64,000 nt of DNA. It comes from Candidatus Pacearchaeota archaeon. GTDB lineage: Archaea; Nanobdellota; Nanobdellia; Pacearchaeales; GW2011-AR1. How positions within the stretch are numbered: the first letter of the stretch is position 1; the number at the start of each line of letters is the position of its first letter. A program made the translations under genes and the position numbers. The DNA lies in the NCBI GenBank assembly GCA_041648455.1, contig JBAZOZ010000001.1, forward strand, positions 7,823 through 71,822. Reading direction: 5' to 3'. The notes beneath the pieces are model-generated. The model was not told where the DNA came from. It was given only the letters and a program-made list of their open reading frames with translations, and ran no database searches. Shown piece after piece: positions 1 to 64,000 of this stretch.

Positions 1-1
1 G

Positions 2-538
2 ATAAGATTTAGTGTAGATGGTGTAAAAAAAGAAACATTTGAATCAATAAGAAGGGGTGCAAATTTCGAGGAGGTAATATCTGGAATAGAAAAATTATAT
101 AAAAGAAGAAATGAAATGGGAGAAAAATTCCCCATAATAGAAGTCTTTTTTACCTTGCTAAAAGAAAATAAAGATGAAAGTAAAAAATTTTTAGAATATT
201 GGAAAGACAAATGTGATTTTGCTTCAATTTATCCTGCAGATTCCAGAGATTCTGGAAAATTTGTTGGGGTAGATTATAAAAAGTTTAAACCATATCCTTG
301 TTTTAACCCAAAAAGAGTTATAATTTTAAGCAATGGGAAGGTTGTTTTGTGTTGTGTAGATATTGACGGGGATGTTGTATTGGGAGATTTGAAAAAACAA
401 GGTTTAAGAGAAATTTTAAATTCAGATAAATATAAGAAAATTCATCTTTCACAAATGAATCGAAGTTGCCAGATACCAATGTGCAAAGATTGTTCAAAAT
501 TTTATATTGACTCTGCCTTTCAATGGTGGGTTTATTGA
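2..538 (+). CDS. radical SAM/SPASM-domain protein, C-terminal part (5' end lies outside window)
   Basis: Frame 2 is open from base 2 (IRFSVDGVKKETFESIRRG...). The C-terminus carries Cys clusters typical of SPASM/twitch domains (CFNPK..LCCVDIDG; CQIPMCKDC). Confidence 0.6.
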   Translation: MRFSVDGVKKETFESIRRGANFEEVISGIEKLYKRRNEMGEKFPIIEVFFTLLKENKDESKKFLEYWKDKCDFASIYPADSRDSGKFVGVDYKKFKPYPCFNPKRVIILSNGKVVLCCVDIDGDVVLGDLKKQGLREILNSDKYKKIHLSQMNRSCQIPMCKDCSKFYIDSAFQWWVY

Positions 539-2283
539 GAATGAATTATCTCATAAACAAAAGCGTCTTCTTTGATTGCTATTAACTTAAATGTTAAATT
601 TCCATAGGTTTTTTCTTGTTTTATGTCTTGTTTATTATTGATGAAATCAATTGTTGTGTTCATAAAAGGAATTTCCCACTTGCTTAATGTAACCTCTCCG
701 GTTTGAGGATTTTGAACATATTCCTCTCCTTCTTTTCTCATCCAATCTGAATGGCCGGGTTCAGAAAAAGAAACTATAATATATTTTACGTTGCTGTTGT
801 TTTTTACTTTATCTAAAAATTCTTCAAAAGTAATTTTATTATTTGGCCTATTCTCGTCTACCAACCCTGCTGGACTTAAGGAAATTCTTTCTGAATAATA
901 TGCTGCTTGGGAAACTGGAACATTAATTATGATATCTTCAATATTGGAATTATCTTTTAAAAACAATCCCGCTTCTTTAATTCCCGAATAAGAATTAACT
1001 TTATTTTTTATAATCATATCTGCATGTTTATATTCATAATACCCGCCAAAACCAACTAAAAAGATTAATACAATCACTCCAATAGTTTTATAATATTTTC
1101 CTATAAAATTTGTAACTAAAAGAGTTCCTTTAGAAATACAAACAAAAGAACCTAAAAGCAGTGGAAAATACCATCGAGGTTCTCCCACTTGTCCGTTTCT
1201 ATTAATGAAGAAGAATAAAATTAAAGTTAAAACAATAGTTAAAAAAAAGAAAAAATCTGATTTTAATTCTTCATTACCTTCTTTTTTTCTTAAAAATTTA
1301 AAACCAATAAATAAATTAAATAATAAGATAAAAAAACCAATCCAAAAAAGCCAAATTAAAACGCTTAGGGCAGGATTGAAAACATTTCCAAAAAAAGCTC
1401 CAAATATCTGTAAGGCCGAAAAATCAGGAGAAAATCCAAATGCATCGGAGATTGTAGAAGAAATGTCTAAAGAAGAAATAAATACAAATTTATTGAAGAA
1501 TAAATATAGCAAACCAGCGAGGACAAGAGAAACCCAATTATATTTGTCTTTAATTAAAGTTTTGAAATCTTTAGTAGCCAACATATAAATCAAGAAAAAA
1601 ATTCCGAATAAAGCATAACTTTTCCTAATGGAATAAACAATAAACACAAAAAATACTGTTATCAAAATTGAATATTTTGAATTAATTTTTCCAAATATTT
1701 TTTCTTTTCTTTCATAACCCTGCCAAAATATATAAATTGAGAGAAAAGCAAAAAACAATGCAGGAACATCTAGTTGAAATCTAAACGATTCAAATAGAAT
1801 ATCCCAAAGAGTAGCCATTAAAAAAGTGGAAATTAATGCTATCTTTTTATCTTTATACATCAAGATACATATTTTGTAAGTCAGATAAACTAAAAGTATC
1901 GACGGAATTAACTCTAAAATAAATCTTGAAACTAATTCAGAAGAACTTAATTTTAATAAAGCTGCTGCAAGATATGGAAATAAAGAATTGTGTTTGGGTG
2001 TTACAATCCAATCAACATTTCCAATTCCTGCAAGATTTTTTGCATAAGCCATATAATCTGCTTCATCCCACCAAAGGGGCTGGTTTTTTGTAACAAAAAA
2101 GAAATATAATCTAATTATAATTCCCAAAATGAAAATTCCGATAAAGATGGCAGTATATTTATTTTTTATCAGAGAAGAAATTTTCTTTTTTGCCTTTTCC
2201 TTTCTTTCTTCAATCTCTTTTGAAGTTTCTCCCAATCCTTCCGACATATCGATTAAATCCCCTTTTTCTCCTTTTTCTTCCAT
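532..2283 (-). CDS. GT-C fold integral-membrane glycosyltransferase (ArnT/PMT-like)
   Basis: 583 aa with more than 10 predicted TM helices. LWWDEADY acidic motif sits in the first extracytoplasmic loop, characteristic of the PMT/ArnT (COG1807) family. Confidence 0.6.
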   Translation of the reverse strand: MEEKGEKGDLIDMSEGLGETSKEIEERKEKAKKKISSLIKNKYTAIFIGIFILGIIIRLYFFFVTKNQPLWWDEADYMAYAKNLAGIGNVDWIVTPKHNSLFPYLAAALLKLSSSELVSRFILELIPSILLVYLTYKICILMYKDKKIALISTFLMATLWDILFESFRFQLDVPALFFAFLSIYIFWQGYERKEKIFGKINSKYSILITVFFVFIVYSIRKSYALFGIFFLIYMLATKDFKTLIKDKYNWVSLVLAGLLYLFFNKFVFISSLDISSTISDAFGFSPDFSALQIFGAFFGNVFNPALSVLIWLFWIGFFILLFNLFIGFKFLRKKEGNEELKSDFFFFLTIVLTLILFFFINRNGQVGEPRWYFPLLLGSFVCISKGTLLVTNFIGKYYKTIGVIVLIFLVGFGGYYEYKHADMIIKNKVNSYSGIKEAGLFLKDNSNIEDIIINVPVSQAAYYSERISLSPAGLVDENRPNNKITFEEFLDKVKNNSNVKYIIVSFSEPGHSDWMRKEGEEYVQNPQTGEVTLSKWEIPFMNTTIDFINNKQDIKQEKTYGNLTFKLIAIKEDAFVYEIIHSQ

Positions 2284-2317
2284 TCTAATTTGAATTGTGA
2301 ATTGTTTTTATTAATTG

Positions 2318-3205
2318 CTATTTTGTGGTTTCCACTCGTTTCCATGCGTCAGAGTATTTTCTTTTTTTTACATAACTATTAAAAAATAAATTCATCCAAA
2401 TATAAAATCTTAATGGAAAAAGCCAGAGTGTCCAAAATAATTCTTTAATATTCTCTGGATAAAAGAAGAGTGTGTATCCATCTATAATTTCATTGAAAAA
2501 GGTTTTCATTCGAGGTATTCTTTTTAAATCAACATACTTGCCAATATTATCATGAGCTCCAGCAGTTCTTCTCTTTTGTTTTAGGAACTCTGATAATTTA
2601 AGAGGATATTTAACATAAACTTTTGCATTCCGAGCATATTTTATTTTGTATCCTTTAAGATAAAACATTATGGGAACTATTGTATCTTCTCCAACATCTA
2701 ATGGGAATTTTTTTATTACTTTATTTTTAAATGCCCACAAGTATCCGGAACATTCTAAAAATTGATTTTTAATATTTCTTTTCTGTCTCCATCTATCAGC
2801 AGAATTACATAGAATATAAGACCAATAACCGAACATAGTGTTTTTTGATTCTAATGATTCAGGACAACCAGCAACACAACCAACTTTTTTATCTTCAAAA
2901 AATTTTAATATTTCATTAACGGAATTTTCTGAAACATAAACATCTCCGTCAGTAAGAATAATAATTTCCCCCCTTAATCTTGGAAGTAAAAGATTTAGTG
3001 CATAGGATTTTCCTTTTCCTGGATCCTTGAAGAGTTTTATTTTTTTATTATTTTTCTGATGGTGTTTTACTATTTCCCATGTTTGTTTATCTGGAGCAGC
3101 CACAATTAATTCATATTTTTCTTTAATATCCTGATTTATAAAAGAGTCTATTGCTTTTCCAATCGTATTTGGTTCGTTGAAGGAAGTAATAACTATTGAT
3201 ATCAT
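2318..3205 (-). CDS. family 2 glycosyltransferase (GT-A fold)
   Basis: MISIVITSFNEPNTIGKAIDSF...LTDGDVYV matches the GT2 N-terminal signature and DxD region. Start was moved to the internal Met so the gene abuts its upstream neighbour. Confidence 0.75.
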   Translation of the reverse strand: MISIVITSFNEPNTIGKAIDSFINQDIKEKYELIVAAPDKQTWEIVKHHQKNNKKIKLFKDPGKGKSYALNLLLPRLRGEIIILTDGDVYVSENSVNEILKFFEDKKVGCVAGCPESLESKNTMFGYWSYILCNSADRWRQKRNIKNQFLECSGYLWAFKNKVIKKFPLDVGEDTIVPIMFYLKGYKIKYARNAKVYVKYPLKLSEFLKQKRRTAGAHDNIGKYVDLKRIPRMKTFFNEIIDGYTLFFYPENIKELFWTLWLFPLRFYIWMNLFFNSYVKKRKYSDAWKRVETTK

Positions 3206-3206
3206 T

Positions 3207-4748
3207 TTAAACCTTATAGCGTATTTTATCATACCAAACTTTAAATTCAACAGGCATTGATCTATAAATTTGCTTTGCAATTTTTTCTCTGAACACGTCG
3301 GAGATTCCAATAAAAAATAGAACAAAATAAGTTAAGATTGGATTTTTTAAATTCTCTTTTACTCTTTCTGGTTGAAGAAGATAATTGATTAAAAAATTTG
3401 GCATCGCCCCGAATCTTTTTTCAGTTACACTCCCCCTCATTAAATTCAATATTAAAACAAGATACATATTTTTCTTTTTTAAAAGAATATGTTTAGATCT
3501 GTCCCAATAATTTAATTTCGCACTCTTCAATATTTGCTTATTTAACATCGGATCATCTCTTGCTTTTTCATATAATCCAGAACCAGGAAAGAAAACTAAA
3601 TTATTTACTGATAAATAATATGGTTTTGGAATTTTTTGGAGAAGTCTTATCATACTTACAACATCTTCGGCTTTTTCATATGGATTGCAAGTTATAACGT
3701 CATACATCACAGTTAATTTATCTTTATATTCATTTATTATTCTTGCTGCATTTAGGACATCAGCGTCGGTTTGATTCCTGAAATAAATTTCTTTGTTTAC
3801 TCTCTCTGTTCCTTGAATTCCTATTATTATGTCTGTGCATCCGGCATCAACCAAGAGTTTTATTTTTTCATCTGAAATAGTTTTCGGATCCCCAAGACAT
3901 TTAAACCTCATATTTATTTTTTGTTTATATTTGTCACAGAAATCTTTTATTTGATTTAATGGCCTTAATGAAAATGTGTCATCTCTTATGTCAAAATAAT
4001 CTAGAGTTTTAAACTTCTTTTTCAAAAAAAGAATACAATTAATTATGTAATCTGAAGAGTGCCACCTTACAATGCTTTTGCACTTTCCTTTGTAAAGTTT
4101 GTTAAATAAATTATTGCTACAATAAGTGCAACCATAAGGACAGCCCCTTCCAGTCAAGAAAAAAATTCCTCCAGAAAGATCTTCTTCTTTGAATTTTCTT
4201 AGATTACTATTCTCTAAAATATAATGATATTGAACATCATAATCTGCAAAAGGCAATTCATCTAAATTATCTATTACTGGCCTAACTGAATTTTTTACTA
4301 TTTCATTATTTTTTTTATTTCTAACCCATAAATTTTTTATTTTATCGAACGATTTTTTGTTTTTAATCGCGTTGACTATATCTAAGATTGCTCCTTCTCC
4401 CTCGCCAACGCAAACAATGTCGACATATTTTATGCAATGCTCTGGAGAAATTGTTGCATGAACTCCGCCCCAAATTAAAGGCGCCTTAATCTTTTTTTCC
4501 AAGAATTTTATTATTTGTATTGCTCTTGGAGCTGTTGAAGCATAGGAACTTATTCCGATTAAATCCGAATTTCTGCAAATTTCTAATAGTTGATTTAATT
4601 CTCTTTTTTTATAAAATTTTGAATAATCTTCTGAATAAGCCATAAAAATTATTTTCACGTTGTGGCCTGATTTTTTTAGAACACTTGAAATGGTTCTTAT
4701 CCCCTGGTCTGAAGGAAATGTGGCCGTGGAAATCAAAGTTATTTTCAT
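3207..4748 (-). CDS. B12-binding domain radical SAM enzyme
   Basis: N-terminal Rossmann-like B12-binding region (IGISSYAS...WGGVHAT). Followed by a CxxxCxxC radical SAM cluster (GRGCPYGCTYCS). Confidence 0.8.
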   Translation of the reverse strand: MKITLISTATFPSDQGIRTISSVLKKSGHNVKIIFMAYSEDYSKFYKKRELNQLLEICRNSDLIGISSYASTAPRAIQIIKFLEKKIKAPLIWGGVHATISPEHCIKYVDIVCVGEGEGAILDIVNAIKNKKSFDKIKNLWVRNKKNNEIVKNSVRPVIDNLDELPFADYDVQYHYILENSNLRKFKEEDLSGGIFFLTGRGCPYGCTYCSNNLFNKLYKGKCKSIVRWHSSDYIINCILFLKKKFKTLDYFDIRDDTFSLRPLNQIKDFCDKYKQKINMRFKCLGDPKTISDEKIKLLVDAGCTDIIIGIQGTERVNKEIYFRNQTDADVLNAARIINEYKDKLTVMYDVITCNPYEKAEDVVSMIRLLQKIPKPYYLSVNNLVFFPGSGLYEKARDDPMLNKQILKSAKLNYWDRSKHILLKKKNMYLVLILNLMRGSVTEKRFGAMPNFLINYLLQPERVKENLKNPILTYFVLFFIGISDVFREKIAKQIYRSMPVEFKVWYDKIRYKV

Positions 4749-4757
4749 ATTCTAACC

Positions 4758-5933
4758 TTAAGAAGATATTTTATAAGGATTACGTATTAAAAGTTTTTCA
4801 TATTCATCCAGATACCTTCTGGTTATTGTGTCCCAATCAAATTCTTTTGATTTTTCAATATTATTTTTAGAAATTTGTTTTGCTAGATTTGGATTATCTA
4901 TAATTTTTAAAATATTTTCTTCCAAACTCTTCAAATCTCCATAATTGGAAAAAAAACCATTTTCTCCTTCAGTCATTTCAAAAGGAACACCATTAACTGG
5001 AGAGGCAATTATTGGCAATCCAGATGCCATTGCCTCAAACAGAGTAAGTGGAAGTCCTTCCCGATAACTTGGAAGAACATAAACATCTGATGCTTGATAC
5101 ATTTCGGCTATTTTTTCTTTTCCTTTAATTGGCCCTAAGTATTTCATATTTTTGTGTCCTTTTATTAAATTTTTGACTTCCTCTGCTTTTCCTTCGTCAG
5201 GCCCAACCCAAAAGAATGCGATATCTTTTCTCTTGTTAGAAATATTAATTGCAACTTGCGCCAACTTTTCTGGTCCTTTTGTTGGATTTAATCTTCCGAA
5301 AAATAAAACTAAATTTTTTTCCTTAATTTTATTTTTCTTCTTGAATTGATTATTTTTTATTTTTCTGAATAGAATTTTATCCATGCCATTCGGAATTACT
5401 TTTATTTTATTTTCTTCAGAATATTTCTTGAGAATATCTAATTCCCAGGGTGTTATGGCAATGATTTTGTCTACAAAATTAAAGGAAAATTTATTCACAA
5501 AGAAATCATTTAATAATAAAAATGGTTTTAAAATATTTGGACGAAAAGACGAATCCGTCCAAGGGCAATGAGTAGTGTGTATATGTTTAAATTTTCTTAT
5601 TCTAGAAACAAGCCCCACAAACAGAATATAATCATGTCCTGAAACATGAGTATGCACAATATCAAATTTCTCTTTAAATAATAAAAGTTTCCATAACAAT
5701 GACGGCCAGACAAAAGTATTTAGTGAAAGTCGTGCCCAATAAGGTAATCGATGAACATGAATTCCTTCAATTGTTTCTTCTTTTAATTTAATCCTCTTAT
5801 TTTTATCAGAATCACAACAAAAAACATGAACTTCATGCCCATCTTCAACTTGCCTTTTTGCCAATTCATACATGACTTGTTCTACACCCCCAAAAGTCGG
5901 AAAGAAGAACATATTTATGTGAGCGATTCTCAT
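4758..5933 (-). CDS. GT4 glycosyltransferase
   Basis: MRIAHINMFFFPTFGGVEQ N-terminus. C-terminal EGLPLTLFEAMASGLPIIAS matches the GT4 E-X7-E region. Confidence 0.75.
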   Translation of the reverse strand: MRIAHINMFFFPTFGGVEQVMYELAKRQVEDGHEVHVFCCDSDKNKRIKLKEETIEGIHVHRLPYWARLSLNTFVWPSLLWKLLLFKEKFDIVHTHVSGHDYILFVGLVSRIRKFKHIHTTHCPWTDSSFRPNILKPFLLLNDFFVNKFSFNFVDKIIAITPWELDILKKYSEENKIKVIPNGMDKILFRKIKNNQFKKKNKIKEKNLVLFFGRLNPTKGPEKLAQVAINISNKRKDIAFFWVGPDEGKAEEVKNLIKGHKNMKYLGPIKGKEKIAEMYQASDVYVLPSYREGLPLTLFEAMASGLPIIASPVNGVPFEMTEGENGFFSNYGDLKSLEENILKIIDNPNLAKQISKNNIEKSKEFDWDTITRRYLDEYEKLLIRNPYKISS

Positions 5934-6043
5934 ACTCTTTCCTGAATTTCTCATTAAAAATCTAAAAAAAAGAAGAGTTTAAAAGATTAGTGTAGTTGAG
6001 TTATGTTATATTGTGTTAATCACTTTTTTTGAACTTGTAAGAC

Positions 6044-6307
6044 TTAATTTCTCTTATAATAAATAGCAAATACAACAATATAAAATACAGATTCTAGAAT
6101 TCCCAATATATACTTAATAACAAGTGGCGGTTGAATTATCAAAAGGGCATAAATAAGAGCAATAATATTTGCTATAAAAAAGATGATAAATAACCATATA
6201 CTTACTCCCTCAGTACTCTTCCTCTTTAAAGTTTTAACTATTTGAGGAACTAATGCAACTGAAAACAAAATTGTCGCTGTCCAGCCAAGTAATTGTGTTA
6301 ATTGCAT
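6044..6307 (-). CDS. PQ-loop / SemiSWEET-like 3-TM transporter
   Basis: 87 aa with 3 TM helices. LVPQIVKTLKRKSTEGVS matches the PQ-loop consensus (PQ..k..k.kSteGlS). Confidence 0.5.
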   Translation of the reverse strand: MQLTQLLGWTATILFSVALVPQIVKTLKRKSTEGVSIWLFIIFFIANIIALIYALLIIQPPLVIKYILGILESVFYIVVFAIYYKRN

Positions 6308-6326
6308 TGTGTAAATAAAATTTTGA

Positions 6327-7094
6327 TTAGCTGTATCCCAGTGCTCTTAATTTTTCCATTATGGTCTCTCGTGCTACCCCCCTTCCTGCTCTTTCATGCG
6401 CATTAGGATCTTTATTGATGGACGTACATTCCATACAACCTAAAGAAGTATATCCTAATTTATATAATGGATTACATTCTATTTTTTCTTGCTTAATATA
6501 TTGCATAACATCTTGCGGTCTCCAAAATAATATCGGATGAACTCTCACATGTTTCGGACTTGCTCGAGGGGAAAAAATAGTTTCTTTTGCTCTTTCCTCA
6601 TGTTCTACTCCCCTAATTCCAGTAATTAGAGCATCCAGTTTTAATTTTTCAACTCCTCTCCTCATAGGTTCTATTTTATGGTACTCACAACAGACTTCTG
6701 TAAACTCCGGAGTTTTCAATCCAAACTTATCAATAAATTTTTTTACTTTATCTTCGTCTGCCTTGAAAGTATAAAAATTTGTAAGCTCCCATTCTCTTTT
6801 TACTTTTTCCAAGAATTCATAAGTTTCTTTGTGGTCGTGCTGCGTGTCTGAAAAAAGAACAGGAAGGTCACTTGGAAATTCTTTTAAAATTAAATGCAAC
6901 AAAACTAAACTATCTGAACCACCACTAAAACCAATTCCAACGTTATTATATTTTTTCTTGGCTTCTCTAATAATTTCCAAAGATTTTTCAATTTTTTCTG
7001 AAAGGGGCAAATCCAATAACTCTCTAACTTCTGGCCTCATTAAGTCTTCACACTTTTTTGTTCTAAACTCTTTTTGAAATCTTTGTTCAATCAT
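6327..7094 (-). CDS. PAPS reductase/ATP sulfurylase-type PP-loop ATP pyrophosphatase family protein
   Basis: SGGSDS PP-loop (GIGFSGGSDSLVLLH). C-terminal Cys pair (GCMEC). Confidence 0.6.
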   Translation of the reverse strand: MIEQRFQKEFRTKKCEDLMRPEVRELLDLPLSEKIEKSLEIIREAKKKYNNVGIGFSGGSDSLVLLHLILKEFPSDLPVLFSDTQHDHKETYEFLEKVKREWELTNFYTFKADEDKVKKFIDKFGLKTPEFTEVCCEYHKIEPMRRGVEKLKLDALITGIRGVEHEERAKETIFSPRASPKHVRVHPILFWRPQDVMQYIKQEKIECNPLYKLGYTSLGCMECTSINKDPNAHERAGRGVARETIMEKLRALGYS

Positions 7095-7150
7095 TATGTA
7101 TAATTATAGATAATTATGGTTTATAAACTTTTATATCTTGAAGAATACAA

Positions 7151-7363
7151 TTAAATATAACCTAATTTTTTTAGCCTGTTACTGATTTGAGTTCCATCTT
7201 CTTCGGACAAAATTTGCCTTAGAATAAACGCGATGTATGCTGATACCGAAGGCATTCCTGTTCCTTTAATTTTCTTTTTTACTTTTTCTATTAGAGGTAA
7301 GGGAAGAGAAATTGTTCCATATTTAACTTGTATCTCTTTTGCTTTTTTCTTTTTCATAATCAT
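7151..7363 (-). CDS. small basic protein, possible ribbon-helix-helix DNA-binding
   Basis: 70 aa. ISLPLPLIEKVKK resembles an RHH beta-strand/helix. Weak call. Confidence 0.3.
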   Translation of the reverse strand: MIMKKKKAKEIQVKYGTISLPLPLIEKVKKKIKGTGMPSVSAYIAFILRQILSEEDGTQISNRLKKLGYI

Positions 7364-7478
7364 ATATAATTGTAACAGTTATTAAAGTTTACTGATTTTA
7401 TTTGTAACATTTATTTTATCTATATTAAAGATATACAATCTTTAAAAATACTGAAATATAAATTAAATAATACAAAAA

Positions 7479-8762
7479 ATGGAAAACATAGCAATTATTA
7501 TAATTGACGCATTGAGGCCAAAGAATCTTAGTTTATTTGGATATGAAAAAGAAACTGATAAAAACTTAAAGAAAATAGCTGATGAGGGAATTTTATTCAA
7601 GAAGTTTTTTTCTGTTTCGAATTCAACTTTTCCCTCGATAACTTCTTTGTTTACAGGAAAATATCCAAACAACCACGGCATAATTCATCAAGCACCATAT
7701 GCAACTGACGAAGAATATGAAAAAATAGAGAGAGAAAAATTCTGGCTTGTTAATTTCTTAAAAGAAAAAGGTTACAGAACAATCGCAATTGACTGGATTG
7801 GATTATGGTTTAAGGAGGGATTTGATTATTATGGAGAGAGAAAAGAAGCATTTTATAAAAAATTTACAAAAAATTCTTTGGCGAAAAAAATCTTATTAAA
7901 TCTTCCAAGCTGGGCGTATAAATTTGGGAAAAGTTTTGTAAAAAAGAAAAATGAATCCTTGTTTCCTTCTGCAAAAGAAATGGTAGATGTGGCAATTTCG
8001 CAAATTAAAGAATCAAAAAAATTGGAAAAACCTTTTTTTCTGTTTATGCACTTTGAAGATACCCACTTTCCATATCCAAACGTTCCAAACCCCGAACCAA
8101 GCGGAGATAACGACATTGAAAAAGTATTAGAGAATATCAAATCACCCCCCCAAAGAGAATATTTCAAAAAAAGAATTGTTGATATTGAACTTAAATCAAT
8201 TAAAGATATGAAAAATAAATATGACTTGGCCATAGAGGGAATAGATAATCAAATTGGAAGACTAAGAGAATTTTTAATGAAAGATAAGGAATGGGAAAAT
8301 ACTTTATTTATCATCTTATCAGACCATGGAGATTCTTTGGATGAACATGAAATTTATTTTAGCCACGCCGGGCTTTTTGACGAATCAGTTCACGTTCCTT
8401 TAATAATAAAAATTCCAGGATTTGAAAAAAAAGAAATAAGCGAACTTGTGCAAACTGTTGATATTGCTCCAACTATCTTAGATAGATTTAACGAATCAAT
8501 AGAAGATTTTGATGGTAAATCTCTTCTTCCTTTAATTAAAGATGGAATTCCATTAAGAGACAAAGTATTCTTATTTGATGGTTTGGCAGAAAATATAAGA
8601 GCAATAAGAAGCAAAGATAAAAAAATAATTATTGCAGAAGGAAATAAATGTAATTTATGCAAATCGGAACATCATAAAAAATACGAAGAATATGATTTAA
8701 AAAAAGATCCCAGGGAATTGAATAATATATACAAAGAAAAAAAGAAAACAAAATTGAAATAA
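7479..8762 (+). CDS. sulfatase/alkaline-phosphatase superfamily enzyme (LtaS/EptA-like phospho-transferase more likely than formylglycine sulfatase)
   Basis: IIIDALRP...NSTFPSITSLFTGKYP metal/nucleophile region. SDHGDSLDEH..HVPLII. No C/S-x-P-x-R formylglycine motif seen. Confidence 0.7.
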   Translation: MENIAIIIIDALRPKNLSLFGYEKETDKNLKKIADEGILFKKFFSVSNSTFPSITSLFTGKYPNNHGIIHQAPYATDEEYEKIEREKFWLVNFLKEKGYRTIAIDWIGLWFKEGFDYYGERKEAFYKKFTKNSLAKKILLNLPSWAYKFGKSFVKKKNESLFPSAKEMVDVAISQIKESKKLEKPFFLFMHFEDTHFPYPNVPNPEPSGDNDIEKVLENIKSPPQREYFKKRIVDIELKSIKDMKNKYDLAIEGIDNQIGRLREFLMKDKEWENTLFIILSDHGDSLDEHEIYFSHAGLFDESVHVPLIIKIPGFEKKEISELVQTVDIAPTILDRFNESIEDFDGKSLLPLIKDGIPLRDKVFLFDGLAENIRAIRSKDKKIIIAEGNKCNLCKSEHHKKYEEYDLKKDPRELNNIYKEKKKTKLK

Positions 8763-8763
8763 A

Positions 8764-10230
8764 TTATCCTTGTTTTTCCCTTTTAATTCCTAAATTATAT
8801 ATTTTCTGAAGAAAAACTGGATGAGATAGATAAGTAATATGCCTCCATCTTAATGTGAACATTTTTTTAATACCAAATTGATTTGATGGTTCAAAAATTT
8901 CTAAAACTTTTCTCCAGCCAAATACATCGCTCGGTCCCAAAGATAAGATCTTAAACCAATAACTTCTCAGCACTTCTTTAGGAGTATCTAAACTTAAGGA
9001 ATAATTTTCATCGAAATCTAAAAATCTCCTGTCCTCTTCTTCAAAAATATCTTTTTTAATTAAATTATTTTTAATGGCATAATCCCATACAGGGGTATTT
9101 GGAAGAGGAGACATTTGAGCAATAACAAACCTGTCATGAATATATTTTTTTATAAATTCATAAGTATCTTTTAAATCTTCTTCTGTTTCATAAGGCATTC
9201 CAATCATAAACGCACCTAATGGTTGTATTCCATATTCTCTGCAAAGTTCTATTGCTTTAATATCATCCTGCAAGGTTATACTATCTTTAAGATATTTTAA
9301 CATTCTTTCACTTCCAGTTTCAATTCCAAAACTTACTTCAACAACATTTAATTCTTTTAACAACAAAGCTATTTCTTCATCAAAACAATTTCCTCTTCCA
9401 AATACCTTGAATTTTATTTTTCCTAATATTTTTTTCCTTTTCAATAATTCTATTATTTGCCTTAATCTTGGTTTATTCATTGAAAATAAATCATCATATA
9501 TTTGAATAATTTTGTAATGATATTTTTTATACAATATTTCTATTTCTTCGGTAACTCTTTCTGCTGAAAAAAATTTAACACACCTTCCCCAAAATTTTAC
9601 TGAACTGCAGAAAGAACAGGAATATGGGCAACCCCTACTTGTAAACATTAATCCCGTTGGTTCAAATGTATACTTGTTTGAAAACGAAGGAAAAGAATAA
9701 TAATCCATATTTAATAATTCTCTTGGTGGAATTGGCGTATCATCAAGATTTTCAATTCGTTCTCCATTGCCGGTATTATAGAATCTTCCTTTATATTCAA
9801 AAGCAAAGCCACTTATTTTTTTTAATTCATTAAAATTTATCCCATTATTTTTTTCTATATTTTCTAATAATTTTTTAAAGGTAATTTCTCCTTCTCCTAA
9901 AACTCCAATATCAAATGGTGAATTTTCAATGGTGGTTGGACAATTAGTAACATGAATTCCACCTAAAACAAATATTCCTTTAGAATAAAATTTTTTTATT
10001 TCAACAGCTAATTTTTTTACTTTCCAATGATGTGGACTTGTGGAAGAAAAACCAATAACATCTGGTTTTTCATTTAGTATTCTCTCAATTATCCTCTCCT
10101 TAGGAATTTGGTCTAAAATTTTTATATCCGCTTTCGGTATATATTTCTTAATGTAGCCTGCTATGTAAGCCAACCCCAATGGCGGAAATGGATAAAGAAG
10201 ATAATCTGGATTTATCAAAAAAACTTTCAT
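8764..10230 (-). CDS. B12-binding domain radical SAM enzyme
   Basis: N-terminal B12-binding-like fold followed by a radical SAM cluster (TSRGCPYSCSFCSS). Confidence 0.8.
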   Translation of the reverse strand: MKVFLINPDYLLYPFPPLGLAYIAGYIKKYIPKADIKILDQIPKERIIERILNEKPDVIGFSSTSPHHWKVKKLAVEIKKFYSKGIFVLGGIHVTNCPTTIENSPFDIGVLGEGEITFKKLLENIEKNNGINFNELKKISGFAFEYKGRFYNTGNGERIENLDDTPIPPRELLNMDYYSFPSFSNKYTFEPTGLMFTSRGCPYSCSFCSSVKFWGRCVKFFSAERVTEEIEILYKKYHYKIIQIYDDLFSMNKPRLRQIIELLKRKKILGKIKFKVFGRGNCFDEEIALLLKELNVVEVSFGIETGSERMLKYLKDSITLQDDIKAIELCREYGIQPLGAFMIGMPYETEEDLKDTYEFIKKYIHDRFVIAQMSPLPNTPVWDYAIKNNLIKKDIFEEEDRRFLDFDENYSLSLDTPKEVLRSYWFKILSLGPSDVFGWRKVLEIFEPSNQFGIKKMFTLRWRHITYLSHPVFLQKIYNLGIKREKQG

Positions 10231-10295
10231 AATTTTTATTTCTGAACCAAGTATTTAAGTTTTATCATATTCTTTAGTACAAAAAGATTTTTATA

Positions 10296-10904
10296 ATGAG
10301 TGTCGTTGGTTTTAAGATGGTTATAGAAAATGAATTGCAAATAGAATTCAGATATCAGTTACCAATTTTATTAAGAAAATTAGGGCTCGTAGATGTTGGT
10401 GTAGAGGTGGGTGTTCAAACTGGAGTTTATTCAGAAATAATTTTGAGATTAAGCAATTTAAAAAGATTGTATTCTATTGACTGCTGGAAGAGTTTCGAGG
10501 GATATAAAGACATTGCAAACAAAAATCAGATAAAACAATATTATTATTATCTGAAAACAATAGCGAGATTGTTTAAATTTGGAAAGAGAAGCAGAATTCT
10601 TAGAAAATTTTCAAAAGATGCTGCAAGATTGTTTAGAGGTAATTCATTAGATTTTATTTATATTGATGCTCAACATTCCTATGAAGGATGCAAAGAAGAT
10701 ATAGAATTGTGGTGGCCAAAATTAAAAAAAGGCGGAATTTTTGCAGGGCATGATTATGTTAATGGAAAACTTCTTGAAGGAGAATTTGGTGTTAAAAGAG
10801 CTGTTGATGAATTTATTAAAAAAGAAAAACAAAAATTATTTGTGGTGAATGCTAAAATAAGAAATGATTCAAAATGGCCAACATGGTATCTAGTAAAAAA
10901 TTGA
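10296..10904 (+). CDS. class I SAM-dependent methyltransferase (Methyltransf_24/TylF-like)
   Basis: VGVEVGVQTG glycine-rich motif. FIYIDAQHSYEGCKEDIELWWPKLKKGGIFAGHDY is typical of the macrocin-O-MTase/cephalosporin-hydroxylase-like fold. Confidence 0.6.
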   Translation: MSVVGFKMVIENELQIEFRYQLPILLRKLGLVDVGVEVGVQTGVYSEIILRLSNLKRLYSIDCWKSFEGYKDIANKNQIKQYYYYLKTIARLFKFGKRSRILRKFSKDAARLFRGNSLDFIYIDAQHSYEGCKEDIELWWPKLKKGGIFAGHDYVNGKLLEGEFGVKRAVDEFIKKEKQKLFVVNAKIRNDSKWPTWYLVKN

Positions 10905-11377
10905 ATCTTGATTGCGGAGAAGATTATAAACAAGGATGGATTAATTTAGACTTCAGGAAAAATGTGAATGCCGACGTTAAGCATGATCTGAATAAGTTCC
11001 CATATCCATTCAAAGAGAATTCCTTTGAGGAGATATTGTTAAAGATGATTTTAGAACATTTAGATAATCCTATAAAAGTTTTAAGAGAAGTTATAAGAAT
11101 ATCCAATGACAATGCAAAAGTAACAATAATTGTTCCACACGCATTTTCATATGCTAACAATACAGATATACAGCACAGGAGCAGATTCACAGAAAACTCT
11201 TTTGAAGAAAAATTATTAAAAGAATATGGATTGGGGGAGGGGTTGAGTTTGGTGAATAAGGAATTCTTATTTCCTGTAAATAAATGGAAAAAATATATTC
11301 TATTTAAGGGATTTTTAAAAATCTTTTTTAATGGCATCTATGATGATTTATTATTTGAATTTCAAATAAAAAAATAA
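10874..11377 (+). CDS. methyltransferase-like protein (degenerate SAM motif I)
   Basis: KLNLDCGEDYKQGWINLD...ILLKMILEHL resembles Methyltransf_11 proteins (LGCG..VD...VLEHL). Confidence 0.45.
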   Translation: MANMVSSKKLNLDCGEDYKQGWINLDFRKNVNADVKHDLNKFPYPFKENSFEEILLKMILEHLDNPIKVLREVIRISNDNAKVTIIVPHAFSYANNTDIQHRSRFTENSFEEKLLKEYGLGEGLSLVNKEFLFPVNKWKKYILFKGFLKIFFNGIYDDLLFEFQIKK

Positions 11378-11403
11378 AACTCTTCTTGAATAAAATAACA
11401 AAA

Positions 11404-11523
11404 ATGAAACAAAAATTAAGAATAAAGAAAATACAGAAATCGAAGATTTCTGTCCTTACAAAACAAGAAGTTTTGAAAGTAGGGAATTCTCTAATTCTCA
11501 TTTTTGGGAAACATAAAAAATGA
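11404..11523 (+). other. lysine-rich mini-ORF / intergenic repeat unit (39 codons); stop overlaps downstream start (ATGA)
   Basis: MKQKLRIKKIQKSKISVLTKQEVLKVGNSLILIFGKHKK. Shares the CCTTACAAAACAAGAAGTTTTGAAAGTAGG module with copies near 44430 and 44550. Confidence 0.4.
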
Positions 11524-12590
11524 GAATAGCTATATTTGAGCCATCCAGAAAATTTGTTGGTGGAGGACAGAAAGTTATTGCCAAAATAGCAGAGTATTTA
11601 TCTAAAGAGAATGACGTAGAATTATTTACACAAAGATATCCTCAAGAAGATTTAGATTTCGGAAAAACAAAAATTACATTAATAAAACCAAAAACAAGTT
11701 TCTTGGCTCCGATTGCATTTTTATTAAAAAAAGTCCGAGGATTTGATATAGTGATTCTTGGAGGATTTCCTGCAAATTTAGGGAGTATCAGAAATAAAAA
11801 TTGTGTGACCATATGTTATTCTCCAACTAGAGTGTTTTATGATTTACGGGACCATCTAATTAGAAATTCAAATTCCATAGATAAATTGAAAATTATAATA
11901 AAAAATATTTTCTTAAAGAAAATTGACTTTCTTGCTTCCCAGAAAACTAAAAAGATTTTTGCGATTAGTAAAACTAGTCAAAAAAGAATTAAAAAATATT
12001 ACAAAAGGGATTCAATGATAATTTATCCCGGCGTGGATATTAAAAAATTTAAAACCGGAAAATATGGAAATTATATTCTTAGTGTCGCCAGATTGGTTAG
12101 TGCAAAGCGCGTGGATGTGCTAGTTAAAAGTATGGATTATATAAAAAATAAAAAAATAAAAATGTATATTGTTGGTGATGGAAGGGAAAAGGAAAATATT
12201 AAAAAATTAGCATCAAGAAATTCAAATATAAAATTAATTGATTACGCAAATGATTCAGAATTAATTGAATTATATTCTAACTGTCTTGCAGTAGCATACA
12301 TACCCATAAACGAAGATTTTGGACTTGTCCCGGTTGAGGCGGGAGCATCTGGAAGAGCAACTATTGGAGCAGACGAAGGAGGATTAAGAGAAACAATCAT
12401 TAATGGAAAGACGGGATTTTTAATAAAAAAGGTGACCCCAAAAAATATAGCTGAAAAGATAGATTATTTTATAAATAATAGAAATTTTGCTAAGAAAATG
12501 GGGGAAAATGCAAGAGAGCACATAAAGAAATTTGATTGGAAAATTATATTGGAGGAATTTGATAAAAATTTAAGGAGGGTGTTTAAATAA
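11520..12590 (+). CDS. GT4 glycosyltransferase
   Basis: EDFGLVPVEAGASGRATIGADEGGLRETIINGKTGFL matches the GT4 EX7E motif region. Confidence 0.8.
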   Translation: MRIAIFEPSRKFVGGGQKVIAKIAEYLSKENDVELFTQRYPQEDLDFGKTKITLIKPKTSFLAPIAFLLKKVRGFDIVILGGFPANLGSIRNKNCVTICYSPTRVFYDLRDHLIRNSNSIDKLKIIIKNIFLKKIDFLASQKTKKIFAISKTSQKRIKKYYKRDSMIIYPGVDIKKFKTGKYGNYILSVARLVSAKRVDVLVKSMDYIKNKKIKMYIVGDGREKENIKKLASRNSNIKLIDYANDSELIELYSNCLAVAYIPINEDFGLVPVEAGASGRATIGADEGGLRETIINGKTGFLIKKVTPKNIAEKIDYFINNRNFAKKMGENAREHIKKFDWKIILEEFDKNLRRVFK

Positions 12591-12592
12591 AA

Positions 12593-13477
12593 ATGAATTA
12601 CGCAATAACCGGGCATAGAGGATTGATTGGAGAATATCTAAAAAAAAGATTGGACAGCGAAGGGCATAGGTGTGTTCTCAATATAGATCAAGATGAAGGA
12701 TTTAATGTTGTTGATTTGATGTTTAAAGAAACTAAATTAAATGATAAGATAGATATTTTCTTTCATCTGGCTGCACAATGCAAGATTAATGAATCAATAG
12801 CATCTCCAATGTTAGCACATAAAAATAATGTCGACGGAATAATTGCGGTTTTGGAATTTTGTAGAAAGCATAATATACCCAAAATAGTTGTTGCTTCTAC
12901 ATCTAGAGTTTTATCTCCTGAAAGAAATCCTTATGTTGCAAGCAAGATTTACGTCGAAGAATTGACAAAAGCTTACAGCGATTGTTATGGAATAAAATAT
13001 CTCATTGTCAGACCATCTACAGTTTATGGGCCGATGTTTGACAAGACAAGTAGATTAATGAATAATTTTATCACTGCTGCATTTAAAGGAGAAGACTTGT
13101 TAATTTATGGTGATGAAACTAAAACACTAGATTTTACCTATATTGATGATTTCGTAGAAGGAATAATGATTGCAATTAAAAATGATTGGAACAGAGAATA
13201 TAATATTAGTGGAGAACAAGAAGAATTAGTATTAAATGTAGCAGAAAAAATAATAAAAGAAATTGGAAGCGAGAGTGAAATAAGATTCCTTCCTCCAGAA
13301 AGAGCGCAACCGCAAAAAGTAAGTATAGATATTTCTGCTCTAAAAAAAATTGGATATTTCCCGAAGATAAATATAGGGGAAGGAATTAAAAAGATGATTA
13401 ATTGGTATAAAAATAATCCTAAAGCAATTGAAATGTATGAAGATAAGGGAATGAAATATTACAACGGGGGGGAATAA
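12593..13477 (+). CDS. NAD-dependent sugar epimerase/dehydratase (extended SDR)
   Basis: ITGHRGLIGEYL glycine-rich NAD motif. YVASK catalytic YxxxK. Confidence 0.75.
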   Translation: MNYAITGHRGLIGEYLKKRLDSEGHRCVLNIDQDEGFNVVDLMFKETKLNDKIDIFFHLAAQCKINESIASPMLAHKNNVDGIIAVLEFCRKHNIPKIVVASTSRVLSPERNPYVASKIYVEELTKAYSDCYGIKYLIVRPSTVYGPMFDKTSRLMNNFITAAFKGEDLLIYGDETKTLDFTYIDDFVEGIMIAIKNDWNREYNISGEQEELVLNVAEKIIKEIGSESEIRFLPPERAQPQKVSIDISALKKIGYFPKINIGEGIKKMINWYKNNPKAIEMYEDKGMKYYNGGE

Positions 13478-13481
13478 TTTC

Positions 13482-14294
13482 CTATTTCCTTTTTATTTTT
13501 TCAAAATCTTTAGTCATCTTTTTTAATCTTTCTTCAAAAGACATTGCAGGATAATGTTGAATAATTGGATTTGGGTGTTCATCTAATTTAATTAAACTAT
13601 CCCATTTTAAATCAAGCCATTTAACTTTTTTTAGATTATGTTTATATTTTTTATCTTGTGAAAAGTTCTCTTGTGATTTTTTCTTCAGTCTTGATCTGTT
13701 GTTTATTTTGAAAAAATATTTTACCTTGCTTAAAATCTTAGTTGCAATATTTTTTAATTTGAGTCTATATAAGATTCCTGAAATAAATAGTTTCCAAGGA
13801 CGATAATCAATTATATCTTTAAAACCTAAAAGCTCGTCGACGGCTGCATTTTCCCACCAATTGTGATAGGTATATTTCTTAAGATTCCACGTATCTTTTA
13901 AGAATTTTTTAGACCATTCGCTGTTTCTGATTAAAAATGCTCCAGTTAACGGAATATCAAATCCCGGGTAATTCGTTTTTACAAGATAAAAATCCTTGTC
14001 TGGTTCTATCTCTTGCCGAATATCCTCGTCAAATCTAAAAAATAATGTATCTGAATCTATCCAATATATAAAATCATATTTTTTTGGGTCGTTCAATAAT
14101 CTTTGTGTGATTAATATTTTATTCCAGGCCGGAGGTCTGTTTGATTTTATCTCGTTAAAAAGTCTGATATCAAAACCATATTTTTTGGCATACTTTTTCA
14201 TACCAATCAAAGAAAGTTTTCCTATTTTCTCAAAATTCTTATCAAAATGTGTAGTTATACAAACAGAATATTCCTTATAAGAATGTTTTTTCAT
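13482..14294 (-). CDS. GT-A fold nucleotide-sugar transferase, GT34 (Mnn10/GMA12)-like
   Basis: RPPAWNKILITQRLLNDPKKYDFIYWIDSDTLF parallels the GT34 'P.AWaKl..ir.a....e.eWiwWlDsDali' block. Confidence 0.45.
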   Translation of the reverse strand: MKKHSYKEYSVCITTHFDKNFEKIGKLSLIGMKKYAKKYGFDIRLFNEIKSNRPPAWNKILITQRLLNDPKKYDFIYWIDSDTLFFRFDEDIRQEIEPDKDFYLVKTNYPGFDIPLTGAFLIRNSEWSKKFLKDTWNLKKYTYHNWWENAAVDELLGFKDIIDYRPWKLFISGILYRLKLKNIATKILSKVKYFFKINNRSRLKKKSQENFSQDKKYKHNLKKVKWLDLKWDSLIKLDEHPNPIIQHYPAMSFEERLKKMTKDFEKIKRK

Positions 14295-14386
14295 AATTTG
14301 GAATGAATGACTTCTCTTTTAAATATAATGGTAAATGCAATTATCGGATATAAATATATTTAAAGAGAAAAATAAACGATAAGAAT

Positions 14387-15940
14387 ATGGTGAAATCACT
14401 TGAAAAAGAAGATATAATTTCTCTTAAAAATGAAAAAGAAGCTGAAAATAATTTGAAAAAAATAAGTAAGAAAATTTTATTTATTTATCGAGCAGAGGAT
14501 AGAGAGTCCTTGGGTATAGAATATCTTTCTTCAGTTCTTAAGAGTTCTGGACATAAAACAGACCTCCTTATTTATTATGAGAAAAATAATTTTAGAAATA
14601 GATTGATTAAAAGAATTAAGTATTTTAATCCAGATTTTATTTGTTTTTCAGTTGTAACGGATAATTATCATTGGGCTTCTGAAATAGCTAAACTTGTTAA
14701 AAAAAATACAGAAACACCGATTGTCTTCGGAGGAATACAGGTAACTTCTTGCCCTGAAGAAGTGATAAACAGAGATTTTGTTGATTTTATTGTCATAGGA
14801 GATGGAGAATATGCTCTCTTAGAATTAGTTGAAAATCCGAAAAAAGAAAATATAAAAAATGTCTGGCTAAAAAAAAATGGAAAGATAATTAAAAACCCAT
14901 TAAGACCCTTAGTTGATTTGAATTCTCTACCTTTTCCAGATAAAGAACTTTTTTATAAAGAAGCTCCTTACCTCAAACACCAATATATGTGTATGACTAG
15001 CATAGGATGTCCATTTAATTGTTCTTTCTGTTTTAACTGCCATTTAAAAGAATTATATAAAAATCAAAAATGGTTTAGGAGATTAAATGTTGAAAGAATT
15101 ATTAACCAATTAAAAATAGCCAAAAAAAAGTTTAATTATTCTAGTATAAGATTTGATGATGATTGTTTTACTGCAAATAAAGAATGGCTAAAAGAATTTC
15201 TGAAAGAATATATAAAAGAGATAAATGTCCCGTTTAATATGGCCTCTCATTCTATTTTTATCGATGAGGAAATAGCTTCTTTGCTTAAAAAAGCAGGGTG
15301 TTTAGAAATAGAAATTGGTGTTCAGTCGCCAATAGAAAGAATAAGAAAAGATATATGCAAAAGAAACGATAGTAACGAATTAATTATAAATGCTGTAAAA
15401 AAAATAAAAAAACAGGGATTAGAACTTAACATAGACCATATTTTTTGTCTCCCGAGTGAGAAAATAAGCGATTATCAAGAAGGGGGTGGGTTAGATTTTT
15501 ATATAAATTTAAGACCGACCAGAATGACCAACCATATATTGCAATATTATCCAAATACAGAAATGGTTGAAATTGGGAAAAAATATGGAGAAATAACAGA
15601 AGAAGATGTGAAAGAAATCATAAGGGGGGATTATAAAAATACAACATTTAATATGTATAAGATTGACCCAAAAAAAGTCAGAAAGATTGATGAAAGATTA
15701 ATCGCTATTTCTAATTTTTTATGCTGGACTCCAATATTGCCTTTAAGTTTTAACAAATTTATACTTAAAAGAAAATTATATTTTAAACTATTTAATAGCC
15801 AAGTATTTAAAACATTAAATAAATTAACTTTAATAATTCCTTATTTTTATTCATTGGAATTAATGAGATATTTTTGGTTTTCTAGAAAATCTAGAATGTT
15901 ATTCCATGTTTGCAGAATAAGAGCAAGGAATGAGAGATAG
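14387..15940 (+). CDS. B12-binding domain radical SAM enzyme
   Basis: B12-like N-terminal domain (FICFSVVTD..FGGIQVT). Radical SAM cluster (TSIGCPFNCSFCFNCH). Confidence 0.8.
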   Translation: MVKSLEKEDIISLKNEKEAENNLKKISKKILFIYRAEDRESLGIEYLSSVLKSSGHKTDLLIYYEKNNFRNRLIKRIKYFNPDFICFSVVTDNYHWASEIAKLVKKNTETPIVFGGIQVTSCPEEVINRDFVDFIVIGDGEYALLELVENPKKENIKNVWLKKNGKIIKNPLRPLVDLNSLPFPDKELFYKEAPYLKHQYMCMTSIGCPFNCSFCFNCHLKELYKNQKWFRRLNVERIINQLKIAKKKFNYSSIRFDDDCFTANKEWLKEFLKEYIKEINVPFNMASHSIFIDEEIASLLKKAGCLEIEIGVQSPIERIRKDICKRNDSNELIINAVKKIKKQGLELNIDHIFCLPSEKISDYQEGGGLDFYINLRPTRMTNHILQYYPNTEMVEIGKKYGEITEEDVKEIIRGDYKNTTFNMYKIDPKKVRKIDERLIAISNFLCWTPILPLSFNKFILKRKLYFKLFNSQVFKTLNKLTLIIPYFYSLELMRYFWFSRKSRMLFHVCRIRARNER

Positions 15941-15949
15941 ATTAAAATT

Positions 15950-16627
15950 TTGACGAAAAATTATTCCATAAGTTATATAAATAAAATTAGGGGAATATTA
16001 AGAATGGTATATATTACACACAAGAATAAGGAAATCTTAAGATTGATTAAAAAGTATAATAAAGAAGAAGAGATTAAAATTTTAGATGTTGGGGCAGGAG
16101 AAAAGCCGTTGGAGAAATTTCTTCCTGAGAATATAAAATATTCCTCGCTGGACATTGATCCTAAAAGAAATCCGGATATTGTTGCAAATCTGGAAAAGAA
16201 ACTTCCAATAAAGGATAGGAGTTATGATTTTGTTATCGCCAGCGAAGTCTTAGAACATACAATTTATCCAAAAAAAATCGTCAAAGAATTAAAGAGAATA
16301 ACAAAAAATGGCGGTTTTATAATAATCAGCATGCCAAATGAATATAATCTTTATCTGAGATTAAAATTTTTTTTAGGAATACAAAATAATACAGAGATTC
16401 CCTTTAGAGAAGATTTGTATCGAAATCACATACATAAGGCAAGGGTTAAGGATTTATTAAAATTTTATAAAGAAGAATTTAATGTGAATGAAATCGTTTA
16501 TTCTTGGGATAGTTTTTCCGATAGAAAATTCTTACAGAAAATAGACAGAATTATATACCATTTTTTAATGCCCGTTTCGAAGAATTTATTTTCTAGGAGT
16601 GTAATTATGATTGGAAAAAATGATTAA
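15950..16627 (+). CDS. class I SAM-dependent methyltransferase (true start possibly Met at 16004)
   Basis: ILDVGAGEKP motif I. DFVIASEVLEHT and ITKNGGFIIISMPN. Confidence 0.7.
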   Translation: MTKNYSISYINKIRGILRMVYITHKNKEILRLIKKYNKEEEIKILDVGAGEKPLEKFLPENIKYSSLDIDPKRNPDIVANLEKKLPIKDRSYDFVIASEVLEHTIYPKKIVKELKRITKNGGFIIISMPNEYNLYLRLKFFLGIQNNTEIPFREDLYRNHIHKARVKDLLKFYKEEFNVNEIVYSWDSFSDRKFLQKIDRIIYHFLMPVSKNLFSRSVIMIGKND

Positions 16628-18155
16628 ATCTCTTGAAATTCAAAATACTCCTTAAAACAACAAAATCATTTTTATCCAAACAATTAGTAATGAGGATTAA
16701 TAAAATATACACTGATAAAAATAAGAACCCCAATAAGAACATGCTTAGAAAATTAATAAGAATTATCTTTCTAGAGTAAAATAAAAGTATCGTAGGTATT
16801 AATGAGATAAATAAGATTTTAAACATTTTTCTTCTTATTGGAATAATCGAAAGATAATATTTAGTCTCAATTATTAGTGCTAGGCCCAATAAAACTTGTG
16901 TTATTGTTGCAGACATGGCTGCCCCAGTTATTCCATATCTTGGGACCAGAAAAATGTTTAACAAAAAATTAAGTATCGCAGCAAAAATAATATTTATCAT
17001 AATTAATTTTGATTTTCCTTTCATGGATAAAAGGTTATCTGAGATGTAAATTGTTGAACATGCAATAAATGTGCCTACAGATAATATTCTCAGAGCTGTC
17101 TCTGCAATAATATATTCCTTACCGAACAATAAGTTAATAATTGCTCCTGGAAAGAAAAAGAGAATTATGAAAAGAGGTAGATTGAGGATAAATATCCATT
17201 TTCCAAGTTGTTTGCTTAATTCTTTAATCACATTCAAATTCTTTTTTGAATATTCTCTAGTTATTAATGGGAAGAATAATTGAATAAAAAGTTCTGGGAA
17301 AAAACCCAATAAAGAAGCTAATGGAACCGCGGCATTATAAAATCCAACCTCTAATGCACCTTTAAAATACCCTATGGAAAAAGAACCTATCCAGAAAAAA
17401 ATAGTGTTAACTACTCCAAAAAACATTATTGGCCAAGAATAGACTAAAAAATCTCTTCTTAGTATTAACTTATTTTTCTTTTTTAATTTACTTTTTTTAA
17501 AGATTGTTGGAAAACTAATTCTGCAGAAAATATAAGACGCAACCAACATTCCCAAAATCCCAATGGAATAAGAATAAGAAATAGAGTTCAGACTAAAACC
17601 CAGATAAATTAAAACCAGAAGAGAAATTGGCTTTAGAATATTTTGAAGTATATTGAGTATAAAAGAATACCAAGAAATTTTTTCGTATGCCCGAATAATG
17701 GATAAAAAGAAAGTTGAGAAGATAAATAATGGAATTATAAAACTAAAAATTTTAAGAAATGGTACTAGATTTGAATTGTCAAAAATTTTCGAAGAAATTA
17801 TATCTGCCAATGAAAATAATATTATAGAGGCAAAAATACTTGAGACCAACAAAAATTTTATTGAAAAAGAAACTAAATATTTTATCTTTTGTGTATTTCT
17901 CTCTCCACGATACAAGGAGACAAATCTTAAAATTCCCCTGTCAAACCCAAGCATAGGAAAAAGAGTAAAGATAATAAATATTGCGAGAGCTAAAGAGAAA
18001 ACTCCATAAATTTCTGGCCCAAAAAATCTAGCGATAATAAAACGATAAACATAAAAAAGAACCTTAGAAAGGAAGAGTCCAATAAATACAACGATAGAAG
18101 ATTTTACCAATAATTTTAGCCCCTGATTCAAATCTTCTTCTTTTGTTTCTTCCAT
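16605..18155 (-). CDS. oligosaccharide/polysaccharide flippase (Wzx-like, MOP superfamily)
   Basis: 516 aa with about 14 TM helices. N-terminal LLVKSSIVVFIGLFLSKVLFYVYRFIIARFFGPEIYG is typical of polysaccharide biosynthesis protein families. Confidence 0.65.
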   Translation of the reverse strand: MEETKEEDLNQGLKLLVKSSIVVFIGLFLSKVLFYVYRFIIARFFGPEIYGVFSLALAIFIIFTLFPMLGFDRGILRFVSLYRGERNTQKIKYLVSFSIKFLLVSSIFASIILFSLADIISSKIFDNSNLVPFLKIFSFIIPLFIFSTFFLSIIRAYEKISWYSFILNILQNILKPISLLVLIYLGFSLNSISYSYSIGILGMLVASYIFCRISFPTIFKKSKLKKKNKLILRRDFLVYSWPIMFFGVVNTIFFWIGSFSIGYFKGALEVGFYNAAVPLASLLGFFPELFIQLFFPLITREYSKKNLNVIKELSKQLGKWIFILNLPLFIILFFFPGAIINLLFGKEYIIAETALRILSVGTFIACSTIYISDNLLSMKGKSKLIMINIIFAAILNFLLNIFLVPRYGITGAAMSATITQVLLGLALIIETKYYLSIIPIRRKMFKILFISLIPTILLFYSRKIILINFLSMFLLGFLFLSVYILLILITNCLDKNDFVVLRSILNFKRFNHFFQS

Positions 18156-18158
18156 AGT

Positions 18159-19415
18159 TTAATAACCATCAACACTAGCAATCCATTCTCCTTTCTTATC
18201 TTTAATAGCAGAAATATGATGCATGCCCCGTTTATTCCATTTTTCACATCCCTTTAAAATTGGTTTATTGCCTATTCTCTTTTCTTCATAATCTTCTTTT
18301 GTTAATTTTGTTATCTCAAAGGCCCATACCTGATTTCCATAATTGGATTCATCGTCTTGGGCAAATCTAATAATTTCTTTATTATAAAAGACTACATTTC
18401 CAGCGGGTCTGGCAATTGATGAATCTCCGTCGACAATTGGGCTTTTTTTATGTTCTTTCCATGGACCTAAAGGAGTGTCGGAATAATATAATTTTAAAAC
18501 AGAATTGTTTTTTGTTTCTGTAAAAAGCCACCATAAATTAGCATAATAGAAAATTGTTGAGTCCATAAATTCTTTTCCATGAAGAATTTCTTTTACAAAA
18601 TCCCATTGATATGGGAATTCTCTTGCTTTGTAAAGCCGAAGGGATTTGATTTTACCTGTCTCAGGCAACATATAATATTCTTCCTTCCATTTAAAAACAT
18701 GGGGATAAGATAAATGAAATTTTTCTTTCAAGATAATCTTTTCATAACTCCAGTTAACAGCGTCTACGCTTGTGGCCAGAGCAATTTCTCCCTTTTCTGT
18801 CTTAGAATTAAATGCTTCAAAAAAAAGATAATATTTTTCTTTTTCTTGTATGAGAAACGGATCTGCTACGAATTTTGCATTAATGTCATTTACTTCCTTG
18901 AAAGAAATGACCGGATTCGAAGTTCCATTTCCAGTTAGAGTTAACGGAGATTTGGATTTGTATATTCCAATGGACCATTTATTTGGACAAATTTTCTCGA
19001 GTTCATAACTTTTCCATAAAATAAATAATCCAAAAAGACATGAAAAAGAAAAGATAAAAATAGATATTAAAATACTAACCGAATATAAAATTCCGGCAAA
19101 AGCAAACGAAGAAGAAATTAAAATTAAAATTAAAATTACCTCAAATAAATTTACCTTTGATGAAAAAAATCCTTTCTTCTCGTAAAAAGAATATCTCCTA
19201 TATATTAAAAAGATAAAGAAGACAATTAAAAGAATAGAAAGGTTAATCAACAGAATAAGATAAATCAACTTCATCTGATCCAATGAAATAATATATTTAT
19301 TTGCAAAAATTAACACCAAAACCAAGATTATAAATAGAAATATTAGAAAAAATATTCCCTTCTTTCTACTTATATAAAAATTTCGGTTCTCCACAAAAAA
19401 GTAGATTAACCCCAT
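18159..19415 (-). CDS. membrane-anchored beta-propeller glycoside-hydrolase-like protein (GH43/GH130 clan-like)
   Basis: N-terminal TM helices. Then ADPFLIQEKEKYYLFFEAF...SVDAVNWS...WWLFTE, resembling 5-bladed propeller glycosidase/phosphorylase blades. Confidence 0.4.
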   Translation of the reverse strand: MGLIYFFVENRNFYISRKKGIFFLIFLFIILVLVLIFANKYIISLDQMKLIYLILLINLSILLIVFFIFLIYRRYSFYEKKGFFSSKVNLFEVILILILISSSFAFAGILYSVSILISIFIFSFSCLFGLFILWKSYELEKICPNKWSIGIYKSKSPLTLTGNGTSNPVISFKEVNDINAKFVADPFLIQEKEKYYLFFEAFNSKTEKGEIALATSVDAVNWSYEKIILKEKFHLSYPHVFKWKEEYYMLPETGKIKSLRLYKAREFPYQWDFVKEILHGKEFMDSTIFYYANLWWLFTETKNNSVLKLYYSDTPLGPWKEHKKSPIVDGDSSIARPAGNVVFYNKEIIRFAQDDESNYGNQVWAFEITKLTKEDYEEKRIGNKPILKGCEKWNKRGMHHISAIKDKKGEWIASVDGY

Positions 19416-19476
19416 TATTTAAATTTATTTAAGGAAAACTACATAAATTTATAAGAAACATAAACCTCCAAAAAAT

Positions 19477-21267
19477 ATGGATGGACAAAAATCAAAGATA
19501 TTTGATAGGTTCCTTAATTTTGTACTTAGAAAGAGAAATCTTTATCTAATTTTGATAATTTTAATTGCATTAGTTCTTAGAATTACCATAGCCTCCAATG
19601 TATATCCTCTTGCAGATGAAATGAATGTTGCAGTGAGATCTATAAATATCCATAATTCCGGAACAATGAATTCTATAGATGAAAGTCACAGCTTTTATTT
19701 TTTAACTGAAATAGGATATAAATTAACTGGCTACATAAATCTTATTACAGCAAGAGCACCATCCATATTATTTGGAATATTATCAATCTTATTGATTTAT
19801 TTAATCGTTCTTAAGTTATACAGAGACGAAAAAATAGCATTGGTTTCTGCGTTTCTTGTTGCGATATCTGGATTTCAAATAAGATACAGCCTAGCTGAAA
19901 TGGATATCACCATGGCTTTTTTTGTTCTTCTTAGTTCTTACGCATTCCTCTCAGCAATTTATGACAAAAAAGATTATATGTATTATATTTCAGCGTTATT
20001 TTTAGGATTGGCTATAGCAACCAAAACTTTTGCAGGAGTATGGGTTTTGAGTTATCTTGCATTCGGAATTTTTTATATTTCTAAGAATAAAGAATATGGG
20101 AAGGAATATATTGGTAAAAAAGGATTAAAAATAATTTTAATTTGTTTTTTTATTGTTCTAATTAGTTTGGTTCCTGTAATTATTGCGAACTATCTTTTAT
20201 ACAAAGACAGGGGAATTGTAGATTTTCAAATAGCGAGATATCTGAATATAAACAAAGAATATTATGCAGGTATTAGCGGCATTGAATCTCCATTTTTATT
20301 AAGTCAAATTTTTACTGGAATGAAATCTGGAATTAATACATTTTGGATTTTAGACCCTGCAATAAGTGTGTTAGCGATTCTTGGATTCATATTAACCTTT
20401 AAAAAATATAGGGAAGCTAATATTTTTTTGTTCCTTTGGTTTTTGTTTACTTTTTTATTTATTTCTGGAACTGCCTGGTTAGAAACTCATTTTGTTTATA
20501 ACACGCTTATTTTTTCTATTTTTTCTGCATTATTTATAGTTAATTTCGACAAAATGTTATTGAAAAAAGGGGTTAAATTTTTCATTCCAGTTGCATTAAT
20601 TTTAATTTTGATGATAAATTTGTGGATTCTTGCTCCCCATTTGACAAGTAAAACGGCAATTTCAAAAATGAGAAGTTATACCATCGAGAATATTGAAAAA
20701 GATAGTTTAGTTATTGTTGATCAAAGAATTTTCAGAGGAAGAACTGCATTTATATTTAATGATAGATATTATTTAGAAGCAGCTTATTTACCACAAATTA
20801 TAAATCAATTTGGTTCTAGTTCGGTAGAAAAAGTTCGAGTCAAAACTTACTTTATAGAATGTTTAAAAGATGATTGTGGTTGGGGAAATATAAAAGACCA
20901 ACCTGAATTAAATAAAAGCATGGAGGATTTAATAAAAACATTCCAAGGTATTTCTTCGGAAAAGGCAACTATCTATGCGGGTGGCGGGGGCGATGAAAAA
21001 AAAGGTGAACCTTATTTTAAAATTTATGAAACTGCAATTGAATTAAATCCCGCAGCATTGAAAGCAACCGAACAAACCCATGTTCACTTTTTTTATCCGG
21101 TTAATTGGAAAGGGGAAATTTATGATAAGTACAATGTAAAAAATTCCGTGGATGGGATTGCAAATGAAATTGGGTTCTTTATTTTTTATTTAACAATCTT
21201 ATTAGAGATTTTATCTCCTTTTATACTAATCTGGTTTTTTAAAAGAGAAAAGATTAATCCAAATTAA
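19477..21267 (+). CDS. GT-C fold integral-membrane glycosyltransferase (PMT_2/ArnT-like), second copy
   Basis: 596 aa, polytopic. PLADEMN acidic motif in the first loop. Architecture similar to 532..2283. Confidence 0.55.
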   Translation: MDGQKSKIFDRFLNFVLRKRNLYLILIILIALVLRITIASNVYPLADEMNVAVRSINIHNSGTMNSIDESHSFYFLTEIGYKLTGYINLITARAPSILFGILSILLIYLIVLKLYRDEKIALVSAFLVAISGFQIRYSLAEMDITMAFFVLLSSYAFLSAIYDKKDYMYYISALFLGLAIATKTFAGVWVLSYLAFGIFYISKNKEYGKEYIGKKGLKIILICFFIVLISLVPVIIANYLLYKDRGIVDFQIARYLNINKEYYAGISGIESPFLLSQIFTGMKSGINTFWILDPAISVLAILGFILTFKKYREANIFLFLWFLFTFLFISGTAWLETHFVYNTLIFSIFSALFIVNFDKMLLKKGVKFFIPVALILILMINLWILAPHLTSKTAISKMRSYTIENIEKDSLVIVDQRIFRGRTAFIFNDRYYLEAAYLPQIINQFGSSSVEKVRVKTYFIECLKDDCGWGNIKDQPELNKSMEDLIKTFQGISSEKATIYAGGGGDEKKGEPYFKIYETAIELNPAALKATEQTHVHFFYPVNWKGEIYDKYNVKNSVDGIANEIGFFIFYLTILLEILSPFILIWFFKREKINPN

Positions 21268-21288
21268 AATACGACTGATGAAGTAAAA

Positions 21289-21999
21289 ATGAAATTTTTT
21301 AAAAATTATCTTAATTATAAGGTAAGTGCTCTTTTAAAAGAACATAATTTTAAATCTCCGATATTGGAAGTTGGATGTGGGACAGGGGAGACATTAGAAT
21401 TATTAAATAAAAACTACAAAATCGAAGGATTGGATTTTTCAGAACATGCAATAAAAAAATGCAAAGAAAAAAAATTGAATGCGCGAGTTGGAGATTTTTT
21501 TGAGAATAAAAAAAAATATAATTCTATTATTTGCCTGGATGTTATAGAACATGTAAAAGAAGATTCTAAATTTATACGGCATATAAACAAATGTTTGAAT
21601 AAAAACGGGAAATTATTTGCTTTAGTTCCGTCGGGAAAAATGATGAATGATGACGTGGGATATGGACATTATAGAAGATATTCTAAAGAAGAGATAATCA
21701 AAAAGATAGGGGGAGCAAACTTTAAAATTGAACATGCAGAAATGTTTGGCTATCCCTTTCTTCATTATTTGAGAATCGCCATGAATTATTTAATTTCGGG
21801 AAAGGAAGTTGAAAAAGAAGAAAAAGAAGAAAAAACAAAAAAGAGCTCTTATGAGAGTTTATTTGATAAAAGTTTTTTTAGCAAAATTGCTGATTTTTTT
21901 AACAACAGCAAGATTGTCCTTAAATTCTTATTATTGCAAGATTTTTTTATTAACCGAAACAAGGGGCTCGCAGTGATTGTTATTGCTAGGAAGATTTAG
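21289..21999 (+). CDS. class I SAM-dependent methyltransferase
   Basis: ILEVGCGTGETLELL motif I. ICLDVIEHV post-II motif. Confidence 0.75.
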   Translation: MKFFKNYLNYKVSALLKEHNFKSPILEVGCGTGETLELLNKNYKIEGLDFSEHAIKKCKEKKLNARVGDFFENKKKYNSIICLDVIEHVKEDSKFIRHINKCLNKNGKLFALVPSGKMMNDDVGYGHYRRYSKEEIIKKIGGANFKIEHAEMFGYPFLHYLRIAMNYLISGKEVEKEEKEEKTKKSSYESLFDKSFFSKIADFFNNSKIVLKFLLLQDFFINRNKGLAVIVIARKI

Positions 22000-22047
22000 A
22001 GTTAAGAATATAATTCTTTTCTTATCTAGTTAATGAATTTAATTTCC

Positions 22048-22728
22048 CTAAATTTGTCGTTGACTATAAATATTCTTTTTACGAGCATTAAGTATCTTCC
22101 CCATAAATGCAGTTAATCCATAAAAAGAAAATTTAGGATTATTTCCGTAGGTTAAGGCATGGAAGGGGTGTATTGTTTCCATATAATTTTGTATTGCTTT
22201 AGTGTCTCCATCTTTAATATTTAGAAAATCTAACTTAAGTGCTTGAAAAGTTACTCCTTCATGCATCTGTTTAACAATTCCCCGAATTATATCGGGTTCT
22301 GAACTAAAAGGAATAAAATCTGCCATGTCAGAAAATACTTTTGTTGCACACCATAATCCTCTTTGCATATGCCCTACTTCTGTAAATAATCCAATATCAT
22401 GAAATTTTTTTGGGATAATTTCATTTGCAAAAGCAAAATTTGCTATAGTATCTAAAGAACAAACACCTTGTCTCTTCTCTTCTAAAATTAAATATTCGTC
22501 TTTTACTCCTTTTTGCAAAGCATAATCTCTCGCTTGTTCACAAATTGGTTTTTCTCCTTCTAATAGATAAATTCCATTTAAACCAGAGTGAGAACCAGTA
22601 AGATAAAGGGGGATGCGAGCTCCATGAACGGTTCCTATTTCATTATGAATTTTTATTACATGATTTGTTCTTGGTCTTGTTTTAGCATTTTCTCCTGCTA
22701 ACACCATTAAAAGTTCTAAGTTTTCCAT
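22048..22728 (-). CDS. DUF218 (YdcF/ElyC-like) domain protein
   Basis: LLMVLAGEN...IPLYLTGSHSG...YALQKGVKDEYLILEEKRQGVCSLDTIANFAF parallels the DUF218 core (vvLGg...iisGg...yl...Gvp.e.illE.qS.nTyeNa.fs). Confidence 0.5.
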   Translation of the reverse strand: MENLELLMVLAGENAKTRPRTNHVIKIHNEIGTVHGARIPLYLTGSHSGLNGIYLLEGEKPICEQARDYALQKGVKDEYLILEEKRQGVCSLDTIANFAFANEIIPKKFHDIGLFTEVGHMQRGLWCATKVFSDMADFIPFSSEPDIIRGIVKQMHEGVTFQALKLDFLNIKDGDTKAIQNYMETIHPFHALTYGNNPKFSFYGLTAFMGKILNARKKNIYSQRQI

Positions 22729-22776
22729 TAAAGGGCAATTTGGGAAGAGTTTATAAGTTTTATTATAGAAATCTAT

Positions 22777-23340
22777 TTAGTTTGGAGTAAGTAAATATAT
22801 ACAAAGAGTAATTATTAAAGATATTAAGATTAATAAGATCAATAAAATTATTTTAGATATTTTAGAAATTAAATGTAGTTTTTTAGGATAGATTTTTCTT
22901 TCGCATTTTTTTAATCCTGAAAGGTCTCTAAATGAATCTATAAAGAAACCCATTGGAGCTCCAATAAATAAAGCAAAAATAGAAGTCAAAAGAGTTGCGG
23001 AGAGTATTTTAAAAAAATTAGTTTCTCCTGCAATAAAATAAATAATTGGTGCTGTTAATAAATTAAAGATTCCTAGATAAATAGCATCGTGAAAAATTTG
23101 TATTTTTTCATTAGTTTTATGAGTGATATGAAAAAGTTTTCTTGAAAGATCTCTGCCTCCAGAAATTAATTTTCCTAAACCTAAAAAAGATAGTATTATA
23201 GCATAAGCCCGAGCACGAATAGAATTTAAATCGCTTATTTTGGATATGGCATTTTCTAAAAAAACAAAAAATGGTGTAGAAAAAGTTATTATAGCAGTAG
23301 TATCTATTAAATGATATTTTATAAATTTCTTAAATCCCAT
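22777..23340 (-). CDS. integral membrane protein, function unknown
   Basis: 187 aa with 5-6 TM helices. No recognisable motif. Confidence 0.4.
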   Translation of the reverse strand: MGFKKFIKYHLIDTTAIITFSTPFFVFLENAISKISDLNSIRARAYAIILSFLGLGKLISGGRDLSRKLFHITHKTNEKIQIFHDAIYLGIFNLLTAPIIYFIAGETNFFKILSATLLTSIFALFIGAPMGFFIDSFRDLSGLKKCERKIYPKKLHLISKISKIILLILLILISLIITLCIYLLTPN

Positions 23341-23429
23341 AATTTTTCCATGATGGAGTTATTTTTAAAATTAACGAGTATATTACAGATTATAACAAAT
23401 CTTTAAAACACATACATATAGAGAAATAC

Positions 23430-24113
23430 ATGATTGAATCAAAAAAAGAATACATCGTCATCCCGGCATACAACGAAGAAAAGAGTTTGGGGAAAGTTGT
23501 AGATGATTTAAGAAAAAATAAATTTGAAAATATAATCGTTGTTAATGATGGTTCTATAGACAATACATTTGAAGTTGCCAAGAACAAAAAAGTAAAGATA
23601 TATTCTCATATAATTAATCGCGGTTTGGGAGGAGCATTGAATACCGGAATTTCAGCAGCACTAATGAACCATGCAGATATTATTGCAACTTGCGACGCTG
23701 ATGGGCAGCACGACCCAATGGATGTTAAAAGAGCTATAGAATTTTTAAAAAAAGAAAATTTAGATGTTGTTATTGGTTCAAGGCTAATAAACTCAAAAGG
23801 AATGCCCATATCAAGAAGAATTATTAATTCTGGCGCTAGTTTTGTTACTCAATTATTATTTGGAATTTATTCAACAGACACCCAATCTGGATTGAGAGTT
23901 TTTACTAAAGAAGCTGCAGAAAAGATAATAATAAAAACAAATAAAATGGAAGTCTCGTCGGAGATTATTAAAGAAATAGGAAGGAATAAATTAAAATTTA
24001 AAGAAATTCCTATAAAAGCTATATACACTGATTATTCTATAGAAAAAGGCCAAAGAGGATTAAATGCTTTTAACATTGCATACAAACTTATGTTAAGGAA
24101 AATTATGAAATGA
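23430..24113 (+). CDS. GT2 polyprenol-phosphate glycosyltransferase (DPM1/GtrB-like)
   Basis: YIVIPAYNEEKSLGKVVDDL...IIVVNDGSIDNT...TCDADGQHDP is typical of dolichyl-phosphate mannose/glucose synthases. Confidence 0.8.
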   Translation: MIESKKEYIVIPAYNEEKSLGKVVDDLRKNKFENIIVVNDGSIDNTFEVAKNKKVKIYSHIINRGLGGALNTGISAALMNHADIIATCDADGQHDPMDVKRAIEFLKKENLDVVIGSRLINSKGMPISRRIINSGASFVTQLLFGIYSTDTQSGLRVFTKEAAEKIIIKTNKMEVSSEIIKEIGRNKLKFKEIPIKAIYTDYSIEKGQRGLNAFNIAYKLMLRKIMK

Positions 24114-24135
24114 AAAATTTTCAATTTTTCAATCA

Positions 24136-24180
24136 TTTAAACACTCACGCGACACGGCGTCACAGGAACGTGTTCAAATA
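24136..24180 (+). promoter_or_regulatory. palindromic box TTTAAACAC-N7-ACACGGCGTCAC-N5-CGTGTTCAAATA ending 2 nt before the ATG (copy 1 of 3)
   Basis: Near-identical copies at 39218..39261 and 40253..40297. Inner inverted repeat ACACGG/CCGTGT. TTTAAA could serve as a TATA box. Confidence 0.5.
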
Positions 24181-24182
24181 AA

Positions 24183-24506
24183 ATGATAATTCAATGGGTA
24201 ATCTTAATTTTAGTACTTTTTATGTATTTCAAACTTTTAATGGATTTGAAAAAAGGGAGAATTTCCTTGAGAAGATTTTTCTTTTGGTTGTTTATCTGGA
24301 CAGGACTTTCGTTAATTACATATTTTCCTCAAATAGTTTTCTTTTTTTCTAATTTAATTGGTATTGAAAGAGCCAAGGATTTGCCTATTTATGTTTCTAT
24401 AATTTTATTATTTTATCTATTATTCAAAATAAGTATAAGAATAGAAGAAATTGAACAGGGAATAACTAAAATAGTTAAAAAGATTGCGCTGGGAGTTAAG
24501 GAATGA
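24183..24506 (+). CDS. DUF2304-family small membrane protein (GtrA-like partner of DPM1-type GT2)
   Basis: 107 aa with 3 TM helices. Immediately downstream of the GT2. The hydrophobic pattern WVILILVLFMYFKLLMDLKKGRISLRRFFFWLFIW fits the family. Confidence 0.45.
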   Translation: MIIQWVILILVLFMYFKLLMDLKKGRISLRRFFFWLFIWTGLSLITYFPQIVFFFSNLIGIERAKDLPIYVSIILLFYLLFKISIRIEEIEQGITKIVKKIALGVKE

Positions 24507-24712
24507 AAATACAAAAATTAAAAATTTTTACCCTTCCACATGGAAAACAAGAAATTTTAGAAGAAATAAGAATTTTTTTACCACTTATGGAAAATAAGAA
24601 AAACAGAAAAGTTTTTCATCTCTCCAAATCAAGAAGATTTGAAGATAAGAAATTTTCTGTCCCATTCAAAATAGGAAATTTTGAAGACAAACATAGGAGA
24701 TGTTCGAGATGA
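24503..24712 (+). other. 69-codon mini-ORF / intergenic repeat element (paralogous to 57374..57505)
   Basis: MKIQKLKIFTLPHGKQEILEE... The first 45 nt are almost identical to 57374-57418. ATGA overlaps at both ends (24503/24506 and 24709/24712). Confidence 0.4.
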
Positions 24713-26184
24713 AAATAGAAAAGAAAATTATCTTTGTAAATCCACCCTCGGAGACAAAAATTATTAGAGAGGGAAGATGTGAACAAAGAGCAGATTCTTA
24801 TCAATATCTTATGGTTCCAATTTCTTTACCGTCGAGTGCGGCAGTTTTGCGTGAAGCTGATTTTGATGTTAAGATAATTGATTGTATTGCAGATGAAATA
24901 AATTTAAAAGAACTAGAAGAAATATTAAAAAAGGAATCTCCGTTTTTTGTTATCATTAATGTTGCTACTATGTCTTTTGCAAAAGATAAACTTGCTGCGG
25001 AAATTTGTAATAAATTGAAAATTCCGTGCGCAGCAATGGGAATGCATGTAACAACTCTTCCTGAAGAATCACTTAAAGAATCAAAATTTGATTTTGTTAT
25101 TCGTGGAGAACCAGAAATGACTGCATTAAATCTTGCAAAAGCAATTGGAAAAGATAATTTGTTAAAGCAAGTTAGAGGAATTAGTTATACAGAAAATAGG
25201 GAATTTTCTGTCTCACAAACTTCTAAGGGAAAACAAGAAGTTCGTGATAGAAAAAAGGAAAAAATAATTCATAATAAGGATGCTGAATTAATTCAGAATT
25301 TAGATGAATTGCCTTTTCCTGCCAGAGATTTATTAAAAAATGAAAAATATATTGAACCATTGACGCAAGATCCTTATACTCTTGTAATTACTGGTAGGGG
25401 TTGCCCATATGGTTGCATCTTTTGCACTGCAGATAAATATTATGGAAAAAAACAACGAATAAGAAGTCCTAAAAATATTGTGGATGAGATTGAAGAAATT
25501 ATAAGAAAATATGGAATTACTCATATTGGGATGTGGAATGATACATTCACCTTTAATAAAGAACAAGTAATAGGCATATCAAAAGAAATATTAAAAAGAA
25601 ATATTAAAATAATTTGGTTTTGCAACAGCAGAGTTGATACTTTCGACGAGGAAAGGGCAAAATGGATGTCCCAATCTGGATGTAAGGTAATAACTTTCGG
25701 AGTTGAGAGTTTGGACGAAGAAATTTTGAAAAGAGCAAAGAAAAATATAACTTTAGAACAAGTAAAGAACGCTGTTGAAATATGCAAGAGGTATAATATC
25801 GGAAGTCAACTACATTTGATATTCGGCTTGCCTGGAGAAACAGAAAAAACAATCGAAAACACAATAAAGAACGTCATAAAATTAGACCCCGACTATGCAC
25901 AATTTTATTGTGCCGTCCCATTTCCTGGAACAGAATTTAGAGAATATGTTTTAAAAAATAATTTTCTTAAAGAAGTTCCATGGAGCCAATATGAAATAAA
26001 TAACTCGCTGATTTCTTATCCTAATCTTTCCAGCAAGAAAATTCAATATGCAAGAAAAAAAGCATATAGAAAATTTTATCTAAGACCAAAATATATTCTT
26101 AAAAAAATGAAAAAATTCCCAATGAAAGAATGGAGGAAAATTTCTGTTCAAGCTTATAATTTTTTTAAGGGGTGGGTTTTCTAA
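24709..26184 (+). CDS. B12-binding domain radical SAM enzyme (start more likely 24709 than 24700)
   Basis: B12-like N-terminal domain (FFVIINVATMSF...AMGMHVT). Radical SAM cluster (TGRGCPYGCIFCTAD). Confidence 0.8.
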   Translation: MKIEKKIIFVNPPSETKIIREGRCEQRADSYQYLMVPISLPSSAAVLREADFDVKIIDCIADEINLKELEEILKKESPFFVIINVATMSFAKDKLAAEICNKLKIPCAAMGMHVTTLPEESLKESKFDFVIRGEPEMTALNLAKAIGKDNLLKQVRGISYTENREFSVSQTSKGKQEVRDRKKEKIIHNKDAELIQNLDELPFPARDLLKNEKYIEPLTQDPYTLVITGRGCPYGCIFCTADKYYGKKQRIRSPKNIVDEIEEIIRKYGITHIGMWNDTFTFNKEQVIGISKEILKRNIKIIWFCNSRVDTFDEERAKWMSQSGCKVITFGVESLDEEILKRAKKNITLEQVKNAVEICKRYNIGSQLHLIFGLPGETEKTIENTIKNVIKLDPDYAQFYCAVPFPGTEFREYVLKNNFLKEVPWSQYEINNSLISYPNLSSKKIQYARKKAYRKFYLRPKYILKKMKKFPMKEWRKISVQAYNFFKGWVF

Positions 26185-26195
26185 TTTAGTTAATT

Positions 26196-26645
26196 TTATT
26201 TATATTTTATAATATCATATATTATTGATAGTTTGAGAGTTTTTTCCCAATAAGTTGTTTGATCTACCAAATCTAAAAGCAAATGAAATCCAAATCCGAC
26301 AAAGATAAAAATAAAATAATTGAAGGCAAAAGAGAGAAAAATAAGAATTATCAAAACTTCTATTCCGTGAAAAATAAATATCTTCCTCGGCAATTTATTT
26401 CTTTCTTCCCAAGGCAAACTTCTGCAATATTTATCTTCTTGGATAAATAAATGATATGCTTCTTTTAGATTAAAATCTTTTTTTTTGTAAATATAAAATA
26501 AATAGTGATCAAAATCTATTAACACCGACGACAAAATTATTATTGAAAATCCAAAATAATTTATTTTTGGAAAGAGCAGGAAAAGTGCTGCGGCAAAAAC
26601 AAACCCGAAAAAAATATGTTGTTTTAGATACATTTTAACTCTCAA
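26196..26645 (-). CDS. small polytopic membrane protein (possible YdjM-like membrane-bound metal-dependent hydrolase)
   Basis: 149 aa with 4 TM helices. IDFDHY motif. Weak call. Confidence 0.3.
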   Translation of the reverse strand: MRVKMYLKQHIFFGFVFAAALFLLFPKINYFGFSIIILSSVLIDFDHYLFYIYKKKDFNLKEAYHLFIQEDKYCRSLPWEERNKLPRKIFIFHGIEVLIILIFLSFAFNYFIFIFVGFGFHLLLDLVDQTTYWEKTLKLSIIYDIIKYK

Positions 26646-28185
26646 TATTTTTTATTATTTCTGCAAATGCTGGCCGAGTTATTAATATTCCAACACTCAC
26701 CCCGATTATAGTTGTTATCGCGAATCCCTTTAACATTCCTGCACCTGCCCACATCAAAGGAAGCATTGCGGCGATTATTGTAAAAAATGCCCCTAAAATA
26801 ATAAATAAAGCTCGTTTTATTCTTTCTTTAATTCCAAGATTAATATTAGAAATTGATTCATCGATAATAACTATTTGGTCATTAACCCCCGTACCCATCC
26901 CTGCAATTATTCCTGCAATACTTGGTGCATCTAAATTCCAACTAATAAATGCTGCAATTCCCAATGTTATAAATGCCTCGGAAAACATAGTCATAATTAC
27001 GGATAAAGTAACTTTAAACTTTTTATAGGTAAAAAATAAAATTATAGAAATTATTGCAAAAACTAATAACGCCAATAAAATTATATTTTTTAAGAATTCT
27101 TTTCCTAAAGAAGGAGAAATTGTATCTAATTTTACTATTTTTAATTTGTAAGGCAAACTGCCAGTTATTAACACAGTTTGCAATTTATGCATAGATTCTG
27201 TTGCGCTATCATATGCTTCAGATTGTGTTGCACCACCTCCAGATCCTGAAATTTGTATTTGAGTTGTAACTCTCCCCTTAAGATCTTCGCTGATTAATAA
27301 ACTGTCAACTAATTTGTCATCGAGATATAAATCTAATTTTTGACTTAGATAATTTCCTTGCTGTGTTGAATTGACATCTAATTTTTTTGTTATCTCTGCG
27401 TGCCTTTCCGCGGCTTGCTGGCTTAGATAAACAGCAAATCTGAATGTACAAAAATAAATTCCATCCTGAGCTTTATTACAGGCTTCTATTCCTGCACAAG
27501 TAGCATCATTTCTACATACAGAAGATATATCTTTTTCACCTCCGATAAATACTGTTTCGTTTCCAATTTTAGCTTCGAATTTTCCCTGTTTTGAAATTAA
27601 ATCTTCTAAATCCTTCGGTGTTGCGCCCGCAATTTCAATAAGAATAAAACGATTTCCAGATAAATCTGAAACTGGAAGTATTTTCATATCACTTATACCA
27701 TAGACATTCATCCTATTTTCTATTACTGCAATTAAATCAGTAATTTCATTGGAAGAAAGTTTTTTCTCTTCTGCTTCTATGAGTGCACGGGAACCTCCAG
27801 ACAAATCCAAACCAGTTTGTATATTTGTTTTCTTAATAGTTGAAATGGTAATCTCGGGAACATTTCTTGAAAAATAAATTATCTCTAAATCTTTCGTTTT
27901 AAAAATAATTTTCTCGCTTTCGTTTGAATTAAATTTTCCTTCAAGAGATTCTGTAAAATCATCTATGTTTTCTATTTTTTTATCATCTATAAAAGTAATT
28001 ATTTGCCCTTGTCTAAATCCTTGTTCAAATGCGCTTGAATTCGCCTCGACGCTGGTTATTTCTATCCCTTTTTCCAAAGCTTTCCATGGAGAGATTGCTA
28101 AAAGTGCTAAAATTAATGCTATGATTAATATCCAAATTCTAAATCCAATTTTCATTTTATAAAAATCCTCCAGATTTTTAAACAT
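26635..28185 (-). CDS. secD: protein-export membrane protein SecD
   Basis: 516 aa. N-terminal TM helix, large extracytoplasmic domain and C-terminal 5-TM bundle (LFIILGAFFTIIAAMLPLMWAGAG...). Directly downstream of secF, the archaeal secF-secD order. Confidence 0.8.
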   Translation of the reverse strand: MFKNLEDFYKMKIGFRIWILIIALILALLAISPWKALEKGIEITSVEANSSAFEQGFRQGQIITFIDDKKIENIDDFTESLEGKFNSNESEKIIFKTKDLEIIYFSRNVPEITISTIKKTNIQTGLDLSGGSRALIEAEEKKLSSNEITDLIAVIENRMNVYGISDMKILPVSDLSGNRFILIEIAGATPKDLEDLISKQGKFEAKIGNETVFIGGEKDISSVCRNDATCAGIEACNKAQDGIYFCTFRFAVYLSQQAAERHAEITKKLDVNSTQQGNYLSQKLDLYLDDKLVDSLLISEDLKGRVTTQIQISGSGGGATQSEAYDSATESMHKLQTVLITGSLPYKLKIVKLDTISPSLGKEFLKNIILLALLVFAIISIILFFTYKKFKVTLSVIMTMFSEAFITLGIAAFISWNLDAPSIAGIIAGMGTGVNDQIVIIDESISNINLGIKERIKRALFIILGAFFTIIAAMLPLMWAGAGMLKGFAITTIIGVSVGILITRPAFAEIIKNIES

Positions 28186-28204
28186 GAAAAATCATAAAGA
28201 CTTT

Positions 28205-29125
28205 TCATTGTATTCCTTTCTTTTCACAATACCATTTAATTATGCTTACATTCGTAACCCAAGTATTCAAAATATCAGCAAGTAATCCTAACGCTAAAAT
28301 AAGAAAAATTTGCCTGAAGGAATTTGGAAGGGCAGTTATTAATAGAAAAGCTGGAAGAACTGCGGCCAAGGCAGTTAGTGTCATTAAAATTCCAGTTTTA
28401 AATGACCTAAAAATTCTGAAATTTAAACTTCCTTCTGAATTTTTCAAAACTCTTGTTGTTAAAAGTATATCTGTATCCACGCTATAACCAACTAGCATCA
28501 AGAATGCTGCTATTCCTGCTGCAGAAATTTTCATTCCAAAATAATCAATTAATGCCAAGGGCATTACTATATCTGCAAATACTGAAAAAATAACAGCAAT
28601 ACTCGGAATAAAAGTTCTGAATAAAATAAATATAACTAGGGACATTAAAATAAAAGATATGACTAATGCAAATATTAATTGTCTATAAAAATCCTTACTT
28701 AAACTTGAACCAGTAAACTCTATGCTTGAATTTTCGTCATTCAACGAATACCCCAAAATTTTTTCTATTTCTGGCTTTAACTCTTCTATTGAAGAAGAAC
28801 TTTGAATAACTAAAGCTATTGGTTTTCTCGTGGTCAAATCTGTAAGTTTATTAAAAGAAATTCCCGGAAATTCTTCTTCTAAACCTAATTCTAAATTAGT
28901 TGAATCTATATCTCCCTTCAGAGTAATAGTAGTTCCTCCAGAAAGAGAAACATCTCTTATGATAAAATCTCCCGTCCTCGAATAAAAACTAAAAAGATAA
29001 ACTAAAGAAATTATTAAAATGATTATCGGAACTAATAAAAATAATTTATAGTATTTGTCATGGAATTTTCCAAAATTGAATTTTTCTTTTTTAAGCGACT
29101 CTGCAGTTTGTTGTTCTGATTCCAT
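28205..29125 (-). CDS. secF: protein-export membrane protein SecF
   Basis: 306 aa. N-terminal TM helix, periplasmic domain and C-terminal 5-TM bundle (GILMTLTALAAVLPAFLLITALPNSFRQIFLILALGLLADI). Confidence 0.8.
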   Translation of the reverse strand: MESEQQTAESLKKEKFNFGKFHDKYYKLFLLVPIIILIISLVYLFSFYSRTGDFIIRDVSLSGGTTITLKGDIDSTNLELGLEEEFPGISFNKLTDLTTRKPIALVIQSSSSIEELKPEIEKILGYSLNDENSSIEFTGSSLSKDFYRQLIFALVISFILMSLVIFILFRTFIPSIAVIFSVFADIVMPLALIDYFGMKISAAGIAAFLMLVGYSVDTDILLTTRVLKNSEGSLNFRIFRSFKTGILMTLTALAAVLPAFLLITALPNSFRQIFLILALGLLADILNTWVTNVSIIKWYCEKKGIQ

Positions 29126-29254
29126 TAAAATATAGAAGAAATATGTTTTTTAAAGTTATTTATCAAGTTATAGTGAAAGACGTAAGTCTCTCCCTAAATA
29201 CTCAACGACAAATTGGGGAAATATCAATGTCGTTGACTATAATTAAATAAAAAT

Positions 29255-29325
29255 GCGCCGGCCGGGAATTGAACCCGGGCCCTCAGCTTGGAAGGCTGAC
29301 ATTCTACCGTTAAACCACCAGCGCA
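29255..29325 (-). tRNA. tRNA-Gly (anticodon UCC)
   Basis: Minus-strand GCGCTGGTGGTTTAACGGTAGAATGTCAGCCTTCCAAGCTGAGGGCCCGGGTTCAATTCCCGGCCGGCGCA. Full cloverleaf, loop CUUCCAA. CCA not encoded. Confidence 0.85.
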
Positions 29326-29360
29326 TAAATTAATCATCGCAAAAGAGTTTTAAAGTTTTA

Positions 29361-30545
29361 CTATCTTCTGGACTCTATTACTTCTTTAATCAGTCTAGAA
29401 AGAAACAACATGATAAACATGACTATTGCAAATAAAATAAAAAGATATTTGAATGGAAAAAATAAAAGCAAAATAGCAGAAGAAAAAGTTCCTAAAAGAT
29501 GACCAGTATCAACGGCAGTATTATAGATTCCATAATATTTGTCTCTTTGAGATTCTTTGATTATATCAAAAAAATATGCTTCAGTTGTTGGCTCTAGCAT
29601 AGAGACACCGACACTCGCAAGAACTAATAGAACAAGAACATAATAAAAATTGGGCATAAAAAAACTTAAAATAGAAAGAACCCCTATGATAAGATATCCG
29701 GTAAAAAATAATTTCTTAAATCCTTTTTTTGAGGCAATTCTTCCAAAAAAAGATTCCAGGAATACTAATGGAAGAACTATCATAGATAAAAATAAACCAA
29801 CCAAAAAACCACTATATCCATTATCAACAAGATATATTGGAATATAAATATAAATTAATGCCCACCAAAAATTTACGGCACCATGTAACAAATAGATTAT
29901 TGCTCTTTCTTTTTTAGAGAAAAAATTAACAAGAAGTTTAAATACATTATAATCTATCTTTTTTGTTTTTCTATTATCTCTAATTTTAAAAAAGGTGAAA
30001 GAAAAAATTGAGAGGAGTGCTAAAGCTGATGTTAAAATAAAAACCGGACCGAATCCATATCTTTGTGCAATATATCCTGCAATTAAAGGGGAAATTAACC
30101 AAGCTAAATTTAAAAGAGTATAAATGGTGGCTTCATTTTTTGAAACATCTTGATTCGGGGTTTTATCCCTAACTAAAATCCCGAAAGCCGTTATTCTTAA
30201 ACTCCCAACTATTGCTAAAATAGTTCCTAAAATAATAATCAAATAAAAATTAGTATAAAAAGCAAAAATAGAGTAAGAAATTACAAACAAGAGCAAAGAG
30301 AATATTACTAATTTTATTTTATTATATTTTTCAACAATTGGAATTAAAATCAAATAAGATAAAAATCCGACTACTGAAAAAAAGGTAGATAAAAAACCAA
30401 CTAAAGAAGAATTGTGAATTATAGATTCTAAAAAAATTGCCCAGATTGTTGAAACTGCTGCTGCACCCAAAGATAAAAATAAATAAGAAATACTAATTCT
30501 ATCTATGTTTTTCAGATTGTGCCCTCTTTTTCTAAAAAAATGCAT
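29361..30545 (-). CDS. MFS transporter
   Basis: 394 aa with 12 TM helices. A basic loop sits between TM6 and TM7. Confidence 0.7.
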   Translation of the reverse strand: MHFFRKRGHNLKNIDRISISYLFLSLGAAAVSTIWAIFLESIIHNSSLVGFLSTFFSVVGFLSYLILIPIVEKYNKIKLVIFSLLLFVISYSIFAFYTNFYLIIILGTILAIVGSLRITAFGILVRDKTPNQDVSKNEATIYTLLNLAWLISPLIAGYIAQRYGFGPVFILTSALALLSIFSFTFFKIRDNRKTKKIDYNVFKLLVNFFSKKERAIIYLLHGAVNFWWALIYIYIPIYLVDNGYSGFLVGLFLSMIVLPLVFLESFFGRIASKKGFKKLFFTGYLIIGVLSILSFFMPNFYYVLVLLVLASVGVSMLEPTTEAYFFDIIKESQRDKYYGIYNTAVDTGHLLGTFSSAILLLFFPFKYLFILFAIVMFIMLFLSRLIKEVIESRR

Positions 30546-30843
30546 GTCAATTTATGTAAAAAGAAGTTTTTAAATTATACAGAGAAATTAATTTTTACTC
30601 CTCAGAAATTCTTTTTTGTTCTTCTAAAGAAAGAAAAGCCCTATTTGGAAAAAGTGTCATAGTAGAGAATCTTCCATCTCTAGTCATATATCAAACTTCT
30701 TCAGAATAATCATTATTATCTCTTGGTGGACGAACATTTCTTCCTTTTGCTCTTTGTTCATACCAAATATTAATTCGTGAAAACATATTAAAGATAATTA
30801 AAAAGTATATTTAAAGATTATTACTTTCTGTTCAAATCCTAAA

Positions 30844-30918
30844 CGGCCTTGACAGGATTTGAACCTGCGACCCCTTCCTTAGGGGGGAAGTGCTCTATCC
30901 AGACTGAGCTACAAGGCC
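30844..30918 (-). tRNA. tRNA-Arg (anticodon CCU; unusual C at position 33)
   Basis: Minus-strand GGCCTTGTAGCTCAGTCTGGATAGAGCACTTCCCCCCTAAGGAAGGGGTCGCAGGTTCAAATCCTGTCAAGGCCG. Stem CTTCC/GGAAG, loop CCCCUAA. Confidence 0.7.
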
Positions 30919-30937
30919 AACATGATAATTTTTTAAA

Positions 30938-31231
30938 GTGGTTTCATATTTAAAAAATATGCTAATAAAGATTTTAGGGGCTTTCGATATAATTATTGGA
31001 GCTATCTTAATTTTTGGAACTGGATCAGATTTTCCATTGAGAGTTTTAATATTTCTGGCCGTGATTATGATAGCAAAATCTTCTCTTAGTTTTTGGCAAG
31101 ATTTTGGAAGTTGGGTTGATTTAGCTGTTGGATTTATTTTTTTATTAATGATAATTATTTCAATTCCGAAATTTATAGGAATTATTTTGGGAATTTTGGC
31201 AATTCAAAAAGGATTTATCAGTTTTTTGTGA
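30938..31231 (+). CDS. small membrane protein
   Basis: 97 aa with 3 TM helices. Confidence 0.35.
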   Translation: MVSYLKNMLIKILGAFDIIIGAILIFGTGSDFPLRVLIFLAVIMIAKSSLSFWQDFGSWVDLAVGFIFLLMIIISIPKFIGIILGILAIQKGFISFL

Positions 31232-31257
31232 ATTTTTATATTTAGGATTTTAAATAA

Positions 31258-31398
31258 TGCGGGAAGTAGGGATCGGACCTACGCAGGCACTAAGCCATCA
31301 GCTATCTCACGAGTATGCTCGTTATTAATCGAAAACGTTTGTCTTCGCGAACTCACTCGACCTTAGGCTGACCCATTTGACCACTCTGGCATTCCCGC
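31258..31398 (-). tRNA. tRNA-Leu with ~57-nt intron in the anticodon loop (anticodon UAA or AAG, register ambiguous)
   Basis: Acceptor GCGGGAA/TTCCCGC+A and T-arm GTAGG-TCCGATC-CCTAC. Class II variable arm and D-arm nearly identical to tRNA-Leu(CAA) at 43406. Exon 1 ends ...GGGTCAGCCTAAGG. The intron is rich in palindromes (TTCGCGAA, AAACGTTT). Confidence 0.7.
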
Positions 31399-31459
31399 CC
31401 AAAATTATAGAAATTATCAATATAAAAAGTTTTATAAACACATTCTTTCTTGAAATTTT

Positions 31460-31574
<115 letters not shown>

Positions 31575-31619
31575 ATATTCTCTTGAAGGTTTTATAAAAT
31601 ATAATTTCTTTGTTAATGG

Positions 31620-32105
31620 ATGAATAAAAAATCTTTATTAAAAGAAGTTGATGGAATTTATGGCAAATATAGGAAAATTATATGGAAAGAAATTCCCAAA
31701 AAAACAAAAGTTACATGGAAAATAAAAGAGATAAAATTTGAATCTTGGGATAGGGGTTATTGGGCTGCGGAAAATAATAAGATATTTGTGGGATATGACT
31801 ATAAACCAAAATCCAAGATATTAACTTCAATAATTCACGAAGCGATTCATCTAAACACAATTAATAAGAAAAATCAAAAAAGATTTAGTAATTCCGAAAA
31901 AAATGCTATCACCAGAGAAATTGCTACTTGTATTTTAACTAATTTTATCATTCAAAAAATAAATAAAAAGCTAAAGAAGAAATTCAAGAAAAATAGATTT
32001 GATGAGTGGTATAAAAAATATGAAGGAAAATCAAAAGAATTTGAAAAGTTGAGTGAGGATAAAAATTTCTATGAATTTTTTAGTATAATAAAAGAAAGAA
32101 TATAA
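31620..32105 (+). CDS. small HExxH-motif protein (putative zinc metalloprotease-like)
   Basis: 161 aa. IIHEAIHLN is the only recognisable motif. No TM segment. Confidence 0.3.
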   Translation: MNKKSLLKEVDGIYGKYRKIIWKEIPKKTKVTWKIKEIKFESWDRGYWAAENNKIFVGYDYKPKSKILTSIIHEAIHLNTINKKNQKRFSNSEKNAITREIATCILTNFIIQKINKKLKKKFKKNRFDEWYKKYEGKSKEFEKLSEDKNFYEFFSIIKERI

Positions 32106-32380
32106 TGAATAAAAAACTTTCAAAAACAGAAGCTCTGAAAGAAATTGAAAATTTTTTTAAAGACATCCAAGGTAAAACACCGAAGGAAATTAAAAAAATT
32201 AAGAAACTTGCGATGTCTTACAATATTCCCTTGAAAGAAAAAAGAAAATTATTCTGCAAGAAATGTTTTGCAATTTATAAAAATCCCAAGATAAGAATAA
32301 AAAATAAAATGAAGTCAGTGACGTGTGAGAATTGTGGAAATGTTGGGAGATGGAAGATAGGAAAGATTAATAATTCTTAA
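32105..32380 (+). CDS. rnp4: RNase P protein subunit Rpp21/Rpr2 (zinc ribbon)
   Basis: 91 aa. KLAMSYNIPLKEKRKLFCKKCFAIY...VTCENCGNVGRW reproduces the Rpp21 pattern (LA..y.....kr.fCk.C...l.pG....C..Cg). Confidence 0.7.
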   Translation: MNKKLSKTEALKEIENFFKDIQGKTPKEIKKIKKLAMSYNIPLKEKRKLFCKKCFAIYKNPKIRIKNKMKSVTCENCGNVGRWKIGKINNS

Positions 32381-32768
32381 CTAAACGTATTTCATCATCT
32401 TTGAGAAATCCTTTTTCCCTTAAATTATTAATTTGTTCCTTAGAGATTTCTTCAAATCCAATTTTTTTATGTGCTTTAATAGAAGCCGAGTTTGACTTTT
32501 TAATAGTCGCGAATAATGTTTTAATTTTATATTTTTTTACTAAAAGATCTTCTGCTTGTTTTACTAATCCCTTTCCTCTGAATTCTAATGCTAAAATAAT
32601 TTGAACAAAACCAGCATGGGCCGGAAATCTTGCTGGAATAAATCCAATGATACCTATTTTTTTATTATCAACTATAACTGTGTAATAAGTAGCTCTTGTG
32701 TCGAGTGGAAGTTTTTTATTATCTGAAATTGATTCATAAAACTCTTTATCAAATTTTTTGAGTTGCAT
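32367..32768 (-). CDS. GNAT family N-acetyltransferase
   Basis: IILALEFRGKGLVKQAEDLL matches acetyl-CoA binding motif A (R/Q-x-x-G-x-G/A). Confidence 0.7.
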   Translation of the reverse strand: MQLKKFDKEFYESISDNKKLPLDTRATYYTVIVDNKKIGIIGFIPARFPAHAGFVQIILALEFRGKGLVKQAEDLLVKKYKIKTLFATIKKSNSASIKAHKKIGFEEISKEQINNLREKGFLKDDEIRLVKNY

Positions 32769-32798
32769 AAGTAATATAAGAATAACTAGATTAAAAAA

Positions 32799-32996
32799 TT
32801 AACTTTTCTTAAATCTTCCAGTAAGTTCGATCAAATCTTCGTGGCCGAGGAAAATACTTCTGCAACAAAATCTTTCCAAACCAAGCTCATCCAATACTTT
32901 CGACGAAGATTCACCCTGTGCTGTTCTTTTCTTGAATTCTTCCCATAAATGACCAATTGGCTTTCCACATGAGAAACATCTAACTGGAATTATCAT
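32799..32996 (-). CDS. rpoN: DNA-directed RNA polymerase subunit N (Rpo10/Rpb10)
   Basis: MIIPVRCFSCGKPIGHLWEEF...LGLERFCCRSIFLGHEDLI is near-identical to the archaeal RpoN consensus. Confidence 0.9.
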   Translation of the reverse strand: MIIPVRCFSCGKPIGHLWEEFKKRTAQGESSSKVLDELGLERFCCRSIFLGHEDLIELTGRFKKS

Positions 32997-33055
32997 AATA
33001 TTATTCCTTCAAAGTGGTTTAAAAAGTTTTGTATTAGTTAAATTTATAAAATCTA

Positions 33056-33598
33056 ATGAGGGAGAATTTAGACATGGTAAATAAAATAATGAGACTTGGA
33101 AAATTAGAAATTGATTTAAAAGAATTATCTAAATTTTTAGTCGGGGCTAAAAAAAATTGCTATGCTGGAAATGGTGAAGAAAAAAGATTATCTGATGGTT
33201 CAAAAATCTTAACTTTTCAAGAAGGAAATTTTCATTATGAAGATAATTATGATGGCTTTTATCAAGCTCCTGGAAGAGAATTGGTAAGATGGAAAAACGA
33301 AAACGGGCAGAGAATCTGGCAAATGTCTTATTGTGGAGGAATGAATCCAGAATATTTTAGAAACAAAAAATTTAGTGAAGATGTTTTTAGATTTTTGAAA
33401 ATCGCGCTGGGACGAGTTAGTGAAGAGATGCCTTTTAGAGGACCAGAACAATATGAATGGAATATAAATGGGTGGAATTATAGTTCCAATATAATTGGTG
33501 ATGTAAAAAGATTTATAGGTAATGAATTTATAAAAGCACCATCTGAAGATATTTTATTTTCATTAGACTTTATTGGGGGTTTATTTACTCCAAAATGA
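33056..33598 (+). CDS. hypothetical protein
   Basis: 180 aa, soluble. The stop overlaps the start of the following mini-ORF (ATGA). Confidence 0.4.
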   Translation: MRENLDMVNKIMRLGKLEIDLKELSKFLVGAKKNCYAGNGEEKRLSDGSKILTFQEGNFHYEDNYDGFYQAPGRELVRWKNENGQRIWQMSYCGGMNPEYFRNKKFSEDVFRFLKIALGRVSEEMPFRGPEQYEWNINGWNYSSNIIGDVKRFIGNEFIKAPSEDILFSLDFIGGLFTPK

Positions 33599-33648
33599 AA
33601 AAAACAAAAAGTTTTTTGCCTTTTCAAAATAGGAAGTTTTTAAGATGA
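33595..33648 (+). other. 17-codon lysine-rich mini-ORF / repeat unit ([17 protein letters not shown]), ATGA-coupled on both sides
   Basis: Near-identical copies at 39081 and 43967. TGA at 33646 overlaps the ABC ATPase ATG at 33645. Confidence 0.4.
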
Positions 33649-34397
33649 AAAATAAAGAAAACAAGAATATAATTGAATTAAGGAATGTTGCAAGATATTA
33701 CGAGATGGGAGAATCTTTAGTTAAAGCTCTTGATTGTGTTGACATCAAAATTGAAGAGGGAGATTTTGTAGCAATTATGGGGCCGAGTGGAAGCGGGAAA
33801 TCAACGAGCATGAATCTAACTGGAAGTTTAGATTATGCAACGCACGGAGATATTTTTCTTGATGGAATAAATATTGAAAATATGACTGAATCTGAGCTTG
33901 CACAATTAAGGGGGAAGAAAATAGGATTTATTTTTCAGCAATTTAATCTTATTCCAAATTTAACTGCAAAAGAAAATGTTATGCTTCCAATGATGTTTCA
34001 GGGAATTGACATTGAAGAAAGAAAAGAAAAAGCAGAAGAAGTTTTGAAAATGGTTGAACTTTCTGATAGGGTGGATTTTTATCCTAACCAACTTTCGGGA
34101 GGACAACAGCAAAGAGTTGCGATTGCTCGTGCACTTGCAAATAATCCAGAAGTCATTCTTGCCGACGAGCCAACAGGAAATCTTGACACGAGAACAGGAG
34201 AGATTGTTATGAAATTCTTGAACAAATTAAATGAAGAAGGAAAAACAATAATCATTGTTACTCACGACCCAAATGTTGCAAGAAACCATGCTAAGATAAT
34301 TTACTCTTTAAGGGATGGGAAGGTTGAAGCTGTGGAAAAAAAGATGAATGGAAAGTGGAAGAAAACTTCTATGAAAGAATGTGTCCCAAAGAAATAA
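33645..34397 (+). CDS. ABC transporter ATP-binding protein (MacB/LolD-type)
   Basis: Walker [10 protein letters not shown]. Signature [15 protein letters not shown]. Walker [12 protein letters not shown]. Confidence 0.9.
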
Positions 34398-34459
34398 TGT
34401 TTTTACTTTAACGGAGTAACAATAATAAGATTTATAAATACTAAAATATATGAAAAAAT

Positions 34460-35374
34460 ATGGAAATGAAAACTAAAACAATAATCGCAATAGCAATCTT
34501 ATTGATTTATGTAGCAAGCATAATTTCATTTGCATCTGCAATTTTAGTTGATGCTGATTATATTACAATTTATCCTGGAGAACAGGGAAATGTGAAAATT
34601 AAAGTAGAAAACAATGAGAATTTTGACATTGAAAGTGTTTCAGTTGGAATTGTATTAAGTACTGTAACTCAAACAGGAGAAATTGTTTCTCTTCCATTCA
34701 GTGTTGTTGGAAGTTCTGAAAAAAGTTTAGATGATTTAAATGAAGATGACGATGATTCTGCAACATTCACAATAAAAGCTTCAACAGATATAAAACCAGG
34801 TGATTATAATATTCCTTATGTTGTTAAATACACTAATATTGATACAGAGGAAAAAGTTCAAAAGCAGGGTAGTTTTGGAATAAGAGTTTCTGCTAAGACG
34901 GATTTAGATTTTGGTGTTGAAGTTAACGGGGCTAATACTGAATCTGCAATTGTCGGACAGCAAGGAAAAATTACCTTAGAAATAATTAATAGAGGTTTAG
35001 GAGATTTAAAATCTGTTTCAGTCGTGGCGACTCCGAATGGTTATGATTTAATCTCAAAAGAAAAAGTTTTTGTTGGAACTGTTAGTGCGGAAGATTCCGA
35101 CACGATTTCATGGGATGTTTTATTCAAAACAAAAAATCCTACATTGAATGTTGTGATAACTTATAATGATTTTGACAACAAGGCACAGACAAAAACAATT
35201 AGTTTACCTTTGCAAGTTTATACTCGGCAAGAAGCTCTTCAATTAGGGTTAATAAAGAAAAGTAATACTGGAATTTATGTTGGTGTTATTATAATATTAA
35301 TAATTGTTTGGTTTGTTTATAGAAAAATAAAAAAATCTAGAAAAAAGAAAGCAAAAGAGCAAGGGAGAAATTGA
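34460..35374 (+). CDS. secreted surface protein with C-terminal TM anchor (COG1361/CARDB-like, ABC-transporter associated)
   Basis: Signal peptide and beta-rich repeats. C-terminal hydrophobic helix followed by a basic tail (YRKIKKSRKKKAKEQGRN). Confidence 0.5.
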   Translation: MEMKTKTIIAIAILLIYVASIISFASAILVDADYITIYPGEQGNVKIKVENNENFDIESVSVGIVLSTVTQTGEIVSLPFSVVGSSEKSLDDLNEDDDDSATFTIKASTDIKPGDYNIPYVVKYTNIDTEEKVQKQGSFGIRVSAKTDLDFGVEVNGANTESAIVGQQGKITLEIINRGLGDLKSVSVVATPNGYDLISKEKVFVGTVSAEDSDTISWDVLFKTKNPTLNVVITYNDFDNKAQTKTISLPLQVYTRQEALQLGLIKKSNTGIYVGVIIILIIVWFVYRKIKKSRKKKAKEQGRN

Positions 35375-35682
35375 ATATGGAAATATCTCAAGAATTTAGA
35401 AACCAAATTAAATCAAGTTTATTAAGAATAGTTTTACTTACTTCCGTAACTACTGTGGTTGCCATAGGTATCTCTAAATATCAAAATAAGGAAAAATCTC
35501 AACAAAAATCAAAATTAATTCAAAAAGTTCGATCACCTCCTCCAACACCTACTGTTTTTAGAAATGATAATGGAACGACAAATACTATTTATGCTCATAG
35601 AGATGCTAAAGGACAACTTTATTTTGATAATAATCCATCTACAGATAGTTTAGTTGAAAAATATGAATATGATTGGAGGTAA
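35371..35682 (+). CDS. small membrane protein
   Basis: 103 aa with one TM helix. Start overlaps the upstream stop. Confidence 0.35.
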   Translation: MNMEISQEFRNQIKSSLLRIVLLTSVTTVVAIGISKYQNKEKSQQKSKLIQKVRSPPPTPTVFRNDNGTTNTIYAHRDAKGQLYFDNNPSTDSLVEKYEYDWR

Positions 35683-35688
35683 CTCCAG

Positions 35689-36906
35689 ATGATTCTCGAT
35701 TATTTTAAACTCGCCTTGGGAAATTTGAGGCATAGAGGAATTAGATCGTGGTTGACAATTCTTGGAATCTTTATTGGAATTGCTGCAGTTGTTGCTTTGA
35801 TTTCTATGGGAGCTGGATTAAAATCGGCAGTCATAGGACAATTTGGAGCGCTTTCGGTAGATAAACTCACAATTCAAAATAAGGGAACTGGATTTGGACC
35901 TCCAGGAAGCACAGTTGTTGAAAAATTAAATAATCATGATATTCAAATTATAGAAAATGTTCGGAGAGTTGATTTAGTTATTCCGAGATTAATTCGAATT
36001 GCCAAAGTAGAATATAATAAAATTCCAACTTATACTTACATTACAGATCTTCCAGATACTTCGAAAAAAATGGATTTGGTTTACGAATCTTTTAATGTTA
36101 TGGTCAGCGACGGAAGATTATTAAGGCCAGATGATAGTGGAAAAATTTTAATTGGAGCGGATTTTGCGAAAACAAAAACTTTTGAAAAAGATTTAGCTGT
36201 TGGAAAAAATATACAAATTAATGGAAAAGATTTTCAAATTATTGGAATCTTAGAAAAATCAAGTAGTCTCCAATTAAATAATGTTATTTTAATGCCGACA
36301 AAAGATTTGCAAGAACTTTTAGGAATTAAAGACGAATGGGATTTGATTGTTGCACAAGTTCATGATAAAAATAAAATTCAAGAAGTTGCAAAAGATATAG
36401 AAAATGCACTAAGAAAAGACAGGAATGAAAAAATTGGTGGGGAAACTTTCAGTGTTCAAACTCCCTTGCAAGCACTTGGAGCAGTTAATACTATATTAAA
36501 TATAATTAATGCAATTGTCGTCGGTATCGCGATGATTTCTCTTGTTGTTGGTGGTGTTGGAATTGCAAATACGATGTATACTTCAGTTATAGAAAGAACA
36601 AAAGAAATTGGAATTATGAAAGCAATTGGAGCTAAGAACAAAGATATTTTATGGATATTTTTAATTGAGTCTGGTTTGCTCGGATTGGTTGGTGGAATCG
36701 TAGGAGCATTGATAGGTTTGGGGGGAGCAATTGGAATTTCAAATATTGCAAACAGCGCGTTAGGAAATGATTTATTTAAGGTAACAGTTTCTTATCCATT
36801 ATTATTTGCAGCAATTTCATTTTCATTTATTCTTGGAATTATCTTCGGTGTTTTTCCTGCTTTGCAAGCAAGTAAATTAAAACCAGTTGAGGCGTTGAGA
36901 AAATAA
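35689..36906 (+). CDS. ABC transporter permease, FtsX/MacB family
   Basis: N-terminal TM helix, large extracytoplasmic domain and C-terminal 3-TM FtsX domain (SVIERTKEIGIMKAIGAKNKDILWIFLIESGLLG). Confidence 0.85.
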   Translation: MILDYFKLALGNLRHRGIRSWLTILGIFIGIAAVVALISMGAGLKSAVIGQFGALSVDKLTIQNKGTGFGPPGSTVVEKLNNHDIQIIENVRRVDLVIPRLIRIAKVEYNKIPTYTYITDLPDTSKKMDLVYESFNVMVSDGRLLRPDDSGKILIGADFAKTKTFEKDLAVGKNIQINGKDFQIIGILEKSSSLQLNNVILMPTKDLQELLGIKDEWDLIVAQVHDKNKIQEVAKDIENALRKDRNEKIGGETFSVQTPLQALGAVNTILNIINAIVVGIAMISLVVGGVGIANTMYTSVIERTKEIGIMKAIGAKNKDILWIFLIESGLLGLVGGIVGALIGLGGAIGISNIANSALGNDLFKVTVSYPLLFAAISFSFILGIIFGVFPALQASKLKPVEALRK

Positions 36907-36907
36907 A

Positions 36908-37216
36908 ATGGAAGAAAGGACAACAATTCAAGGAAAATTAGAATTAAAAATTCGTGGAGAAGGTGTTTGTGGAGAATTGGAATTAACTTATATGCCCATT
37001 GAAAATATAGAAGGAGCACAAAATATTAATTGTACAATGAAAACAACAATAAATGCAAGAGATTATTTGAGTTTAGCAAAAGATGTAAATAATATAGTTA
37101 GAGGGTTTGGATGTTCTGTTGGATTAAGGAATACAAAATATGATTTACAGGTAGTAGGGGATAAAAAAGAATTTGAGCAAGAAGATATAGATTATATTGC
37201 GGAGTTAATAAAATGA
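36908..37216 (+). CDS. small soluble protein encoded between the two permease genes
   Basis: 102 aa. Both ends overlap the flanking permease genes. Confidence 0.35.
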   Translation: MEERTTIQGKLELKIRGEGVCGELELTYMPIENIEGAQNINCTMKTTINARDYLSLAKDVNNIVRGFGCSVGLRNTKYDLQVVGDKKEFEQEDIDYIAELIK

Positions 37217-38424
37217 TCTCCGATTATTTTAAAATTGCAATAAAAAATTTGAAACAAAGAAAACTTAGAAGTTGGTTGACTATGTTGGGAATTTTTATTT
37301 CGATTGCAACAATATTTACTTTGATAAGTTTGTCTCTTGGTTTGCAAGGCGCGATTAATGAACAATTCCAAATTTTAGGTGTGGATAAATTTTTTATTAT
37401 GCCGAAAGGACAATTAGGTGCGCCTGGAACTGGCGGGGCTGTTGAATTAACATTAAAAGATGTAAATGTCGTCGAGAAGACTTCTGGAGTCAAGGACGTT
37501 ACTTATGCTACTGTAGCAAATGCAAAAGTCGAATTTAATAAACAAACAAGATATATGATGGTTGTTGGACTTCCCACAGATAAAATAGAATTATTTAAAG
37601 AATCTACCAGTCTAAAGATTGAAGATGGAAAATTTATTGAAAAAAGTGTAACAGGAAAAATTGTTTTAGGATATGATTACAAATATGGAAATATTTTTGG
37701 AAAACCCATTATTGTTGGAGAAATCATTTTAATTAACGGACAGAAATTTAGAGTGATTGGAATCTTAGGACAAATTGGGAATCCCCAGGACGATAAAAAT
37801 ATTTATATGTCAATTGACGATGTGAAATCTGTATTTAATACCAGAGATAGAATTGATGAAATAATTATTCAAATAAATTATGGAGAAAATATTAAAGATG
37901 TTGCAAACAAAGTTGAAGATAAATTAAGAAAATCGCGAGGTGTGACTGAAAAAACGCAAGACTTCAGTGTTTTAACCCCGGAAGAACTTTTACAAAGTTT
38001 TGGAAATATTCTTACAATAATCACTGCCTTTTTAGGGGGAATTGCGGCAATATCTTTAATTGTCGGGGGAGTTGGAATCACAAACACAATGTATACTTCA
38101 GTTATAGAAAGAACAAAAGAAATTGGAATTATGAAAGCGATTGGTGCAAAAAATAAAGATATTTTATGGATTTTTTTAATTGAATCTGGTTTGCTCGGAC
38201 TTGCTGGAGCAATTATTGGTGTTGTCTTGGGTTATGGATTAAGTAATGGAATAGTATATATTGTAACTAATTTATATAATACAAATTTATTACAAGCAGC
38301 GGCACCGATTTATTTAATTGCCGGCTGTTTAGCATTTGGTTTTTTAATTGGCGCAATTTCCGGAGTTTTACCTGCGTGGCAAGCATCAAAAACAAATGTT
38401 GTAGATGCATTGAGATACGAATAG
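37213..38424 (+). CDS. ABC transporter permease, FtsX/MacB family (paralog)
   Basis: The SVIERTKEIGIMKAIGAKNKDILWIFLIESGLLG block is identical to the one in 35689..36906. Confidence 0.85.
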   Translation: MISDYFKIAIKNLKQRKLRSWLTMLGIFISIATIFTLISLSLGLQGAINEQFQILGVDKFFIMPKGQLGAPGTGGAVELTLKDVNVVEKTSGVKDVTYATVANAKVEFNKQTRYMMVVGLPTDKIELFKESTSLKIEDGKFIEKSVTGKIVLGYDYKYGNIFGKPIIVGEIILINGQKFRVIGILGQIGNPQDDKNIYMSIDDVKSVFNTRDRIDEIIIQINYGENIKDVANKVEDKLRKSRGVTEKTQDFSVLTPEELLQSFGNILTIITAFLGGIAAISLIVGGVGITNTMYTSVIERTKEIGIMKAIGAKNKDILWIFLIESGLLGLAGAIIGVVLGYGLSNGIVYIVTNLYNTNLLQAAAPIYLIAGCLAFGFLIGAISGVLPAWQASKTNVVDALRYE

Positions 38425-38512
38425 AATTTTATAATTAAATAAAAAATTATACAAAAATTTAAAAACCAAATTATTTTTACAATTAAACTAACTCTATAAG
38501 GAGATTTTTAAA

Positions 38513-38713
38513 ATGACAAAAAAATGTGTTTATTGTGATTCAGAAGTTCCTGTGGATAGAGCTATGCAAATCTGTGATAGATGTGGGGTTGGAGTTTGGG
38601 GACGTAAACAATGGGAACATATAAAGCAAACAACTAATGAGGCACAAGATAAGGGGGATTTATGCTCAACAAATATGGCTCCTGATTTCTTGAATAAGAA
38701 GTTGATAGAATAA
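38513..38713 (+). CDS. small zinc-ribbon protein
   Basis: CVYCDSEVP...CDRCGV, two CxxC pairs. Confidence 0.35.
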   Translation: MTKKCVYCDSEVPVDRAMQICDRCGVGVWGRKQWEHIKQTTNEAQDKGDLCSTNMAPDFLNKKLIE

Positions 38714-38820
38714 CAAAAGATAGTTTTTTAAATAGAATTTTTCTGGCTTATTTATGGTTATAGAGAATAGTAAATTCTCTATCCCCACAAAATTTAATAA
38801 ACACAGAATAGGAAAATTTT

Positions 38821-39078
38821 ATGGTTCAAAGAAAAAATGTTAGGTCTAGGGGAAAATTGCAATTCAGCAAATATTTCCAAGAATTTGAGAAGGGAGATAG
38901 CGTAGCAATTAATAGAGAAAGATCAATAAATTCAAATTTTCCAAAAAGATTGCAAGGAAGAACTGGAAAAATCGATGGAAAAAAAGGGAGAGTATATATA
39001 ATTAAAATCAAGGATCTTGAAAAAGAAAAAAAATTTTTAATAGAACCTATACATTTAACGAAAATCAAAAATCAATAA
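38821..39078 (+). CDS. rpl21e: 50S ribosomal protein L21e
   Basis: VRSRGKLQFSKYFQEFEKGDSVAI...RLQGRTGKIDGKKGRVYIIKIKD follows the L21e consensus (..R.r..f.r.f...G.....Y...kGD.VdI....HGKTGrV). Confidence 0.85.
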   Translation: MVQRKNVRSRGKLQFSKYFQEFEKGDSVAINRERSINSNFPKRLQGRTGKIDGKKGRVYIIKIKDLEKEKKFLIEPIHLTKIKNQ

Positions 39079-39080
39079 AA

Positions 39081-39134
39081 ATGAAAAAAACAAGAAGTTT
39101 TTTGCCTTTTAAAAACGGGAAGTTTTCAAAATGA
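39081..39134 (+). other. 17-codon mini-ORF / repeat unit (MKKTRSFLPFKNGKFSK)
   Basis: Copy of the 33595 and 43967 units. TGA at 39132 overlaps the next ATG at 39131. Confidence 0.4.
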
Positions 39135-39265
39135 TGAAAATAAGAAATTTTCAAACATGTCAGAAATCCTCACGAAAAGGGATTTCTGAACACCTTCCAA
39201 ATTTTACAATTTGGAAGTTTAAACACTTACGCTACACGGCGTCACGGAACCGTGTTCAAATATGA
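39131..39265 (+). ncRNA. ~135-nt three-hairpin intergenic element (type B); also readable as a 44-codon ORF ending in ATGA with rpoF
   Basis: Hairpins at 39160-39188 (10-bp stem), 39194-39217 (10-bp stem) and 39232-39256. Homologous to 40176..40301 with compensatory base changes. Confidence 0.45.
39218..39261 (+). promoter_or_regulatory. palindromic box TTTAAACAC...ACACGGCGTCAC...CCGTGTTCAAATA (copy 2 of 3), abutting the rpoF ATG
   Basis: Same motif as 24136..24180 and 40253..40297. Confidence 0.5.
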
Positions 39266-39567
39266 TAAAAAATGCTGAGCCAGTGAGCATGGCTGAATCG
39301 CTTGAATATGTCAAGGAAGACAAAGAAGGCAACGCAGAGATAATTGGATTTATAAAAAAATTCACTGCATTAAAATCTAAGGAAGCGAAGGAATTCAGAA
39401 AAAAAATTCAGGATTTAAATTTAATAAAAGTCAAACAAGATTATGTTGTAAAGATAATTGATTTAATGCCTGAAAGTACAGAAGAATTAAATAAAATTTT
39501 TGTCGATGTGAGTTTAGATGAGGATGAGTCAAAAAAAATACTTGAAATTATCAAAGAATTCAAATAA
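39262..39567 (+). CDS. rpoF: DNA-directed RNA polymerase subunit F (Rpo4/Rpb4-like)
   Basis: 101 aa, acidic. Sits in the conserved archaeal neighbourhood L21e-RpoF-DUF655. LSEAK...ELNKI helical pattern. Confidence 0.55.
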   Translation: MIKNAEPVSMAESLEYVKEDKEGNAEIIGFIKKFTALKSKEAKEFRKKIQDLNLIKVKQDYVVKIIDLMPESTEELNKIFVDVSLDEDESKKILEIIKEFK

Positions 39568-39635
39568 TGAAAAAATAGATTTTTTCAATCTATTCAAATT
39601 TAAAAATAGAAATCCAAAATTTAAATATAAAAAAA

Positions 39636-40172
39636 ATGGAAAAAGAAGAATATGCAATAGTGCTAGAATATTTACTAAATGGTTATCCGCTAGAAAGAAA
39701 AATGATGCCCATAGTCCAGGCAATAGGAGAAAAGAATTTGATTCTTCTAGAATTAGTTCCGAGAAAAGGAATTTCTTTAGAAATTGGTGAAAAGGTTTAT
39801 ATAGGAGAAGGTAAGAGAGATAAAATATATTATATCCTTGGAAGACTTCATAGAGAAAAACTCACAGAGCAAGCGAAGGAACAATTACAGGAATTTATTG
39901 CAAAAACAATTAGCGAAAATGAAAAAAAATTTATTGAGTTTTATAACAAATCGGAAGCGATAAATAAGAGAGTTCATCAGATAGAATTGATTCCCGGAAT
40001 GGGTAAAAAACATATGCAAGAAATTATAAAGGAAAGAGAAAATAAGGAATTTGAAAGTTTTGACGAAATGAGAAATAGAATTCCTAATTTGCCCGACCCA
40101 GAAAAAGCAATAGAAAAAAGAATAGTACAAGAACTAATAAATATGGAGAGATTCAATCTTTTTGTAAGATAA
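39636..40172 (+). CDS. DUF655-family HhH nucleic-acid-binding protein
   Basis: EEYAIVLEYLLNGYP...PIVQAIGEKNLILLEL...ELIPGMGKKHMQEIIKERENKEFESFDEMRNRIP matches DUF655 (LDyLp.G......p.vqaiGe..f.lLE...H.LeLLPGIGkK). Confidence 0.75.
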   Translation: MEKEEYAIVLEYLLNGYPLERKMMPIVQAIGEKNLILLELVPRKGISLEIGEKVYIGEGKRDKIYYILGRLHREKLTEQAKEQLQEFIAKTISENEKKFIEFYNKSEAINKRVHQIELIPGMGKKHMQEIIKERENKEFESFDEMRNRIPNLPDPEKAIEKRIVQELINMERFNLFVR

Positions 40173-40175
40173 AAA

Positions 40176-40301
40176 ATGAAAATAAGAAATTTTCAATCAC
40201 GTCAGAAATCCTCTAGATTTCTGAACGCCATCCAAATTGTGAAATTTGGATGTTTAAACACCCACACAACACGGCGTCACAGACCCGTGTTTAAATAAAA
40301 T
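40176..40301 (+). ncRNA. ~126-nt three-hairpin intergenic element (type C), paralog of 39131..39265; also readable as a 40-codon ORF
   Basis: Same first 21 nt (ATGAAAATAAGAAATTTTCAA). Hairpins TCAGAAATC/GATTTCTGA and CATCCAAATT/AATTTGGATG. Confidence 0.45.
40253..40297 (+). promoter_or_regulatory. palindromic box TTTAAACAC...ACACGGCGTCAC...CCGTGTTTAAATA (copy 3 of 3), abutting the rps13 ATG
   Basis: See 24136..24180. Confidence 0.5.
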
Positions 40302-40800
40302 GGAAATAAAAAACCAACTCGTAGAGGCAAGAGAGGATAGGGTAGTTAGAATTATGTCAAAAGATATAGAAGGTAAAATGAGTGTTTATTCTGGATTAGC
40401 AAAAATAAAAGGAATTTCATGGGGTTTTTCAAATGCAATATGTAATTCATTAGGACTTGATAAAAAAAGAAAAATTGGGTTGTTAAGTACAGAAGAAATA
40501 AATAAAATTTCTGAATTTATAAAAAATCCGAAAGTTCCACCATTTTTATTAAATAGAAGAAAAGATTTTCAATCTGGAGAAGACATACACCTAAATGGGA
40601 GCAATCTTGAATTACAACAAGAATTCGATATTAAAAGATTGAAGAAAATAAAAAGTTATCGTGGTTTAAGACACATGAGTAACCTTCCCGTAAGAGGACA
40701 AAGAACAAAAAGTCATTTTAGAAAAAATAGAAGAAAAGGAAGTGGAATTAAAAAGAAAGCGAAGAAAGAAGGAGAGGTAAAAAAATATGAAAAAAATTGA
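40300..40800 (+). CDS. rps13: 30S ribosomal protein S13
   Basis: VVRIMSKDIEGKMSVYSGLAKIKGI...IKSYRGLRHMSNLPVRGQRTKSHFRKNRRKG follows the S13 consensus. Confidence 0.9.
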   Translation: MEIKNQLVEAREDRVVRIMSKDIEGKMSVYSGLAKIKGISWGFSNAICNSLGLDKKRKIGLLSTEEINKISEFIKNPKVPPFLLNRRKDFQSGEDIHLNGSNLELQQEFDIKRLKKIKSYRGLRHMSNLPVRGQRTKSHFRKNRRKGSGIKKKAKKEGEVKKYEKN

Positions 40801-40888
40801 AAATTTTTTGCCTCTTAAACTTGGGAAAAGTTCAAAATACAGAAAATCAGGAAAATTTTCTGTCTCATTAAAAATAGGAAATTTTTAA
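40787..40888 (+). other. 33-codon mini-ORF / repeat unit (MKKIENFLPLKLGKSSK...KIGNF) between rps13 and rps4
   Basis: Starts inside the last codons of rps13 (+1 frame). Ends 1 nt before the rps4 ATG. Confidence 0.35.
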
Positions 40889-40889
40889 G

Positions 40890-41369
40890 ATGAAAAGAAA
40901 GCATAAATTATATTCTAGGCCGAAAAGACCTTTTGATAAAAAAAGAATTGAAGAAGAGGCAAAGATAAAGGAAGAATTTGGCCTAAAAAATAAAAAGGAA
41001 ATTTGGAAAACCGAGGCTAAAGTAAAATTAATAAGAGAAAGAGCGAAAAGAATTATACATACAAATCAAGATGAACAAAAAAGTTTTTTTAATAGATTAA
41101 ATAAAATCGGAATAAAGGCAAATTCAATTGCAGATGTTTTATCCTTAGATAAAAAAGATTATCTAAAAAGAAGGTTACAGACAATTGTGTTTAGAAGGAA
41201 ATTAGCAAATACAATAAAACACGCAAGACAGATGATTGTTCACAAAAATGTTTTAGTTGATGGAAGAGTGATTAATTCTCCTTCTTATATTGTTCCAATT
41301 GAATTAGAAAACAAAATAAATTTAAAAAAGAAAAACAAAAAAATAAATTCTGAGGAAATTAAAAAATAA
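40890..41369 (+). CDS. rps4: 30S ribosomal protein S4
   Basis: MKRKHKLYSRPKRPFDKKRIEEE... with S4 domain (LDKKDYLKRRLQTIVFRRKLANTIKHARQMIVHKNVLVDGRVINSPSYIV). Confidence 0.85.
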   Translation: MKRKHKLYSRPKRPFDKKRIEEEAKIKEEFGLKNKKEIWKTEAKVKLIRERAKRIIHTNQDEQKSFFNRLNKIGIKANSIADVLSLDKKDYLKRRLQTIVFRRKLANTIKHARQMIVHKNVLVDGRVINSPSYIVPIELENKINLKKKNKKINSEEIKK

Positions 41370-41370
41370 A

Positions 41371-41793
41371 ATGGATGAAGAAGATAAGATAGAAAATGAA
41401 GCAATAAAGAAGAAAAAGAAAGATATTGAAGCAATAGTGCATATTTATACATCATTTAATAATACAATTGCCCATGTTACAGATATGTCGGGTAAAACAA
41501 TTGCGAAAGTTACGGGAGGGCAAATCACAAAGCATGACAGATTAAAAGCTAATCCAACAATTGCTATGTTTATTGCAAAAAGAATTTCAGAGATTATAAA
41601 AGAATCTGGAATTAATTCATTGTATGTTAGAATTAGAGCGAAGACAGGAAATCCTGCTCCCGGACCTGGCGCTCATGCAATAGTAAAAAGTTTGTCGAGA
41701 GAGGGATTTAAAATTTTGAATATATCTGACACAACTCGAATGAAGCGTGGGGGGCCAAAGAAAAAAGGGGGTAGAAGAGGCAGAAGACCATAA
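41371..41793 (+). CDS. rps11: 30S ribosomal protein S11
   Basis: AIVHIYTSFNNTIAHVTDMSG...ALYVRIRAKTGNPAPGPGAHAIVKSLSREGFKI follows the S11 consensus. Confidence 0.9.
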   Translation: MDEEDKIENEAIKKKKKDIEAIVHIYTSFNNTIAHVTDMSGKTIAKVTGGQITKHDRLKANPTIAMFIAKRISEIIKESGINSLYVRIRAKTGNPAPGPGAHAIVKSLSREGFKILNISDTTRMKRGGPKKKGGRRGRRP

Positions 41794-41823
41794 GTTTAAG
41801 AATAAAGATTAATAAAAATTAAA

Positions 41824-42111
41824 ATGGATAAAAATCAAAGGAAAATTGTTGAAGGACTAACATTATTAGTTGATATAAATTTAAATGAAGTTGAGCTCGT
41901 GCTTAAAAAATATTTTAAAGACATCCCTATTTGCGAGGATGGACCAAATATCTCTGAATTATATCTAGCATCAGAAGTATTAAATGTTATTGATGGTGTT
42001 TCATACTTTCCAAAAATGGAAAGAGAAAGGTTAAATAAAAGATATTGTGATTTATCTGACAATGCTCATCAAAAACATATTCGAAGTGTTCGTATGGAGG
42101 TTACTGCTTAA
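41824..42111 (+). CDS. hypothetical 95-aa protein inserted between rps11 and rpoD
   Basis: ORF with good coding periodicity. No recognisable motif. Confidence 0.35.
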   Translation: MDKNQRKIVEGLTLLVDINLNEVELVLKKYFKDIPICEDGPNISELYLASEVLNVIDGVSYFPKMERERLNKRYCDLSDNAHQKHIRSVRMEVTA

Positions 42112-42117
42112 ATTACA

Positions 42118-42822
42118 ATGAAACTAATAAATAAAAAAAATAATCAAATTGTTTTCAGGGCAGAAATTGGAGAGACAATAGCTAACTCTATAAGAAGATA
42201 TCTAAATGAAATTCCTATTCTTGCAGTTGACGAAGTTGAAATTTTCAAGAACGATTCTCCACTTTACGATGAAACTATTGCCCATAGAATTGGTTTTATT
42301 CCATTAAAAATGGAAAAAGCATCTAAAGAAGAAAATTTAAAATTAGTCTCCAAAAAAGAGGGGATTGTTTATTCCGGAGAAATGCATGGAGCAATAAAAC
42401 CAGTTTATGACAAGATACCAATAACTTCATTAAATAAAGGACAAGAAATGGAAATTATCGCAAATACCAAATTTGGAAAGGGGAAAGAACATTCAAAATT
42501 TTCTCCGGGATTAATGTTTTACAGAAATGTTTTGGAGATAAAAATGGATAAGAATTTCCAAGATAAAATAAAAAGAGTTTGTCAGAATTCAGAGATTAAG
42601 GAAAAAGGAGACAAGATAATTATTATTGATGATAAAGAAAAAGAGATTTGTGATGTTTGCGAGGGTATTTGTGAAAAAGTTGGAAAGAAAGCAGAAGTAG
42701 AAATTAAAGATGAATTGATAATCACACTGGAATCTTTTGGACAATTGAGTGTTGAAGAAATTTTTAAGAAAGCTGTTGATGAATTGAAGAAAGACCTTTC
42801 CGATATTTCTAAAAAGATATAA
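42118..42822 (+). CDS. rpoD: DNA-directed RNA polymerase subunit D (Rpo3/Rpb3)
   Basis: ANSIRRYLNEIPILAVDEVEIFKNDSPLYDETIAHRIGFIPLK matches the RpoD dimerisation domain. Cys-rich insert (CDVCEGICEK). Confidence 0.85.
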   Translation: MKLINKKNNQIVFRAEIGETIANSIRRYLNEIPILAVDEVEIFKNDSPLYDETIAHRIGFIPLKMEKASKEENLKLVSKKEGIVYSGEMHGAIKPVYDKIPITSLNKGQEMEIIANTKFGKGKEHSKFSPGLMFYRNVLEIKMDKNFQDKIKRVCQNSEIKEKGDKIIIIDDKEKEICDVCEGICEKVGKKAEVEIKDELIITLESFGQLSVEEIFKKAVDELKKDLSDISKKI

Positions 42823-42886
42823 AAGATAGTTCTAAAGAAATTGAAGTTATGAAAAGATTATTAAATAAGATTTTATTAGATTAATT

Positions 42887-43123
42887 ATGAATTTTAAACT
42901 AACATTGTGGAAAAGTATTGTTTCTTTAATTATAGGATTAATTGTAGATTTTTGGGTTAACTTTTATACTATCTGTCTAACAATAGTTGGACCTGCTGTT
43001 GGAAAAGGTAAATGCTCAACTACTTTTGAAGCAATGTCTAGTGTATCTGGAATAATCATAGTTATTATTGTATCTATAATCATTTATTTTATCTGGAGCT
43101 TATTTGAAAAGAAGAGAAAATGA
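42887..43123 (+). CDS. small 2-TM membrane protein (paralog 1 of tandem pair)
   Basis: MNFKLTLWKSIVSLIIGLIV...IWSLFEKKRK. Stop overlaps the next start. Confidence 0.4.
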   Translation: MNFKLTLWKSIVSLIIGLIVDFWVNFYTICLTIVGPAVGKGKCSTTFEAMSSVSGIIIVIIVSIIIYFIWSLFEKKRK

Positions 43124-43350
43124 ACTTTAAACCGACATTGTGGAAGAGTGTTGTTTCTACATTGATTGGATTTATTGCTAAAATATTATTCATTTTTATT
43201 TATACTATTTCATCAGTTAAAGGTGCTGTAGAGCATAATTCTTTAATTTATAAATTAGGGGTATATGATGTCAAATTTCCAGAAATTTTTATAATTACAA
43301 TTGCATTAATAGTTTATATCATCTGGAGTTTATTTCAAAAGAAAAAGTAA
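43120..43350 (+). CDS. small 2-TM membrane protein (paralog 2 of tandem pair)
   Basis: MNFKPTLWKSVVSTLIGFIA...IWSLFQKKK. About 45% identical to the preceding ORF. Confidence 0.4.
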   Translation: MNFKPTLWKSVVSTLIGFIAKILFIFIYTISSVKGAVEHNSLIYKLGVYDVKFPEIFIITIALIVYIIWSLFQKKK

Positions 43351-43405
43351 TCCCATCTAATAGAAGGTTTTTTAAGATATTTATTTCTTGTATTTTTGTT
43401 GTTTA

Positions 43406-43489
43406 GGCGGGCGTGCCGGAGTGGTCAAACGGAGCAGACTCAAAATCTGTTAGCTTAGTGCTTGCGAAGGTTCGAATCCTTTCGCCCGC
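43406..43489 (+). tRNA. tRNA-Leu (anticodon CAA)
   Basis: GCGGGCGTGCCGGAGTGGTCAAACGGAGCAGACTCAAAATCTGT...GGTTCGAATCCTTTCGCCCGCA. Loop CUCAAAA. Long variable arm. Confidence 0.85.
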
Positions 43490-43601
43490 ATTTTTATTTC
43501 ATCATTTTAAAAACGAAGATTTTATAAACCATTTTCCTCTTGAATTTTTATCTGCGAGTTAACGCGTTCAGCAGAGAAAAATATTTCTCTGTTTATTTAA
43601 A

Positions 43602-43970
43602 ATGAAATCAAAAACCAGAATAGAAAAACAAACAAAAAGAAAAACAAATCCCAATTTAGTTGAAACTATTAGAAATGCTAGAAAAAATAAAAAATGGCTA
43701 GAAGTGGCTGGTTTGCTTTCCAATTCAAGAAAAAAAAGGGCAGAAATTAATTTGGACAGAATAAATAAGGAAGCAAAAGAAGGAGATATTGTTGTCGTTC
43801 CGGGAAAAGTTTTGTCTCAAGGGGAATTAACTAAAAAAATAAAGATTATAGCATTTGGTTTTTCAGAAAATGCAAGGGAAAAGATATTAAAATCAAAAAG
43901 TGAATTAAATTATATCTATGACGAAATTAAGAAAAATCCAGAAGCGAAAGGAGTTAAGATTTTAAAATGA
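43602..43970 (+). CDS. rpl18e: 50S ribosomal protein L18e
   Basis: KTNPNLVETIRNARKNKKWLEVAGLLSNSRKKRAEINLDRIN...VVVPGKVLSQGEL matches L18e. Confidence 0.85.
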   Translation: MKSKTRIEKQTKRKTNPNLVETIRNARKNKKWLEVAGLLSNSRKKRAEINLDRINKEAKEGDIVVVPGKVLSQGELTKKIKIIAFGFSENAREKILKSKSELNYIYDEIKKNPEAKGVKILK

Positions 43971-44020
43971 AAAAAACAAGAAATTTTTCACTTTTTCAAA
44001 ATAGGAAATTTTTAAAATGA
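43967..44020 (+). other. 17-codon mini-ORF / repeat unit (MKKTRNFSLFQNRKFLK) bridging rpl18e and rpl13 by two ATGA overlaps
   Basis: ATG at 43967 overlaps the rpl18e TGA. TGA at 44018 overlaps the rpl13 ATG at 44017. Confidence 0.4.
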
Positions 44021-44406
44021 AAATAATTGATGGAACAAATGCTATATTGGGAAGGCTTGCGAGTTATGCTGCGAAAGAGGCGCTAAAGGGTGAAGAATTA
44101 GTAATCTTAAATTGTGAGAAAATTATAATCACAGGAAATAAAAAAAATATTGAGAAAGAATTTCAGGAAAAACGAGATCGTGTGGGTAGTGGACAGAAAG
44201 GACCGAAAATTTCAAGATCATCGGATAAGATTGTTAAAAGAACCATAAGGGGCATGGTTGCACATAGATATAAAAGAGGTAAAGATGCACTAAAAAAAAT
44301 AAGATGTTATGTTGGAGTCCCAAAAGAATTTGAAAACCAGAAAAAAATAATAGCTGGAAAAGAAAAACCAATTAAATTTATTAGTGTAGAAGGCATTTCA
44401 AAATGA
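44017..44406 (+). CDS. rpl13: 50S ribosomal protein L13
   Basis: MKIIDGTNAILGRLASYAAKEALKGEELVILNCEKIIITG...KRTIRGMVAHRYKRGKDALKKIRCYVGVP matches the L13 consensus. Confidence 0.9.
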   Translation: MKIIDGTNAILGRLASYAAKEALKGEELVILNCEKIIITGNKKNIEKEFQEKRDRVGSGQKGPKISRSSDKIVKRTIRGMVAHRYKRGKDALKKIRCYVGVPKEFENQKKIIAGKEKPIKFISVEGISK

Positions 44407-44504
44407 AAAAAATACAAAAATCAGAGATTTTTGTCCTTACAAAACAGGAAATTTTGAAAGTAGGAAATTTTTTACCTTTTAAACTTAGGAAAAATTCAAA
44501 ATGA
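44403..44504 (+). other. 33-codon mini-ORF / repeat unit (MKKIQKSEIFVLTKQEILKVGNFLPFKLRKNSK)
   Basis: ATG overlaps the rpl13 TGA. Its TGA overlaps the next mini-ORF ATG at 44501. Confidence 0.4.
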
Positions 44505-44602
44505 AAAAAACAAAAAGTTTTTTATCTTTTACAGAAATTTCTAATTTCTGTTCTTACAAAACAAGAAGTTTTGAAAGTAAAAACAGGAAGTTTTCAAAAT
44601 GA
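44501..44602 (+). other. 33-codon mini-ORF / repeat unit (MKKTKSFLSFTEISNFCSYKTRSFESKNRKFSK)
   Basis: TGA at 44600 overlaps the rps9 ATG at 44599. Confidence 0.4.
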
Positions 44603-45003
44603 ATGAAAAAATATTTACTTCTGGGAAAAGAAAAACTGCTGTTGCAAGGGCGAGAATTTTAGAAGGTAGTGGAAAAATTAAAATAAATAACAAAAACTAT
44701 TTATCTCTTCAAAAATTTGATAGGCTGAAGATAGAAGAACCGATAAGAATTGCGGAAAGAGTTCTTGGAAAAAAGAATTTTGATGTTTTCATAAATGTGC
44801 GTGGTGGTGGAGAAAAAAGCCAGATTGAGGCTGCTAGATTGGCTTTGGCTAGGGCAATATTAAAATATACAAATAACGACAAATTAAGAGATGCTTATAA
44901 CGATTACGATTGGTCTTTATTGGTAGCTGATGTAAGAAGAAAAGAGCCTTACAAGCCCGGAGATTCTAAAGCAAGAAGTAAAAGGCAGACGAGTTATAGA
45001 TAA
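44599..45003 (+). CDS. rps9: 30S ribosomal protein S9
   Basis: FTSGKRKTAVARARILEGSGKIKINN...RRKEPYKPGDSKARSKRQTSYR. The S9 C-terminus ends in the conserved basic tail. Confidence 0.9.
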   Translation: MNEKIFTSGKRKTAVARARILEGSGKIKINNKNYLSLQKFDRLKIEEPIRIAERVLGKKNFDVFINVRGGGEKSQIEAARLALARAILKYTNNDKLRDAYNDYDWSLLVADVRRKEPYKPGDSKARSKRQTSYR

Positions 45004-45310
45004 TTAAGAATTTTTCTTGATATAGTAAAGTAAACCCTGAAACTTAACATAAAAGACTATCTTAAAATATAACTCAATCATCGGAAAATTAAATGAATAA
45101 TAAATTACTATTTTCCAATAATTTCGCTACTCCTATCGTCGCAAATTGATAAAATTAAACTAATGATAAAAACATCGCCGATAATTATAATTAAAAGTTG
45201 TTTCTTCAATTATCAATCTAAAAAATATTACGAGTGAAGACGAGTGTAAAATGTTAAGTTATGAACTTGACTTAACAAATAGCAAAGTTATTAAATAATA
45301 TTTTAGTTAG

Positions 45311-45769
45311 TTGATTATGAAAAAAGAGAATAAAAGAGGTTTATTAAAAAAATCTAAAGTTCGAAGAGAAGCCCTAAGTCGTGCAGATATATCTCTTAAC
45401 GAAGGAAATGCGTGTTTGGAATCTGCTGAAAAAATGTCGAAATATGCAGAGGATTCTGAATCAAAAAATGAAAGAAATAAATTTCTTAGTAGAGCCAAAA
45501 GCTATCATAAAAAAGCAGATAGTTATATTAATGCCGCCAAAAAATATGAAAGGGTTGGTAGTGGTGAAGGTGCATTTAAAATAGGAAATTTAAAAAAAAC
45601 AGCTTCAGCATTAACAGCAATTATTGGTATTCTTATTGGGTTTTTTATATTGGCACCACAAATTAATGGAGCAGTTATTGGAGTTGTTAATTCTTCTCAA
45701 AGTTTTTTAGGAGTTATTGCTCTTTTTATTGGATTTATTGGAATGTACTTATTTTTTAAGAAGAAATAG
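45311..45769 (+). CDS. membrane protein with N-terminal basic/coiled region and two C-terminal TM helices
   Basis: 152 aa. Function unknown. Confidence 0.35.
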   Translation: MIMKKENKRGLLKKSKVRREALSRADISLNEGNACLESAEKMSKYAEDSESKNERNKFLSRAKSYHKKADSYINAAKKYERVGSGEGAFKIGNLKKTASALTAIIGILIGFFILAPQINGAVIGVVNSSQSFLGVIALFIGFIGMYLFFKKK

Positions 45770-45834
45770 TTAATTATTAGACTTATTCTTGAAATCATGG
45801 AAAGATTTTTAAACTAAAAAAGAGTTAATAATAT

Positions 45835-46137
45835 ATGGGTAAGGGATTAGCAATAACTGGATTTATACTTTCATTAATTTCTTTGATTATTTCTTCGATT
45901 TTGTTTTTTGCGGCATTATCTATAAATTCGAATTGGGGGTTTATTGGTCTTAGTTTTATGGAGTCTAGTTTTATTTTAGTTATAGTTTTGATAAATTTAT
46001 TATTAGCTATTATTGGATTTATTATAAATTTGATTGTTTTAATAAAGAAATTGGAAGGAAAAAGTTTTGCTATTGTGGGGATAATTTTTAATCTTTTAAT
46101 GGTGATGTCGAACCTTATTCCTCCAATTGCCAATTAG
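45835..46137 (+). CDS. small 3-TM membrane protein
   Basis: 100 aa, highly hydrophobic. Confidence 0.35.
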   Translation: MGKGLAITGFILSLISLIISSILFFAALSINSNWGFIGLSFMESSFILVIVLINLLLAIIGFIINLIVLIKKLEGKSFAIVGIIFNLLMVMSNLIPPIAN

Positions 46138-46149
46138 ATTATAATTATT

Positions 46150-46686
46150 CTATAATTTTTTACTCAATCTTTCAAGTTTATTCTGAACGTGATTAAATAG
46201 GGTGGATGATACTATAGGTTGATGATTGCCGGGATGAATCATGCCGTTAAATTTTATCTTTCCTATATAGGTAAAGTTTTTTAATATTTTCTTTAATCCG
46301 TTAACCGAAAAAGTGTGTTTCTTTGCTAATTGGGTTAAACTTATATTTGTTGTGAGAAATTCTTCGAAAATCTCTTCAACTTCCCTATAGTTTTCAGCAG
46401 GAATAAGTCTCCCTTTTTCTATTTTATAGCCGAAAGGGACTCTGGACATTAATTCACCCTTCTGGGCTTTTTGAATCATCCCTTTTTTCTGGTTCTCTCC
46501 AAAAAAAACCAAGTGTTTTCTAAATGTCTCTAACATAACTCCATCAACCTTTTCATTAAGATATTCCTTAAAAGAATCTTCATTATCTGGAGCAAATTTA
46601 AAGCAAATAACACAAAGGGGGTGGTTATATTTCATTTTTGTCTCACATTCATAACCACATTTTGAACATTTTGTTTTTTCTGACAT
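46150..46686 (-). CDS. zinc-ribbon + 'Recombinase'-domain protein lacking a resolvase catalytic domain
   Basis: N-terminal CSKCGYEC...CVIC. C-terminal VPFGYKIEKGRLIPAENYREVEEIFEEFL...SLTQLAKKHTFSVNGLKKILKNFTYIGKIKFNGMIHPGNHQPIVSSTLFNHVQNKL follows the serine-recombinase 'Recombinase' (PF07508-like) pattern. Confidence 0.45.
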   Translation of the reverse strand: MSEKTKCSKCGYECETKMKYNHPLCVICFKFAPDNEDSFKEYLNEKVDGVMLETFRKHLVFFGENQKKGMIQKAQKGELMSRVPFGYKIEKGRLIPAENYREVEEIFEEFLTTNISLTQLAKKHTFSVNGLKKILKNFTYIGKIKFNGMIHPGNHQPIVSSTLFNHVQNKLERLSKKL

Positions 46687-46744
46687 TTTGAAAATTTTGT
46701 TTCTTTAATTTTGAGATATCCAAGAATTCTTAATTCTTGGTATT

Positions 46745-47608
46745 TTATACAACCTTTACCTCTTTTTTCATTAACTCATCTAATGGAGATTTTATCTTTT
46801 TTAATTCTTCTGATGATACATGAGCATAGATCTGAGTAGTGGACAAATCTGCATGTCCTAAAAGCTCTTGAATTTTCCTAATATCAACTCCATTTTCTAA
46901 GAGATGTGTTGCAAAACTATGCCTTAAAGTATGACAATGTACATCTTTTTTTATGCCTGCTTTTTTTGAAGCTTTATTTACAATCTTCTGAAGATTTCTT
47001 GAAGAAAGTTTTCCTTTTGGTCCTGTAAATAAATATTCTTGGTTTTCTTTTTTTTGTTGCACTATTTGTTTTTTCAAATCATTAGATAAGAATTCGGGTA
47101 TATTAAACATCCTATCTTTTTTTCCTTTTCCCTGCCTTATAGTTCCTATTTTCTCCTCAAAATTTAATTCTTTCATTTGTAGGTTAACAAGCTCAGAAAC
47201 ACGCAAACCAATTGCATACATTAAGGAAATCATTAGTTTAGATTTTTTATTCTCTGTAGCGTCGATAATCATAGTAATTTCCTCTTTTGTTAAAACTGTA
47301 GGTAACTTTTTTTCTCTTTTTGGACGTTTAATTCCGGCTGTTGGGTCTTTTCCTAAAACATTACCGTACGCATATTTTAGTGCAGATAAAAAAAGAATTA
47401 TAGATGTTGATGAATTATTTGAAAGATTTTCTGAAAGATAATATTTTACATCATTACTAGTAATTTCATCAGGGTTTTTGTTTACAAATTTCAAGAATCT
47501 TTCATTTGAGTTTAAATAATTTCTAAGAGTGTATGGAGAATTTTTTGATATTCTTAATTCAATCCTTGTCTTTTCTAAAAATTCGTTGGAGGTTAGCTTG
47601 TTTTCCAT
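46745..47608 (-). CDS. tyrosine recombinase / integrase (XerC/D-like)
   Basis: GLRVSELVNL (catalytic R). HCHTLRHSFATHLLENGVDIRKIQELLGHADLSTTQIYAHV (H-x-x-R ... Y). Confidence 0.85.
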   Translation of the reverse strand: MENKLTSNEFLEKTRIELRISKNSPYTLRNYLNSNERFLKFVNKNPDEITSNDVKYYLSENLSNNSSTSIILFLSALKYAYGNVLGKDPTAGIKRPKREKKLPTVLTKEEITMIIDATENKKSKLMISLMYAIGLRVSELVNLQMKELNFEEKIGTIRQGKGKKDRMFNIPEFLSNDLKKQIVQQKKENQEYLFTGPKGKLSSRNLQKIVNKASKKAGIKKDVHCHTLRHSFATHLLENGVDIRKIQELLGHADLSTTQIYAHVSSEELKKIKSPLDELMKKEVKVV

Positions 47609-48252
47609 AGATTTTTCCAGAGTTTATTTTTGAATAACTGTGAGTTTGTTTTGAATTGAATTACTTTTATTCCAATCTTCTTAGCTGGAAAAAGATTCCA
47701 TTTTTGATTATCAATAAATAAGCATTCTTTTGGGGGCAAATCTAACTTCTCTAAGATTAATTTATAGATTTTGGGATTTGGTTTTCTAATGCCAACTTCA
47801 TAAGATATAACGACCAGGTTAAATTTTTTATAGAGTTTTTTAGGCATTACTGCATTTCTTGAAATAAGCCATTGATCAGACAAAATAGCTATTTTATAAC
47901 CTATCTGTTTAAGCTTAAACGCCTGTTTGAACAGCTGTTCGTTTTGCTTAAAATTATGTCTATAGGCATCAATAATTATCTTTTCTAATTTCATTGAAGA
48001 TATTTTGTTATTTTTAGCTATTATTTTTAATGCTTTTTCTCCAGATATTTTTCCTTCTACAGCATCTGAATAGCTAGAATCAATAGAATCAAACCATTGG
48101 TCTATAGAAATATTAAGTTTCTTTGCAATATATTCATGGACTCCTTTGGTTCTTTCATGTTTTTGTTTTGGAGAAGGTTTATTTCCTAAAGCCAATACTC
48201 CACCTACATCAAAGATTACTGCCTGAATGTCTGAACTCTTTCCTCTCTTCAT
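47593..48252 (-). CDS. HAD-superfamily hydrolase
   Basis: AVIFDVGGVL (DxDx(V/T) motif I). Overlaps the integrase start by 16 nt. Confidence 0.6.
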   Translation of the reverse strand: MKRGKSSDIQAVIFDVGGVLALGNKPSPKQKHERTKGVHEYIAKKLNISIDQWFDSIDSSYSDAVEGKISGEKALKIIAKNNKISSMKLEKIIIDAYRHNFKQNEQLFKQAFKLKQIGYKIAILSDQWLISRNAVMPKKLYKKFNLVVISYEVGIRKPNPKIYKLILEKLDLPPKECLFIDNQKWNLFPAKKIGIKVIQFKTNSQLFKNKLWKNLWKTS

Positions 48253-48314
48253 AAAATGAATTGTACGAACTTGTTTAAATATGTTTTGTTAAAAATTAAA
48301 ATAAGGTGATTAAA

Positions 48315-48794
48315 TTAAAATTTATTTGAATTAAAATCAATTTTTATATCTTCAGGAAGCTTGAATCCCTTTTGTTTTAATATATCTCTTATTTCTCTTC
48401 TAAACTTGAAATCATGAATCATTTTATGATGATTTGGACAAAGTCCAATAAAATTTTCTTCTAAATTATTCTTATTATTTTCATCTAAGTGGTGCAAATC
48501 TACAATTTTATCAAACCCACAAACAACACATTTTTCTGTTATTTTTTTATAGAGTTCTGTAGAAATATTATGTCTTTTATTTCTAGACCAATCTTTATTT
48601 TTCTGCAAATGAAAAACAAAATTATAGCACCCCGGACATAATCCTTTCGAATGTAATGCCATTTCTCTGCCACAGCGTTTGCAAATCATCTTTTTTGGTT
48701 TCCAAGATAATTTCCTGTAACAGTTGAAACAATATCCTTTAGCATGATGTTCTTTTTCCTTTTTGCAGCTAGGACAAATAATCTTCGCGCTCAT
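48315..48794 (-). CDS. HNH endonuclease with Cys4 zinc ribbons
   Basis: CPSCKKE...CFNCY, CKRCGRE...CPGCY, then CVVCGFDKIVDLHHLDENNKNNLEENFIGLCPNHHKMIH (HNH core). Confidence 0.7.
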   Translation of the reverse strand: MSAKIICPSCKKEKEHHAKGYCFNCYRKLSWKPKKMICKRCGREMALHSKGLCPGCYNFVFHLQKNKDWSRNKRHNISTELYKKITEKCVVCGFDKIVDLHHLDENNKNNLEENFIGLCPNHHKMIHDFKFRREIRDILKQKGFKLPEDIKIDFNSNKF

Positions 48795-48929
48795 GAATAT
48801 GAGAAAAGATTGGATTATAAAAAAAGATGTATTAATTTTGGAATAATAACGTTCGCATATAGACAAAAAGCGAATTACCGACAATACATCTTGTGCGTAG
48901 TTTTTTGTGTAGAAGTGATTTTTAGATAA

Positions 48930-49238
48930 TTATAGGGGTATTTTGCATTCTCTTATGGTATTTTCTAGTGATTCTGGTAACTTAGGTTGGGTTTGTGCAT
49001 CTTGGGATTTTCTCTTGGGAACATACTCTTCATCCTGCCAGTGATCGTTAATTTCCAATAGGCCTTCTCTCCCACTCATGAATTTTGCTAGAATTTGTGG
49101 TGAACGAGGGTGGGGTCTCTCCGCTTCTTTCTGATTAAGATATTTTATGTCTAATACCTTATATTCATCATCTGAACAAACAAAGGTACGATCCTTAATT
49201 CCTCCAAATAAAGCATAGTCTCTCAATGTTTTTACCAT
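48930..49238 (-). CDS. hypothetical protein
   Basis: 102 aa. No recognisable motif. Confidence 0.3.
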   Translation of the reverse strand: MVKTLRDYALFGGIKDRTFVCSDDEYKVLDIKYLNQKEAERPHPRSPQILAKFMSGREGLLEINDHWQDEEYVPKRKSQDAQTQPKLPESLENTIRECKIPL

Positions 49239-49327
49239 CTTTTATCCAATATTCTCGGGTTTTTAAGAATTTCTATAGAAAAATAGCTATTTTCCTCTCT
49301 TTTGTGCACATAGGTTAGGTTCATGCA

Positions 49328-49498
49328 TTAGCCAAAAGGTGATAAAAGAATATTGTTTACACTTAGTAAGCCAAGAATTCCCGCAATAACCAAATATAAT
49401 CCAACTGCATAACGAAGAAATTTTGGAAATGCTAATATCAAAATACCAACAATTATAGCTAAAATTGCAACAATATTTAAAACAACTGAAATGGCCAT
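49328..49498 (-). CDS. 56-aa two-TM mini membrane protein
   Basis: MAISVVLNIVAILAIIVGILILAF...GILGLLSVNNILLSPFG. Below the ORF-track size cutoff. Confidence 0.3.
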   Translation of the reverse strand: MAISVVLNIVAILAIIVGILILAFPKFLRYAVGLYLVIAGILGLLSVNNILLSPFG

Positions 49499-49604
49499 AT
49501 TATTCTATGTGTTTAAAGTTTTTAAATCTTATTATAGGGGGCTTTGTCCGGAGTTCCAAAAATAAAACCGAAAAATAATTATTCTGAAGATAATTAGATG
49601 GGAT

Positions 49605-50534
49605 ATGTATCAACAAATTATCCCATCTAAATTTAATAATCAAATGGAAGAGCAGTTAATTAAACTTTTCCATGAGTCTGATTTACCATTACATTTTAAC
49701 AAAACTGGAAATAAGGAATTTACAAATTATCAAAGAGTTTCTTTAATCATTTTATTTCACCGAAGCAAAAAATCAATTAGGGATTTTATCGACGAGGTTT
49801 CCGAATCAAAATGGATTTCTTATCTCGGATTGAAGAAAATTCCAAAGAAAAGCACCTTGCATGATTGGTTGAAAATTTTCGACTTGAAAATAATAAGAGA
49901 AATTTGCAAGGTGCTTTTGCCGACAGAGATTAAAGTAACTGCAATCGATGGAACCGGATTTGATTCATGGCAAAGGTCGAGGCATTATGAAAAAAGAGCT
50001 GAAGAAATAAAACCTCTTCCTAAGATGCCTTATTTTAAAACATGCCTTTTTATCGACGTGGGAACAAAATCAATAATTGATTTTGAAATTGTTCTGCATC
50101 ATGAACATGATGTAAAAATGGCGGAGAGAATTTTTAAAAGAAATAAACTAGAAAATATTTGGGGGTTGGGAGATAAGGGTTTTGATTCTGAAAATTTGCA
50201 CGAAATTGCTCGTGCAAATGGAATTATATTTTATGCTCCAGTTCGAAGGATGAATAAAAGAGCATTAAGCAAAAAGAAACCAAAAGGAAAATACCGACGA
50301 GAATGTATCGAAGTTCCAGATTTTGCTGGGAAAAGAAGTTTAGTTGAAAATGTGAATTCTGTTTTAAAAAGAACGCAAATTCATTTTCTAAGAAGCAAGA
50401 AAGACATTATGAAAGAAAGAGAATTTGGCTGGCAAATTGTTTTATATAATATTAAAAGAAAAATAAAAGTTTCATCTTTAGGAAAAATTCAAACTTTTAT
50501 TTTTTGGAAATTTAGAATTTTATTTCATTCCTGA
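49605..50534 (+). CDS. DDE-type transposase (IS4/IS5-superfamily-like)
   Basis: VTAIDGTGFDS (D1), GLGDKGFDSENL (D2) and the downstream ...NSVLKRTQ region give DDE_Tnp_1-like spacing. Confidence 0.6.
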   Translation: MYQQIIPSKFNNQMEEQLIKLFHESDLPLHFNKTGNKEFTNYQRVSLIILFHRSKKSIRDFIDEVSESKWISYLGLKKIPKKSTLHDWLKIFDLKIIREICKVLLPTEIKVTAIDGTGFDSWQRSRHYEKRAEEIKPLPKMPYFKTCLFIDVGTKSIIDFEIVLHHEHDVKMAERIFKRNKLENIWGLGDKGFDSENLHEIARANGIIFYAPVRRMNKRALSKKKPKGKYRRECIEVPDFAGKRSLVENVNSVLKRTQIHFLRSKKDIMKEREFGWQIVLYNIKRKIKVSSLGKIQTFIFWKFRILFHS

Positions 50535-50722
50535 CAGAGCCTATAGGGTGTAGTTTTTGCAGTATTTTTGATTAATTTCTTTCGTTTTTGAGAAATGTTG
50601 TGCACTTAGGTTAACTTAGTTAAAATGTGGTGGAGATTGAGAATATCATTGAAATGTGTTCAGGGAGAAATTTAAGATAAAAAAGAAGTGAAAATAAAAG
50701 AGTAAGGAAAAAAAGAATGATT

Positions 50723-50890
50723 TTATCTTTTCTTTTTACTATAGTTTCTAATAAGTTTTCCTACACCTATTATAAGGACACCTATAGCAATTAACCAATC
50801 ATTGTACTGAGCAAGTTGATCAACACCTAGCAAAGGTAAGACCAAAAGGACACCAATGATTGTTACAACCCATGCCGTCAATTTTGCCAT
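50723..50890 (-). CDS. 55-aa two-TM mini membrane protein
   Basis: MAKLTAWVVTIIGVLLVLPLLGVDQLAQYNDWLIAIGVLIIGVGKLIRNYSKKKR. Confidence 0.3.
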   Translation of the reverse strand: MAKLTAWVVTIIGVLLVLPLLGVDQLAQYNDWLIAIGVLIIGVGKLIRNYSKKKR

Positions 50891-51040
50891 CTTAACACCC
50901 TCCTTTAATCCATATTAAGGGCGAGAATGGATTATAAATCTTTCCAATATTGTGCACTTAGGTTAACTAAGTATCTGTTGGATATATGTTGGAATGTGGA
51001 ATTATGTGTTGGAAAGAAAGATTTTTTATAGGTGTTTGTT

Positions 51041-51200
51041 GGTTTTATGGGTGTTTAAATTGGTGTTTAAGATTTTTATCGTCGGAAAAAAATTAATGAG
51101 ATTTATTTAATTTAAATAGTTAGCTGTATTATTTTGTTGAATTTTGTATTTTTTTAATTAAATCTCTTGGGTTTTATGGGTGTTTAATGGTGTTTAAACA
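51041..51200 (+). repeat. two ~30-nt iteron-like direct repeats GGTTTTATGGGTGTTTAA(AT)TGGTGTTTAA about 130 nt apart
   Basis: Copies at 51041-51070 and 51169-51200. TGTTGG x3 upstream (50978-51020). Confidence 0.6.
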
Positions 51201-51310
51201 GGCTGTTTTCTATATTTTTTTAGAACAAACACCCAATATTCACACACAAAAACATCGAAAAATATACAAACTGATTCAAATTCCTCGTCGATAAAAATAA
51301 TCTTCTATCG

Positions 51311-51958
51311 ATGGGCAAAAAGATTTTTAAAGTATCTTTTCTAATTGTTTATATGGTTTGGTGGCTTTTTGGGACTAAAGGAGAGGTTGAACGTGTTGAA
51401 GAAGAAACAAAAAAAGGATTTGAGTTAGTAAAAAAAGACATGAACGCCATAAGTGAATGGATTAAACACCTGGATTCTGAAAAAAATATGAATAAAAAAA
51501 ATATTGAGAGCCTAAAAGAAAGTTTGTCGTCGATAAATGAAGAAATTGAAGGTGTAAAAAATGTTCTTTCATTAATGAATGATCTAAAGCCGAGAGCTAG
51601 ATTTAAACAAAACAAACAACAACTAGATAAACAGACAGCTGTTTATGCTGTCCAAACAGCTGTCCAAACAGCTGTCCAAACACCAAATTTAGACCAATTT
51701 TCTATTACTGAACGGGCAATTATTTGGATCTTGCTAAACAATGAAATGAAATTGAGCTATGATGATTTGGCGGCGATACTTGGGAAAGAAAAATCAACTA
51801 TAAGGGGACAAATAAACAGCATAAAACAAAAAAGTGAAGGTATGTTGGAAGAACAAATAGAGAAAAATGGCAAAAAGAGAGTATTTATAGCTGAACAAGT
51901 CAGGGAAAAACTCTTAAGAAAGCAAAAAGTGAGAGTTAAAAATAATAAAAATATCTAA
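51311..51958 (+). CDS. coiled-coil / tandem-repeat / C-terminal winged-helix protein
   Basis: N-terminal TM/coiled coil. (QTAV)x3 linker encoded by a 12-nt repeat. C-terminal ERAIIWILLNNEMKLSYDDLAAILGKEKSTIRGQINSIKQK is wHTH-like. Confidence 0.5.
   Translation: MGKKIFKVSFLIVYMVWWLFGTKGEVERVEEETKKGFELVKKDMNAISEWIKHLDSEKNMNKKNIESLKESLSSINEEIEGVKNVLSLMNDLKPRARFKQNKQQLDKQTAVYAVQTAVQTAVQTPNLDQFSITERAIIWILLNNEMKLSYDDLAAILGKEKSTIRGQINSIKQKSEGMLEEQIEKNGKKRVFIAEQVREKLLRKQKVRVKNNKNI
51633..51682 (+). repeat. 12-nt tandem repeat CAAACAGCTGTC (about 3.5 copies) inside CDS
   Basis: Read directly from the sequence. Encodes AVQTAVQTAVQT. Confidence 0.8.
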
Positions 51959-52101
51959 AAAAAGGGAAAAATAGATTTAAAAAAAGTTTAAATGAGAGTC
52001 ATGTGGTTTGATTAAGAGAAAAATGAGATAAAGTTTAAAGAAAGTAGTTAGTAAATTTGAAGAAAACCAATTAAAAATTATTCGGTGAAGGGAATAATTG
52101 G

Positions 52102-52887
52102 TTAAATATCTTTTAAATGTAATATTGTTTGCAAAGAAGCTATTTTTTTAAGATTTTTGGAAATGGAAAGACGAATATTTTTGTTGTTTATCTTGCTTTT
52201 TTCGAGGGGAATTTCTTTTTTCAGCAATCTTCCAACATAATCCCTAATAGAACTTTCAGTTAGGTTTAATTTATCTGAGATAGATTTATAGTCGGCAAAC
52301 CCGTGCTCTTCTTCTAGCTGATATATTGTCGAGAAGATTAATAACTCTTGATCGGTTAATTTTTTGAATTTTAATCTAATTTCCTTCTTTAAGGTATCTA
52401 AAGAATCCAAGAGGTTATAGGCATTTTCTATTGAATTTTCTTTATTGTGCGAACCTTTATTTATTGATTTGTTTGTCTGTTGGTCTGTCTGTCTGTCTGT
52501 TGGAACCCTTTCATTTCCAGTGGAAATATCTAAAATTTGTCCTTTTAAAGAGCTAATATCTGCTGGATGTGCTGGAATTATCTGTTGATGTGCTGGAATT
52601 ATCTGTTGATGTGCTGGAATTATCTGTTGATGTGCTGGAATTCCTTCTATTTGGAAAATTGGCCTATTTGGAGAATATAATTGTTTTTTATCTTGTTTTA
52701 ACTCTTCAAGAATTTTTAGAAGATTTGAATTGACTTCTGCTAATTGCTTGATTAATTCTATGATCTCTGACATCTTCTCTCTTGTTTCAATAATGGCATT
52801 CTCAAACAAATTGTTCTCTTTTTTTAAATAGTCAATATCTTGCTTAATTTTTTGAAATGCCTCTTTCAGTTGATCTTCTTTCTCCAT
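52102..52887 (-). CDS. coiled-coil / tandem-repeat / C-terminal winged-helix protein (paralogous architecture to 51311..51958)
   Basis: N-terminal coiled coil. (IPAHQQ)x4 from a perfect 21-nt repeat. TDRQTDQQT from a CTGT-rich repeat. C-terminal LTDQELLIFSTIYQLEEEHGFADYKSISDKLNLTESSIRDYVGRLLKK is wHTH-like. Confidence 0.5.
   Translation of the reverse strand: MEKEDQLKEAFQKIKQDIDYLKKENNLFENAIIETREKMSEIIELIKQLAEVNSNLLKILEELKQDKKQLYSPNRPIFQIEGIPAHQQIIPAHQQIIPAHQQIIPAHPADISSLKGQILDISTGNERVPTDRQTDQQTNKSINKGSHNKENSIENAYNLLDSLDTLKKEIRLKFKKLTDQELLIFSTIYQLEEEHGFADYKSISDKLNLTESSIRDYVGRLLKKEIPLEKSKINNKNIRLSISKNLKKIASLQTILHLKDI
52561..52645 (+). repeat. perfect 21-nt tandem repeat (GATGTGCTGGAATTATCTGTT) x4 inside CDS
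   Basis: Read directly from the sequence. Confidence 0.85.
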
Positions 52888-52945
52888 CAGAATTTAAAAG
52901 AATAGAAATATAAAAATGTTGAGATAACAGAATATATACTACAAA

Positions 52946-53212
52946 TTATTGATAACTTTTATAAGTTTGATATGCTAAATTTGAAAGATTCCATCTGGCT
53001 CTTCTTATATAAAAATTGCCTTTATTATTTTTCTTTATTTCTATAACTAGTTTTTTTTCTTTTAGTTCTAAAAGGAGTTTTTTTATGAATTCTTCATCTC
53101 TCGCTATCCCTTGAGCTATTTGAGAAGTAAATAGGGCTTTTGGTGTAGATCCATATAAAAAAGCCAAGATTTGTTCAAAAATTTTTTCTTTCTTTTTTTC
53201 TGAAATCCTCAT
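52946..53212 (-). CDS. small winged-helix DNA-binding protein
   Basis: 88 aa. ILAFLYGSTPKALFTSQIAQGIARDEEFIKKLLLELKEKKLV is a wHTH (PadR/MarR-like) pattern. Confidence 0.45.
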   Translation of the reverse strand: MRISEKKKEKIFEQILAFLYGSTPKALFTSQIAQGIARDEEFIKKLLLELKEKKLVIEIKKNNKGNFYIRRARWNLSNLAYQTYKSYQ

Positions 53213-53271
53213 AAAAAAATAAGGGGATTGTATTTAAAAATATATTTAAAAATATATTCAACAATAAAAAA

Positions 53272-53694
53272 TCAATTTTTTTCTGAATTTTCTGGATTTT
53301 TTAGAACGGGCATAGGGATATGATAAGGGAGATTCATTTCCTCTTCAAACTCCAATGCTTTTATAGAAGACTTTCTCATTATGATATTAAACAAAGATAT
53401 CCTAAAATCGTCGGGAATTTCCTTATTTTCCCATTTTTTCAATAGGTCTTTAGTTATCTTAGAATCTAAAGATATCAAAAGATTTCCTGAAAATTCTATT
53501 TTTGCTACTTGTGGTTCGTAATTAATAATATAATTAAATTTAATCCCTAAAAGTTCTTCCTTTGATTTAATCGCTTCTGTTTCAACAATGCTTATATCAG
53601 AAATATCTATATTTGTATTAATTTTTAATTCACCTAACTTCTCCGGAAATCTTTCTACATTTATTTTATTAAAATTAAATCCAAGTAATTTCAT
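53272..53694 (-). CDS. hypothetical protein
   Basis: 140 aa. No recognisable motif. Confidence 0.3.
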   Translation of the reverse strand: MKLLGFNFNKINVERFPEKLGELKINTNIDISDISIVETEAIKSKEELLGIKFNYIINYEPQVAKIEFSGNLLISLDSKITKDLLKKWENKEIPDDFRISLFNIIMRKSSIKALEFEEEMNLPYHIPMPVLKNPENSEKN

Positions 53695-53765
53695 TTTATT
53701 TTGAAAAGATAGATGTTTTTAAGTATTTAGATTATTCGAAAATATTATCCAGACTAAATAATAAA

Positions 53766-54026
53766 TTAAATTAAATCTTCTTCAGAAACGATGACAAAAT
53801 CACCAATGGCAATTATGGCTGAGTAAGGTATCAAAAATTCATCGGATTTTGTTTTTTCTAAATTAAGATTTTTTGTATAGGGTGTAGGATCTTTGATTAC
53901 CATATTTATTAATTCTCCCGAACGTGTTTCAAAAGTTACATCCTTAAGAAATCCTAATCTCTTTCCTTCTTTAGTTACAATCATTTTTCCAGTTATTGAA
54001 CTAAACGGATGTTTTTCTGTTTGCAT
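53766..54026 (-). CDS. PRC-barrel domain protein
   Basis: ITGKMIVTKEGKRLGFLKDVTFETRSGELINMVI is the PRC barrel core. Confidence 0.55.
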   Translation of the reverse strand: MQTEKHPFSSITGKMIVTKEGKRLGFLKDVTFETRSGELINMVIKDPTPYTKNLNLEKTKSDEFLIPYSAIIAIGDFVIVSEEDLI

Positions 54027-54518
<492 letters not shown>

Positions 54519-55727
54519 ATGGCACCGAACATCGATCAAATTTTTGATTCTTTTGATAAGAATAGCGTGTTTAAAGACAAATTTATTTTACAAACAACCT
54601 ATAAACCCTCGGAAATTCCTCACCGAGATATGCAAATAAAACAAATAGCATCTATTCTCGCTCCAGTTTTGAGGGGAGAAAGAACGAGTAATTTATTTGT
54701 TTATGGAAAGACCGGAACTGGAAAAACCTTGTCAATTCAATATGTAAGAGACGAGCTTTTAAAGAGAGCAGAAAAGAATTTAGATTTTAAATTAAAAATA
54801 GAATATTTAAATTGTAAACTAAAAAAAGTTTCTGATACTGAATATAGAATTCTTGCAGAACTTATTAAAAAATTAGGAGGAAATGTTCCAATAACTGGAC
54901 TTCCCACAGAATCGGTTTATAGTAAATTTATTGAACTTATAGATAAAGAAAAACTATTATTGGTGTTAGTTTTAGATGAAATTGATCAAGCAGTTAAAAA
55001 AATTTCAGATGGTTTCTTATATAATCTTACCCGGCTTAATTCAGAGTTGTCTAAAAGTCAGATTTGTCTTGTTGGAATAAGCAATGATTTAACATTTTTA
55101 GATGAAATTGATCCAAGAATTAGGAGTTCCCTTAGTGAGGAAGAAATTGTTTTTCCTCCATATAATGCTTTACAATTACAAGATATTTTGAATAAACGGG
55201 CCAAGGAGGCATTTAAAGAGAATATTATTCAAGATGGTGTTATTGCTAAATGTGCTGCTTTTGCTGCAAGAGAGCACGGAGATGCAAGAAGAGCCTTAGA
55301 TTTATTAAGGATTGCCGGAGAATTAGCGGAGAGAGATAGTTCACCCAAAATTCTTGTAAAGCATATAGATGAAGCAAACAATAAAATTGAAAGAGATAAG
55401 ATCTTAGACGTTATTAAAACAGAGCCGAAGCAATTTCAAATAGTTTTATCTTCAATAATTCAACTTTCCGAGAAGCAAAAGGAATTAATTTTTACTGGAG
55501 ATATTTATAATCTTTATGAAGATATTTGCAGACAAAATCGGTGTGAGATTTTAACGCAAAGAAGGGTTTCAGATATAATTCAAGAATTTGATATGCTTGG
55601 AATTATTAATGTTAAAGTAATTTCAAAAGGCAGAGGAGGAAGAATGAGGGAGATTAAATTGGCCATTTCGAAAAATATTGCAGAAAAAGCTAAAGAAATT
55701 ATTAAGGATTCGTTAAATTATAGTTAA
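54519..55727 (+). CDS. cdc6: Orc1/Cdc6 replication initiator
   Basis: Walker A GKTGTGKT. Walker B LVLVLDEID. C-terminal winged helix. 402 aa. Confidence 0.9.
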   Translation: MAPNIDQIFDSFDKNSVFKDKFILQTTYKPSEIPHRDMQIKQIASILAPVLRGERTSNLFVYGKTGTGKTLSIQYVRDELLKRAEKNLDFKLKIEYLNCKLKKVSDTEYRILAELIKKLGGNVPITGLPTESVYSKFIELIDKEKLLLVLVLDEIDQAVKKISDGFLYNLTRLNSELSKSQICLVGISNDLTFLDEIDPRIRSSLSEEEIVFPPYNALQLQDILNKRAKEAFKENIIQDGVIAKCAAFAAREHGDARRALDLLRIAGELAERDSSPKILVKHIDEANNKIERDKILDVIKTEPKQFQIVLSSIIQLSEKQKELIFTGDIYNLYEDICRQNRCEILTQRRVSDIIQEFDMLGIINVKVISKGRGGRMREIKLAISKNIAEKAKEIIKDSLNYS

Positions 55728-55811
55728 TTTTTAATAAGATGGAATTCCTTTTATAATTTAAATTTAGAAAACAAAGATTATCTAAAATCAAAAATTTTAT
55801 ATTAAATTAAA

Positions 55812-57377
55812 ATGGATTCAGAAGAAATATTCAAATTTTGTTTGGAAAATGGACTCTTAGTGGACAAAGAAGTTTTAAAATTGTTCAGTGAATCAGGGGA
55901 CATAGAATCGGCTAAATTAATTATCCGAAAAATTAAAAATCATACTCAACAAAAAATAATTACAAAAAATCTTTTTTATGAAAATAAAGACAAGGTTAAT
56001 CAATTCTTTGATGATCTTCCAGAAGAAAATAGAAAAGGTTTAGAAAAATTAAAAATCAAACTTGGGTTGAGTATAGAAATTTCACGTGAAATTTCTACGA
56101 CGGAAATAAAAAAAGATGTTCAAGAAAATATAGATGGTTCTGTTAGGATCACTACAATGAATCAAAGTTTTAGCAAGAAAATTGAAGTTTCGGATTTTGT
56201 CAAATACTTTAGGGGGCGACTAAATGAAATGAAAAGTTATTTGCAGGAAAATTCTCAATTAGATGGACTCACTTCCATAAATAAAATTTCCGGAGAAAAA
56301 CAAAATTTTTCAATTATAGGGTTAGTTTATGAAAAAAGAATTACTAAAAATAAAAACATCTTGTTAGATATAGAAGATTTGACTGGAAGGGTTAAGGTTC
56401 TTATAAGTCAAAATAAAGAAGATCTTTACAAAAAGGCAGAAGATATAACTCTTGATGCGGTTTTAGGTTTTAAGGGAAGTGGGAACAGGGAAATTATCTT
56501 TGCAAATGAAATTGTTTTTCCTGATTCAATAATTCAAGAGAGAAAAAAATCTCCATTCGAAGAATATGCTTTATTTACAGGAGATTTGCACATTGGCAGT
56601 AAATTATTCATGAAAGAAAATTTTTTGAAATTTATCGATTATCTTAATGGAAAAATTCTCGATACACCTGAAGTTTCTAAAATTAAATATCTATTTATCG
56701 TTGGGGATTTGATTGCTGGTGTTGGGATTTATCCCGGGCAGGAAGAGGATTTAGAATTTCCAGATATTGAAAGACAATTTGAAGAAGCAGCAAGGATTTT
56801 GAGTAAAATAAGAAAAGATATTAAAATAATTATTTCTCCAGGCAATCACGATGCATTGAGAATTATGGAACCCCAGCCACTTTTCGACGAGAAATACGCC
56901 TGGCCACTTTATGAATTGGAAAATGTAGTTCTGACGGGAAATCCGGTTTCAGTCAATATTGGCGCCAGAAAAGGATTTAATGGATTTAATGTTTTGACTT
57001 ATCATGGTTATTCTTATCATTATTATGCAAATGTTATTCCTAAATTAATTATAGAAAAATCTGTTCATACTCCGGAAAAAATCATGGCTTATCTTTTGAA
57101 ATATCGTCATTTAGCACCTACACATTCTTCTACATTATATTTTCCTTCTGAAGAAGATCAGTTTATTATCAGAGATATTCCAGATATTTTTGTTTCTGGA
57201 CACACCCATAAAAGTGCCGTGACATATTACAATAATATTTTGATAATTTCAAGTTCCAGCTGGGAAAGTTTGACTCCCTTTCAGGAGAAGATGGGGAATC
57301 AGCCAGATTTTTGCAAGGTTCCGATGTTTAATCTTAAAACCAGGGGAATTAAGGTTTTGGATTTTGAGGGAGAATGA
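55812..57377 (+). CDS. DNA polymerase II (PolD) small subunit DP1
   Basis: Calcineurin-like phosphoesterase motifs GDLHIG, VGDLIAG, PGNHD and GHTH. 521 aa. Confidence 0.9.
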   Translation: MDSEEIFKFCLENGLLVDKEVLKLFSESGDIESAKLIIRKIKNHTQQKIITKNLFYENKDKVNQFFDDLPEENRKGLEKLKIKLGLSIEISREISTTEIKKDVQENIDGSVRITTMNQSFSKKIEVSDFVKYFRGRLNEMKSYLQENSQLDGLTSINKISGEKQNFSIIGLVYEKRITKNKNILLDIEDLTGRVKVLISQNKEDLYKKAEDITLDAVLGFKGSGNREIIFANEIVFPDSIIQERKKSPFEEYALFTGDLHIGSKLFMKENFLKFIDYLNGKILDTPEVSKIKYLFIVGDLIAGVGIYPGQEEDLEFPDIERQFEEAARILSKIRKDIKIIISPGNHDALRIMEPQPLFDEKYAWPLYELENVVLTGNPVSVNIGARKGFNGFNVLTYHGYSYHYYANVIPKLIIEKSVHTPEKIMAYLLKYRHLAPTHSSTLYFPSEEDQFIIRDIPDIFVSGHTHKSAVTYYNNILIISSSSWESLTPFQEKMGNQPDFCKVPMFNLKTRGIKVLDFEGE

Positions 57378-57505
57378 AAATACAAAAATTAAAAATTTTT
57401 GTTCTTCCACATGGAAAAGATGAAAATCAAGAATTTTCATTCTTACAAAACAAGAAATTTTGTAAGCAAAAAATTTTCCATGCCATTCAAAACAAGAAGT
57501 TTTGA
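57374..57505 (+). other. 43-codon mini-ORF / repeat element (MKIQKLKIFVLPHGK...), paralog of 24503..24712
   Basis: ATG overlaps the DP1 TGA. First 45 nt nearly identical to 24503-24547. Confidence 0.4.
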
Positions 57506-57689
57506 AGGAAATAAGAAGTTTTAGAAGAAATAAGAAATTTTTTATACATCAAAAATTGTTTTTTGCGTAAACTCCCAGTTTTAACTCGTGAGAAAGCAAA
57601 AACAATTTTTGGGATGTTCAAGAACTCGAGACACGCCCCGGAATTTATTCCGAGGGTTCTTGACATTTCCAAATCAAGAAAATTTGAAA

Positions 57690-58661
57690 ATGAAAATAGA
57701 AGATAGAGTTTATGGAGAAGAAGAAATTGAAGAAGAAGTTTTAATTGATTTAATTAATTGTAAATCTGTTCAACGATTAAGGGGATTGGCTCAATATGGA
57801 TTTCCCGACGAATATTATCCTAAATGCGGTTTTTCAAGATATGAACATTCTTTAGGAGTTTTAATTTCTCTTCGAAAGTTGGGAGCTGATTTAACTGAAC
57901 AAATTGCGGGTTTATTACATGATGTTTCTCATACATCTTTTTCTCATGTTATTGATTGGGCAATTGGGAATCCAGAAAAAGAAGATTTTCAAGATAAAAA
58001 CCATTTAAATGTAATAAAGAATTCCGAAATACCTCAGATCCTAAATAGATATGGTTTTGATTACAAGGTTGTTTCTAGAATTGAAGATTTTCATTTATTG
58101 GAAAAGGAAGCTCCGATTTTATGTGTTGATAGAGTTGATTATACCTTAAGAGAAATAGTCTTTGATGGAGATGCGGATTTATCTAAAAAATTTTTATTTA
58201 ATTTGAAAAATAGCAATAACGATTTATTTTTTGTTGGAAGAGATATTGCTGATGAATTTGGGAGAGCATATGCCAAACTGAATAGAGAACATTGGGCAGG
58301 AGTGGAAGCTAGAGCAAGATATTATCTTTTGGCAGATATTTTAAAAAGATCTTTCGAGAGAGGAATAATTACTGAAAAAGATATATACAAAACAGATTAC
58401 GAATTGATAGATCAACTTTATGAGTTTGGTACTTCAGACATGATTAAGGATTTAACTTTTTTGAAAAGAAAGAAAGTTGCTGTGTCTTGCAATAATGGAA
58501 ATGGAATTTTGATGAGGAAAAAATATCGACGAGTGGACCCGCAAATATCTGAAGATGGAAGACTAAAAAGATTAAGCGAGGTATCTGAAGATTATAGATT
58601 ATTTTTAGAGAATGAAAAATCTTTTTTGGAGGAAGCTAAATATATAAAATTTTTAAAATGA
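57690..58661 (+). CDS. HD-domain metal-dependent phosphohydrolase
   Basis: HSLGVLISLRKLGADL...AGLLHDVSHTSFSHV (H...HD). The ORF is open in frame back to 57588, but that extension is repeat/hairpin sequence. Confidence 0.7.
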   Translation: MKIEDRVYGEEEIEEEVLIDLINCKSVQRLRGLAQYGFPDEYYPKCGFSRYEHSLGVLISLRKLGADLTEQIAGLLHDVSHTSFSHVIDWAIGNPEKEDFQDKNHLNVIKNSEIPQILNRYGFDYKVVSRIEDFHLLEKEAPILCVDRVDYTLREIVFDGDADLSKKFLFNLKNSNNDLFFVGRDIADEFGRAYAKLNREHWAGVEARARYYLLADILKRSFERGIITEKDIYKTDYELIDQLYEFGTSDMIKDLTFLKRKKVAVSCNNGNGILMRKKYRRVDPQISEDGRLKRLSEVSEDYRLFLENEKSFLEEAKYIKFLK

Positions 58662-58665
58662 AAAA

Positions 58666-61600
58666 ATGAACACCCAAACATATTTTGAAAATATTGAAAG
58701 AGAAGTGAGAAATGTTTACGCCATTGCAGAAGAAGCTAAAAAAACCGGGCTGGACCCTGTGGATAAGGTTGAAATTCCATTGGCGATGACAATGGCTTCA
58801 AAAGTTGTTAGTTTGATTTCTACGATTTATCCCCAGATGGAAAATTCAGGAATTGACAAAAGAATTTTGGAACTTGAAAAAGAATATGGAAAATTAGATG
58901 CGACGGTTATTTTTAAAATTGCAGAAGAGGTTGCGAAACAAAAATTTTGCAAATTCTCTTCGCTGTTGGAAGCTATTGATGCCGGAATTAGAATTGGTTT
59001 TGCGTATAATACTTTAGGGGTTGTTTCTTCCCCTATTGAAGGATTCACTCAACTTAAATTAGGAAGAACTAGAGAAGGAAAAGAATATTTTATTGCTTAT
59101 TTTTCCGGGCCTATAAGGAGTGCAGGAACAACTGCATCTTGCTTGGTTTTGATTTTGATAGATTATCTTCGGGAAATGTTTGGTTTTGCAAAATATGATC
59201 CGAGTGAGGAGGAAATAAAAAGATATGTTACAGAAAATGCAGATTATCATGAAAGAGTTACCAACTTGCAATATTTTCCTAGTGAAGAAGAAATAATTTT
59301 TCTTGCCAGAAATCTTCCAATTCAACTTGCTGGAGAGCCGACAGAGAAAATGGAAGTCAGTAATTACAAAAATTTGCCGAGAGTGGAGACAAATTATATT
59401 CGTGGAGGAATGTGCTTGATTTTTTCGGAAGGGCTTGCACAAAAGGCTGCGAAAGGTTTTCGACTTTTGAGCGGAGCAAAGAAAAATGGAATTAGTTCTA
59501 CTGGTTTTGATTTTTTACAAGAGTATATTAAATTACATGAAAAAAGAAATCTTGGAAAGTTAAGTTCGGAATCTCCGACATATATAAAAGATTTAGTTGC
59601 CGGAAGACCTGTTTTCGGGCATCCTTCTAGGTCTGGAGGATTTAGATTCAGATATGGAAGAAGCAGGGTGAGTGGATTCAGTGCCACTTCTTTTCATCCA
59701 GCCACGATGGCAATTACAGATAATTTTATTGCGATTGGGACTCAATTGAAAATCGAGAAACCAACAAAAGGGTGTGCGGCAACAGTTTGTGATTCTATCG
59801 ACGGCCCAATTGTTAAATTATTTAATGGAAGTGTTAAAAAAATTAAAGATAAAGACGAGGCTAAGAAATTATACCCGGATGTCGAAGAAATTATTTATCT
59901 TGGAGATATTTTATTTCCTTTTTCCGATTTGGCAAATCGAAATGCAAAACTCATCAACCCAGGGTATGTTGAGGAGTGGTGGAATTTAGAGTTAAAAGAA
60001 AAGGGATGCGAGGAAAAAATTGATTTTTATAATATTGGGTTTGAAAAAGCAGTTGAACTGAGCAAAAAATTTGAAATACCTTTTCATCCTAATTTTATTT
60101 TTTATTGGAGCCAAATTAATAAAGAAGAATTTTTGGGGTTGATTGAATGGCTTAAATTTTCAGTTATTCGAAATGGAAAATTAATTTTTCCTTATACAAA
60201 AAACGACAAAGAAAAATATGTCTTGGGAAAAAGAGCTTTAGAGTTAATTGGAGTAGAACATATGGTTGGTATAGAAAATGTTATTGTTGACGAAGAAATT
60301 TCCAATGCCCTTTTATTTAATTTGGGAATCGATTTTAATTGTTTTAATAGCGAGGAAATTTTTCTAAAAGATTTCATTATAGAATCTAAATTTTCTTTTG
60401 ACGATGACAAAAAAGTATTAGAATTTATAAATAATTGTTGTGAACTTGAAATAAAAGACAAGGCTGGAGAATTTATAGGATCTAGGATGGGGAGACCGGA
60501 AAAGGCAAAACTTAGAAAACTTGTTGGAAGTCCGAATGTCCTTTTTCCAGTTGGTGCTGAGGGCGGAAGATTGAGGAGCTTGCAGGCTGCGTGCGAGAAA
60601 GGAAAGGTGAATGGTATTTTCCCTATTTATTTTTGTGATAAATGTAAAAAAGAAACTATATATAAAATTTGTGAAAATTGCGGTGAAAAAACAAAAAAAT
60701 TATTTTATTGTAAAACATGTGACAAAAAATCTTTAGAATCTTGCAAAGAGCATACGGGTTTAAGATATGCTAACTTAAATTTGGATATTAATTATTATTT
60801 TGAAAAAGCAATTCATGGGCTTGGTTTGTCGAGGGAGGAGGTCCCTCTTTTGATTAAGGGGGTTAGAGGAACATTTTCTGGAAATCACGTTATGGAAAAT
60901 CTTGCCAAGGGAATTTTAAGGGCGAAATATGATTTGCAAGTTAATAAAGATGGAACAATTAGATTCGATGCAACTGAATTACCTCTAAGTCATTTTAAAC
61001 CAAAAGAAATTTCAGTTAGTATTGAAAAATTGAAGGAGCTCGGATATGAAAATGATATTTATGGAAAATTATTGAAGAATGAAGAACAAATTTTGGAATT
61101 AATGCCCCATGATATTTTGCTTCCAAGTGCGAAAGAATCTCCAGATGAGAGGGCAGATCATGTTTTTATGAAAATTTCCAAGTTTGTCGACGAGGAGCTC
61201 TTGAGATTTTATAAATTAAAAAGTTTTTACAATTTGGAGAAGAGAGAAGATCTTGTTGGACAGTTGGGAGTTTGCATGGCTCCGCATAATTGTGCGGGAG
61301 TTATCTGCAGGTTTATTGGTTTTTCAAATACCCAGGGACTTTTAGCAAGTCCATACATGCATGCAGCTATTCGACGAGATTGTGACGGAGATGAAGCTGC
61401 AATAATGTTGCTTTTGGATGTTTTATTAAATTTTTCTCGAGAATTTCTTCCAGGGCATCGAGGAGGAACGCAGGACGCTCCTTTAGTTTTGAATGCAAAG
61501 ATTGACGCTGGAGAAGTTGATGATCAAATTTTGGATTGGGAATTTGTTCCTGAAGGAAATTATCCATTAGAATTATATAGAAAAGCCGAACAACGATTTC

Positions 61601-62136
61601 ATTCTTCTGAAGTTAAAATAAAAAATTGCAAATCTATTTTGAAAGAAGGAAAGAACCCGTTTGTTAATTCTGGGTTTACTCATGATACCTCTGATTTTAA
61701 TGGGGGTGTTGTTTGTTCTTCCTATAAACTTTTAGCGACGATGCAGGAAAAAGTTCAGCATCAAATGGAACTTGTTGATAAAATACGGGCAGTGGATAGT
61801 TCAGACACGGCCAGATTGATTATAGAAAGGCATTTTATTCGAGACATGAGGGGTAATTTAAGAAAATTTTCTATGCAACAATTTAGATGCGTGGCTTGCA
61901 ACGAAATTTTGAGAAGACCTCCATTAACGGGAATTTGTCCTGCATGCGGAGGAAAAATAATTTTTACAATTCACGAAGGAGGAATTAAAAAATATCTCGA
62001 GCCTGCGATAGACCTCGCTAAAAAATATCATCTTTCTAAATATATTGAACAAAGTTTAGAATTAACTAAAAGATATATTGATTCTGTTTTTGGGAAGGAA
62101 TTGGAAAAACAGGAAGCGTTGGGGAAGTGGTTTTAG
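58666..62136 (+). CDS. DNA polymerase II (PolD) large subunit DP2 (catalytic), intein-free
   Basis: 1156 aa. FSGPIRSAGTTAS block. Cys clusters CDKCKKE..CENCGEK..CKTC. C-terminal CVACNE..CPACGG. Confidence 0.95.
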   Translation: MNTQTYFENIEREVRNVYAIAEEAKKTGLDPVDKVEIPLAMTMASKVVSLISTIYPQMENSGIDKRILELEKEYGKLDATVIFKIAEEVAKQKFCKFSSLLEAIDAGIRIGFAYNTLGVVSSPIEGFTQLKLGRTREGKEYFIAYFSGPIRSAGTTASCLVLILIDYLREMFGFAKYDPSEEEIKRYVTENADYHERVTNLQYFPSEEEIIFLARNLPIQLAGEPTEKMEVSNYKNLPRVETNYIRGGMCLIFSEGLAQKAAKGFRLLSGAKKNGISSTGFDFLQEYIKLHEKRNLGKLSSESPTYIKDLVAGRPVFGHPSRSGGFRFRYGRSRVSGFSATSFHPATMAITDNFIAIGTQLKIEKPTKGCAATVCDSIDGPIVKLFNGSVKKIKDKDEAKKLYPDVEEIIYLGDILFPFSDLANRNAKLINPGYVEEWWNLELKEKGCEEKIDFYNIGFEKAVELSKKFEIPFHPNFIFYWSQINKEEFLGLIEWLKFSVIRNGKLIFPYTKNDKEKYVLGKRALELIGVEHMVGIENVIVDEEISNALLFNLGIDFNCFNSEEIFLKDFIIESKFSFDDDKKVLEFINNCCELEIKDKAGEFIGSRMGRPEKAKLRKLVGSPNVLFPVGAEGGRLRSLQAACEKGKVNGIFPIYFCDKCKKETIYKICENCGEKTKKLFYCKTCDKKSLESCKEHTGLRYANLNLDINYYFEKAIHGLGLSREEVPLLIKGVRGTFSGNHVMENLAKGILRAKYDLQVNKDGTIRFDATELPLSHFKPKEISVSIEKLKELGYENDIYGKLLKNEEQILELMPHDILLPSAKESPDERADHVFMKISKFVDEELLRFYKLKSFYNLEKREDLVGQLGVCMAPHNCAGVICRFIGFSNTQGLLASPYMHAAIRRDCDGDEAAIMLLLDVLLNFSREFLPGHRGGTQDAPLVLNAKIDAGEVDDQILDWEFVPEGNYPLELYRKAEQRFHSSEVKIKNCKSILKEGKNPFVNSGFTHDTSDFNGGVVCSSYKLLATMQEKVQHQMELVDKIRAVDSSDTARLIIERHFIRDMRGNLRKFSMQQFRCVACNEILRRPPLTGICPACGGKIIFTIHEGGIKKYLEPAIDLAKKYHLSKYIEQSLELTKRYIDSVFGKELEKQEALGKWF

Positions 62137-63146
62137 GCAGAAATTTCAACCTTATATTTTTGACATGCTGTTTGAATATAACTCGAAAATGAAGTTGGAA
62201 TTTTAATCCCTCTATGATCTAGTTCAATTATCTCTTCTTCTTTATGCAATCCTTTTTTCAAGGCCTTTTTTAATGTTTCTTCAATTGAGCCAACAGTCCT
62301 TTCTAGCTGGCCTCTATCTTCATATGTCCATAATTTAGCTGCAACTTCATCTACAATTGCGTCAGGGCATATTTCAACACTAGCAAAAACACCTTGGATT
62401 TTTGTTCTTAATTTGGCTTCTTGGTCAAATAAACCTTCTAAAGTATGAATTACTCCCAATTTATCTTTTTGCACTTTTTCCTGATATTTTTTGTCGAGTT
62501 CCGCTGGAAGTGTAAGGCCGAGCAAAGCCAAACCATTTGCATATTCTAATTCTCCTGGAGAGGCATGTGTTTTAAAGTATTTTTTTACCTCATCTCCAAA
62601 ATGAAAATTTATTTTTTCCCTATTTACAAATCCGGAAGGGTAGAGGCTAGGAATCAATCCAATTTTTAATAAATCCATAGAATCTAAGAGAATATCTCCA
62701 TCTTGAATTTCCCAATATTCTCCATTAATTGGATTATTACTTGTTAAATGTTTTTCAGTTGGAATTGTAAATGTTCCATCTTTTATATTTACTCTAAGTT
62801 CTTGTTTTATCTGACCTAATTTAAAGTTATAAATATTTGTCATAAAATTATCTTGTCTAGAATGTGGAAACATGTAATGAATCATACTTTCTTGATGTTT
62901 TTCAATCCTTAATACCAGATTATTTATATTTTCATTTACTTGTGATTGAAATATTCTGAAATTATCTGCTACTTCTGGAGAATCCCTTGCATAAATGAGT
63001 ACAAAATCTCTAATGGGATCTCCTGTTGTTTCTCCTTCTAGAATTCTTTTTCTTAATTCTTGATATTTTTTGGAACTCTCTTCTTTTAGCTTTTCTTCTC
63101 TTTTTCCAAGAGTTTGAATTTCAGAGAGTTCTTTTTCGAGTTCCAT
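62133..63146 (-). CDS. hypothetical protein (N-terminal coiled coil)
   Basis: 337 aa. No recognisable motif. Confidence 0.35.
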   Translation of the reverse strand: MELEKELSEIQTLGKREEKLKEESSKKYQELRKRILEGETTGDPIRDFVLIYARDSPEVADNFRIFQSQVNENINNLVLRIEKHQESMIHYMFPHSRQDNFMTNIYNFKLGQIKQELRVNIKDGTFTIPTEKHLTSNNPINGEYWEIQDGDILLDSMDLLKIGLIPSLYPSGFVNREKINFHFGDEVKKYFKTHASPGELEYANGLALLGLTLPAELDKKYQEKVQKDKLGVIHTLEGLFDQEAKLRTKIQGVFASVEICPDAIVDEVAAKLWTYEDRGQLERTVGSIEETLKKALKKGLHKEEEIIELDHRGIKIPTSFSSYIQTACQKYKVEISA

Positions 63147-63495
63147 TTGTTTGAGAAGGAAGAGTCTTTTTTAAGTATGATTGTTCTTCATTGTTATTCA
63201 ATTCAAAACTATCTTTATTTTAAAGGAATTGTTGATGATAGAGAAATTAAAAAAACTCCAATGAGATTTACATGAATTCCAGGAATTAATCCTGTGAAGA
63301 CTCCAACAAAAGTTCCTGCAAAAATTGCCAAAAGAATTTGAATGGGCATTTTATTTTTAAAGAATTTTCGCTTTCTATTTTTATAGAGATTTTACTGCAA
63401 TTAAATTTATTTTTAATTCATCCAAGAAAATCCAAAATTTTCAATAAATTCAGCAGTTCAATTAAATTTATAAACTTCTTTTTCCTAAAATAATT

Positions 63496-64000
63496 ATGCA
63501 GAAAAAGAGTTTGGTAATTCTTAGTTTAGCATTTTTAATGGGTTTTGTTTTTATTGCAAGTATTTTCGCTCAAGATATTTCTCCAGATATAACTCCTTCA
63601 ACTTTAACAGCTGAACCAACAAATGCAGTTGAACCTGCAACCTCAACAACAGAAACTGAAACATCTGTTACGCCAACAACCGAAGAGGATAAAGTTAATA
63701 CTTTGGTTGAAGAGGCAAAAGGATTTGATGAAAAATTAAGTGTTGGACCAGGAATAACTCCTGATAGCCCATTATCTTTTATAGATGCTGCTTTTGATGG
63801 ATTTGCTAATCCTGCTGATGTTAGAGTAGAAAAAATTGCTGAAATGAAAACATTATCTGAAGAGTGCGGTCAAGGAGATGAAAGAGCATGCGAATTTATG
63901 AAGAAATCTTTTGAGAGGTATCAAAAATATGCTAACAATTTTGAAAGAGATGTTTCTCCTGACCAAAGAGATAAAGCATTAGAAAGTTCAAAGGCGATAA
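63496..64000 (+). CDS. secreted protein, N-terminal part (3' end outside window)
   Basis: MQKKSLVILSLAFLMGFVFIASIFA signal peptide. Thr/Glu-rich linker. The frame is open to the window end. Confidence 0.45.
   Translation, partial: MQKKSLVILSLAFLMGFVFIASIFAQDISPDITPSTLTAEPTNAVEPATSTTETETSVTPTTEEDKVNTLVEEAKGFDEKLSVGPGITPDSPLSFIDAAFDGFANPADVRVEKIAEMKTLSEECGQGDERACEFMKKSFERYQKYANNFERDVSPDQRDKALESSKAI

Follow-up and report, generated by a model that had tools for sequence, protein, structure and literature searches.

Among characterized class B radical SAM (rSAM) enzymes, the majority are methylases according to reviews, yet two that lie outside this majority are pertinent here. HpnJ is a proposed ring-contraction enzyme that would act, without methylating, on lipid-linked glucosamine; the support for this reaction is genetic only, and according to a review, SSN clustering with stringent thresholds places HpnJ together with Fom3 and MoeK5, both methylases. 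AprD4, which binds no cobalamin, dehydrates a sugar 1,2-diol. Other rSAMs that modify sugars, DesII and BlsE among them, have nucleotide-linked sugars as their substrates. Among glycosylation systems, GacJ/Rv3632 proteins (DUF2304) activate the GacI/PpgS lipid-P-HexNAc synthases, the products of which feed GT-C transferases (bioRxiv 10.1101/180810).

These systems bear on a gene island from an uncultured, tiny-genome DPANN archaeon (a Candidatus Pacearchaeota MAG). Within the window, by which we mean the whole 64-kb stretch of DNA that was analysed, a homologue scan placed every rSAM and glycosyltransferase (GT) homologue at positions 2-26184, and found none in the remaining 37.8 kb (Table 1). 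As to the organism, the rSAM4 protein (Table 1) has a 100% identical counterpart in an NCBI 'Candidatus Pacearchaeota archaeon' MAG, and archaeal Cdc6 and PolD genes are encoded in the same window. SecD/SecF lie past the downstream edge of the island, beyond the gene at 26196-26645. A preliminary description had treated these genes as a 26-kb locus. The clustering holds, but the window edge cuts the island: in the ENA record of the contig, 10 kb or more of further island sequence lies upstream, encoding a fifth B12-rSAM (rSAM5), another rSAM, three GT2, one GT4, a Glycos_transf_4 (AglH/WecA-like) initiator and a second flippase. The island is chromosomal and at least 36 kb in total, of which the window holds the larger part. 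Because it combines Wzx-like flippases, GT-C enzymes, a PpgS/GacI-GacJ-like pair and an AglH/WecA-like initiator, its earlier designation as an envelope-glycan or lipid-linked-oligosaccharide locus is supported. Neither AglB/STT3 nor a deacetylase was found within the window.

Table 1. Island features within the window, with positions counted from its first nucleotide.
Feature	Position	Strand	Evidence
SPASM rSAM, 3' part	2..538	+	Pfam SPASM, 53.6 bits
GT-C_A, polytopic, ArnT/PMT-like	532..2283	-	weak PMT, 20.9 bits; 9 TM-like segments
GT2_A, 295 aa, closely coupled to rSAM1	2318..3205	-	Glycos_transf_2, 72.8 bits
rSAM1, class B rSAM	3207..4748	-	Pfam B12-binding + Radical_SAM
GT4_A	4758..5954	-	Glycos_transf_1, 117 bits; same operon as rSAM1, upstream
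SemiSWEET (PQ-loop), small sugar transporter	6044..6307	-	PQ-loop, 58 bits; MtN3_slv, 36.6 bits
PAPS-reductase-family protein	6327..7094	-	PAPS_reduct, 153 bits
Alkaline-phosphatase-superfamily sulfatase-like enzyme	7479..8762	+	Sulfatase, 166.7 bits
rSAM2, class B rSAM	8764..10230	-	Pfam B12-binding + Radical_SAM
Class I SAM methyltransferase	10296..10904	+	Methyltransf_24, 65 bits
Conserved 167-aa protein, weak class I methyltransferase signal	10874..11377	+	Methyltransf_11, 22.2 bits, partial profile
GT4_B	11520..12590	+	Glycos_transf_1, 121 bits
NDP-sugar epimerase/4,6-dehydratase (SDR)	12593..13477	+	Epimerase, 130.8 bits
GT34-like transferase	13482..14294	-	Glyco_transf_34, 43.7 bits (cut-off 23)
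rSAM3, class B rSAM	14387..15940	+	Pfam B12-binding + Radical_SAM
Class I SAM methyltransferase	15950..16627	+	Methyltransf_23, 46.6 bits; Methyltransf_11, 44.8 bits
Wzx-like (Polysacc_synt/MATE) flippase, lipid-linked oligosaccharide	16605..18155	-	Polysacc_synt, 85 bits; 13 TM-like segments
Membrane-anchored GINT1_N/GH43-like protein	18159..19415	-	GINT1_N, 220.5 bits; 4 N-terminal TM-like segments
GT-C_B, PMT_2/ArnT-like	19477..21267	+	PMT_2, 52.8 bits; PMT, 46.2 bits; 10 TM-like segments
Class I SAM methyltransferase	21289..21999	+	Methyltransf_23, 63.7 bits
DUF218 (SanA/ElyC-like) protein	22048..22728	-	DUF218, 29.5 bits (cut-off 27.6)
187-aa membrane protein, no assigned family	22777..23340	-	3 TM-like segments; AlaE match sub-threshold only
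PpgS/GacI-like GT2	23430..24113	+	Glycos_transf_2, 102.7 bits
DUF2304 (GacJ/Rv3632 family) small membrane protein	24183..24506	+	DUF2304, 73.7 bits
rSAM4, class B rSAM, HpnJ-related, soluble	24709..26184	+	Pfam B12-binding + Radical_SAM
149-aa membrane protein, downstream edge of island	26196..26645	-	convergent neighbour of rSAM4

Pfam searches confirmed the gene content previously observed here: the four B12-binding rSAMs and the partial SPASM rSAM, together with the GT2, GT4, GT-C, GT34-like, epimerase, flippase, DUF2304, DUF218, SemiSWEET and PAPS-reductase-like genes. Some assignments needed qualification. GT-C_B is clear and GT-C_A weak, with relatives of the latter (29-34% identity, annotated as PMT_2) in the same islands of loci L085 and L172. 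Three of four reported class I methyltransferases are clear, while the gene at 10874 matches only weakly; L087 and L007 encode homologues of it (44% and 31%, respectively) in the vicinity of their rSAM4 orthologues. The island's class I enzymes are probably O-methyltransferases. The reading frame at 15950 begins 9 nt past rSAM3; public annotation places the start further in, near 16004, for a product of 207 aa. The sulfatase-family assignment stands, but this soluble protein, with no TM segment, has S-T-F-P-S-I in place of the formylglycine motif C/S-x-P-x-R. The PAPS-reductase-family protein, which heads a minus-strand run of adjacent genes from 7094 to 532, scored 138 against an NCBIfam CysH cut-off of 154, and the SDR scored 118 bits against the dTDP-glucose dehydratase model (cut-off 365). 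The start of GT2_A was corrected to 3205, and the GINT1_N/GH43-like gene had been missing from the earlier list. At the downstream edge, L003 and L087 have homologues of the 149-aa protein (35-37%) in the corresponding place.

The four class B rSAMs of the window all carry CxxxCxxC. TM prediction found no segment in any rSAM, and we propose that they are soluble cytoplasmic tailoring enzymes. With pairwise identities of 25-33%, rSAM1-rSAM4 are old, distinct families, so that the earlier term paralogous holds in an ancient sense only. The rSAM1 family is conserved at 67-92% identity across Nanoarchaeota/Pacearchaeota. Its sister family in a neighbour-joining tree, built without support values and with no methylase reference sequences among its taxa, is rSAM3. 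Homologues of rSAM3 reach 50-55% identity within Pacearchaeota and 37-47% in Omnitrophota, Aenigmarchaeota and Promethearchaeota, and those of L169 and L170 stand in glycan contexts. The rSAM4 family spans DPANN, CPR and other bacteria at 45-50%. For rSAM2 there is no close conserved orthologue group; it comes from a large generic pool (top representatives at 49-51%, then a cloud at 35-45%).

None of the island's rSAMs reached a curated NCBIfam cut-off, and therefore every transfer of function is by analogy. The top score of rSAM1 was 80.7 bits (cut-off 251) and that of rSAM2 was 160 bits, to BchE (cut-off 481). The SPASM rSAM, a 333-aa protein when its start upstream of the window is included (L084, 11746-12747), best matched a tungsten-cofactor maturase (126 bits, cut-off 380) and scored just 31 bits against the anaerobic sulfatase maturase model. 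For rSAM4, HpnJ was the highest-scoring of all curated families (225.5 bits full length, cut-off 577.6) and is its nearest named relative, at 29-33% identity between the rSAM4 family and authentic HpnJ. AprD4 is its closest PDB sequence (6.5e-23) and, for an AF2 model with pLDDT 88.6, its closest solved fold (E 3e-26, TM 0.74/0.79), ahead of TsrM, MgmA, OxsB and TokK.

The main new result is the pairing of rSAMs with GT2 enzymes. Across 17 orthologue-grade rSAM4 loci from DPANN, CPR, Acidobacteriota, Nitrospirae and others, a PpgS/GacI-like GT2 adjoins the rSAM4 orthologue on the same strand in 15, as compared to 0 of 75 control rSAM loci (Fisher p = 2e-15). These pairs are often accompanied by a GacJ-like DUF2304 and a GT-C. 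The closest relatives, L003 and L087, show the contiguous order GT-C, GT2, DUF2304, rSAM4, and in L003 the GT-C directly upstream is a 62% orthologue of GT-C_B, a probable user of the lipid-P-sugar from the module downstream of it. The hpnJ gene, too, has a GT2 gene, hpnI, immediately after it. The GT2 at 23430 is predicted to be a polyprenyl-phosphate-HexNAc (or hexose) synthase; its top NCBIfam match is PpgS (164.5 bits full length, cut-off 370), with AglJ next, and its top PDB matches are Pyrococcus Dol-P-Man synthase and ArnC. A plasmid of Lawsonia intracellularis likewise bears a GT2 (39%), two DUF2304 and an rSAM (29% to rSAM4, 33% to HpnJ), along with many class I methyltransferases.

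A second cassette surrounds rSAM1, whose junction with GT2_A consists of a TAA stop, 1 nt and an ATG, and whose operon ends with GT-C_A. Orthologues of GT2_A adjoin rSAM1 orthologues in L171 (67%), L172 and L085 (45%), in L171 as a stand-alone pair among housekeeping genes; in L172, the gene immediately preceding the rSAM1 orthologue is a 72% orthologue of GT4_A. Outside the window, the order is rSAM5, rSAM, GT2. In all, three or more of the five class B rSAMs of the island (rSAM1, rSAM4, rSAM5) are wired to a GT2. No fixed GT2 partner accompanies rSAM2 or rSAM3. Since rSAM4 and rSAM1 each sit in a conserved GT2 cassette, a functional tie between the rSAMs and glycosylation is supported.

The best-supported reading of these patterns is radical tailoring of lipid-linked sugars, and we consider it somewhat probable that the island builds a cell-surface glycan assembled on a lipid carrier, with class B rSAMs tailoring the carrier-bound sugars. 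In an en-bloc route, the AglH/WecA-like initiator just outside the window would start on a lipid carrier, the soluble GT2, GT4 and GT34-like enzymes, the NDP-sugar dehydratase/epimerase and the class I methyltransferases would build a lipid-linked oligosaccharide, and the Wzx-like flippases would flip it. In a single-sugar route, the PpgS/GacI-like GT2 and its GacJ-like DUF2304 helper would make polyprenyl-phosphate-HexNAc at the cytoplasmic face, and after flipping a GT-C would move the sugar onto an acceptor outside the cell. The wiring runs rSAM1 to GT2_A to GT-C_A, GT2 to DUF2304 to rSAM4, and rSAM5 to rSAM to GT2. Before the flip, rSAM4 may act on the lipid-phosphate-linked product of the GT2 by abstracting a hydrogen atom from its sugar, leading to ring contraction or rearrangement (HpnJ-like), dehydration or deoxygenation (AprD4-like), or C-methylation; the GT-C would then install the modified unit on the surface glycan.

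The preliminary description had offered a reading as four cobalamin-dependent C-methyltransferases and a heavily C-methylated glycan. Beyond the prevalence of methylases among class B enzymes and the grouping of HpnJ with Fom3 and MoeK5, this is consistent with the closest PDB sequence of rSAM2, the MCR glutamine C-methyltransferase 9ccb (2.7e-19; next AprD4, then TokK), and with the top curated family of rSAM5, a P-methyltransferase family (218 bits); at least one methylase among the five is likely. However, scores of all rSAMs against the HpnR, PhpK, KedN5, TsrM and RiPP C-methyltransferase models fell far under threshold, C-methylation is indicated for none of them, and three to four class I methyltransferases are already available for ordinary O-/N-methylation. 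Since the nearest named relative of rSAM4 is a proposed non-methylating enzyme and its nearest solved fold binds no cobalamin, "B12-dependent" and "C-methyl" are assumptions, although plausible ones, and we regard C-methylation by all four as doubtful. The wording "otherwise radical-tailored", also offered there, fits the two conserved GT2 cassettes best, leaving the earlier interpretation partly supported.

It is also conceivable, though we would not favour it, that the substrates of the rSAMs are soluble nucleotide sugars, modified before the partner GT2 uses them, the linkage reflecting donor supply. Adjacency fits an rSAM acting on the GT2 product and one making its nucleotide-sugar donor alike, and the solubility of the rSAMs, the NDP-sugar dehydratase/epimerase within the island and the precedents of DesII and BlsE agree with such a role. 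Yet the substrate proposed for HpnJ is a lipid-linked sugar from the neighbouring GT2, and the stand-alone pair of L171 has no adjoining nucleotide-sugar gene. We judge it unlikely that rSAM4, and perhaps others, are cobalamin-independent AprD4-like diol dehydratases that yield a deoxy sugar with a reductase, their B12 domain serving as a Rossmann-like scaffold. AprD4 tops both the sequence and fold matches of rSAM4 and works on a sugar ring, and to our knowledge DPANN genomes in general lack cobalamin synthesis; but against the AprD4 family model rSAM4 scored 113 bits (cut-off 500), less than against HpnJ, the cobalamin-binding TsrM, MgmA, OxsB, TokK and CysS are strong fold matches too, and no AprD3-like reductase partner was found adjoining rSAM4. 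Mere co-location, with the rSAMs modifying peptides (RiPP-like) or membrane-lipid chains (like GDGT-modifying enzymes), is very improbable: identity of about 30% does not fix the substrate, a 33%-identical Clostridium homologue is located in a RiPP cluster, and archaeal lipid-modifying rSAMs are known, but rSAM-GT2 cassettes are kept across domains, glycan genes recur around homologues at eight further loci inspected, and the search of the island found no gene for a precursor peptide, protease, PqqD or lipid synthesis.

Neighbourhood inspection found comparable multi-rSAM glycan islands in other Pacearchaeota, Woesearchaeota, Aenigmarchaeota and Omnitrophota; such islands are a lineage-wide trait and not a peculiarity of this window. 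An rSAM beside a sugar transferase suggests that sugars, possibly still bound to a lipid carrier, undergo unusual, uncharacterized radical chemistry.

Six-frame ORF listing and Pfam scans of the window (GC approximately 29%) recovered every gene class named in the preliminary description, each where that description had placed it. Three of its four class I methyltransferases were clear, whereas the one at 10874 gave a weak partial signal only. A phmmer sweep of all window ORFs found no additional radical SAM (rSAM) or glycosyltransferase (GT) homologue in the other 37.8 kb of the window. With the gene classes confirmed, and no further rSAM or GT homologue elsewhere in the window, we regard the clustering of these genes as real. 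The left boundary drawn previously was, however, an artefact of the window edge: a 65-kb ENA contig with the same sequence (L084) reaches beyond the window start, and the island goes on for at least 10 kb upstream. This extension brings the island to at least 36 kb with seven radical SAM genes. The preliminary observation was, if anything, an understatement. The right boundary, after a 149-aa membrane protein, is real, since SecD and SecF come next. The island encodes lipid-carrier glycan assembly, comprising an initiator, soluble GTs, two Wzx-like flippases, two GT-C enzymes and a pair resembling PpgS and GacJ. Neither the genes of the island nor the window's large ORFs gave a hit to AglB/STT3.

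Features of the glycan island, its upstream extension, the rest of the window and two comparison loci. Positions are those of the window unless a locus is named; L084 12284-21752 is the upstream extension as a whole.
Feature	Position (strand)	Assignment	PF02310 bits (cut-off 32.1)	Best NCBIfam family, bits / cut-off
rSAM5	L084 12284-21752	fifth B12-rSAM, 500 aa, upstream of window		Sden_1168 P-methyltransferase family, 218 / 575
Non-B12 rSAM	L084 12284-21752	Fer4_12-type, 383 aa, upstream of window
Further GTs	L084 12284-21752	three GT2s and one GT4, upstream of window
Second flippase	L084 12284-21752	Polysacc_synt, upstream of window
Initiator	L084 12284-21752	Glycos_transf_4 (AglH/WecA/MraY-like), upstream of window
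SPASM rSAM	2-538 (fragment)	full length 333 aa, completed upstream of window position 1 (L084 12284-21752)
GT-C_A	532-2283 (-)	GT-C
GT2_A	2318-3205 (-)	GT2
rSAM1	3207-4748 (-)	B12-binding and Radical_SAM	53.7	MJ_1487 family, 81 / 251
GT4_A	4758-5954 (-)	GT4
Sulfatase-like protein	7479-8762	sulfatase family
rSAM2	8764-10230 (-)	B12-binding and Radical_SAM	66.3	BchE, 160 / 481
Methyltransferase	10296	class I, clear
Methyltransferase	10874	class I, weak partial signal
rSAM3	14387-15940 (+)	B12-binding and Radical_SAM	70.4	HpnJ, 105 / 578
Methyltransferase	15950	class I, clear
GINT1_N protein	18159-19415	418 aa
GT-C_B	19477-21267 (+)	GT-C
Methyltransferase	21289	class I, clear
PpgS-like GT2	23430-24113 (+)	GT2		PpgS, 164.5 / 370
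DUF2304 protein	24183-24506 (+)	GacJ/Rv3632 family
69-aa ORF	24503-24712	public annotation
rSAM4	24709-26184 (+)	B12-binding and Radical_SAM	45.0	HpnJ (TIGR03471), 225.5 / 577.6
149-aa membrane protein	26196-26645	last island gene
Further island genes		GT4, GT34-like, epimerase, Wzx-like flippase, DUF218, SemiSWEET, PAPS-reductase-family
SecD homologue	26635-28185	follows the island
tRNA and 5S rRNA region	29253-31574	5S rRNA at 31460-31574
IS element	49605-50534	DDE_Tnp_1 transposase, housekeeping part
AT-rich region	54221-54436	direct repeats at 54324-54338 and 54422-54436
orc1/cdc6	54519-55727	Orc1/Cdc6
Other genes of the remaining 37.8 kb		SecDF, MFS transporter, tRNAs, MacB-type ABC system, PolD
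rSAM1-GT2_A orthologues	L171 6001-8431	isolated pair
LPG_synthase_TM genes	L166 6554-7606; L002 11388-12407	membrane proteins

The part of the window beyond the island offered some observations of its own. The SecD homologue has weak matches to PDZ domains near its N-terminus, all below Pfam cut-offs; such a signal is unusual for SecD. A 5S rRNA gene stands by itself, with tRNA-Arg(CCT) about 0.5 kb away and tRNA-Gly(TCC) 1.5 kb further; neither 16S nor 23S rRNA genes occur in the window. Upstream of orc1/cdc6, a perfect 15-nt direct repeat (TTTTCCATAGGAAAT) contains an ORB-like TTCCA..GGAAA dyad and has an (AAT)n run nearby; this is the AT-richest part of the window, with Cdc6 and PolD adjacent, and is probably a replication origin. 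The Cdc6 and PolD genes also agree with an archaeal chromosome, and rSAM4 matches at 100% identity a protein of an NCBI MAG labelled Candidatus Pacearchaeota archaeon. In view of this match we rejected a methanogen host, which the GC content of 29% had first suggested.

All four B12-type rSAMs of the window carry CxxxCxxC within the Radical_SAM domain (PF04055), with the cysteine triad invariant in the alignment, and an N-terminal Rossmann-type B12-binding domain (PF02310) that scores above the gathering threshold; all are soluble proteins. Together with rSAM5 they share 25-33% pairwise identity and represent distinct old families rather than recent copies; the earlier term "paralogous" is right for ancient divergence only. 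Their distributions also differ. The rSAM1 family comprises more than 120 clusters at 67-92% identity, all named ones being Nanoarchaeota or Pacearchaeota. Homologues of rSAM3 reach 50-55% in Pacearchaeota and 37-47% in Omnitrophota, Aenigmarchaeota, Promethearchaeota and others, and those of rSAM4 reach 45-50% in Woesearchaeota, Aenigmarchaeota, Patescibacteria/CPR, Actinomycetota and Thermodesulfobacteriota. A search of protein representatives with rSAM2 returned a diffuse cloud at 35-45% and no defined orthologue group. None of the five class B proteins reached a curated NCBIfam cut-off. The HpnJ model gave 77.5 bits for rSAM1 and 113.6 bits for rSAM2. For comparison with the GDGT ring and calditol synthases (GrsA/B, Cds), Tes was the one model at hand, and the non-B12 rSAM upstream of the window scored 55 bits with it. 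All five fell far below the cut-offs of the methylase models HpnR, PhpK, KedN5, TsrM, RiPP C-MT and MCR Gln C-MT, a comparison that covers the models present in NCBIfam, where GenK, Fom3 and MoeK5 have none.

Pairing with a GT2 applies to at least three of the five class B proteins. For rSAM4, the order is GT2, DUF2304 (69 nt downstream) and rSAM4. Profile scans of genomes and metagenomes with rSAM4 yielded at least about 19 orthologue-grade loci, 17 of which had enough flanking sequence to be scored. A PpgS-like GT2 was found on the same strand within 1.8 kb of rSAM4 at 15 of these, compared to none of 75 control loci drawn by the same scans and carrying other, unrelated rSAMs (Fisher p = 2e-15). 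The two closest relatives (L003 and L087) contain contiguous GT-C, GT2, DUF2304 and rSAM4 genes and a convergent gene for a 149-aa membrane protein; in L003 the GT-C gene lies directly upstream of the GT2, and the window's island has its own, GT-C_B. The 69-aa ORF annotated between DUF2304 and rSAM4 was considered as a further partner and rejected, as neither L003 nor L087 conserves it; it is probably no gene, which leaves a 202-nt spacer. On the minus strand, GT4_A, rSAM1, GT2_A and GT-C_A follow one another, with the rSAM1 stop and the GT2_A start 1 nt apart. Orthologues of rSAM1 and GT2_A occur together in two further loci (L085 and L172). In a third, on a 347-kb contig, they overlap by 26 nt and stand alone among housekeeping genes (L171; 75 and 67% identity, respectively), which shows that the two genes form a unit of their own. 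In the upstream extension, rSAM5, another rSAM and a GT2 run in one direction.

For the GT2 beside rSAM4, PpgS, the polyprenyl-phospho-GalNAc synthase of mycobacteria, is the best NCBIfam model, aligned over positions 3-225 of 226 though below the cut-off, with AglJ second, and its best solved relatives are the Pyrococcus dolichyl-phosphate-mannose synthase and ArnC. The model for HpnI did not match it and gave 25 bits for GT2_A; PDB sequence searches with GT-C_B and GT2_A returned nothing informative. DUF2304 proteins of the GacJ/Rv3632 family are small membrane proteins that bind and stimulate GacI/PpgS, whose lipid-phosphate-HexNAc is then used by GT-C enzymes (bioRxiv 10.1101/180810). Like the window, the GacI/GacJ/GacL system of the Streptococcus group A carbohydrate and the PpgS/Rv3632/Rv3779 system of Mycobacterium place a small GT2, a DUF2304 protein and a GT-C in one locus. 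We know of no radical SAM component in either, whereas here an rSAM is a near-obligate fourth member.

The rSAM itself has its closest named counterpart in hopanoid synthesis. HpnJ is the best curated family for rSAM4, aligned end to end, yet the score is far below the cut-off. A tblastn search of plasmids with rSAM4 recovered annotated hpnJ genes, and in Paraburkholderia graminis (L166) the GT2 gene hpnI comes immediately after hpnJ. Over its full length, authentic HpnJ shares 29-33% identity with the rSAM4 family, and is its sister in a small neighbour-joining tree built without support values or methylase references. Genetics-based work proposes that HpnJ contracts the ring of glucosamine attached to bacteriohopanetetrol, and the enzyme is counted among the non-methylating members of class B (PMC13459092, PMC9204698). 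The HpnI-HpnK-HpnJ system thus resembles the window in that a class B rSAM gene adjoins a GT2 and the proposed rSAM substrate is a lipid-attached sugar. In contrast to that system, rSAM4 has a PpgS-like GT2 partner, an archaeal host and no deacetylase beside it; the window showed no hopanoid genes, and an EGRCEQR motif specific to the rSAM4 family is missing from HpnJ. The rSAM4 product is probably a GT-C donor rather than a final membrane lipid as in the HpnJ pathway. A gene for an LPG_synthase_TM membrane protein follows hpnJ-hpnI in L166, and one of the same kind flanks an rSAM4 orthologue in Aenigmarchaeota (L002); it may be a third partner shared by both systems.

The system combines the lipid-phosphate-sugar/GT-C type of side-chain synthesis with HpnJ-type class B rSAMs. 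In the mechanism we propose, the PpgS-like GT2, helped by DUF2304, would make polyprenyl-phosphate-HexNAc at the cytoplasmic face. There rSAM4 would abstract a hydrogen atom and so modify the lipid-linked sugar ahead of flipping, because it needs cytoplasmic SAM and reducing power, and a GT-C would move the modified sugar onto a surface glycan. It is conceivable that rSAM4 instead acts on the nucleotide-sugar donor, which gene order alone fits as well as it fits action on the lipid-linked product. The interpretation given in the preliminary description thus has partial support. A lipid-linked sugar tailored by radical chemistry fits what was found; "heavily C-methylated" and "B12-dependent", the other terms of that description, are assumptions.

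As to what rSAM4 does to the sugar, the choice lies between an HpnJ-like rearrangement, an AprD4-like dehydration and C-methylation. Among solved structures, rSAM4 is closest in both sequence and fold to AprD4, an enzyme of C3'-deoxygenation in apramycin synthesis whose target is the ring of an aminosugar. The AlphaFold model (pLDDT 88.6, pTM 0.89) matches it with E 3e-26 and TM 0.74/0.79, followed by the cobalamin enzymes TsrM, MgmA, OxsB, CysS and TokK. Sequence identity is, however, only about 20%, and the AprD4 family model (NF033070) gives 112.8 bits against a cut-off of 500. AprD4, a radical SAM 1,2-diol dehydratase from antibiotic synthesis with a soluble pseudodisaccharide as its substrate, binds no cobalamin despite a Rossmann-like domain (PMC12931638). 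A Pfam "B12-binding" match is accordingly no proof of cobalamin use. As regards C-methylation, the methylases GenK/GenD1, MoeK5 and Fom3 share superfamily and domain layout with the window rSAMs, although they belong to an antibiotic context rather than an envelope glycan. GenK and MoeK5 methylate sugar carbons, the latter on a lipid-phosphoglycerate-linked sugar. HpnJ itself co-clusters with Fom3 and MoeK5, according to a review. One Clostridium homologue, 33% identical, is located in a RiPP cluster, showing that the substrate is not settled by identity in this range. For the island itself we rejected the reading as a RiPP or natural-product cluster, since it has flippases, GT-Cs and an initiator and no precursor peptide, protease or PqqD gene.

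Archaeal Agl clusters, like the island, combine a lipid-carrier initiator, soluble GTs, a Wzx-like flippase and methyltransferases, and the model ranked second for the PpgS-like GT2 is AglJ; AglB/STT3, in contrast, belongs to the Agl pathway and was not found in the window. To our knowledge, no characterised Agl pathway includes class B rSAMs. The island's class I methyltransferases probably supply ordinary O- or N-methylation. The sulfatase-like protein, which has no TM segment, reads S-T-F-P-S-I (by eye, from the translation) at the position aligned to C/S-x-P-x-R; it is unlikely to be a formylglycine sulfatase, and one possibility is an enzyme of the alkaline-phosphatase superfamily that transfers phosphoryl groups. 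We considered the SPASM rSAM as its maturase and rejected this, as the rSAM scores 31 bits with the anaerobic sulfatase maturase model (cut-off 349) and the formylglycine motif is missing from the sulfatase-like protein. A gene absent from the preliminary description, in an operon with the flippase, encodes a protein with four TM segments at its N-terminus and a strong match to the GH43-like GINT1_N domain.

Islands of this kind are a lineage-wide trait. A 648-kb Pacearchaeota contig (L085) and another Nanoarchaeota-type contig each contain four B12-rSAMs, two SPASM rSAMs, GT2s and epimerases within approximately 21 kb, the former with GT4, GT9 and GT-C genes in addition. In loci of Woesearchaeota and Aenigmarchaeota, two to three B12-rSAMs are accompanied by GTs, genes for the heptose pathway or for aminosugars, and a flippase, with STT3 in one. 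Denser than the window island is an Omnitrophota locus (L170, JBDRPX010000003.1) with 11 rSAM genes in 17.5 kb around an rSAM3 homologue (five B12-type, four with Zn_ribbon_HMPTM, one SPASM and one other), together with a DegT aminotransferase and a GT2. At least four lineages of uncultured organisms, most of them with small genomes, have this association. In the literature searched we found no account of B12-rSAMs in DPANN glycosylation or together with GT2/GT-C systems that use polyprenyl-phosphate. An analogue of the rSAM4 module is found in a cultivable pathogen, on the 27-kb plasmid pl03 of Lawsonia intracellularis (L167, NZ_CP107057.1), where GT2, two DUF2304 genes, SIS, an HpnJ-like rSAM, class I methyltransferases and a second rSAM follow in order, with at least four further methyltransferases on the plasmid. 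Its GT2 is 39% identical to that of the window, and its rSAM 29% to rSAM4 and 33% to HpnJ. This module offers an experimental entry point.

The broadest reading we would entertain, and one we hold to be rather unlikely, is that a two-to-four-gene cassette found across both prokaryotic domains (lipid-phosphate-HexNAc synthase, GacJ-like helper, HpnJ-related rSAM and GT-C) makes a radically rearranged sugar, e.g., ring-contracted/carbocyclic, deoxy or C-branched, on polyprenyl-phosphate for export to the surface. It would be one of several rSAM-GT2 modules behind unusual surface glycans of ultra-small symbionts (DPANN, CPR, Omnitrophota), perhaps with cobalamin scavenged from the host. For DPANN archaea and other ultra-small organisms, whose way of life is attachment to hosts, surface glycans are probably central to contact; we know of nothing reported on the chemistry of these glycans. 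Here a very small genome commits no less than 36 kb and seven radical SAM genes to the tailoring of glycans. The pairing yields a testable hypothesis, that GT2-paired class B rSAMs modify sugars, possibly at the lipid-carrier stage. If cobalamin is needed, it would be an extra vitamin dependency for organisms probably unable to make it; if it is not, the AprD4-like, cobalamin-independent branch of the superfamily would grow.

Follow-up and report, generated by a model that had tools for sequence, protein, structure and literature searches.

Why should one palindromic box of 45 nt abut the start codons of three genes as different as those for a DUF2304 protein, the RNA polymerase subunit RpoF, and ribosomal protein S13? 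For the 64,000-nt stretch of a Pacearchaeota contig analyzed here (the window), a sequence-only reading had offered two answers: a common control element, consisting of an archaeal TATA box and a dyad bound by a regulator, or the 3′ module of a family of repeat elements. The box itself proved robust. Its full pattern, TTTAAACAC-N7-ACACGGCGTCAC-N5-CGTGTTYAAAT, has three exact matches in the 64-kb window, all on the + strand (24136-24179, 39218-39261, and 40253-40296), and none in 100 dinucleotide-preserving shuffles, even with three mismatches allowed; the 12-mer core by itself was found three times in the window versus 0.25 expected. By Pfam, the downstream genes are DUF2304 (24183-24506, E 1.6e-20), RNA_pol_Rpb4, that is, RpoF (ORF 39262-39567, E 7.6e-07), and Ribosomal_S13 (ORF 40300-40800, E 5e-34), with 0 to 2 nt between the 3′ end of the box and the ATG in all three cases. 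The three copies and their placement thus stand as first described:

24136..24180, + strand: box copy 1, TTTAAACAC-TCACGCG-ACACGGCGTCAC-AGGAA-CGTGTTCAAATA, ending 2 nt before the DUF2304 ATG at 24183
39218..39261, + strand: box copy 2, directly abutting the rpoF ATG
40253..40297, + strand: box copy 3, upstream of the S13 ATG at 40300, with an orthologous copy in loci L017/L018/L026

Some details of the initial description changed. The spacer lengths, N7 and N5, do not differ among the three copies, and the "N4/5" given before depends only on the letter from which the 3′ arm is counted. An outer inverted repeat (TTTAAACAC/GTGTTTAAA) and an alternative inner one (ACACGG/CCGTGT) are both present as proposed, yet the two helices use one common 3′ strand and are therefore mutually exclusive. 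The TTTAAA motif, placed about 40 nt before the ATG, lies slightly further away, starting at −47, −44, and −47 in copies 1, 2, and 3, respectively.

Copies 2 and 3 continue upstream into ∼80 nt of common hairpins, which makes the box the 3′ part of a longer repeat. The elements of this family measure ∼66 to 175 nt, carry no transposase gene, and are laid out, 5′ to 3′, as an ATG, an H1 hairpin (GAAAAT-NNNNN-ATTTTC), optional H2 and H3 hairpins, the box, (T)AAATA(AA), and the ATG of the host gene. Modules H1, H2, H3, box, and a further one, module A, occur in differing combinations, as do the palindromic units of REP/BIME mosaics. The second stem pair of H3 is T-A in copy 2 and A-T in copy 3, a compensated change. 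The parts upstream of the boxes are as follows:

24112..24130, + strand: rearranged, H1-like 5′ hairpin (GAAAAATTTTC AATTTTTC)
39136..39152, + strand: H1 hairpin (GAAAAT-AAGAA-ATTTTC) of composite copy 2
39161..39188, + strand: H2 hairpin (CAGAAATCC...GGATTTCTG) of composite copy 2
39194..39217, + strand: H3 hairpin (CTTCCAAATT-TTAC-AATTTGGAAG) of composite copy 2
40178..40194, + strand: H1 hairpin of composite copy 3
40203..40223, + strand: H2 hairpin of composite copy 3, with a shorter loop than those of copy 2 and L017
40229..40252, + strand: H3 hairpin of composite copy 3

Comparison with close relatives (80 to 90% protein identity) showed these elements to be insertions. Relative to the relatives' junctions, the box-carrying insertions in the window amount to 73 to 183 nt, while the box-less junctions are ATGA overlaps or gaps of 1 to 23 nt. 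The box is missing from four related contig lineages at GT2|DUF2304, from seven at L21e|RpoF, and from six at DUF655|S13. At GT2|DUF2304, the two genes are 5 nt apart in L021 and overlap by ATGA in L019, L020, and L022; these last three read ...ATGAAATGATAAT..., and the window has identical flanks plus 73 nt:

24114..24186, + strand: 73-nt insertion relative to the empty GT2-DUF2304 ATGA overlap of relatives
24108-24113 and 24181-24186, + strand: AAATGA direct repeat flanking the 73-nt insertion

At L21e|RpoF, the whole 183-nt gap of the window is missing in relatives, the junction being tight in all seven. DUF655|S13 is filled in the window and in L017 and lacks the box in L012-L016 and L023-L025; the gap is 1 to 12 nt in L012-L015, L023, and L025, and the exceptions among these box-less loci are L016, which carries a different module, and L024, with a possible remnant of the 3′ arm. 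Conversely, L005 has an element at a junction where the syntenic window has none. Relatives added to the comparison (L023-L026) contributed empty sites, the possible remnant, and a duplicate of L017, and no new variant copies.

Outside the window, exact matches to the pattern came from a single GTDB genome, a Ca. Woesearchaeota MAG, and from 10 metagenome contigs; the DPANN archaea that harbor the family are of the Pacearchaeota/Woesearchaeota type. A scan of viral contigs with a degenerate box pattern returned no matches. The 13 distinct copies collected in total have a common architecture, and each abuts the ATG of a different gene. Elsewhere, the host genes are unrelated, among them those for L23, S19, L22, CDC48, and a pilin-like protein. 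All 13 copies are oriented like the host gene, and 9 of the 13 lie inside operons, starting within 4 nt of the stop codon of the upstream gene. Given the hairpin composites upstream of the box and its presence/absence among relatives, the repeat-module reading is upheld, and we consider it likely that small mosaic hairpin elements form a family here, with the box as their conserved 3′-terminal hairpin.

The same observations weigh against the promoter/operator reading, in which TTTAAA would serve as an archaeal TATA box giving a 15- to 20-nt leader and the dyad as the operator of a regulator, for example a wHTH protein, common to DUF2304, rpoF, and rps13. There are grounds for considering it: TTTAAACAC is TATA-like, the arms of the box do form an inverted repeat, and GTGTTTAA is enriched in the window (12 occurrences versus 3.07 expected), with four further copies clustered upstream of a wHTH-like ORF at 51311. 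However, in this lineage a TATA-like hexamer lies at −29..−27 from the ATG in 17 of 36 divergently transcribed first genes, and both candidate hexamers of the box are off this position (TTTAAA at −47/−44 and the 3′ TTYAAAT at −13/−10). Many copies moreover have ATTAAAC or ATAAAC in place of TTTAAAC, a separation of 27 nt between half-sites is unusual for a regulator that binds as a dimer, and compensated changes in the arms favor base pairing over two independent protein half-sites. The box is missing from the relatives' orthologous junctions, precedes unrelated genes elsewhere, and mostly sits within operons; the motif occurs only within repeat copies whatever the gene context, an outcome that the sequence-only reading had itself named as speaking against its proposal. 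The proposed common control element thus does not hold: the box is not a gene-specific regulator common to DUF2304, rpoF, and rps13, and we regard the promoter/operator reading as very unlikely, even if the box may have weak incidental promoter activity.

How can such insertions persist between tightly packed genes? Every copy is spanned by an ATG-started mini-ORF. This frame runs through 619 codons with no internal stop; any other of the six frames contains 35 to 57. In all 12 complete copies, the mini-ORF ends −4 to +5 nt from the start codon of the host gene, and in 9 of 13 its own ATG lies −4 to +4 nt from the stop codon of the gene before it. The box-associated mini-ORFs of the window illustrate this chaining:

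24110..24181, + strand: mini-ORF 1, 23 codons plus TAA, starting on the GT2 stop (ATGA overlap) and ending 1 nt short of the DUF2304 ATG; the box is read in frame b
39081..39134, + strand: module-A hairpin mini-ORF (MKKTRSFLPFKNGKFSK), beginning 2 nt past the L21e stop and chained to mini-ORF 2 via ATGA
39131..39265, + strand: mini-ORF 2, 44 codons plus TGA, running through H1, H2, H3, and the box; joined by ATGA at both ends, where it starts on the stop of the module-A mini-ORF and its TGA shares letters with the rpoF ATG at 39262; the box is read in frame a
40176..40298, + strand: mini-ORF 3, 40 codons plus TAA, beginning 3 nt past the DUF655 stop and ending 1 nt short of the S13 ATG at 40300; the box is read in frame b

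Chains of mini-ORFs strictly bridge 6 of the 25 co-directional gaps of the window, compared to 0.84 expected, and further hairpin mini-ORFs are found at other junctions:

24503..24712, + strand: 69-codon hairpin mini-ORF between DUF2304 and a radical-SAM gene, with an ATGA joint on either side; the radical-SAM gene truly starts at 24709, and the two genes are adjacent or overlapping in relatives
33595..33648, + strand: related module-A mini-ORF, 17 codons, ATGA overlap at both ends
40787..40888, + strand: 33-codon hairpin mini-ORF between S13 and S4, ending 1 nt short of the S4 ATG at 40890; in L012, the two genes are 2 nt apart
43967..44020, + strand: module-A mini-ORF between L18e and L13, a 50-nt insertion where the two genes of L012 still overlap by ATGA
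44403..44602, + strand: two hairpin mini-ORFs of 33 codons each, linked in series between L13 and S9, with ATGA at each of the three joints; in L012, the genes are 1 nt apart

The mini-ORF at 33595..33648 is an instance of the same phenomenon with another 3′ module. One exception to the rule is a related insertion between RpoF and DUF655 (39568-39635), whose mini-ORF is broken (MKK*) and which is nevertheless retained in three genomes.

The mini-ORF ATG sits where the original start of the host gene was, and so inherits its initiation signal, whether this is the overlapping stop codon of the upstream gene, a Shine-Dalgarno (SD) sequence, or the TATA distance of a leaderless start. Accordingly, GGAG is found 3 to 7 nt upstream of the mini-ORF ATG in L003, L005, L009, and L010, and in L011, where the element heads the transcription unit, TTTATA lies at −27. 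Among the genes of the window (n = 70), 22 have a TATA hexamer at −29..−27, 12 are coupled to the preceding gene (≤5 nt), and 5 have an SD-like motif. The junctions have the geometry of termination-reinitiation, with stop and start overlapping or a few nucleotides apart on a single strand. Translational coupling is nearly abolished at a separation of ∼20 nt (PMC10666635). Since coupling requires a very short distance between stop and start, an insert at such a junction must carry an ORF.

We therefore favor a scenario in which the mosaic hairpin repeat is probably tolerated, or used, because translation is relayed across it by termination-reinitiation. The mini-ORF is probably translated, to judge from its invariably open frame and its joints, with reinitiation on the host gene. 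Ribosomes translating it would unfold the hairpins on their way, come to termination at the box's 3′ arm, and reinitiate on the host ATG; such a relay would keep expression going in a lineage that depends on leaderless starts and on stop/start coupling in place of SD sequences. More speculatively, the box hairpin might refold behind the terminating ribosome and so bias reinitiation downstream, and the invariant ACACGGCGTCAC might be recognized by a trans-acting factor, either a mobilizing enzyme or an RNA- or ribosome-binding partner.

Could the mini-ORF instead encode a real conserved small protein (MKIGNFQSIKHLRNTASHYRV-like), the box being merely its coding sequence? The frame is always open, and the start codon lies in a good initiation context. 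However, the frame stays open despite indels that swap between two frames across the box, giving KH.R.TAS..RV in frame a and LNT.ATRRH..VFK in frame b, which differ even between the orthologous copies in the window (copy 3) and L017; with two frames in use, there is no conserved peptide. The variable positions also lack wobble bias. A search with a profile of the mini-ORF peptides against 5.8 billion proteins retrieved no family and one chance match (P0121, E 1.9), which indicates that the mini-ORFs are missing from this collection and added no further copies. Given the frame switching, we reject a small conserved protein, whose probability we put close to nil. Two other candidates were dismissed as well. 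A C/D-box sRNA, suggested by ATGATGA...CTGA in copy 2, does not fit by eye, as copy 3 has no C box and the distances between the motifs are not right either. As for bulge-helix-bulge splicing of the element, the always-open frame argues for translation, and no junction pairing was seen by eye.

While the termination-reinitiation relay explains the open frame, by itself it does not account for conservation of the element in place. Copy 3 and its orthologue in L017 are 86% identical, the flanking genes 59 to 65% at their third codon positions; the element is thus under constraint where it sits. The outer stem shows three compensated pairs, contributed by the single sequences L003, L009, and L017, and as many were seen in only 2 of 500 shuffles. 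In addition, the 12-mer ACACGGCGTCAC has a single substitution over 13 distinct copies (C to T in L017), an invariance accounted for neither by pairing nor by coding. The conservation in place is unexpected for a purely selfish, decaying insertion and points to a host-level or RNA-level role.

These data also speak for the view that the box, possibly together with the entire chain of hairpins, is an exapted cis-acting RNA, either a two-state switch (outer UUUAAACAC/GUGUUUAAA versus inner ACACGG/CCGUGU) or a site for a protein or the ribosome, tuning downstream reinitiation, processing, or stability. Changes are confined to loops and spacers or are compensated; in L017, AAACAC>AAACAT, ACACGG>ACATGG, and CGTGTT>CATGTT together preserve both alternative helices. 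The distance from box to ATG is fixed, too. The mini-ORF would in that case be part of, or secondary to, the RNA function. Against this, the absence of the box from most close relatives' orthologous junctions means that it is not required for these genes, the host genes are functionally unrelated, and gene conversion among copies could mimic conservation. Rfam at gathering threshold returned only tRNAs and 5S rRNA for the whole window, leaving the box without a family, and at E-value threshold the best match in 39000-40400 scored 23.9 bits against a 43-bit threshold. The simple form of the element folds with z-scores of only −1.8 to −2.6. G·U is not favored over A·C among the mismatches of the sense-strand hairpins (18 vs 25), a count that did not separate RNA-level from DNA-level pairing. 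An exapted cis-acting RNA thus appears unlikely to us, albeit far less so than the promoter/operator reading.

We tentatively suggest, as a possibility we would not yet bet on, an undescribed class of archaeal "translational relay cassettes." These would be start-codon-homing repeats in which a throw-away mini-ORF takes over the initiation signal and a conserved, structured box RNA (ACACGGCGUCAC, with its two exclusive helices) hands the ribosome on to the host gene. Such an RNA would be a functional analogue of the termination upstream ribosome-binding site (TURBS) of caliciviruses and would be kept by selection on the host.

Signatures of mobility were sparse. There are no terminal inverted repeats (TIRs): the element ends are ATGAAAAT... 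and ...TTTAAATAAAATG, and the palindrome is internal to the 3′ module. Direct repeats of 6 to 12 nt that include the ATG do flank the inserts (AAATGA, AAAATG, ATGAAAA, TTTTAAAATGA); these may alternatively be part of the element or microhomology, and are not an unambiguous target-site duplication. The sole transposase of the window, DDE_Tnp_1 (49605-50534), has flanking repeats (TGTGCACTTAGGTTA) unrelated to the box, and neither a scan of 30 window ORFs nor the gene tables of the fetched loci gave a Y1_Tnp/HUH match. The element is MITE-like in being small and multi-copy, in lacking a transposase, and in showing insertion polymorphism. Without TIRs, an unambiguous target-site duplication, or a cognate transposase, the word "mobile" refers here solely to presence/absence and multi-locus distribution.

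A palindrome that comes and goes between genes could also be an attC-like or other site-specific recombination site (integron- or Xer-like), the flanking genes being cassettes. The box is comparable in size to attC, imperfectly palindromic, and flanked by genes of like orientation; the syntenic region of the window has a tyrosine recombinase gene at another place; and short ORFs within attC hairpins are known to rescue downstream translation (PMC8876359). The flanks, however, are core ribosomal and RNA polymerase genes whose order is conserved whether the element is present or not, the copies are not arranged as an array, and the arms, (T/A)TTAAACAC...GTGTT(T/C)AAA, by eye misfit the RYYYAAC/GTTRRRY core sites. 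We find a recombination site scarcely credible.

What follows from the preferred reading, a repeat bridged by translation, is first that a false lead is removed: no common regulon joins glycosylation, RNA polymerase, and ribosome genes. In the reduced genomes of DPANN archaea, insertions between coupled genes apparently persist only with a bridging ORF, a natural experiment on how far translation depends on stop/start coupling and leaderless starts where SD sequences are rare. The elements also mislead gene callers, producing spurious small ORFs, misplaced starts, and apparent 5′ UTRs, and inflate the count of "intergenic regulatory motifs" in MAGs. If the box RNA actively promotes reinitiation, it would be the first such archaeal element described and a compact part for polycistronic expression. 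Finally, the precise start-codon site and sense-only orientation raise the mechanistic question of how the element spreads.

How does the element compare to known systems? With an archaeal BRE/TATA plus operator it shares an A/T-rich TTTAAA and an inverted repeat before the ATG, and it differs by a distance that is wrong for the lineage, orthologous junctions without the box, and compensated arm changes. Like REP/BIME, BOX, Correia, ERIC, and MITE sequences, it is a short, multi-copy, modular hairpin between co-transcribed genes whose presence varies among strains; unlike these, it has no TIRs, alternating orientation, RAYT, or parent IS that we could find, and its strict start-codon position and obligatory open frame set it apart. 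Calicivirus TURBS works by pairing with 18S rRNA. The possible likeness to it is a conserved, structured ∼40 to 80 nt right upstream of the stop/restart site.

Rickettsia palindromic elements are small palindromic repeats that survive by being translation-compatible with host frames (PMC10969869), as is the element described here. They fuse in-frame inside host proteins, whereas here a separate mini-ORF with its own start and stop is chained by ATGA or gaps of ≤5 nt, with neither a fixed frame across the conserved box nor a conserved peptide. In integrons, ORF-11/17/18 of attI1 and the ORFs of attC hairpins let ribosomes melt the structure and reinitiate downstream, the peptide sequence being unimportant (PMC8876359). 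A sequence-irrelevant ORF inside a hairpin-forming site between genes is common to both (PMC8876359). Integron sites, however, serve bacterial cassette capture with an integrase and GTTRRRY cores; the element here differs in sequence, has no known recombinase, and is dispersed over archaeal core operons at start-codon positions. Closest in mechanism is termination-reinitiation coupling at ATGA overlaps (Huber et al. 2019, 2023; PMC6728339; PMC10666635), which the junction geometry seen here (−4, +1 to +5 nt) matches. The known coupling joins two real genes; here, the repeat places a relay ORF of non-conserved sequence between them, and sometimes two in series.

Three exact occurrences of the full pattern TTTAAACAC-N7-ACACGGCGTCAC-N5-CGTGTTYAAAT were returned by an exact pattern search of the window, whose G+C content is 29%, and all lie on the forward strand:

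24136-24179, + strand, box copy 1, before an ORF assigned by Pfam to DUF2304
39218-39261, + strand, box copy 2, before an ORF for Rpb4-like RpoF (Pfam)
40253-40296, + strand, box copy 3, before an ORF for ribosomal protein S13 (Pfam)

The pattern was absent from 100 dinucleotide-preserving shuffles, even with three mismatches tolerated, and the 12-mer core by itself gave three matches in the window versus 0.25 expected. Each box ends 0-2 nt before an ATG. Measured against shuffles, the exact count confirms that three core-identical boxes abut the start codons of DUF2304, rpoF and rps13. Rfam holds no family matched to the box.

The sequence-only reading favored a TATA box plus regulator dyad shared by these genes. 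Of 36 divergently transcribed first genes, drawn from the window and from related loci, 17 have a TATA-like hexamer beginning at -29 to -27 from the ATG, with near-zero background elsewhere. This position is the signature of leaderless transcripts and implies that mRNAs are mostly leaderless here. Promoters in the window obey a strong positional rule, with (C/G)TTTAAAA or TTTATAAA finishing 21 nt ahead of the start codon (e.g., 23402-23408, 30567-30574, and 54048-54055). In the box, by contrast, TTTAAA begins at -47, -44, and -47, and the 3′ TTYAAAT at -13/-10; against the lineage's -29 to -27, these distances do not support the box as a shared promoter or operator. Several copies carry ATTAAAC or ATAAAC in place of TTTAAAC. 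Moreover, 9 of 13 copies begin ≤4 nt from the stop codon of the upstream gene and thus sit within closely packed operons, among them the ribosomal protein cluster of S10/spc type. A common regulator or promoter for DUF2304, rpoF, and rps13 is therefore not supported, given the TATA distance, the junctions that lack the box in relatives, and the unrelatedness of the host genes, i.e., those directly 3′ of the element.

The 3′ arm of the box, GTGTTTAA, is also frequent as an 8-mer in the window (12 occurrences versus 3.07 expected). At 51040-51200, 5′ of a wHTH-like ORF (51311-51958), four direct copies of GGTGTTTAA stand in two pairs, with GGTTTTATGG before each pair; with a Cdc6/Orc1 gene at 54519-55727, the repeats may be of a regulator or an origin type.

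Copies 2 and 3 have ∼80 more nt in common 5′ of the box, which fold as three hairpins, H1 (GAAAAT-AAGAA-ATTTTC), H2, and H3, while the sole 5′ hairpin of copy 1 is a rearranged H1. Related A/T-rich hairpin modules fill many further co-directional gene junctions of the window. Searching outside with AACAC-N7-ACACGGCGTCAC-N5-CGTG, we found the pattern in a Ca. Woesearchaeota MAG, the single match among 185,579 species-representative genomes, and in ten metagenome contigs; none of the viral contigs searched carry the box. A variant copy was located through synteny in L017 (L003 to L026 denote related loci or contigs). The 13 distinct copies, each before a different host gene, all follow one layout: ATG, H1, optional hairpins, box, (T)AAATA(AA), and the ATG of a same-strand gene. 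Host genes elsewhere, named from N-terminal sequences and context (the Pfam check covered window genes), include L23, S19, L22, an exosome Rrp42-like protein, CDC48, a pilin-like protein, and a small membrane protein. The search of other genomes and metagenome contigs thus places copies before unrelated genes such as L23, S19, L22, and CDC48, not before one regulon. Modular hairpins, unrelated host genes, and insertion polymorphism bear out the alternative that the box is a repeat-family module.

The window holds further repeats and a structured stretch. Around a DDE_Tnp_1 transposase gene (49605-50534; Pfam E 2e-13) with long non-coding flanks (49239-49604 and 50535-51310), TGTGCAC(A/T)TAGGTTA recurs at about 49303, 50598, and 50950, possibly as IS ends or solo ends; it has no sequence in common with the box. 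An exact tandem repeat of the 21-nt unit GATGTGCTGGAATTATCTGTT (≥3.7 copies, 52566-52642) lies within ORF 52102-52887 (minus strand). The tandem duplicated genes 35689-36906 and 37213-38424 (also 35377-35682 and 36908-37216), with repeats 71-76% identical in DNA, are MacB_PCD/FtsX permease genes by synteny with L012. A relatively G+C-rich, non-coding stretch of ∼125 nt (57541-57665; L010 5225-5349, minus strand), 84% identical in two genomes, is strongly structured, with an MFE of -38.6 kcal/mol (z = -4.8; 0/200 shuffles as stable). It matches no Rfam family and could represent a small RNA not yet described, set in a hairpin-module region.

Relatives were compared on contigs with 80-90% identical proteins, taking junctions there as ancestral. 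At GT2-DUF2304, stop and start overlap as ATGA in L019, L020, and L022, while L021 has them 5 nt apart; between flanks identical to these, the window carries 73 extra nt (24114-24186) bordered by an AAATGA direct repeat. L21e and RpoF are 183 nt apart in the window versus an overlap or gap of ≤28 nt in seven relatives. The DUF655-S13 gap is only 1-12 nt in L012-L015, L023, and L025, while the composite element of the window recurs in L017, L018, and L026 and a different module occupies L016. In L024 (1443-1469), the gap at this junction is 27 nt long and closes with AGTGTTTAAATAAAATG, which corresponds to the box's 3′ arm plus tail while the rest of the box is absent; it may be a deletion remnant. 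L005, syntenic with 25744-33809, has a box element at one junction where the window has none. Other module types vary likewise, as L18e-L13 is an ATGA overlap in L012 with a 50-nt insertion in the window. Because relatives' junctions are tight or overlapping without it, the box is an insertion whose presence differs from lineage to lineage, rather than a control site that these genes had from the start.

In every copy, an ATG within ...AAAATGAAAAT... opens a frame through all hairpins and the box, and this mini-ORF stops (TAA or TGA) at -4 (ATGA overlap) to +5 nt relative to the host ATG. Across 12 elements with a box and 8 further hairpin modules, the frame has no internal stop in 619 codons, versus 35-57 in each of the other five frames. 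Mini-ORF chains bridge 6 of 25 co-directional gaps of the window under strict rules versus 0.84 expected from shuffles; flipping each gap to its reverse complement left one bridged gap, not among the original six, and looser rules bridge three more. A conserved peptide was rejected: two frames cross the box, even between the window copy and its L017 ortholog, variable positions lack wobble bias, and a profile search with the peptides found no protein family.

The mini-ORF ATG occupies the former position of the host gene's start and inherits its initiation signal. It overlaps the upstream stop in copy 1 and L009, follows GGAG by 3-7 nt in L003, L005, L009, and L010, and has TTTATA at -27 in L011, whose element stands first in a transcription unit beside a divergent gene. 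No SD sequence precedes the host ATG behind the box. Among 70 window genes, starts show the TATA hexamer at -29 to -27 in 22, coupling (≤5 nt) in 12, and an SD-like motif in 5. Since termination-reinitiation coupling collapses at a stop-to-start distance of ∼20 nt in Haloferax and E. coli experiments (PMC10666635), a 70-200-nt insert in an ATGA overlap would break the coupling if no ORF spanned it. One exception to such bridging is the 62-68-nt RpoF-DUF655 insert (39568-39635; L016 4266-4330; L025 148-209), with a GAAAAAAT-AG-ATTTTTTC hairpin and a mini-ORF that breaks after three codons (MKK*); kept in the window, L016, and L025, it is missing from five other related genomes. Between S13 and S4, L014 (2093-2197) carries an ORF of 34 codons and L015 (2006-2257) one of 83, both non-hairpin and chained on both sides by overlaps or 1-nt gaps; an ORF seems to span whatever lies between these coupled genes.

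The 9-bp outer stem of the box pairs in 92% of cells, and three of its pairs show compensated double changes (L003, L009, and L017), a level reached by 2/500 shuffles. RNAalifold prefers an alternative inner helix, (N)ACACG/CGUGU(U); the two are mutually exclusive because they use the same 3′ strand, and three coordinated changes in L017 preserve both. The window copy and its L017 ortholog agree at 107/124 positions (86%), versus 65% and 59% at flanking third codon positions of DUF655 and S13, and the sites that differ fall in loops or spacers or show compensation. On this evidence, the element is constrained in place or else homogenized by gene conversion. The ACACGGCGTCAC 12-mer has one substitution in 13 distinct copies (ACATGG, L017), a near-invariance that neither pairing nor coding explains.

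Start-codon position, insertion polymorphism, open frame, stop/start geometry, and conservation in place are the observed features of the element. In the relay we propose, ribosomes would initiate on the mini-ORF via the signal that formerly served the host gene and melt the hairpins as they translate the element. Termination would follow within the 3′ arm of the box or shortly beyond it, and the host ATG would then be used for re-initiation. More speculatively, refolding of the box hairpin would bias the restart downstream, and the invariant 12-mer could be the recognition site of a mobilizing enzyme or of an RNA- or ribosome-binding factor. A further role at the RNA level is possible.

The box belongs to a mosaic repeat that abuts start codons and carries a putative relay mini-ORF, kin of known small palindromic repeat elements. 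Our literature search found no description of such start-codon elements with a mini-ORF; a survey of REP-like palindromes covered Euryarchaeota and Crenarchaeota and left out DPANN (PMC12306157). REP/BIME, BOX, and MITE families have a similar mosaic hairpin nature but not the start-codon position, single orientation, and obligatory ORF; the element showed no terminal inverted repeats, and no cognate transposase was found in the window. Rickettsia palindromic elements, too, survive by remaining translatable, but as fusions within host proteins (PMC10969869). The closest functional analogues of the mini-ORF are integron attI1 ORF-11 and the short ORFs within attC hairpins, where downstream translation is rescued by termination-reinitiation and the peptide sequence is irrelevant (PMC8876359).

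Follow-up and report, generated by a model that had tools for sequence, protein, structure and literature searches.

Hairpin repeats with apparently obligatory bridging mini-ORFs at operon junctions of a Pacearchaeota archaeon: a probable new lineage-restricted family of REP/BOX/RPE-like elements

Two closely similar, hairpin-rich segments stand directly in front of rpoF and rps13 in a 64,000-nt stretch of DNA from a Candidatus Pacearchaeota archaeon (hereafter the window; 29% GC), and the question they raise is whether they are structured regulatory RNAs, small protein genes or something different from both. The sequence-only reading of this locus described them as paralogous elements with three hairpins that align over their whole length, and much of that description is borne out. 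Copy A (39131-39264) and copy B (40176-40302) align end to end with 86.3% identity over 124 shared columns (nhmmer E=1.3e-20), and both end, as stated, at the start codons of rpoF and rps13, which are kept in orthologues (ATGATAAAA and ATGGAA, respectively). Pfam identifies the neighboring genes as those for L21e, RpoF (Rpb4 family), DUF655, S13, S4, S11, and RpoD; the DUF655 protein shares 100% identity with one annotated in a Candidatus Pacearchaeota MAG.

Each of the two copies contains four perfect hairpins, denoted here H0 to H3: the three originally reported are real, and a further one at the 5′ end, TGAAAAT-aagaa-ATTTTCA, had been missed. In copy A (long form, 39131-39261, plus strand), H0 (39135-39153) takes in part of the start codon of a 44-codon mini-ORF and is followed by H1 (39160-39189; TCAGAAATCC-(10 nt)-GGATTTCTGA), H2 (39194-39217; CTTCCAAATT-ttac-AATTTGGAAG) and a 3′ module (39218-39261) of the form TTTAAACAC-N7-ACACGG(CGTCACGGAA)CCGTGT-TCAAAT, within which H3 (39234-39255) carries an invariant GCGTCAC in its loop. 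Copy B (long form, 40176-40299, plus strand) repeats this order with H0 at 40177-40195, H1 at 40202-40224 (a 9-bp stem, TCAGAAATC/GATTTCTGA, around a 5-nt loop), H2 at 40229-40252 (CATCCAAATT-gtga-AATTTGGATG) and a 3′ module at 40253-40299 that contains H3 at 40268-40291 (AACACGG-N10-CCGTGTT). The shrinkage of the H1 loop from 10 to 5 nt and the two versions of H2 are as originally described, and so is the frame shift: a 7-nt difference at the H1 loop causes the 44-aa and 40-aa ORFs to diverge after residue ~14. Both long copies fold far more stably than their shuffled counterparts (z = -5.4 and -7.0). H1 and H2 do not recur in the window as independent repeats and are found only inside copies A and B. 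The window contains three occurrences of the GC-rich core ACACGGCGTCAC, where 0.25 would be expected.

The third occurrence of this core belongs to copy C (24110-24182, plus strand), a short form located between a GT2 glycosyltransferase gene and a DUF2304 membrane gene, which consists of one hairpin (24111-24131) and a 3′ module (24136-24182; TTTAAACAC-N7-ACACGGCGTCAC-N5-CGTGTTYAAATA). Pattern scans of public collections, which returned one true locus in genomes and four in metagenomes, bring the number of distinct copies to seven, namely three in the window and four in metagenome or MAG contigs. The latter are a short form shared by L001, L002, and L009 (a Woesearchaeota MAG and Hainich groundwater), where it occupies a divergent intergenic region ahead of a small membrane ORF; a long form with all hairpins that follows a SecF-like gene (L005, Hainich); a short form between rpl2 and the next gene of a metagenome contig (L008); and a long form that occupies the DUF655/rps13 junction of another Hainich contig (L013), exactly where copy B lies. 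Four other hits (L003, L004, L006, and L007) were discarded as chance matches on GC-richer contigs that lack the ACACGG arms.

Comparison of the seven copies reveals a modular architecture. The short form (~73 nt) comprises H0 and the 3′ module, TTTAAACAC-N7-H3-GUUYAAAUAAA, and the long form (~125-131 nt) is the short form with H1 and H2 placed between these two parts; the H3 loop is GCGTCAC (GCGUCAC as RNA) throughout. Against a covariance model of the 3′ module, all copies reach 67-82 bits, and the next-best match in 142 kb reaches 15 bits; searches of all fetched loci with nhmmer and the covariance model detected no diverged additional copies, and scans of viral contigs with two element patterns yielded no matches. 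All copies are extragenic and in sense orientation. Copies A and B thus represent the long form within a family of interspersed repeats that is modular, rich in hairpins and sense-oriented, and that, as far as the searches reached, is confined to one Pacearchaeota/Woesearchaeota lineage.

With respect to the function of these repeats, the sequence-only reading favored a structured RNA over a peptide, and among the candidates proposed was a leader or sRNA in front of genes of the translation and transcription machinery. Under this interpretation, the hairpins of a leader, a riboswitch-like element or an sRNA would control rpoF and rps13, and in its favor can be counted the very stable fold, the location directly 5′ of start codons, the invariant H3 loop and one compensated pair each in H2 and H3. 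The case for an RNA was built on covariation together with the frame shift, with the proviso that a larger alignment devoid of statistically supported covarying pairs would speak against it, and the seven distinct copies provide just such an alignment. In this alignment 95% of the cells pair and 24 of the 34 pairs are invariant; two pairs are changed on both sides, a result equalled by 54 of 500 column shuffles, the power of the test being low with so few copies. The T:A to A:T swap in H2, which had been taken to preserve a base pair, falls at a position that is A:G in L013 and A:A in L005, that is, unpaired, and the site is simply variable. H3 offers somewhat better hints: a C-G to U-A change is seen in L013 (ACATGG/CCATGT), and the stem of L005 has been rebuilt by three substitutions that give rise to a new inner stem, UACUG/CAGUA, flanking the loop. 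Moreover, folding shows no strand asymmetry, the antisense strand folding equally well, and therefore palindromes that act at the RNA level are indistinguishable from those that act at the DNA level.

Searches for known RNA families offer no support for a regulatory RNA either. At gathering thresholds, Rfam models detect only tRNAs and 5S rRNA in the window, and under permissive settings the best scores around the elements are 23.9 bits for Yfr10 (threshold 43) and 21.7 bits for PyrR (threshold 54), both with E>1; a tRNA/tmRNA scan of the window finds three ordinary tRNAs and nothing else. Several specific identities were considered and rejected. A C/D-box sRNA is contradicted by the motifs themselves, AUGAUGA being present in copy A only and replaced by AAAAUGA in the other three long copies, as well as by the lack of C′/D′ boxes and by E values of 4.7 or worse with snoRNA models. 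By eye, the alignment shows that the ACA following H1 is not conserved, contrary to an H/ACA RNA, and that the two ends of the element are rich in A instead of complementing each other, contrary to a BHB intron. Finally, the terminal TTTAAATA does not qualify as a leaderless promoter: without the S13 start at 40300, which orthologues retain, the conserved N-terminus would be lost.

A more direct view of what these elements are comes from the orthologous operon in seven relatives, which share 84-88% identity with the window in their DUF655 proteins. The L21e/rpoF junction, which is 183 nt long in the window, can be compared in six of these, the contig of L017 ending there, and is empty in all six: the genes overlap in L010 and L013 and are 9-28 nt apart in L011, L014, L015, and L016. 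The DUF655/rps13 junction, 127 nt long in the window, measures 134 nt in L013, and in both it contains a long-form element, L013 being the only one of the seven relatives to carry it. Elsewhere this junction is empty (1-12 nt in L010, L011, L015, and L017), retains no more than the last 16 nt of the element (GTGTTTAAATAAAATG, in the 27-nt junction of L016) or holds a different, 50-nt hairpin unit (in the 54-nt junction of L014). At neither site, then, is the element kept in a conserved position upstream of one gene, as would be expected of a leader. Because the junctions are mostly empty in close relatives, the elements are sporadic insertions that have come and gone over a short evolutionary time, rather than conserved leaders. 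Furthermore, the copies precede unrelated genes: besides those for RpoF and S13, these are the DUF2304 gene, the gene that follows rpl2 and a further two small membrane ORFs. This diversity, together with the empty junctions, argues against a dedicated regulator of transcription and translation genes. What survives of the original RNA-over-peptide argument are thus the hairpins and the lack of peptide conservation discussed below, whereas the covariation-supported regulatory RNA for rpoF and rps13 does not: with covariation no better than in shuffles, albeit at low power, an equally stable antisense fold, no Rfam match, unconserved C/D-box motifs and absence from most orthologous junctions, we regard a structured cis-regulatory RNA as improbable.

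The repeat family itself is part of a broader class of A/T-rich hairpin units, 50-200 nt in length, located at the junctions between co-directional genes of this genome. There are 103 perfect hairpins with stems of at least 7 bp in the window, compared to 52-70 in shuffled sequences, and 32 of the 43 intergenic ones are in co-directional spacers. Immediately upstream of copy A, a 50-nt unit with two hairpins (39081-39130, plus strand; AAAAAAC-aagaa-GTTTTTT and TTAAAAAC-gggaa-GTTTTCAA) contains the mini-ORF MKKTRSFLPFKNGKFSK, which has its ATG 2 nt past the L21e stop codon and terminates in a TGA that overlaps the following ATG (ATGA). A three-hairpin array in the rps13/rps4 spacer (40787-40889, plus strand) includes a 33-codon mini-ORF that ends 1 nt before the rps4 ATG. 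The L18e/L13 spacer is occupied by a 50-nt unit (43967-44016, plus strand) with ATGA overlaps at both ends, and the L13/S9 spacer by two 98-nt units (44403-44598, plus strand) with ATGA at all three boundaries. A further 50-nt unit, again with ATGA at both ends, separates a DUF5680 gene from an ABC ATPase gene (33595-33644, plus strand). Longer arrays of 206 nt (24503-24708, plus strand; DUF2304/radical-SAM spacer, with a 69-codon ORF and ATGA at both ends) and 116 nt (11404-11519, plus strand; before a GT1 glycosyltransferase gene, with a 38-codon ORF whose TGA overlaps the gene ATG) belong to the same class, as does a hairpin unit or array at 57372-57545. The neighbors of such units are diverse (glycosyltransferases, a radical-SAM enzyme, an ABC ATPase, L18e/L13/S9, PolD/HD), and similar units are also present in L008 and L014.

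Like the repeat family, the generic units are all insertions, as judged from matching junctions of close relatives, which are empty or hold a different unit. Thus, L18e and L13 share an ATGA overlap in L010 where the window has the 50-nt unit with ATGA on both sides, and L13 and S9, with a gap of 1 nt in L010 and an overlap of ~4 nt in L013, are separated in the window by a filled spacer with ATGA at every boundary. Within this class the hairpin potential is maintained, because in one family of two-hairpin units 9 of 17 pairs are compensated, a result that none of 500 shuffles and no slid control equals. H0, H1, and H2 of copies A and B are ordinary members of this class.

An unexpected regularity of the units is that each bridges its junction with an open reading frame. 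The left ATG overlaps the upstream stop codon (ATGA) or lies 2-3 nt past it, the exception being the unit at 11404, with its ATG 27 nt downstream of the preceding stop; at the right end, the frame closes with a stop codon that either overlaps the following ATG or lies no more than 5 nt ahead of it. All seven copies of the repeat family are open from the left ATG to a point between -4 and +5 nt from the gene ATG: the TGA of copy A overlaps the rpoF ATG at 39262; the 40-codon mini-ORF of copy B starts 3 nt past the DUF655 stop and its TAA ends 1 nt ahead of the rps13 ATG at 40300; and the ATG of the 23-codon mini-ORF of copy C overlaps the upstream TGA, the copy ending 1 nt before the DUF2304 ATG. 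Across 11 window units (337 codons) there are no internal stops in frame, compared to 31 and 18 in the two alternative frames, although the units are paralogues that partly inherit their open frame, so that these statistics are not fully independent, and the left ATGs, almost all of which overlap or adjoin the upstream stop, were chosen by the analyst. Given 166 one-step mutational routes to a stop in frame, 5-11 new stops would be expected at 10-20% divergence, and the chance of finding none is between 0.004 and 1.6e-5. Moreover, a systematic scan of the 64 co-directional spacers of 35-330 nt finds 10 with a bridging chain of ORFs, against 1.9 expected, and the bridged spacers are the hairpin-bearing ones. 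Even the stop that falls within the variable H1 loop of copy B and L013 is always in an unused frame.

Open frames that begin with ATG and are closely coupled from stop to start would also be compatible with the units being genuine micro-protein genes encoding small basic peptides of 17-69 residues. The frame in use, however, differs between copies: H2 and the 3′ module are read in one frame in copies A and L013 and in another in copies B and L005, so that orthologous and paralogous long copies have unrelated C-terminal halves. Because the long copies use two different frames, the mini-ORF peptide is not conserved; besides, inspection of the sequences shows that the 50-nt units differ mostly by non-synonymous changes, and a profile of the mini-ORF peptides finds no match among 5.8 billion proteins. 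The protein reading is largely refuted by the two frames and the lack of a database match, and we consider it very improbable indeed that any of these units owes its open frame to its product.

The translational setting of the genome might account for the frame rule. Shine-Dalgarno-like motifs are at background level, preceding 11 of 70 genes compared to a background of 10%, and a TATA-like motif ending 19-24 nt (mostly 21-22) before the ATG is found for 11 of 22 first genes. At this leaderless spacing, such a motif is also found in 9 of 22 unbridged spacers of at least 35 nt, compared to none of 23 tight junctions and none of seven element-bridged junctions. Hence the genome seems to rely on leaderless mRNAs, with essentially no Shine-Dalgarno signal, and the genes behind the elements have neither a leaderless promoter nor a Shine-Dalgarno sequence of their own. 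Under these circumstances, operon-internal genes would have to depend on stop/start overlaps, that is, on termination-reinitiation, which requires overlaps or very short distances (PMC10666635, PMC6728339). In L009, where the element occupies a divergent intergenic region in front of the first gene of a unit, TTTTTATA lies 21 nt before the ATG of the element itself, so that the mini-ORF would come first on a leaderless transcript.

Taken together, these observations suggest a model in which an insertion at a start codon survives only when the termination-reinitiation relay is rebuilt. The unit would supply an ATG where the displaced start codon had stood, would remain open as a meaningless mini-ORF and, with its stop placed -4 to +5 nt from the real start, would hand the ribosome on to the gene. 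The hairpins would represent the core of the element itself, recognized during its spread or, possibly, serving as REP-like stabilizers of mRNA. The boundaries of the units fit the geometry of coupled ORF pairs, with ATGA or 1-5-nt gaps throughout and on the same strand, save for the left ATG at 11404. This is the geometry that is required for coupling in Haloferax and Escherichia coli (Huber et al., 2019, 2023; PMC6728339, PMC10666635), with the difference that both partners in those pairs are real genes whereas here one of them would be a putative relay mini-ORF encoded by a repeat. On balance, we lean toward the interpretation that the family is a REP/BOX/RPE-like selfish repeat that is tolerated since its mini-ORF preserves termination-reinitiation. 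The ribosome relay itself we infer, with moderate support, from the arrangement of starts and stops. More tentatively, and with somewhat less than even confidence, we suggest that the units constitute "relay mini-cistrons," previously undescribed selfish elements of DPANN archaea that insert at start codons with their own start, open frame and adjacent stop, and that would exploit either termination-reinitiation or, at first genes, leaderless initiation, as in L009.

Certain observations run counter to the relay model. Two or three successive reinitiations, as between L13 and S9, should cut the yield of the downstream ribosomal protein, and 10-bp hairpins within an ORF are unusual. An insertion between rpoF and DUF655 (39568-39635) has a hairpin and no bridging ORF, and arrays are found exclusively in the plus-strand gene clusters of the window, none of 10 minus-strand spacers holding one. 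The relay model also leaves the invariant GCGTCAC and the TATA-like TTTAAACAC unaccounted for; the latter is located 36-40 nt from the gene ATG, which is the wrong distance for the leaderless rule but could drive a short-leader transcript.

These same two motifs are the foundation of an alternative interpretation, in which the element is a portable promoter/operator cassette, with TTTAAACAC as the TATA box and ACACGG-N10-CCGTGT with its GCGTCAC as the initiator region or a transcription factor site, such that each insertion would endow the downstream gene with a new, regulated transcription start. Indeed, TTTAAACAC resembles promoters of this genome, which often combine TATA with CAC (5S gene, g23430, L21e), and GCGTCAC lies ~21 nt downstream of it, where transcription would start, and is strictly kept despite changes in the stem, which suggests sequence-specific recognition. 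However, the distance of 36-40 nt to the gene ATG, as opposed to the 21-23 nt typical of the genome, would result in a 13-20-nt leader devoid of a Shine-Dalgarno sequence in a genome dominated by leaderless mRNAs. Moreover, a cassette of this kind leaves unexplained both the in-frame openness from an ATG at the upstream stop and the fact that generic units without the 3′ module behave alike. We therefore deem the promoter cassette unlikely, both in its assignment of the motifs and in the regulated start that each insertion would bring.

Another alternative draws on the hairpins, and holds that the units are RNA processing or stability elements akin to REP/BIME or BOX sequences, the hairpin arrays shielding the operon mRNA from exonucleases or, in a different version, guiding an endonuclease cut just before the AUG so that leaderless downstream mRNAs are released. 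The concentration of intergenic hairpins in co-directional spacers, the covariation of stems within the generic class, the constant adjacency of the elements to an AUG and the translation of leaderless mRNAs by this genome are all compatible with such a role. By itself, however, it predicts neither the in-frame openness nor the ATGA overlaps, and the elements are dispensable in close relatives and fold without strand asymmetry; hence we assign only a minor share of the likelihood to a processing or stability role, whichever of the two versions applies. Such a role could coexist with the relay.

As regards the relay interpretation, its implications would extend beyond this locus. The reduced genomes of DPANN archaea are usually called compact, and yet the present one has dozens of hairpin units inside essential operons; our literature searches found no mention of intergenic hairpin repeats of such kind in Pacearchaeota or other DPANN. 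If the mini-ORF rule reflects selection, it would provide natural comparative evidence on the translation of internal cistrons in uncultured archaea, and would reveal a route by which selfish DNA can enter ribosomal protein operons without polar effects. The frame rule, if true, would amount to a direct natural readout of the reliance of operon-internal translation on ribosome hand-over in archaea that lack Shine-Dalgarno sequences and use leaderless mRNAs. For genome annotation, the consequence is that such spacers should be called neither regulatory RNAs nor small protein genes.

The means by which the repeats spread can be addressed from their ends and from the mobility genes nearby. Terminal inverted repeats of the kind that define MITEs are lacking, the ends ATGAAAATARGAAA... 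and ...GTGTTYAAATAAA not being mutual reverse complements. Where a site is filled, AAATAAAATG or TTTTAAAATGAAAA stands at either side of the insertion, and empty sites have one copy, but the same motif is also the conserved element end and the normal junction motif, so that the flanking AAATAAAATG is ambiguous as a target-site duplication. One DDE transposase and one Xer-like integrase are the only mobility genes of the window; the former (49605-50531), its sole transposase, has ends unlike those of the element, and Pfam detects no HUH (Y1) transposase among the ~70 ORFs of the 64 kb.

The best description of these sequences is, in our assessment, a new lineage-restricted family of modular hairpin repeats of REP/BOX/RPE-like character, in which the mini-cistron design is apparently obligatory, and each of the comparisons implied by this description has its limits. 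The Rickettsia palindromic elements (RPE), reportedly described by Ogata et al. in 2000, are likewise short, palindromic and interspersed, persist in translated sequence by virtue of an open frame with a meaningless peptide, and are present or absent between close relatives. Unlike the present repeat, which forms a mini-cistron of its own between genes with stop/start overlaps, RPE sit inside protein-coding genes and join the protein; furthermore, the present repeat has an archaeal host and shows no sequence similarity to them.

REP elements, for their part, are 20-40-mers of high GC content that frequently alternate in orientation and are associated with a RAYT gene. The boxA-boxB(n)-boxC organization of BOX in Streptococcus pneumoniae parallels H0-(H1-H2)-3′ module as a modular intergenic repeat, and both BOX and the enterobacterial ERIC/RU-1 (Delihas reviews, PMC3184786, PMC2759123) resemble the present family in forming stable stem-loops, in containing some short ORFs, in encoding no transposase and in being co-transcribed with their neighbors, as is predicted here; they differ in being bacterial, in occurring in either orientation and in not being tied to start codons, and no rule of bridging ORFs with stop/start overlaps has been described for them. 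With REP/BIME-RAYT and IS200/IS605-derived elements, the present family shares its hairpin basis, extragenic location, lack of terminal inverted repeats and strand specificity, every copy being an extragenic, strand-specific hairpin repeat as those systems would have it; in contrast to REP, its orientation follows that of the genes on both sides of a probable replication origin.

Comparison of the ribosomal-protein/rpoF operon with the corresponding loci of relatives shows that the rps13/rps4 junction is a hot spot for insertions. In the window, this junction is occupied by a three-hairpin mini-ORF (40787-40889), and small ORFs of 34, 83 and 75 aa are found at the same place in three relatives (L011 2093-2197, L012 2006-2257 and L017 1267-1494, respectively); these ORFs are unrelated. 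The junction is empty in L010, L013 and L016 (gap of 2-12 nt), and rps13 and rps4 overlap in L015. In the DUF655/rps13 spacer of L016 (1443-1469), the sole remainder is GTGTTTAAATAAAATG. It matches perfectly the right end of the hairpin element that precedes rpoF and rps13 in the window, and looks like a remnant left by deletion.

A 68-nt insertion at the rpoF/DUF655 junction (39568-39635) is common to the window and two relatives (L014 4266-4330 and L017 148-209); five other relatives lack it and have a 5-nt gap. It contains a hairpin, TGAAAAAA-taga-TTTTTTCA, immediately 3' of the rpoF stop codon and, in contrast to the other hairpin units, is not bridged by an ORF running from the upstream stop to the next start codon.

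With respect to mobile elements, the window encodes a DDE transposase (49605-50531) and, on the minus strand, a Xer-like tyrosine integrase with a recombinase fragment (46153-47608); the same integrase/recombinase pair adjoins rps9 in L010 and L013. No ends in common with the hairpin elements were found in either of these regions of the window.

The 492-nt stretch without genes at 54027-54518 is probably a replication origin: it lies upstream of Cdc6/Orc1 (54519-55724), and both PolD subunits (55812-57374 and 58666-62133) come after these two. Hairpin units flank this candidate origin on either side, each in the orientation of its genes. Between the gene for the small subunit of PolD and that for an HD-domain protein is a 312-nt spacer (57377-57690) with a hairpin array; 3' of this array come, at about 57548-57620, a long palindrome and, at about 57635-57660, the GC-rich hairpin CCCCGGAATTTATTCCGAGGG. 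This spacer, which has no significant match in Rfam, could hold a separate small RNA.

Throughout the window, promoter geometry is very regular, with (C)TTTAAAA or TTTATAAA, often with CAC after it, ending 21-22 nt upstream of the ATG or, for 5S rRNA, of its 5' end. The frequency of Shine-Dalgarno-like motifs matches background.

Paralogous genes also occur in tandem. Two MacB/FtsX-type permease genes (35689-36906 and 37213-38424), about 71-76% identical in DNA across aligned stretches, are separated by a 102-aa ORF without a Pfam match. Inserted between rpoD and tRNA-Leu are two small membrane ORFs, one of 78 aa (42887-43123) and one of 76 aa (43120-43350), that share an ATGA overlap and 81% identity in the first 58 nt. 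A perfect 21-nt tandem repeat, GATGTGCTGGAATTATCTGTT, of about 3.7 copies (52566-52642) falls within a minus-strand ORF (52105-52887).
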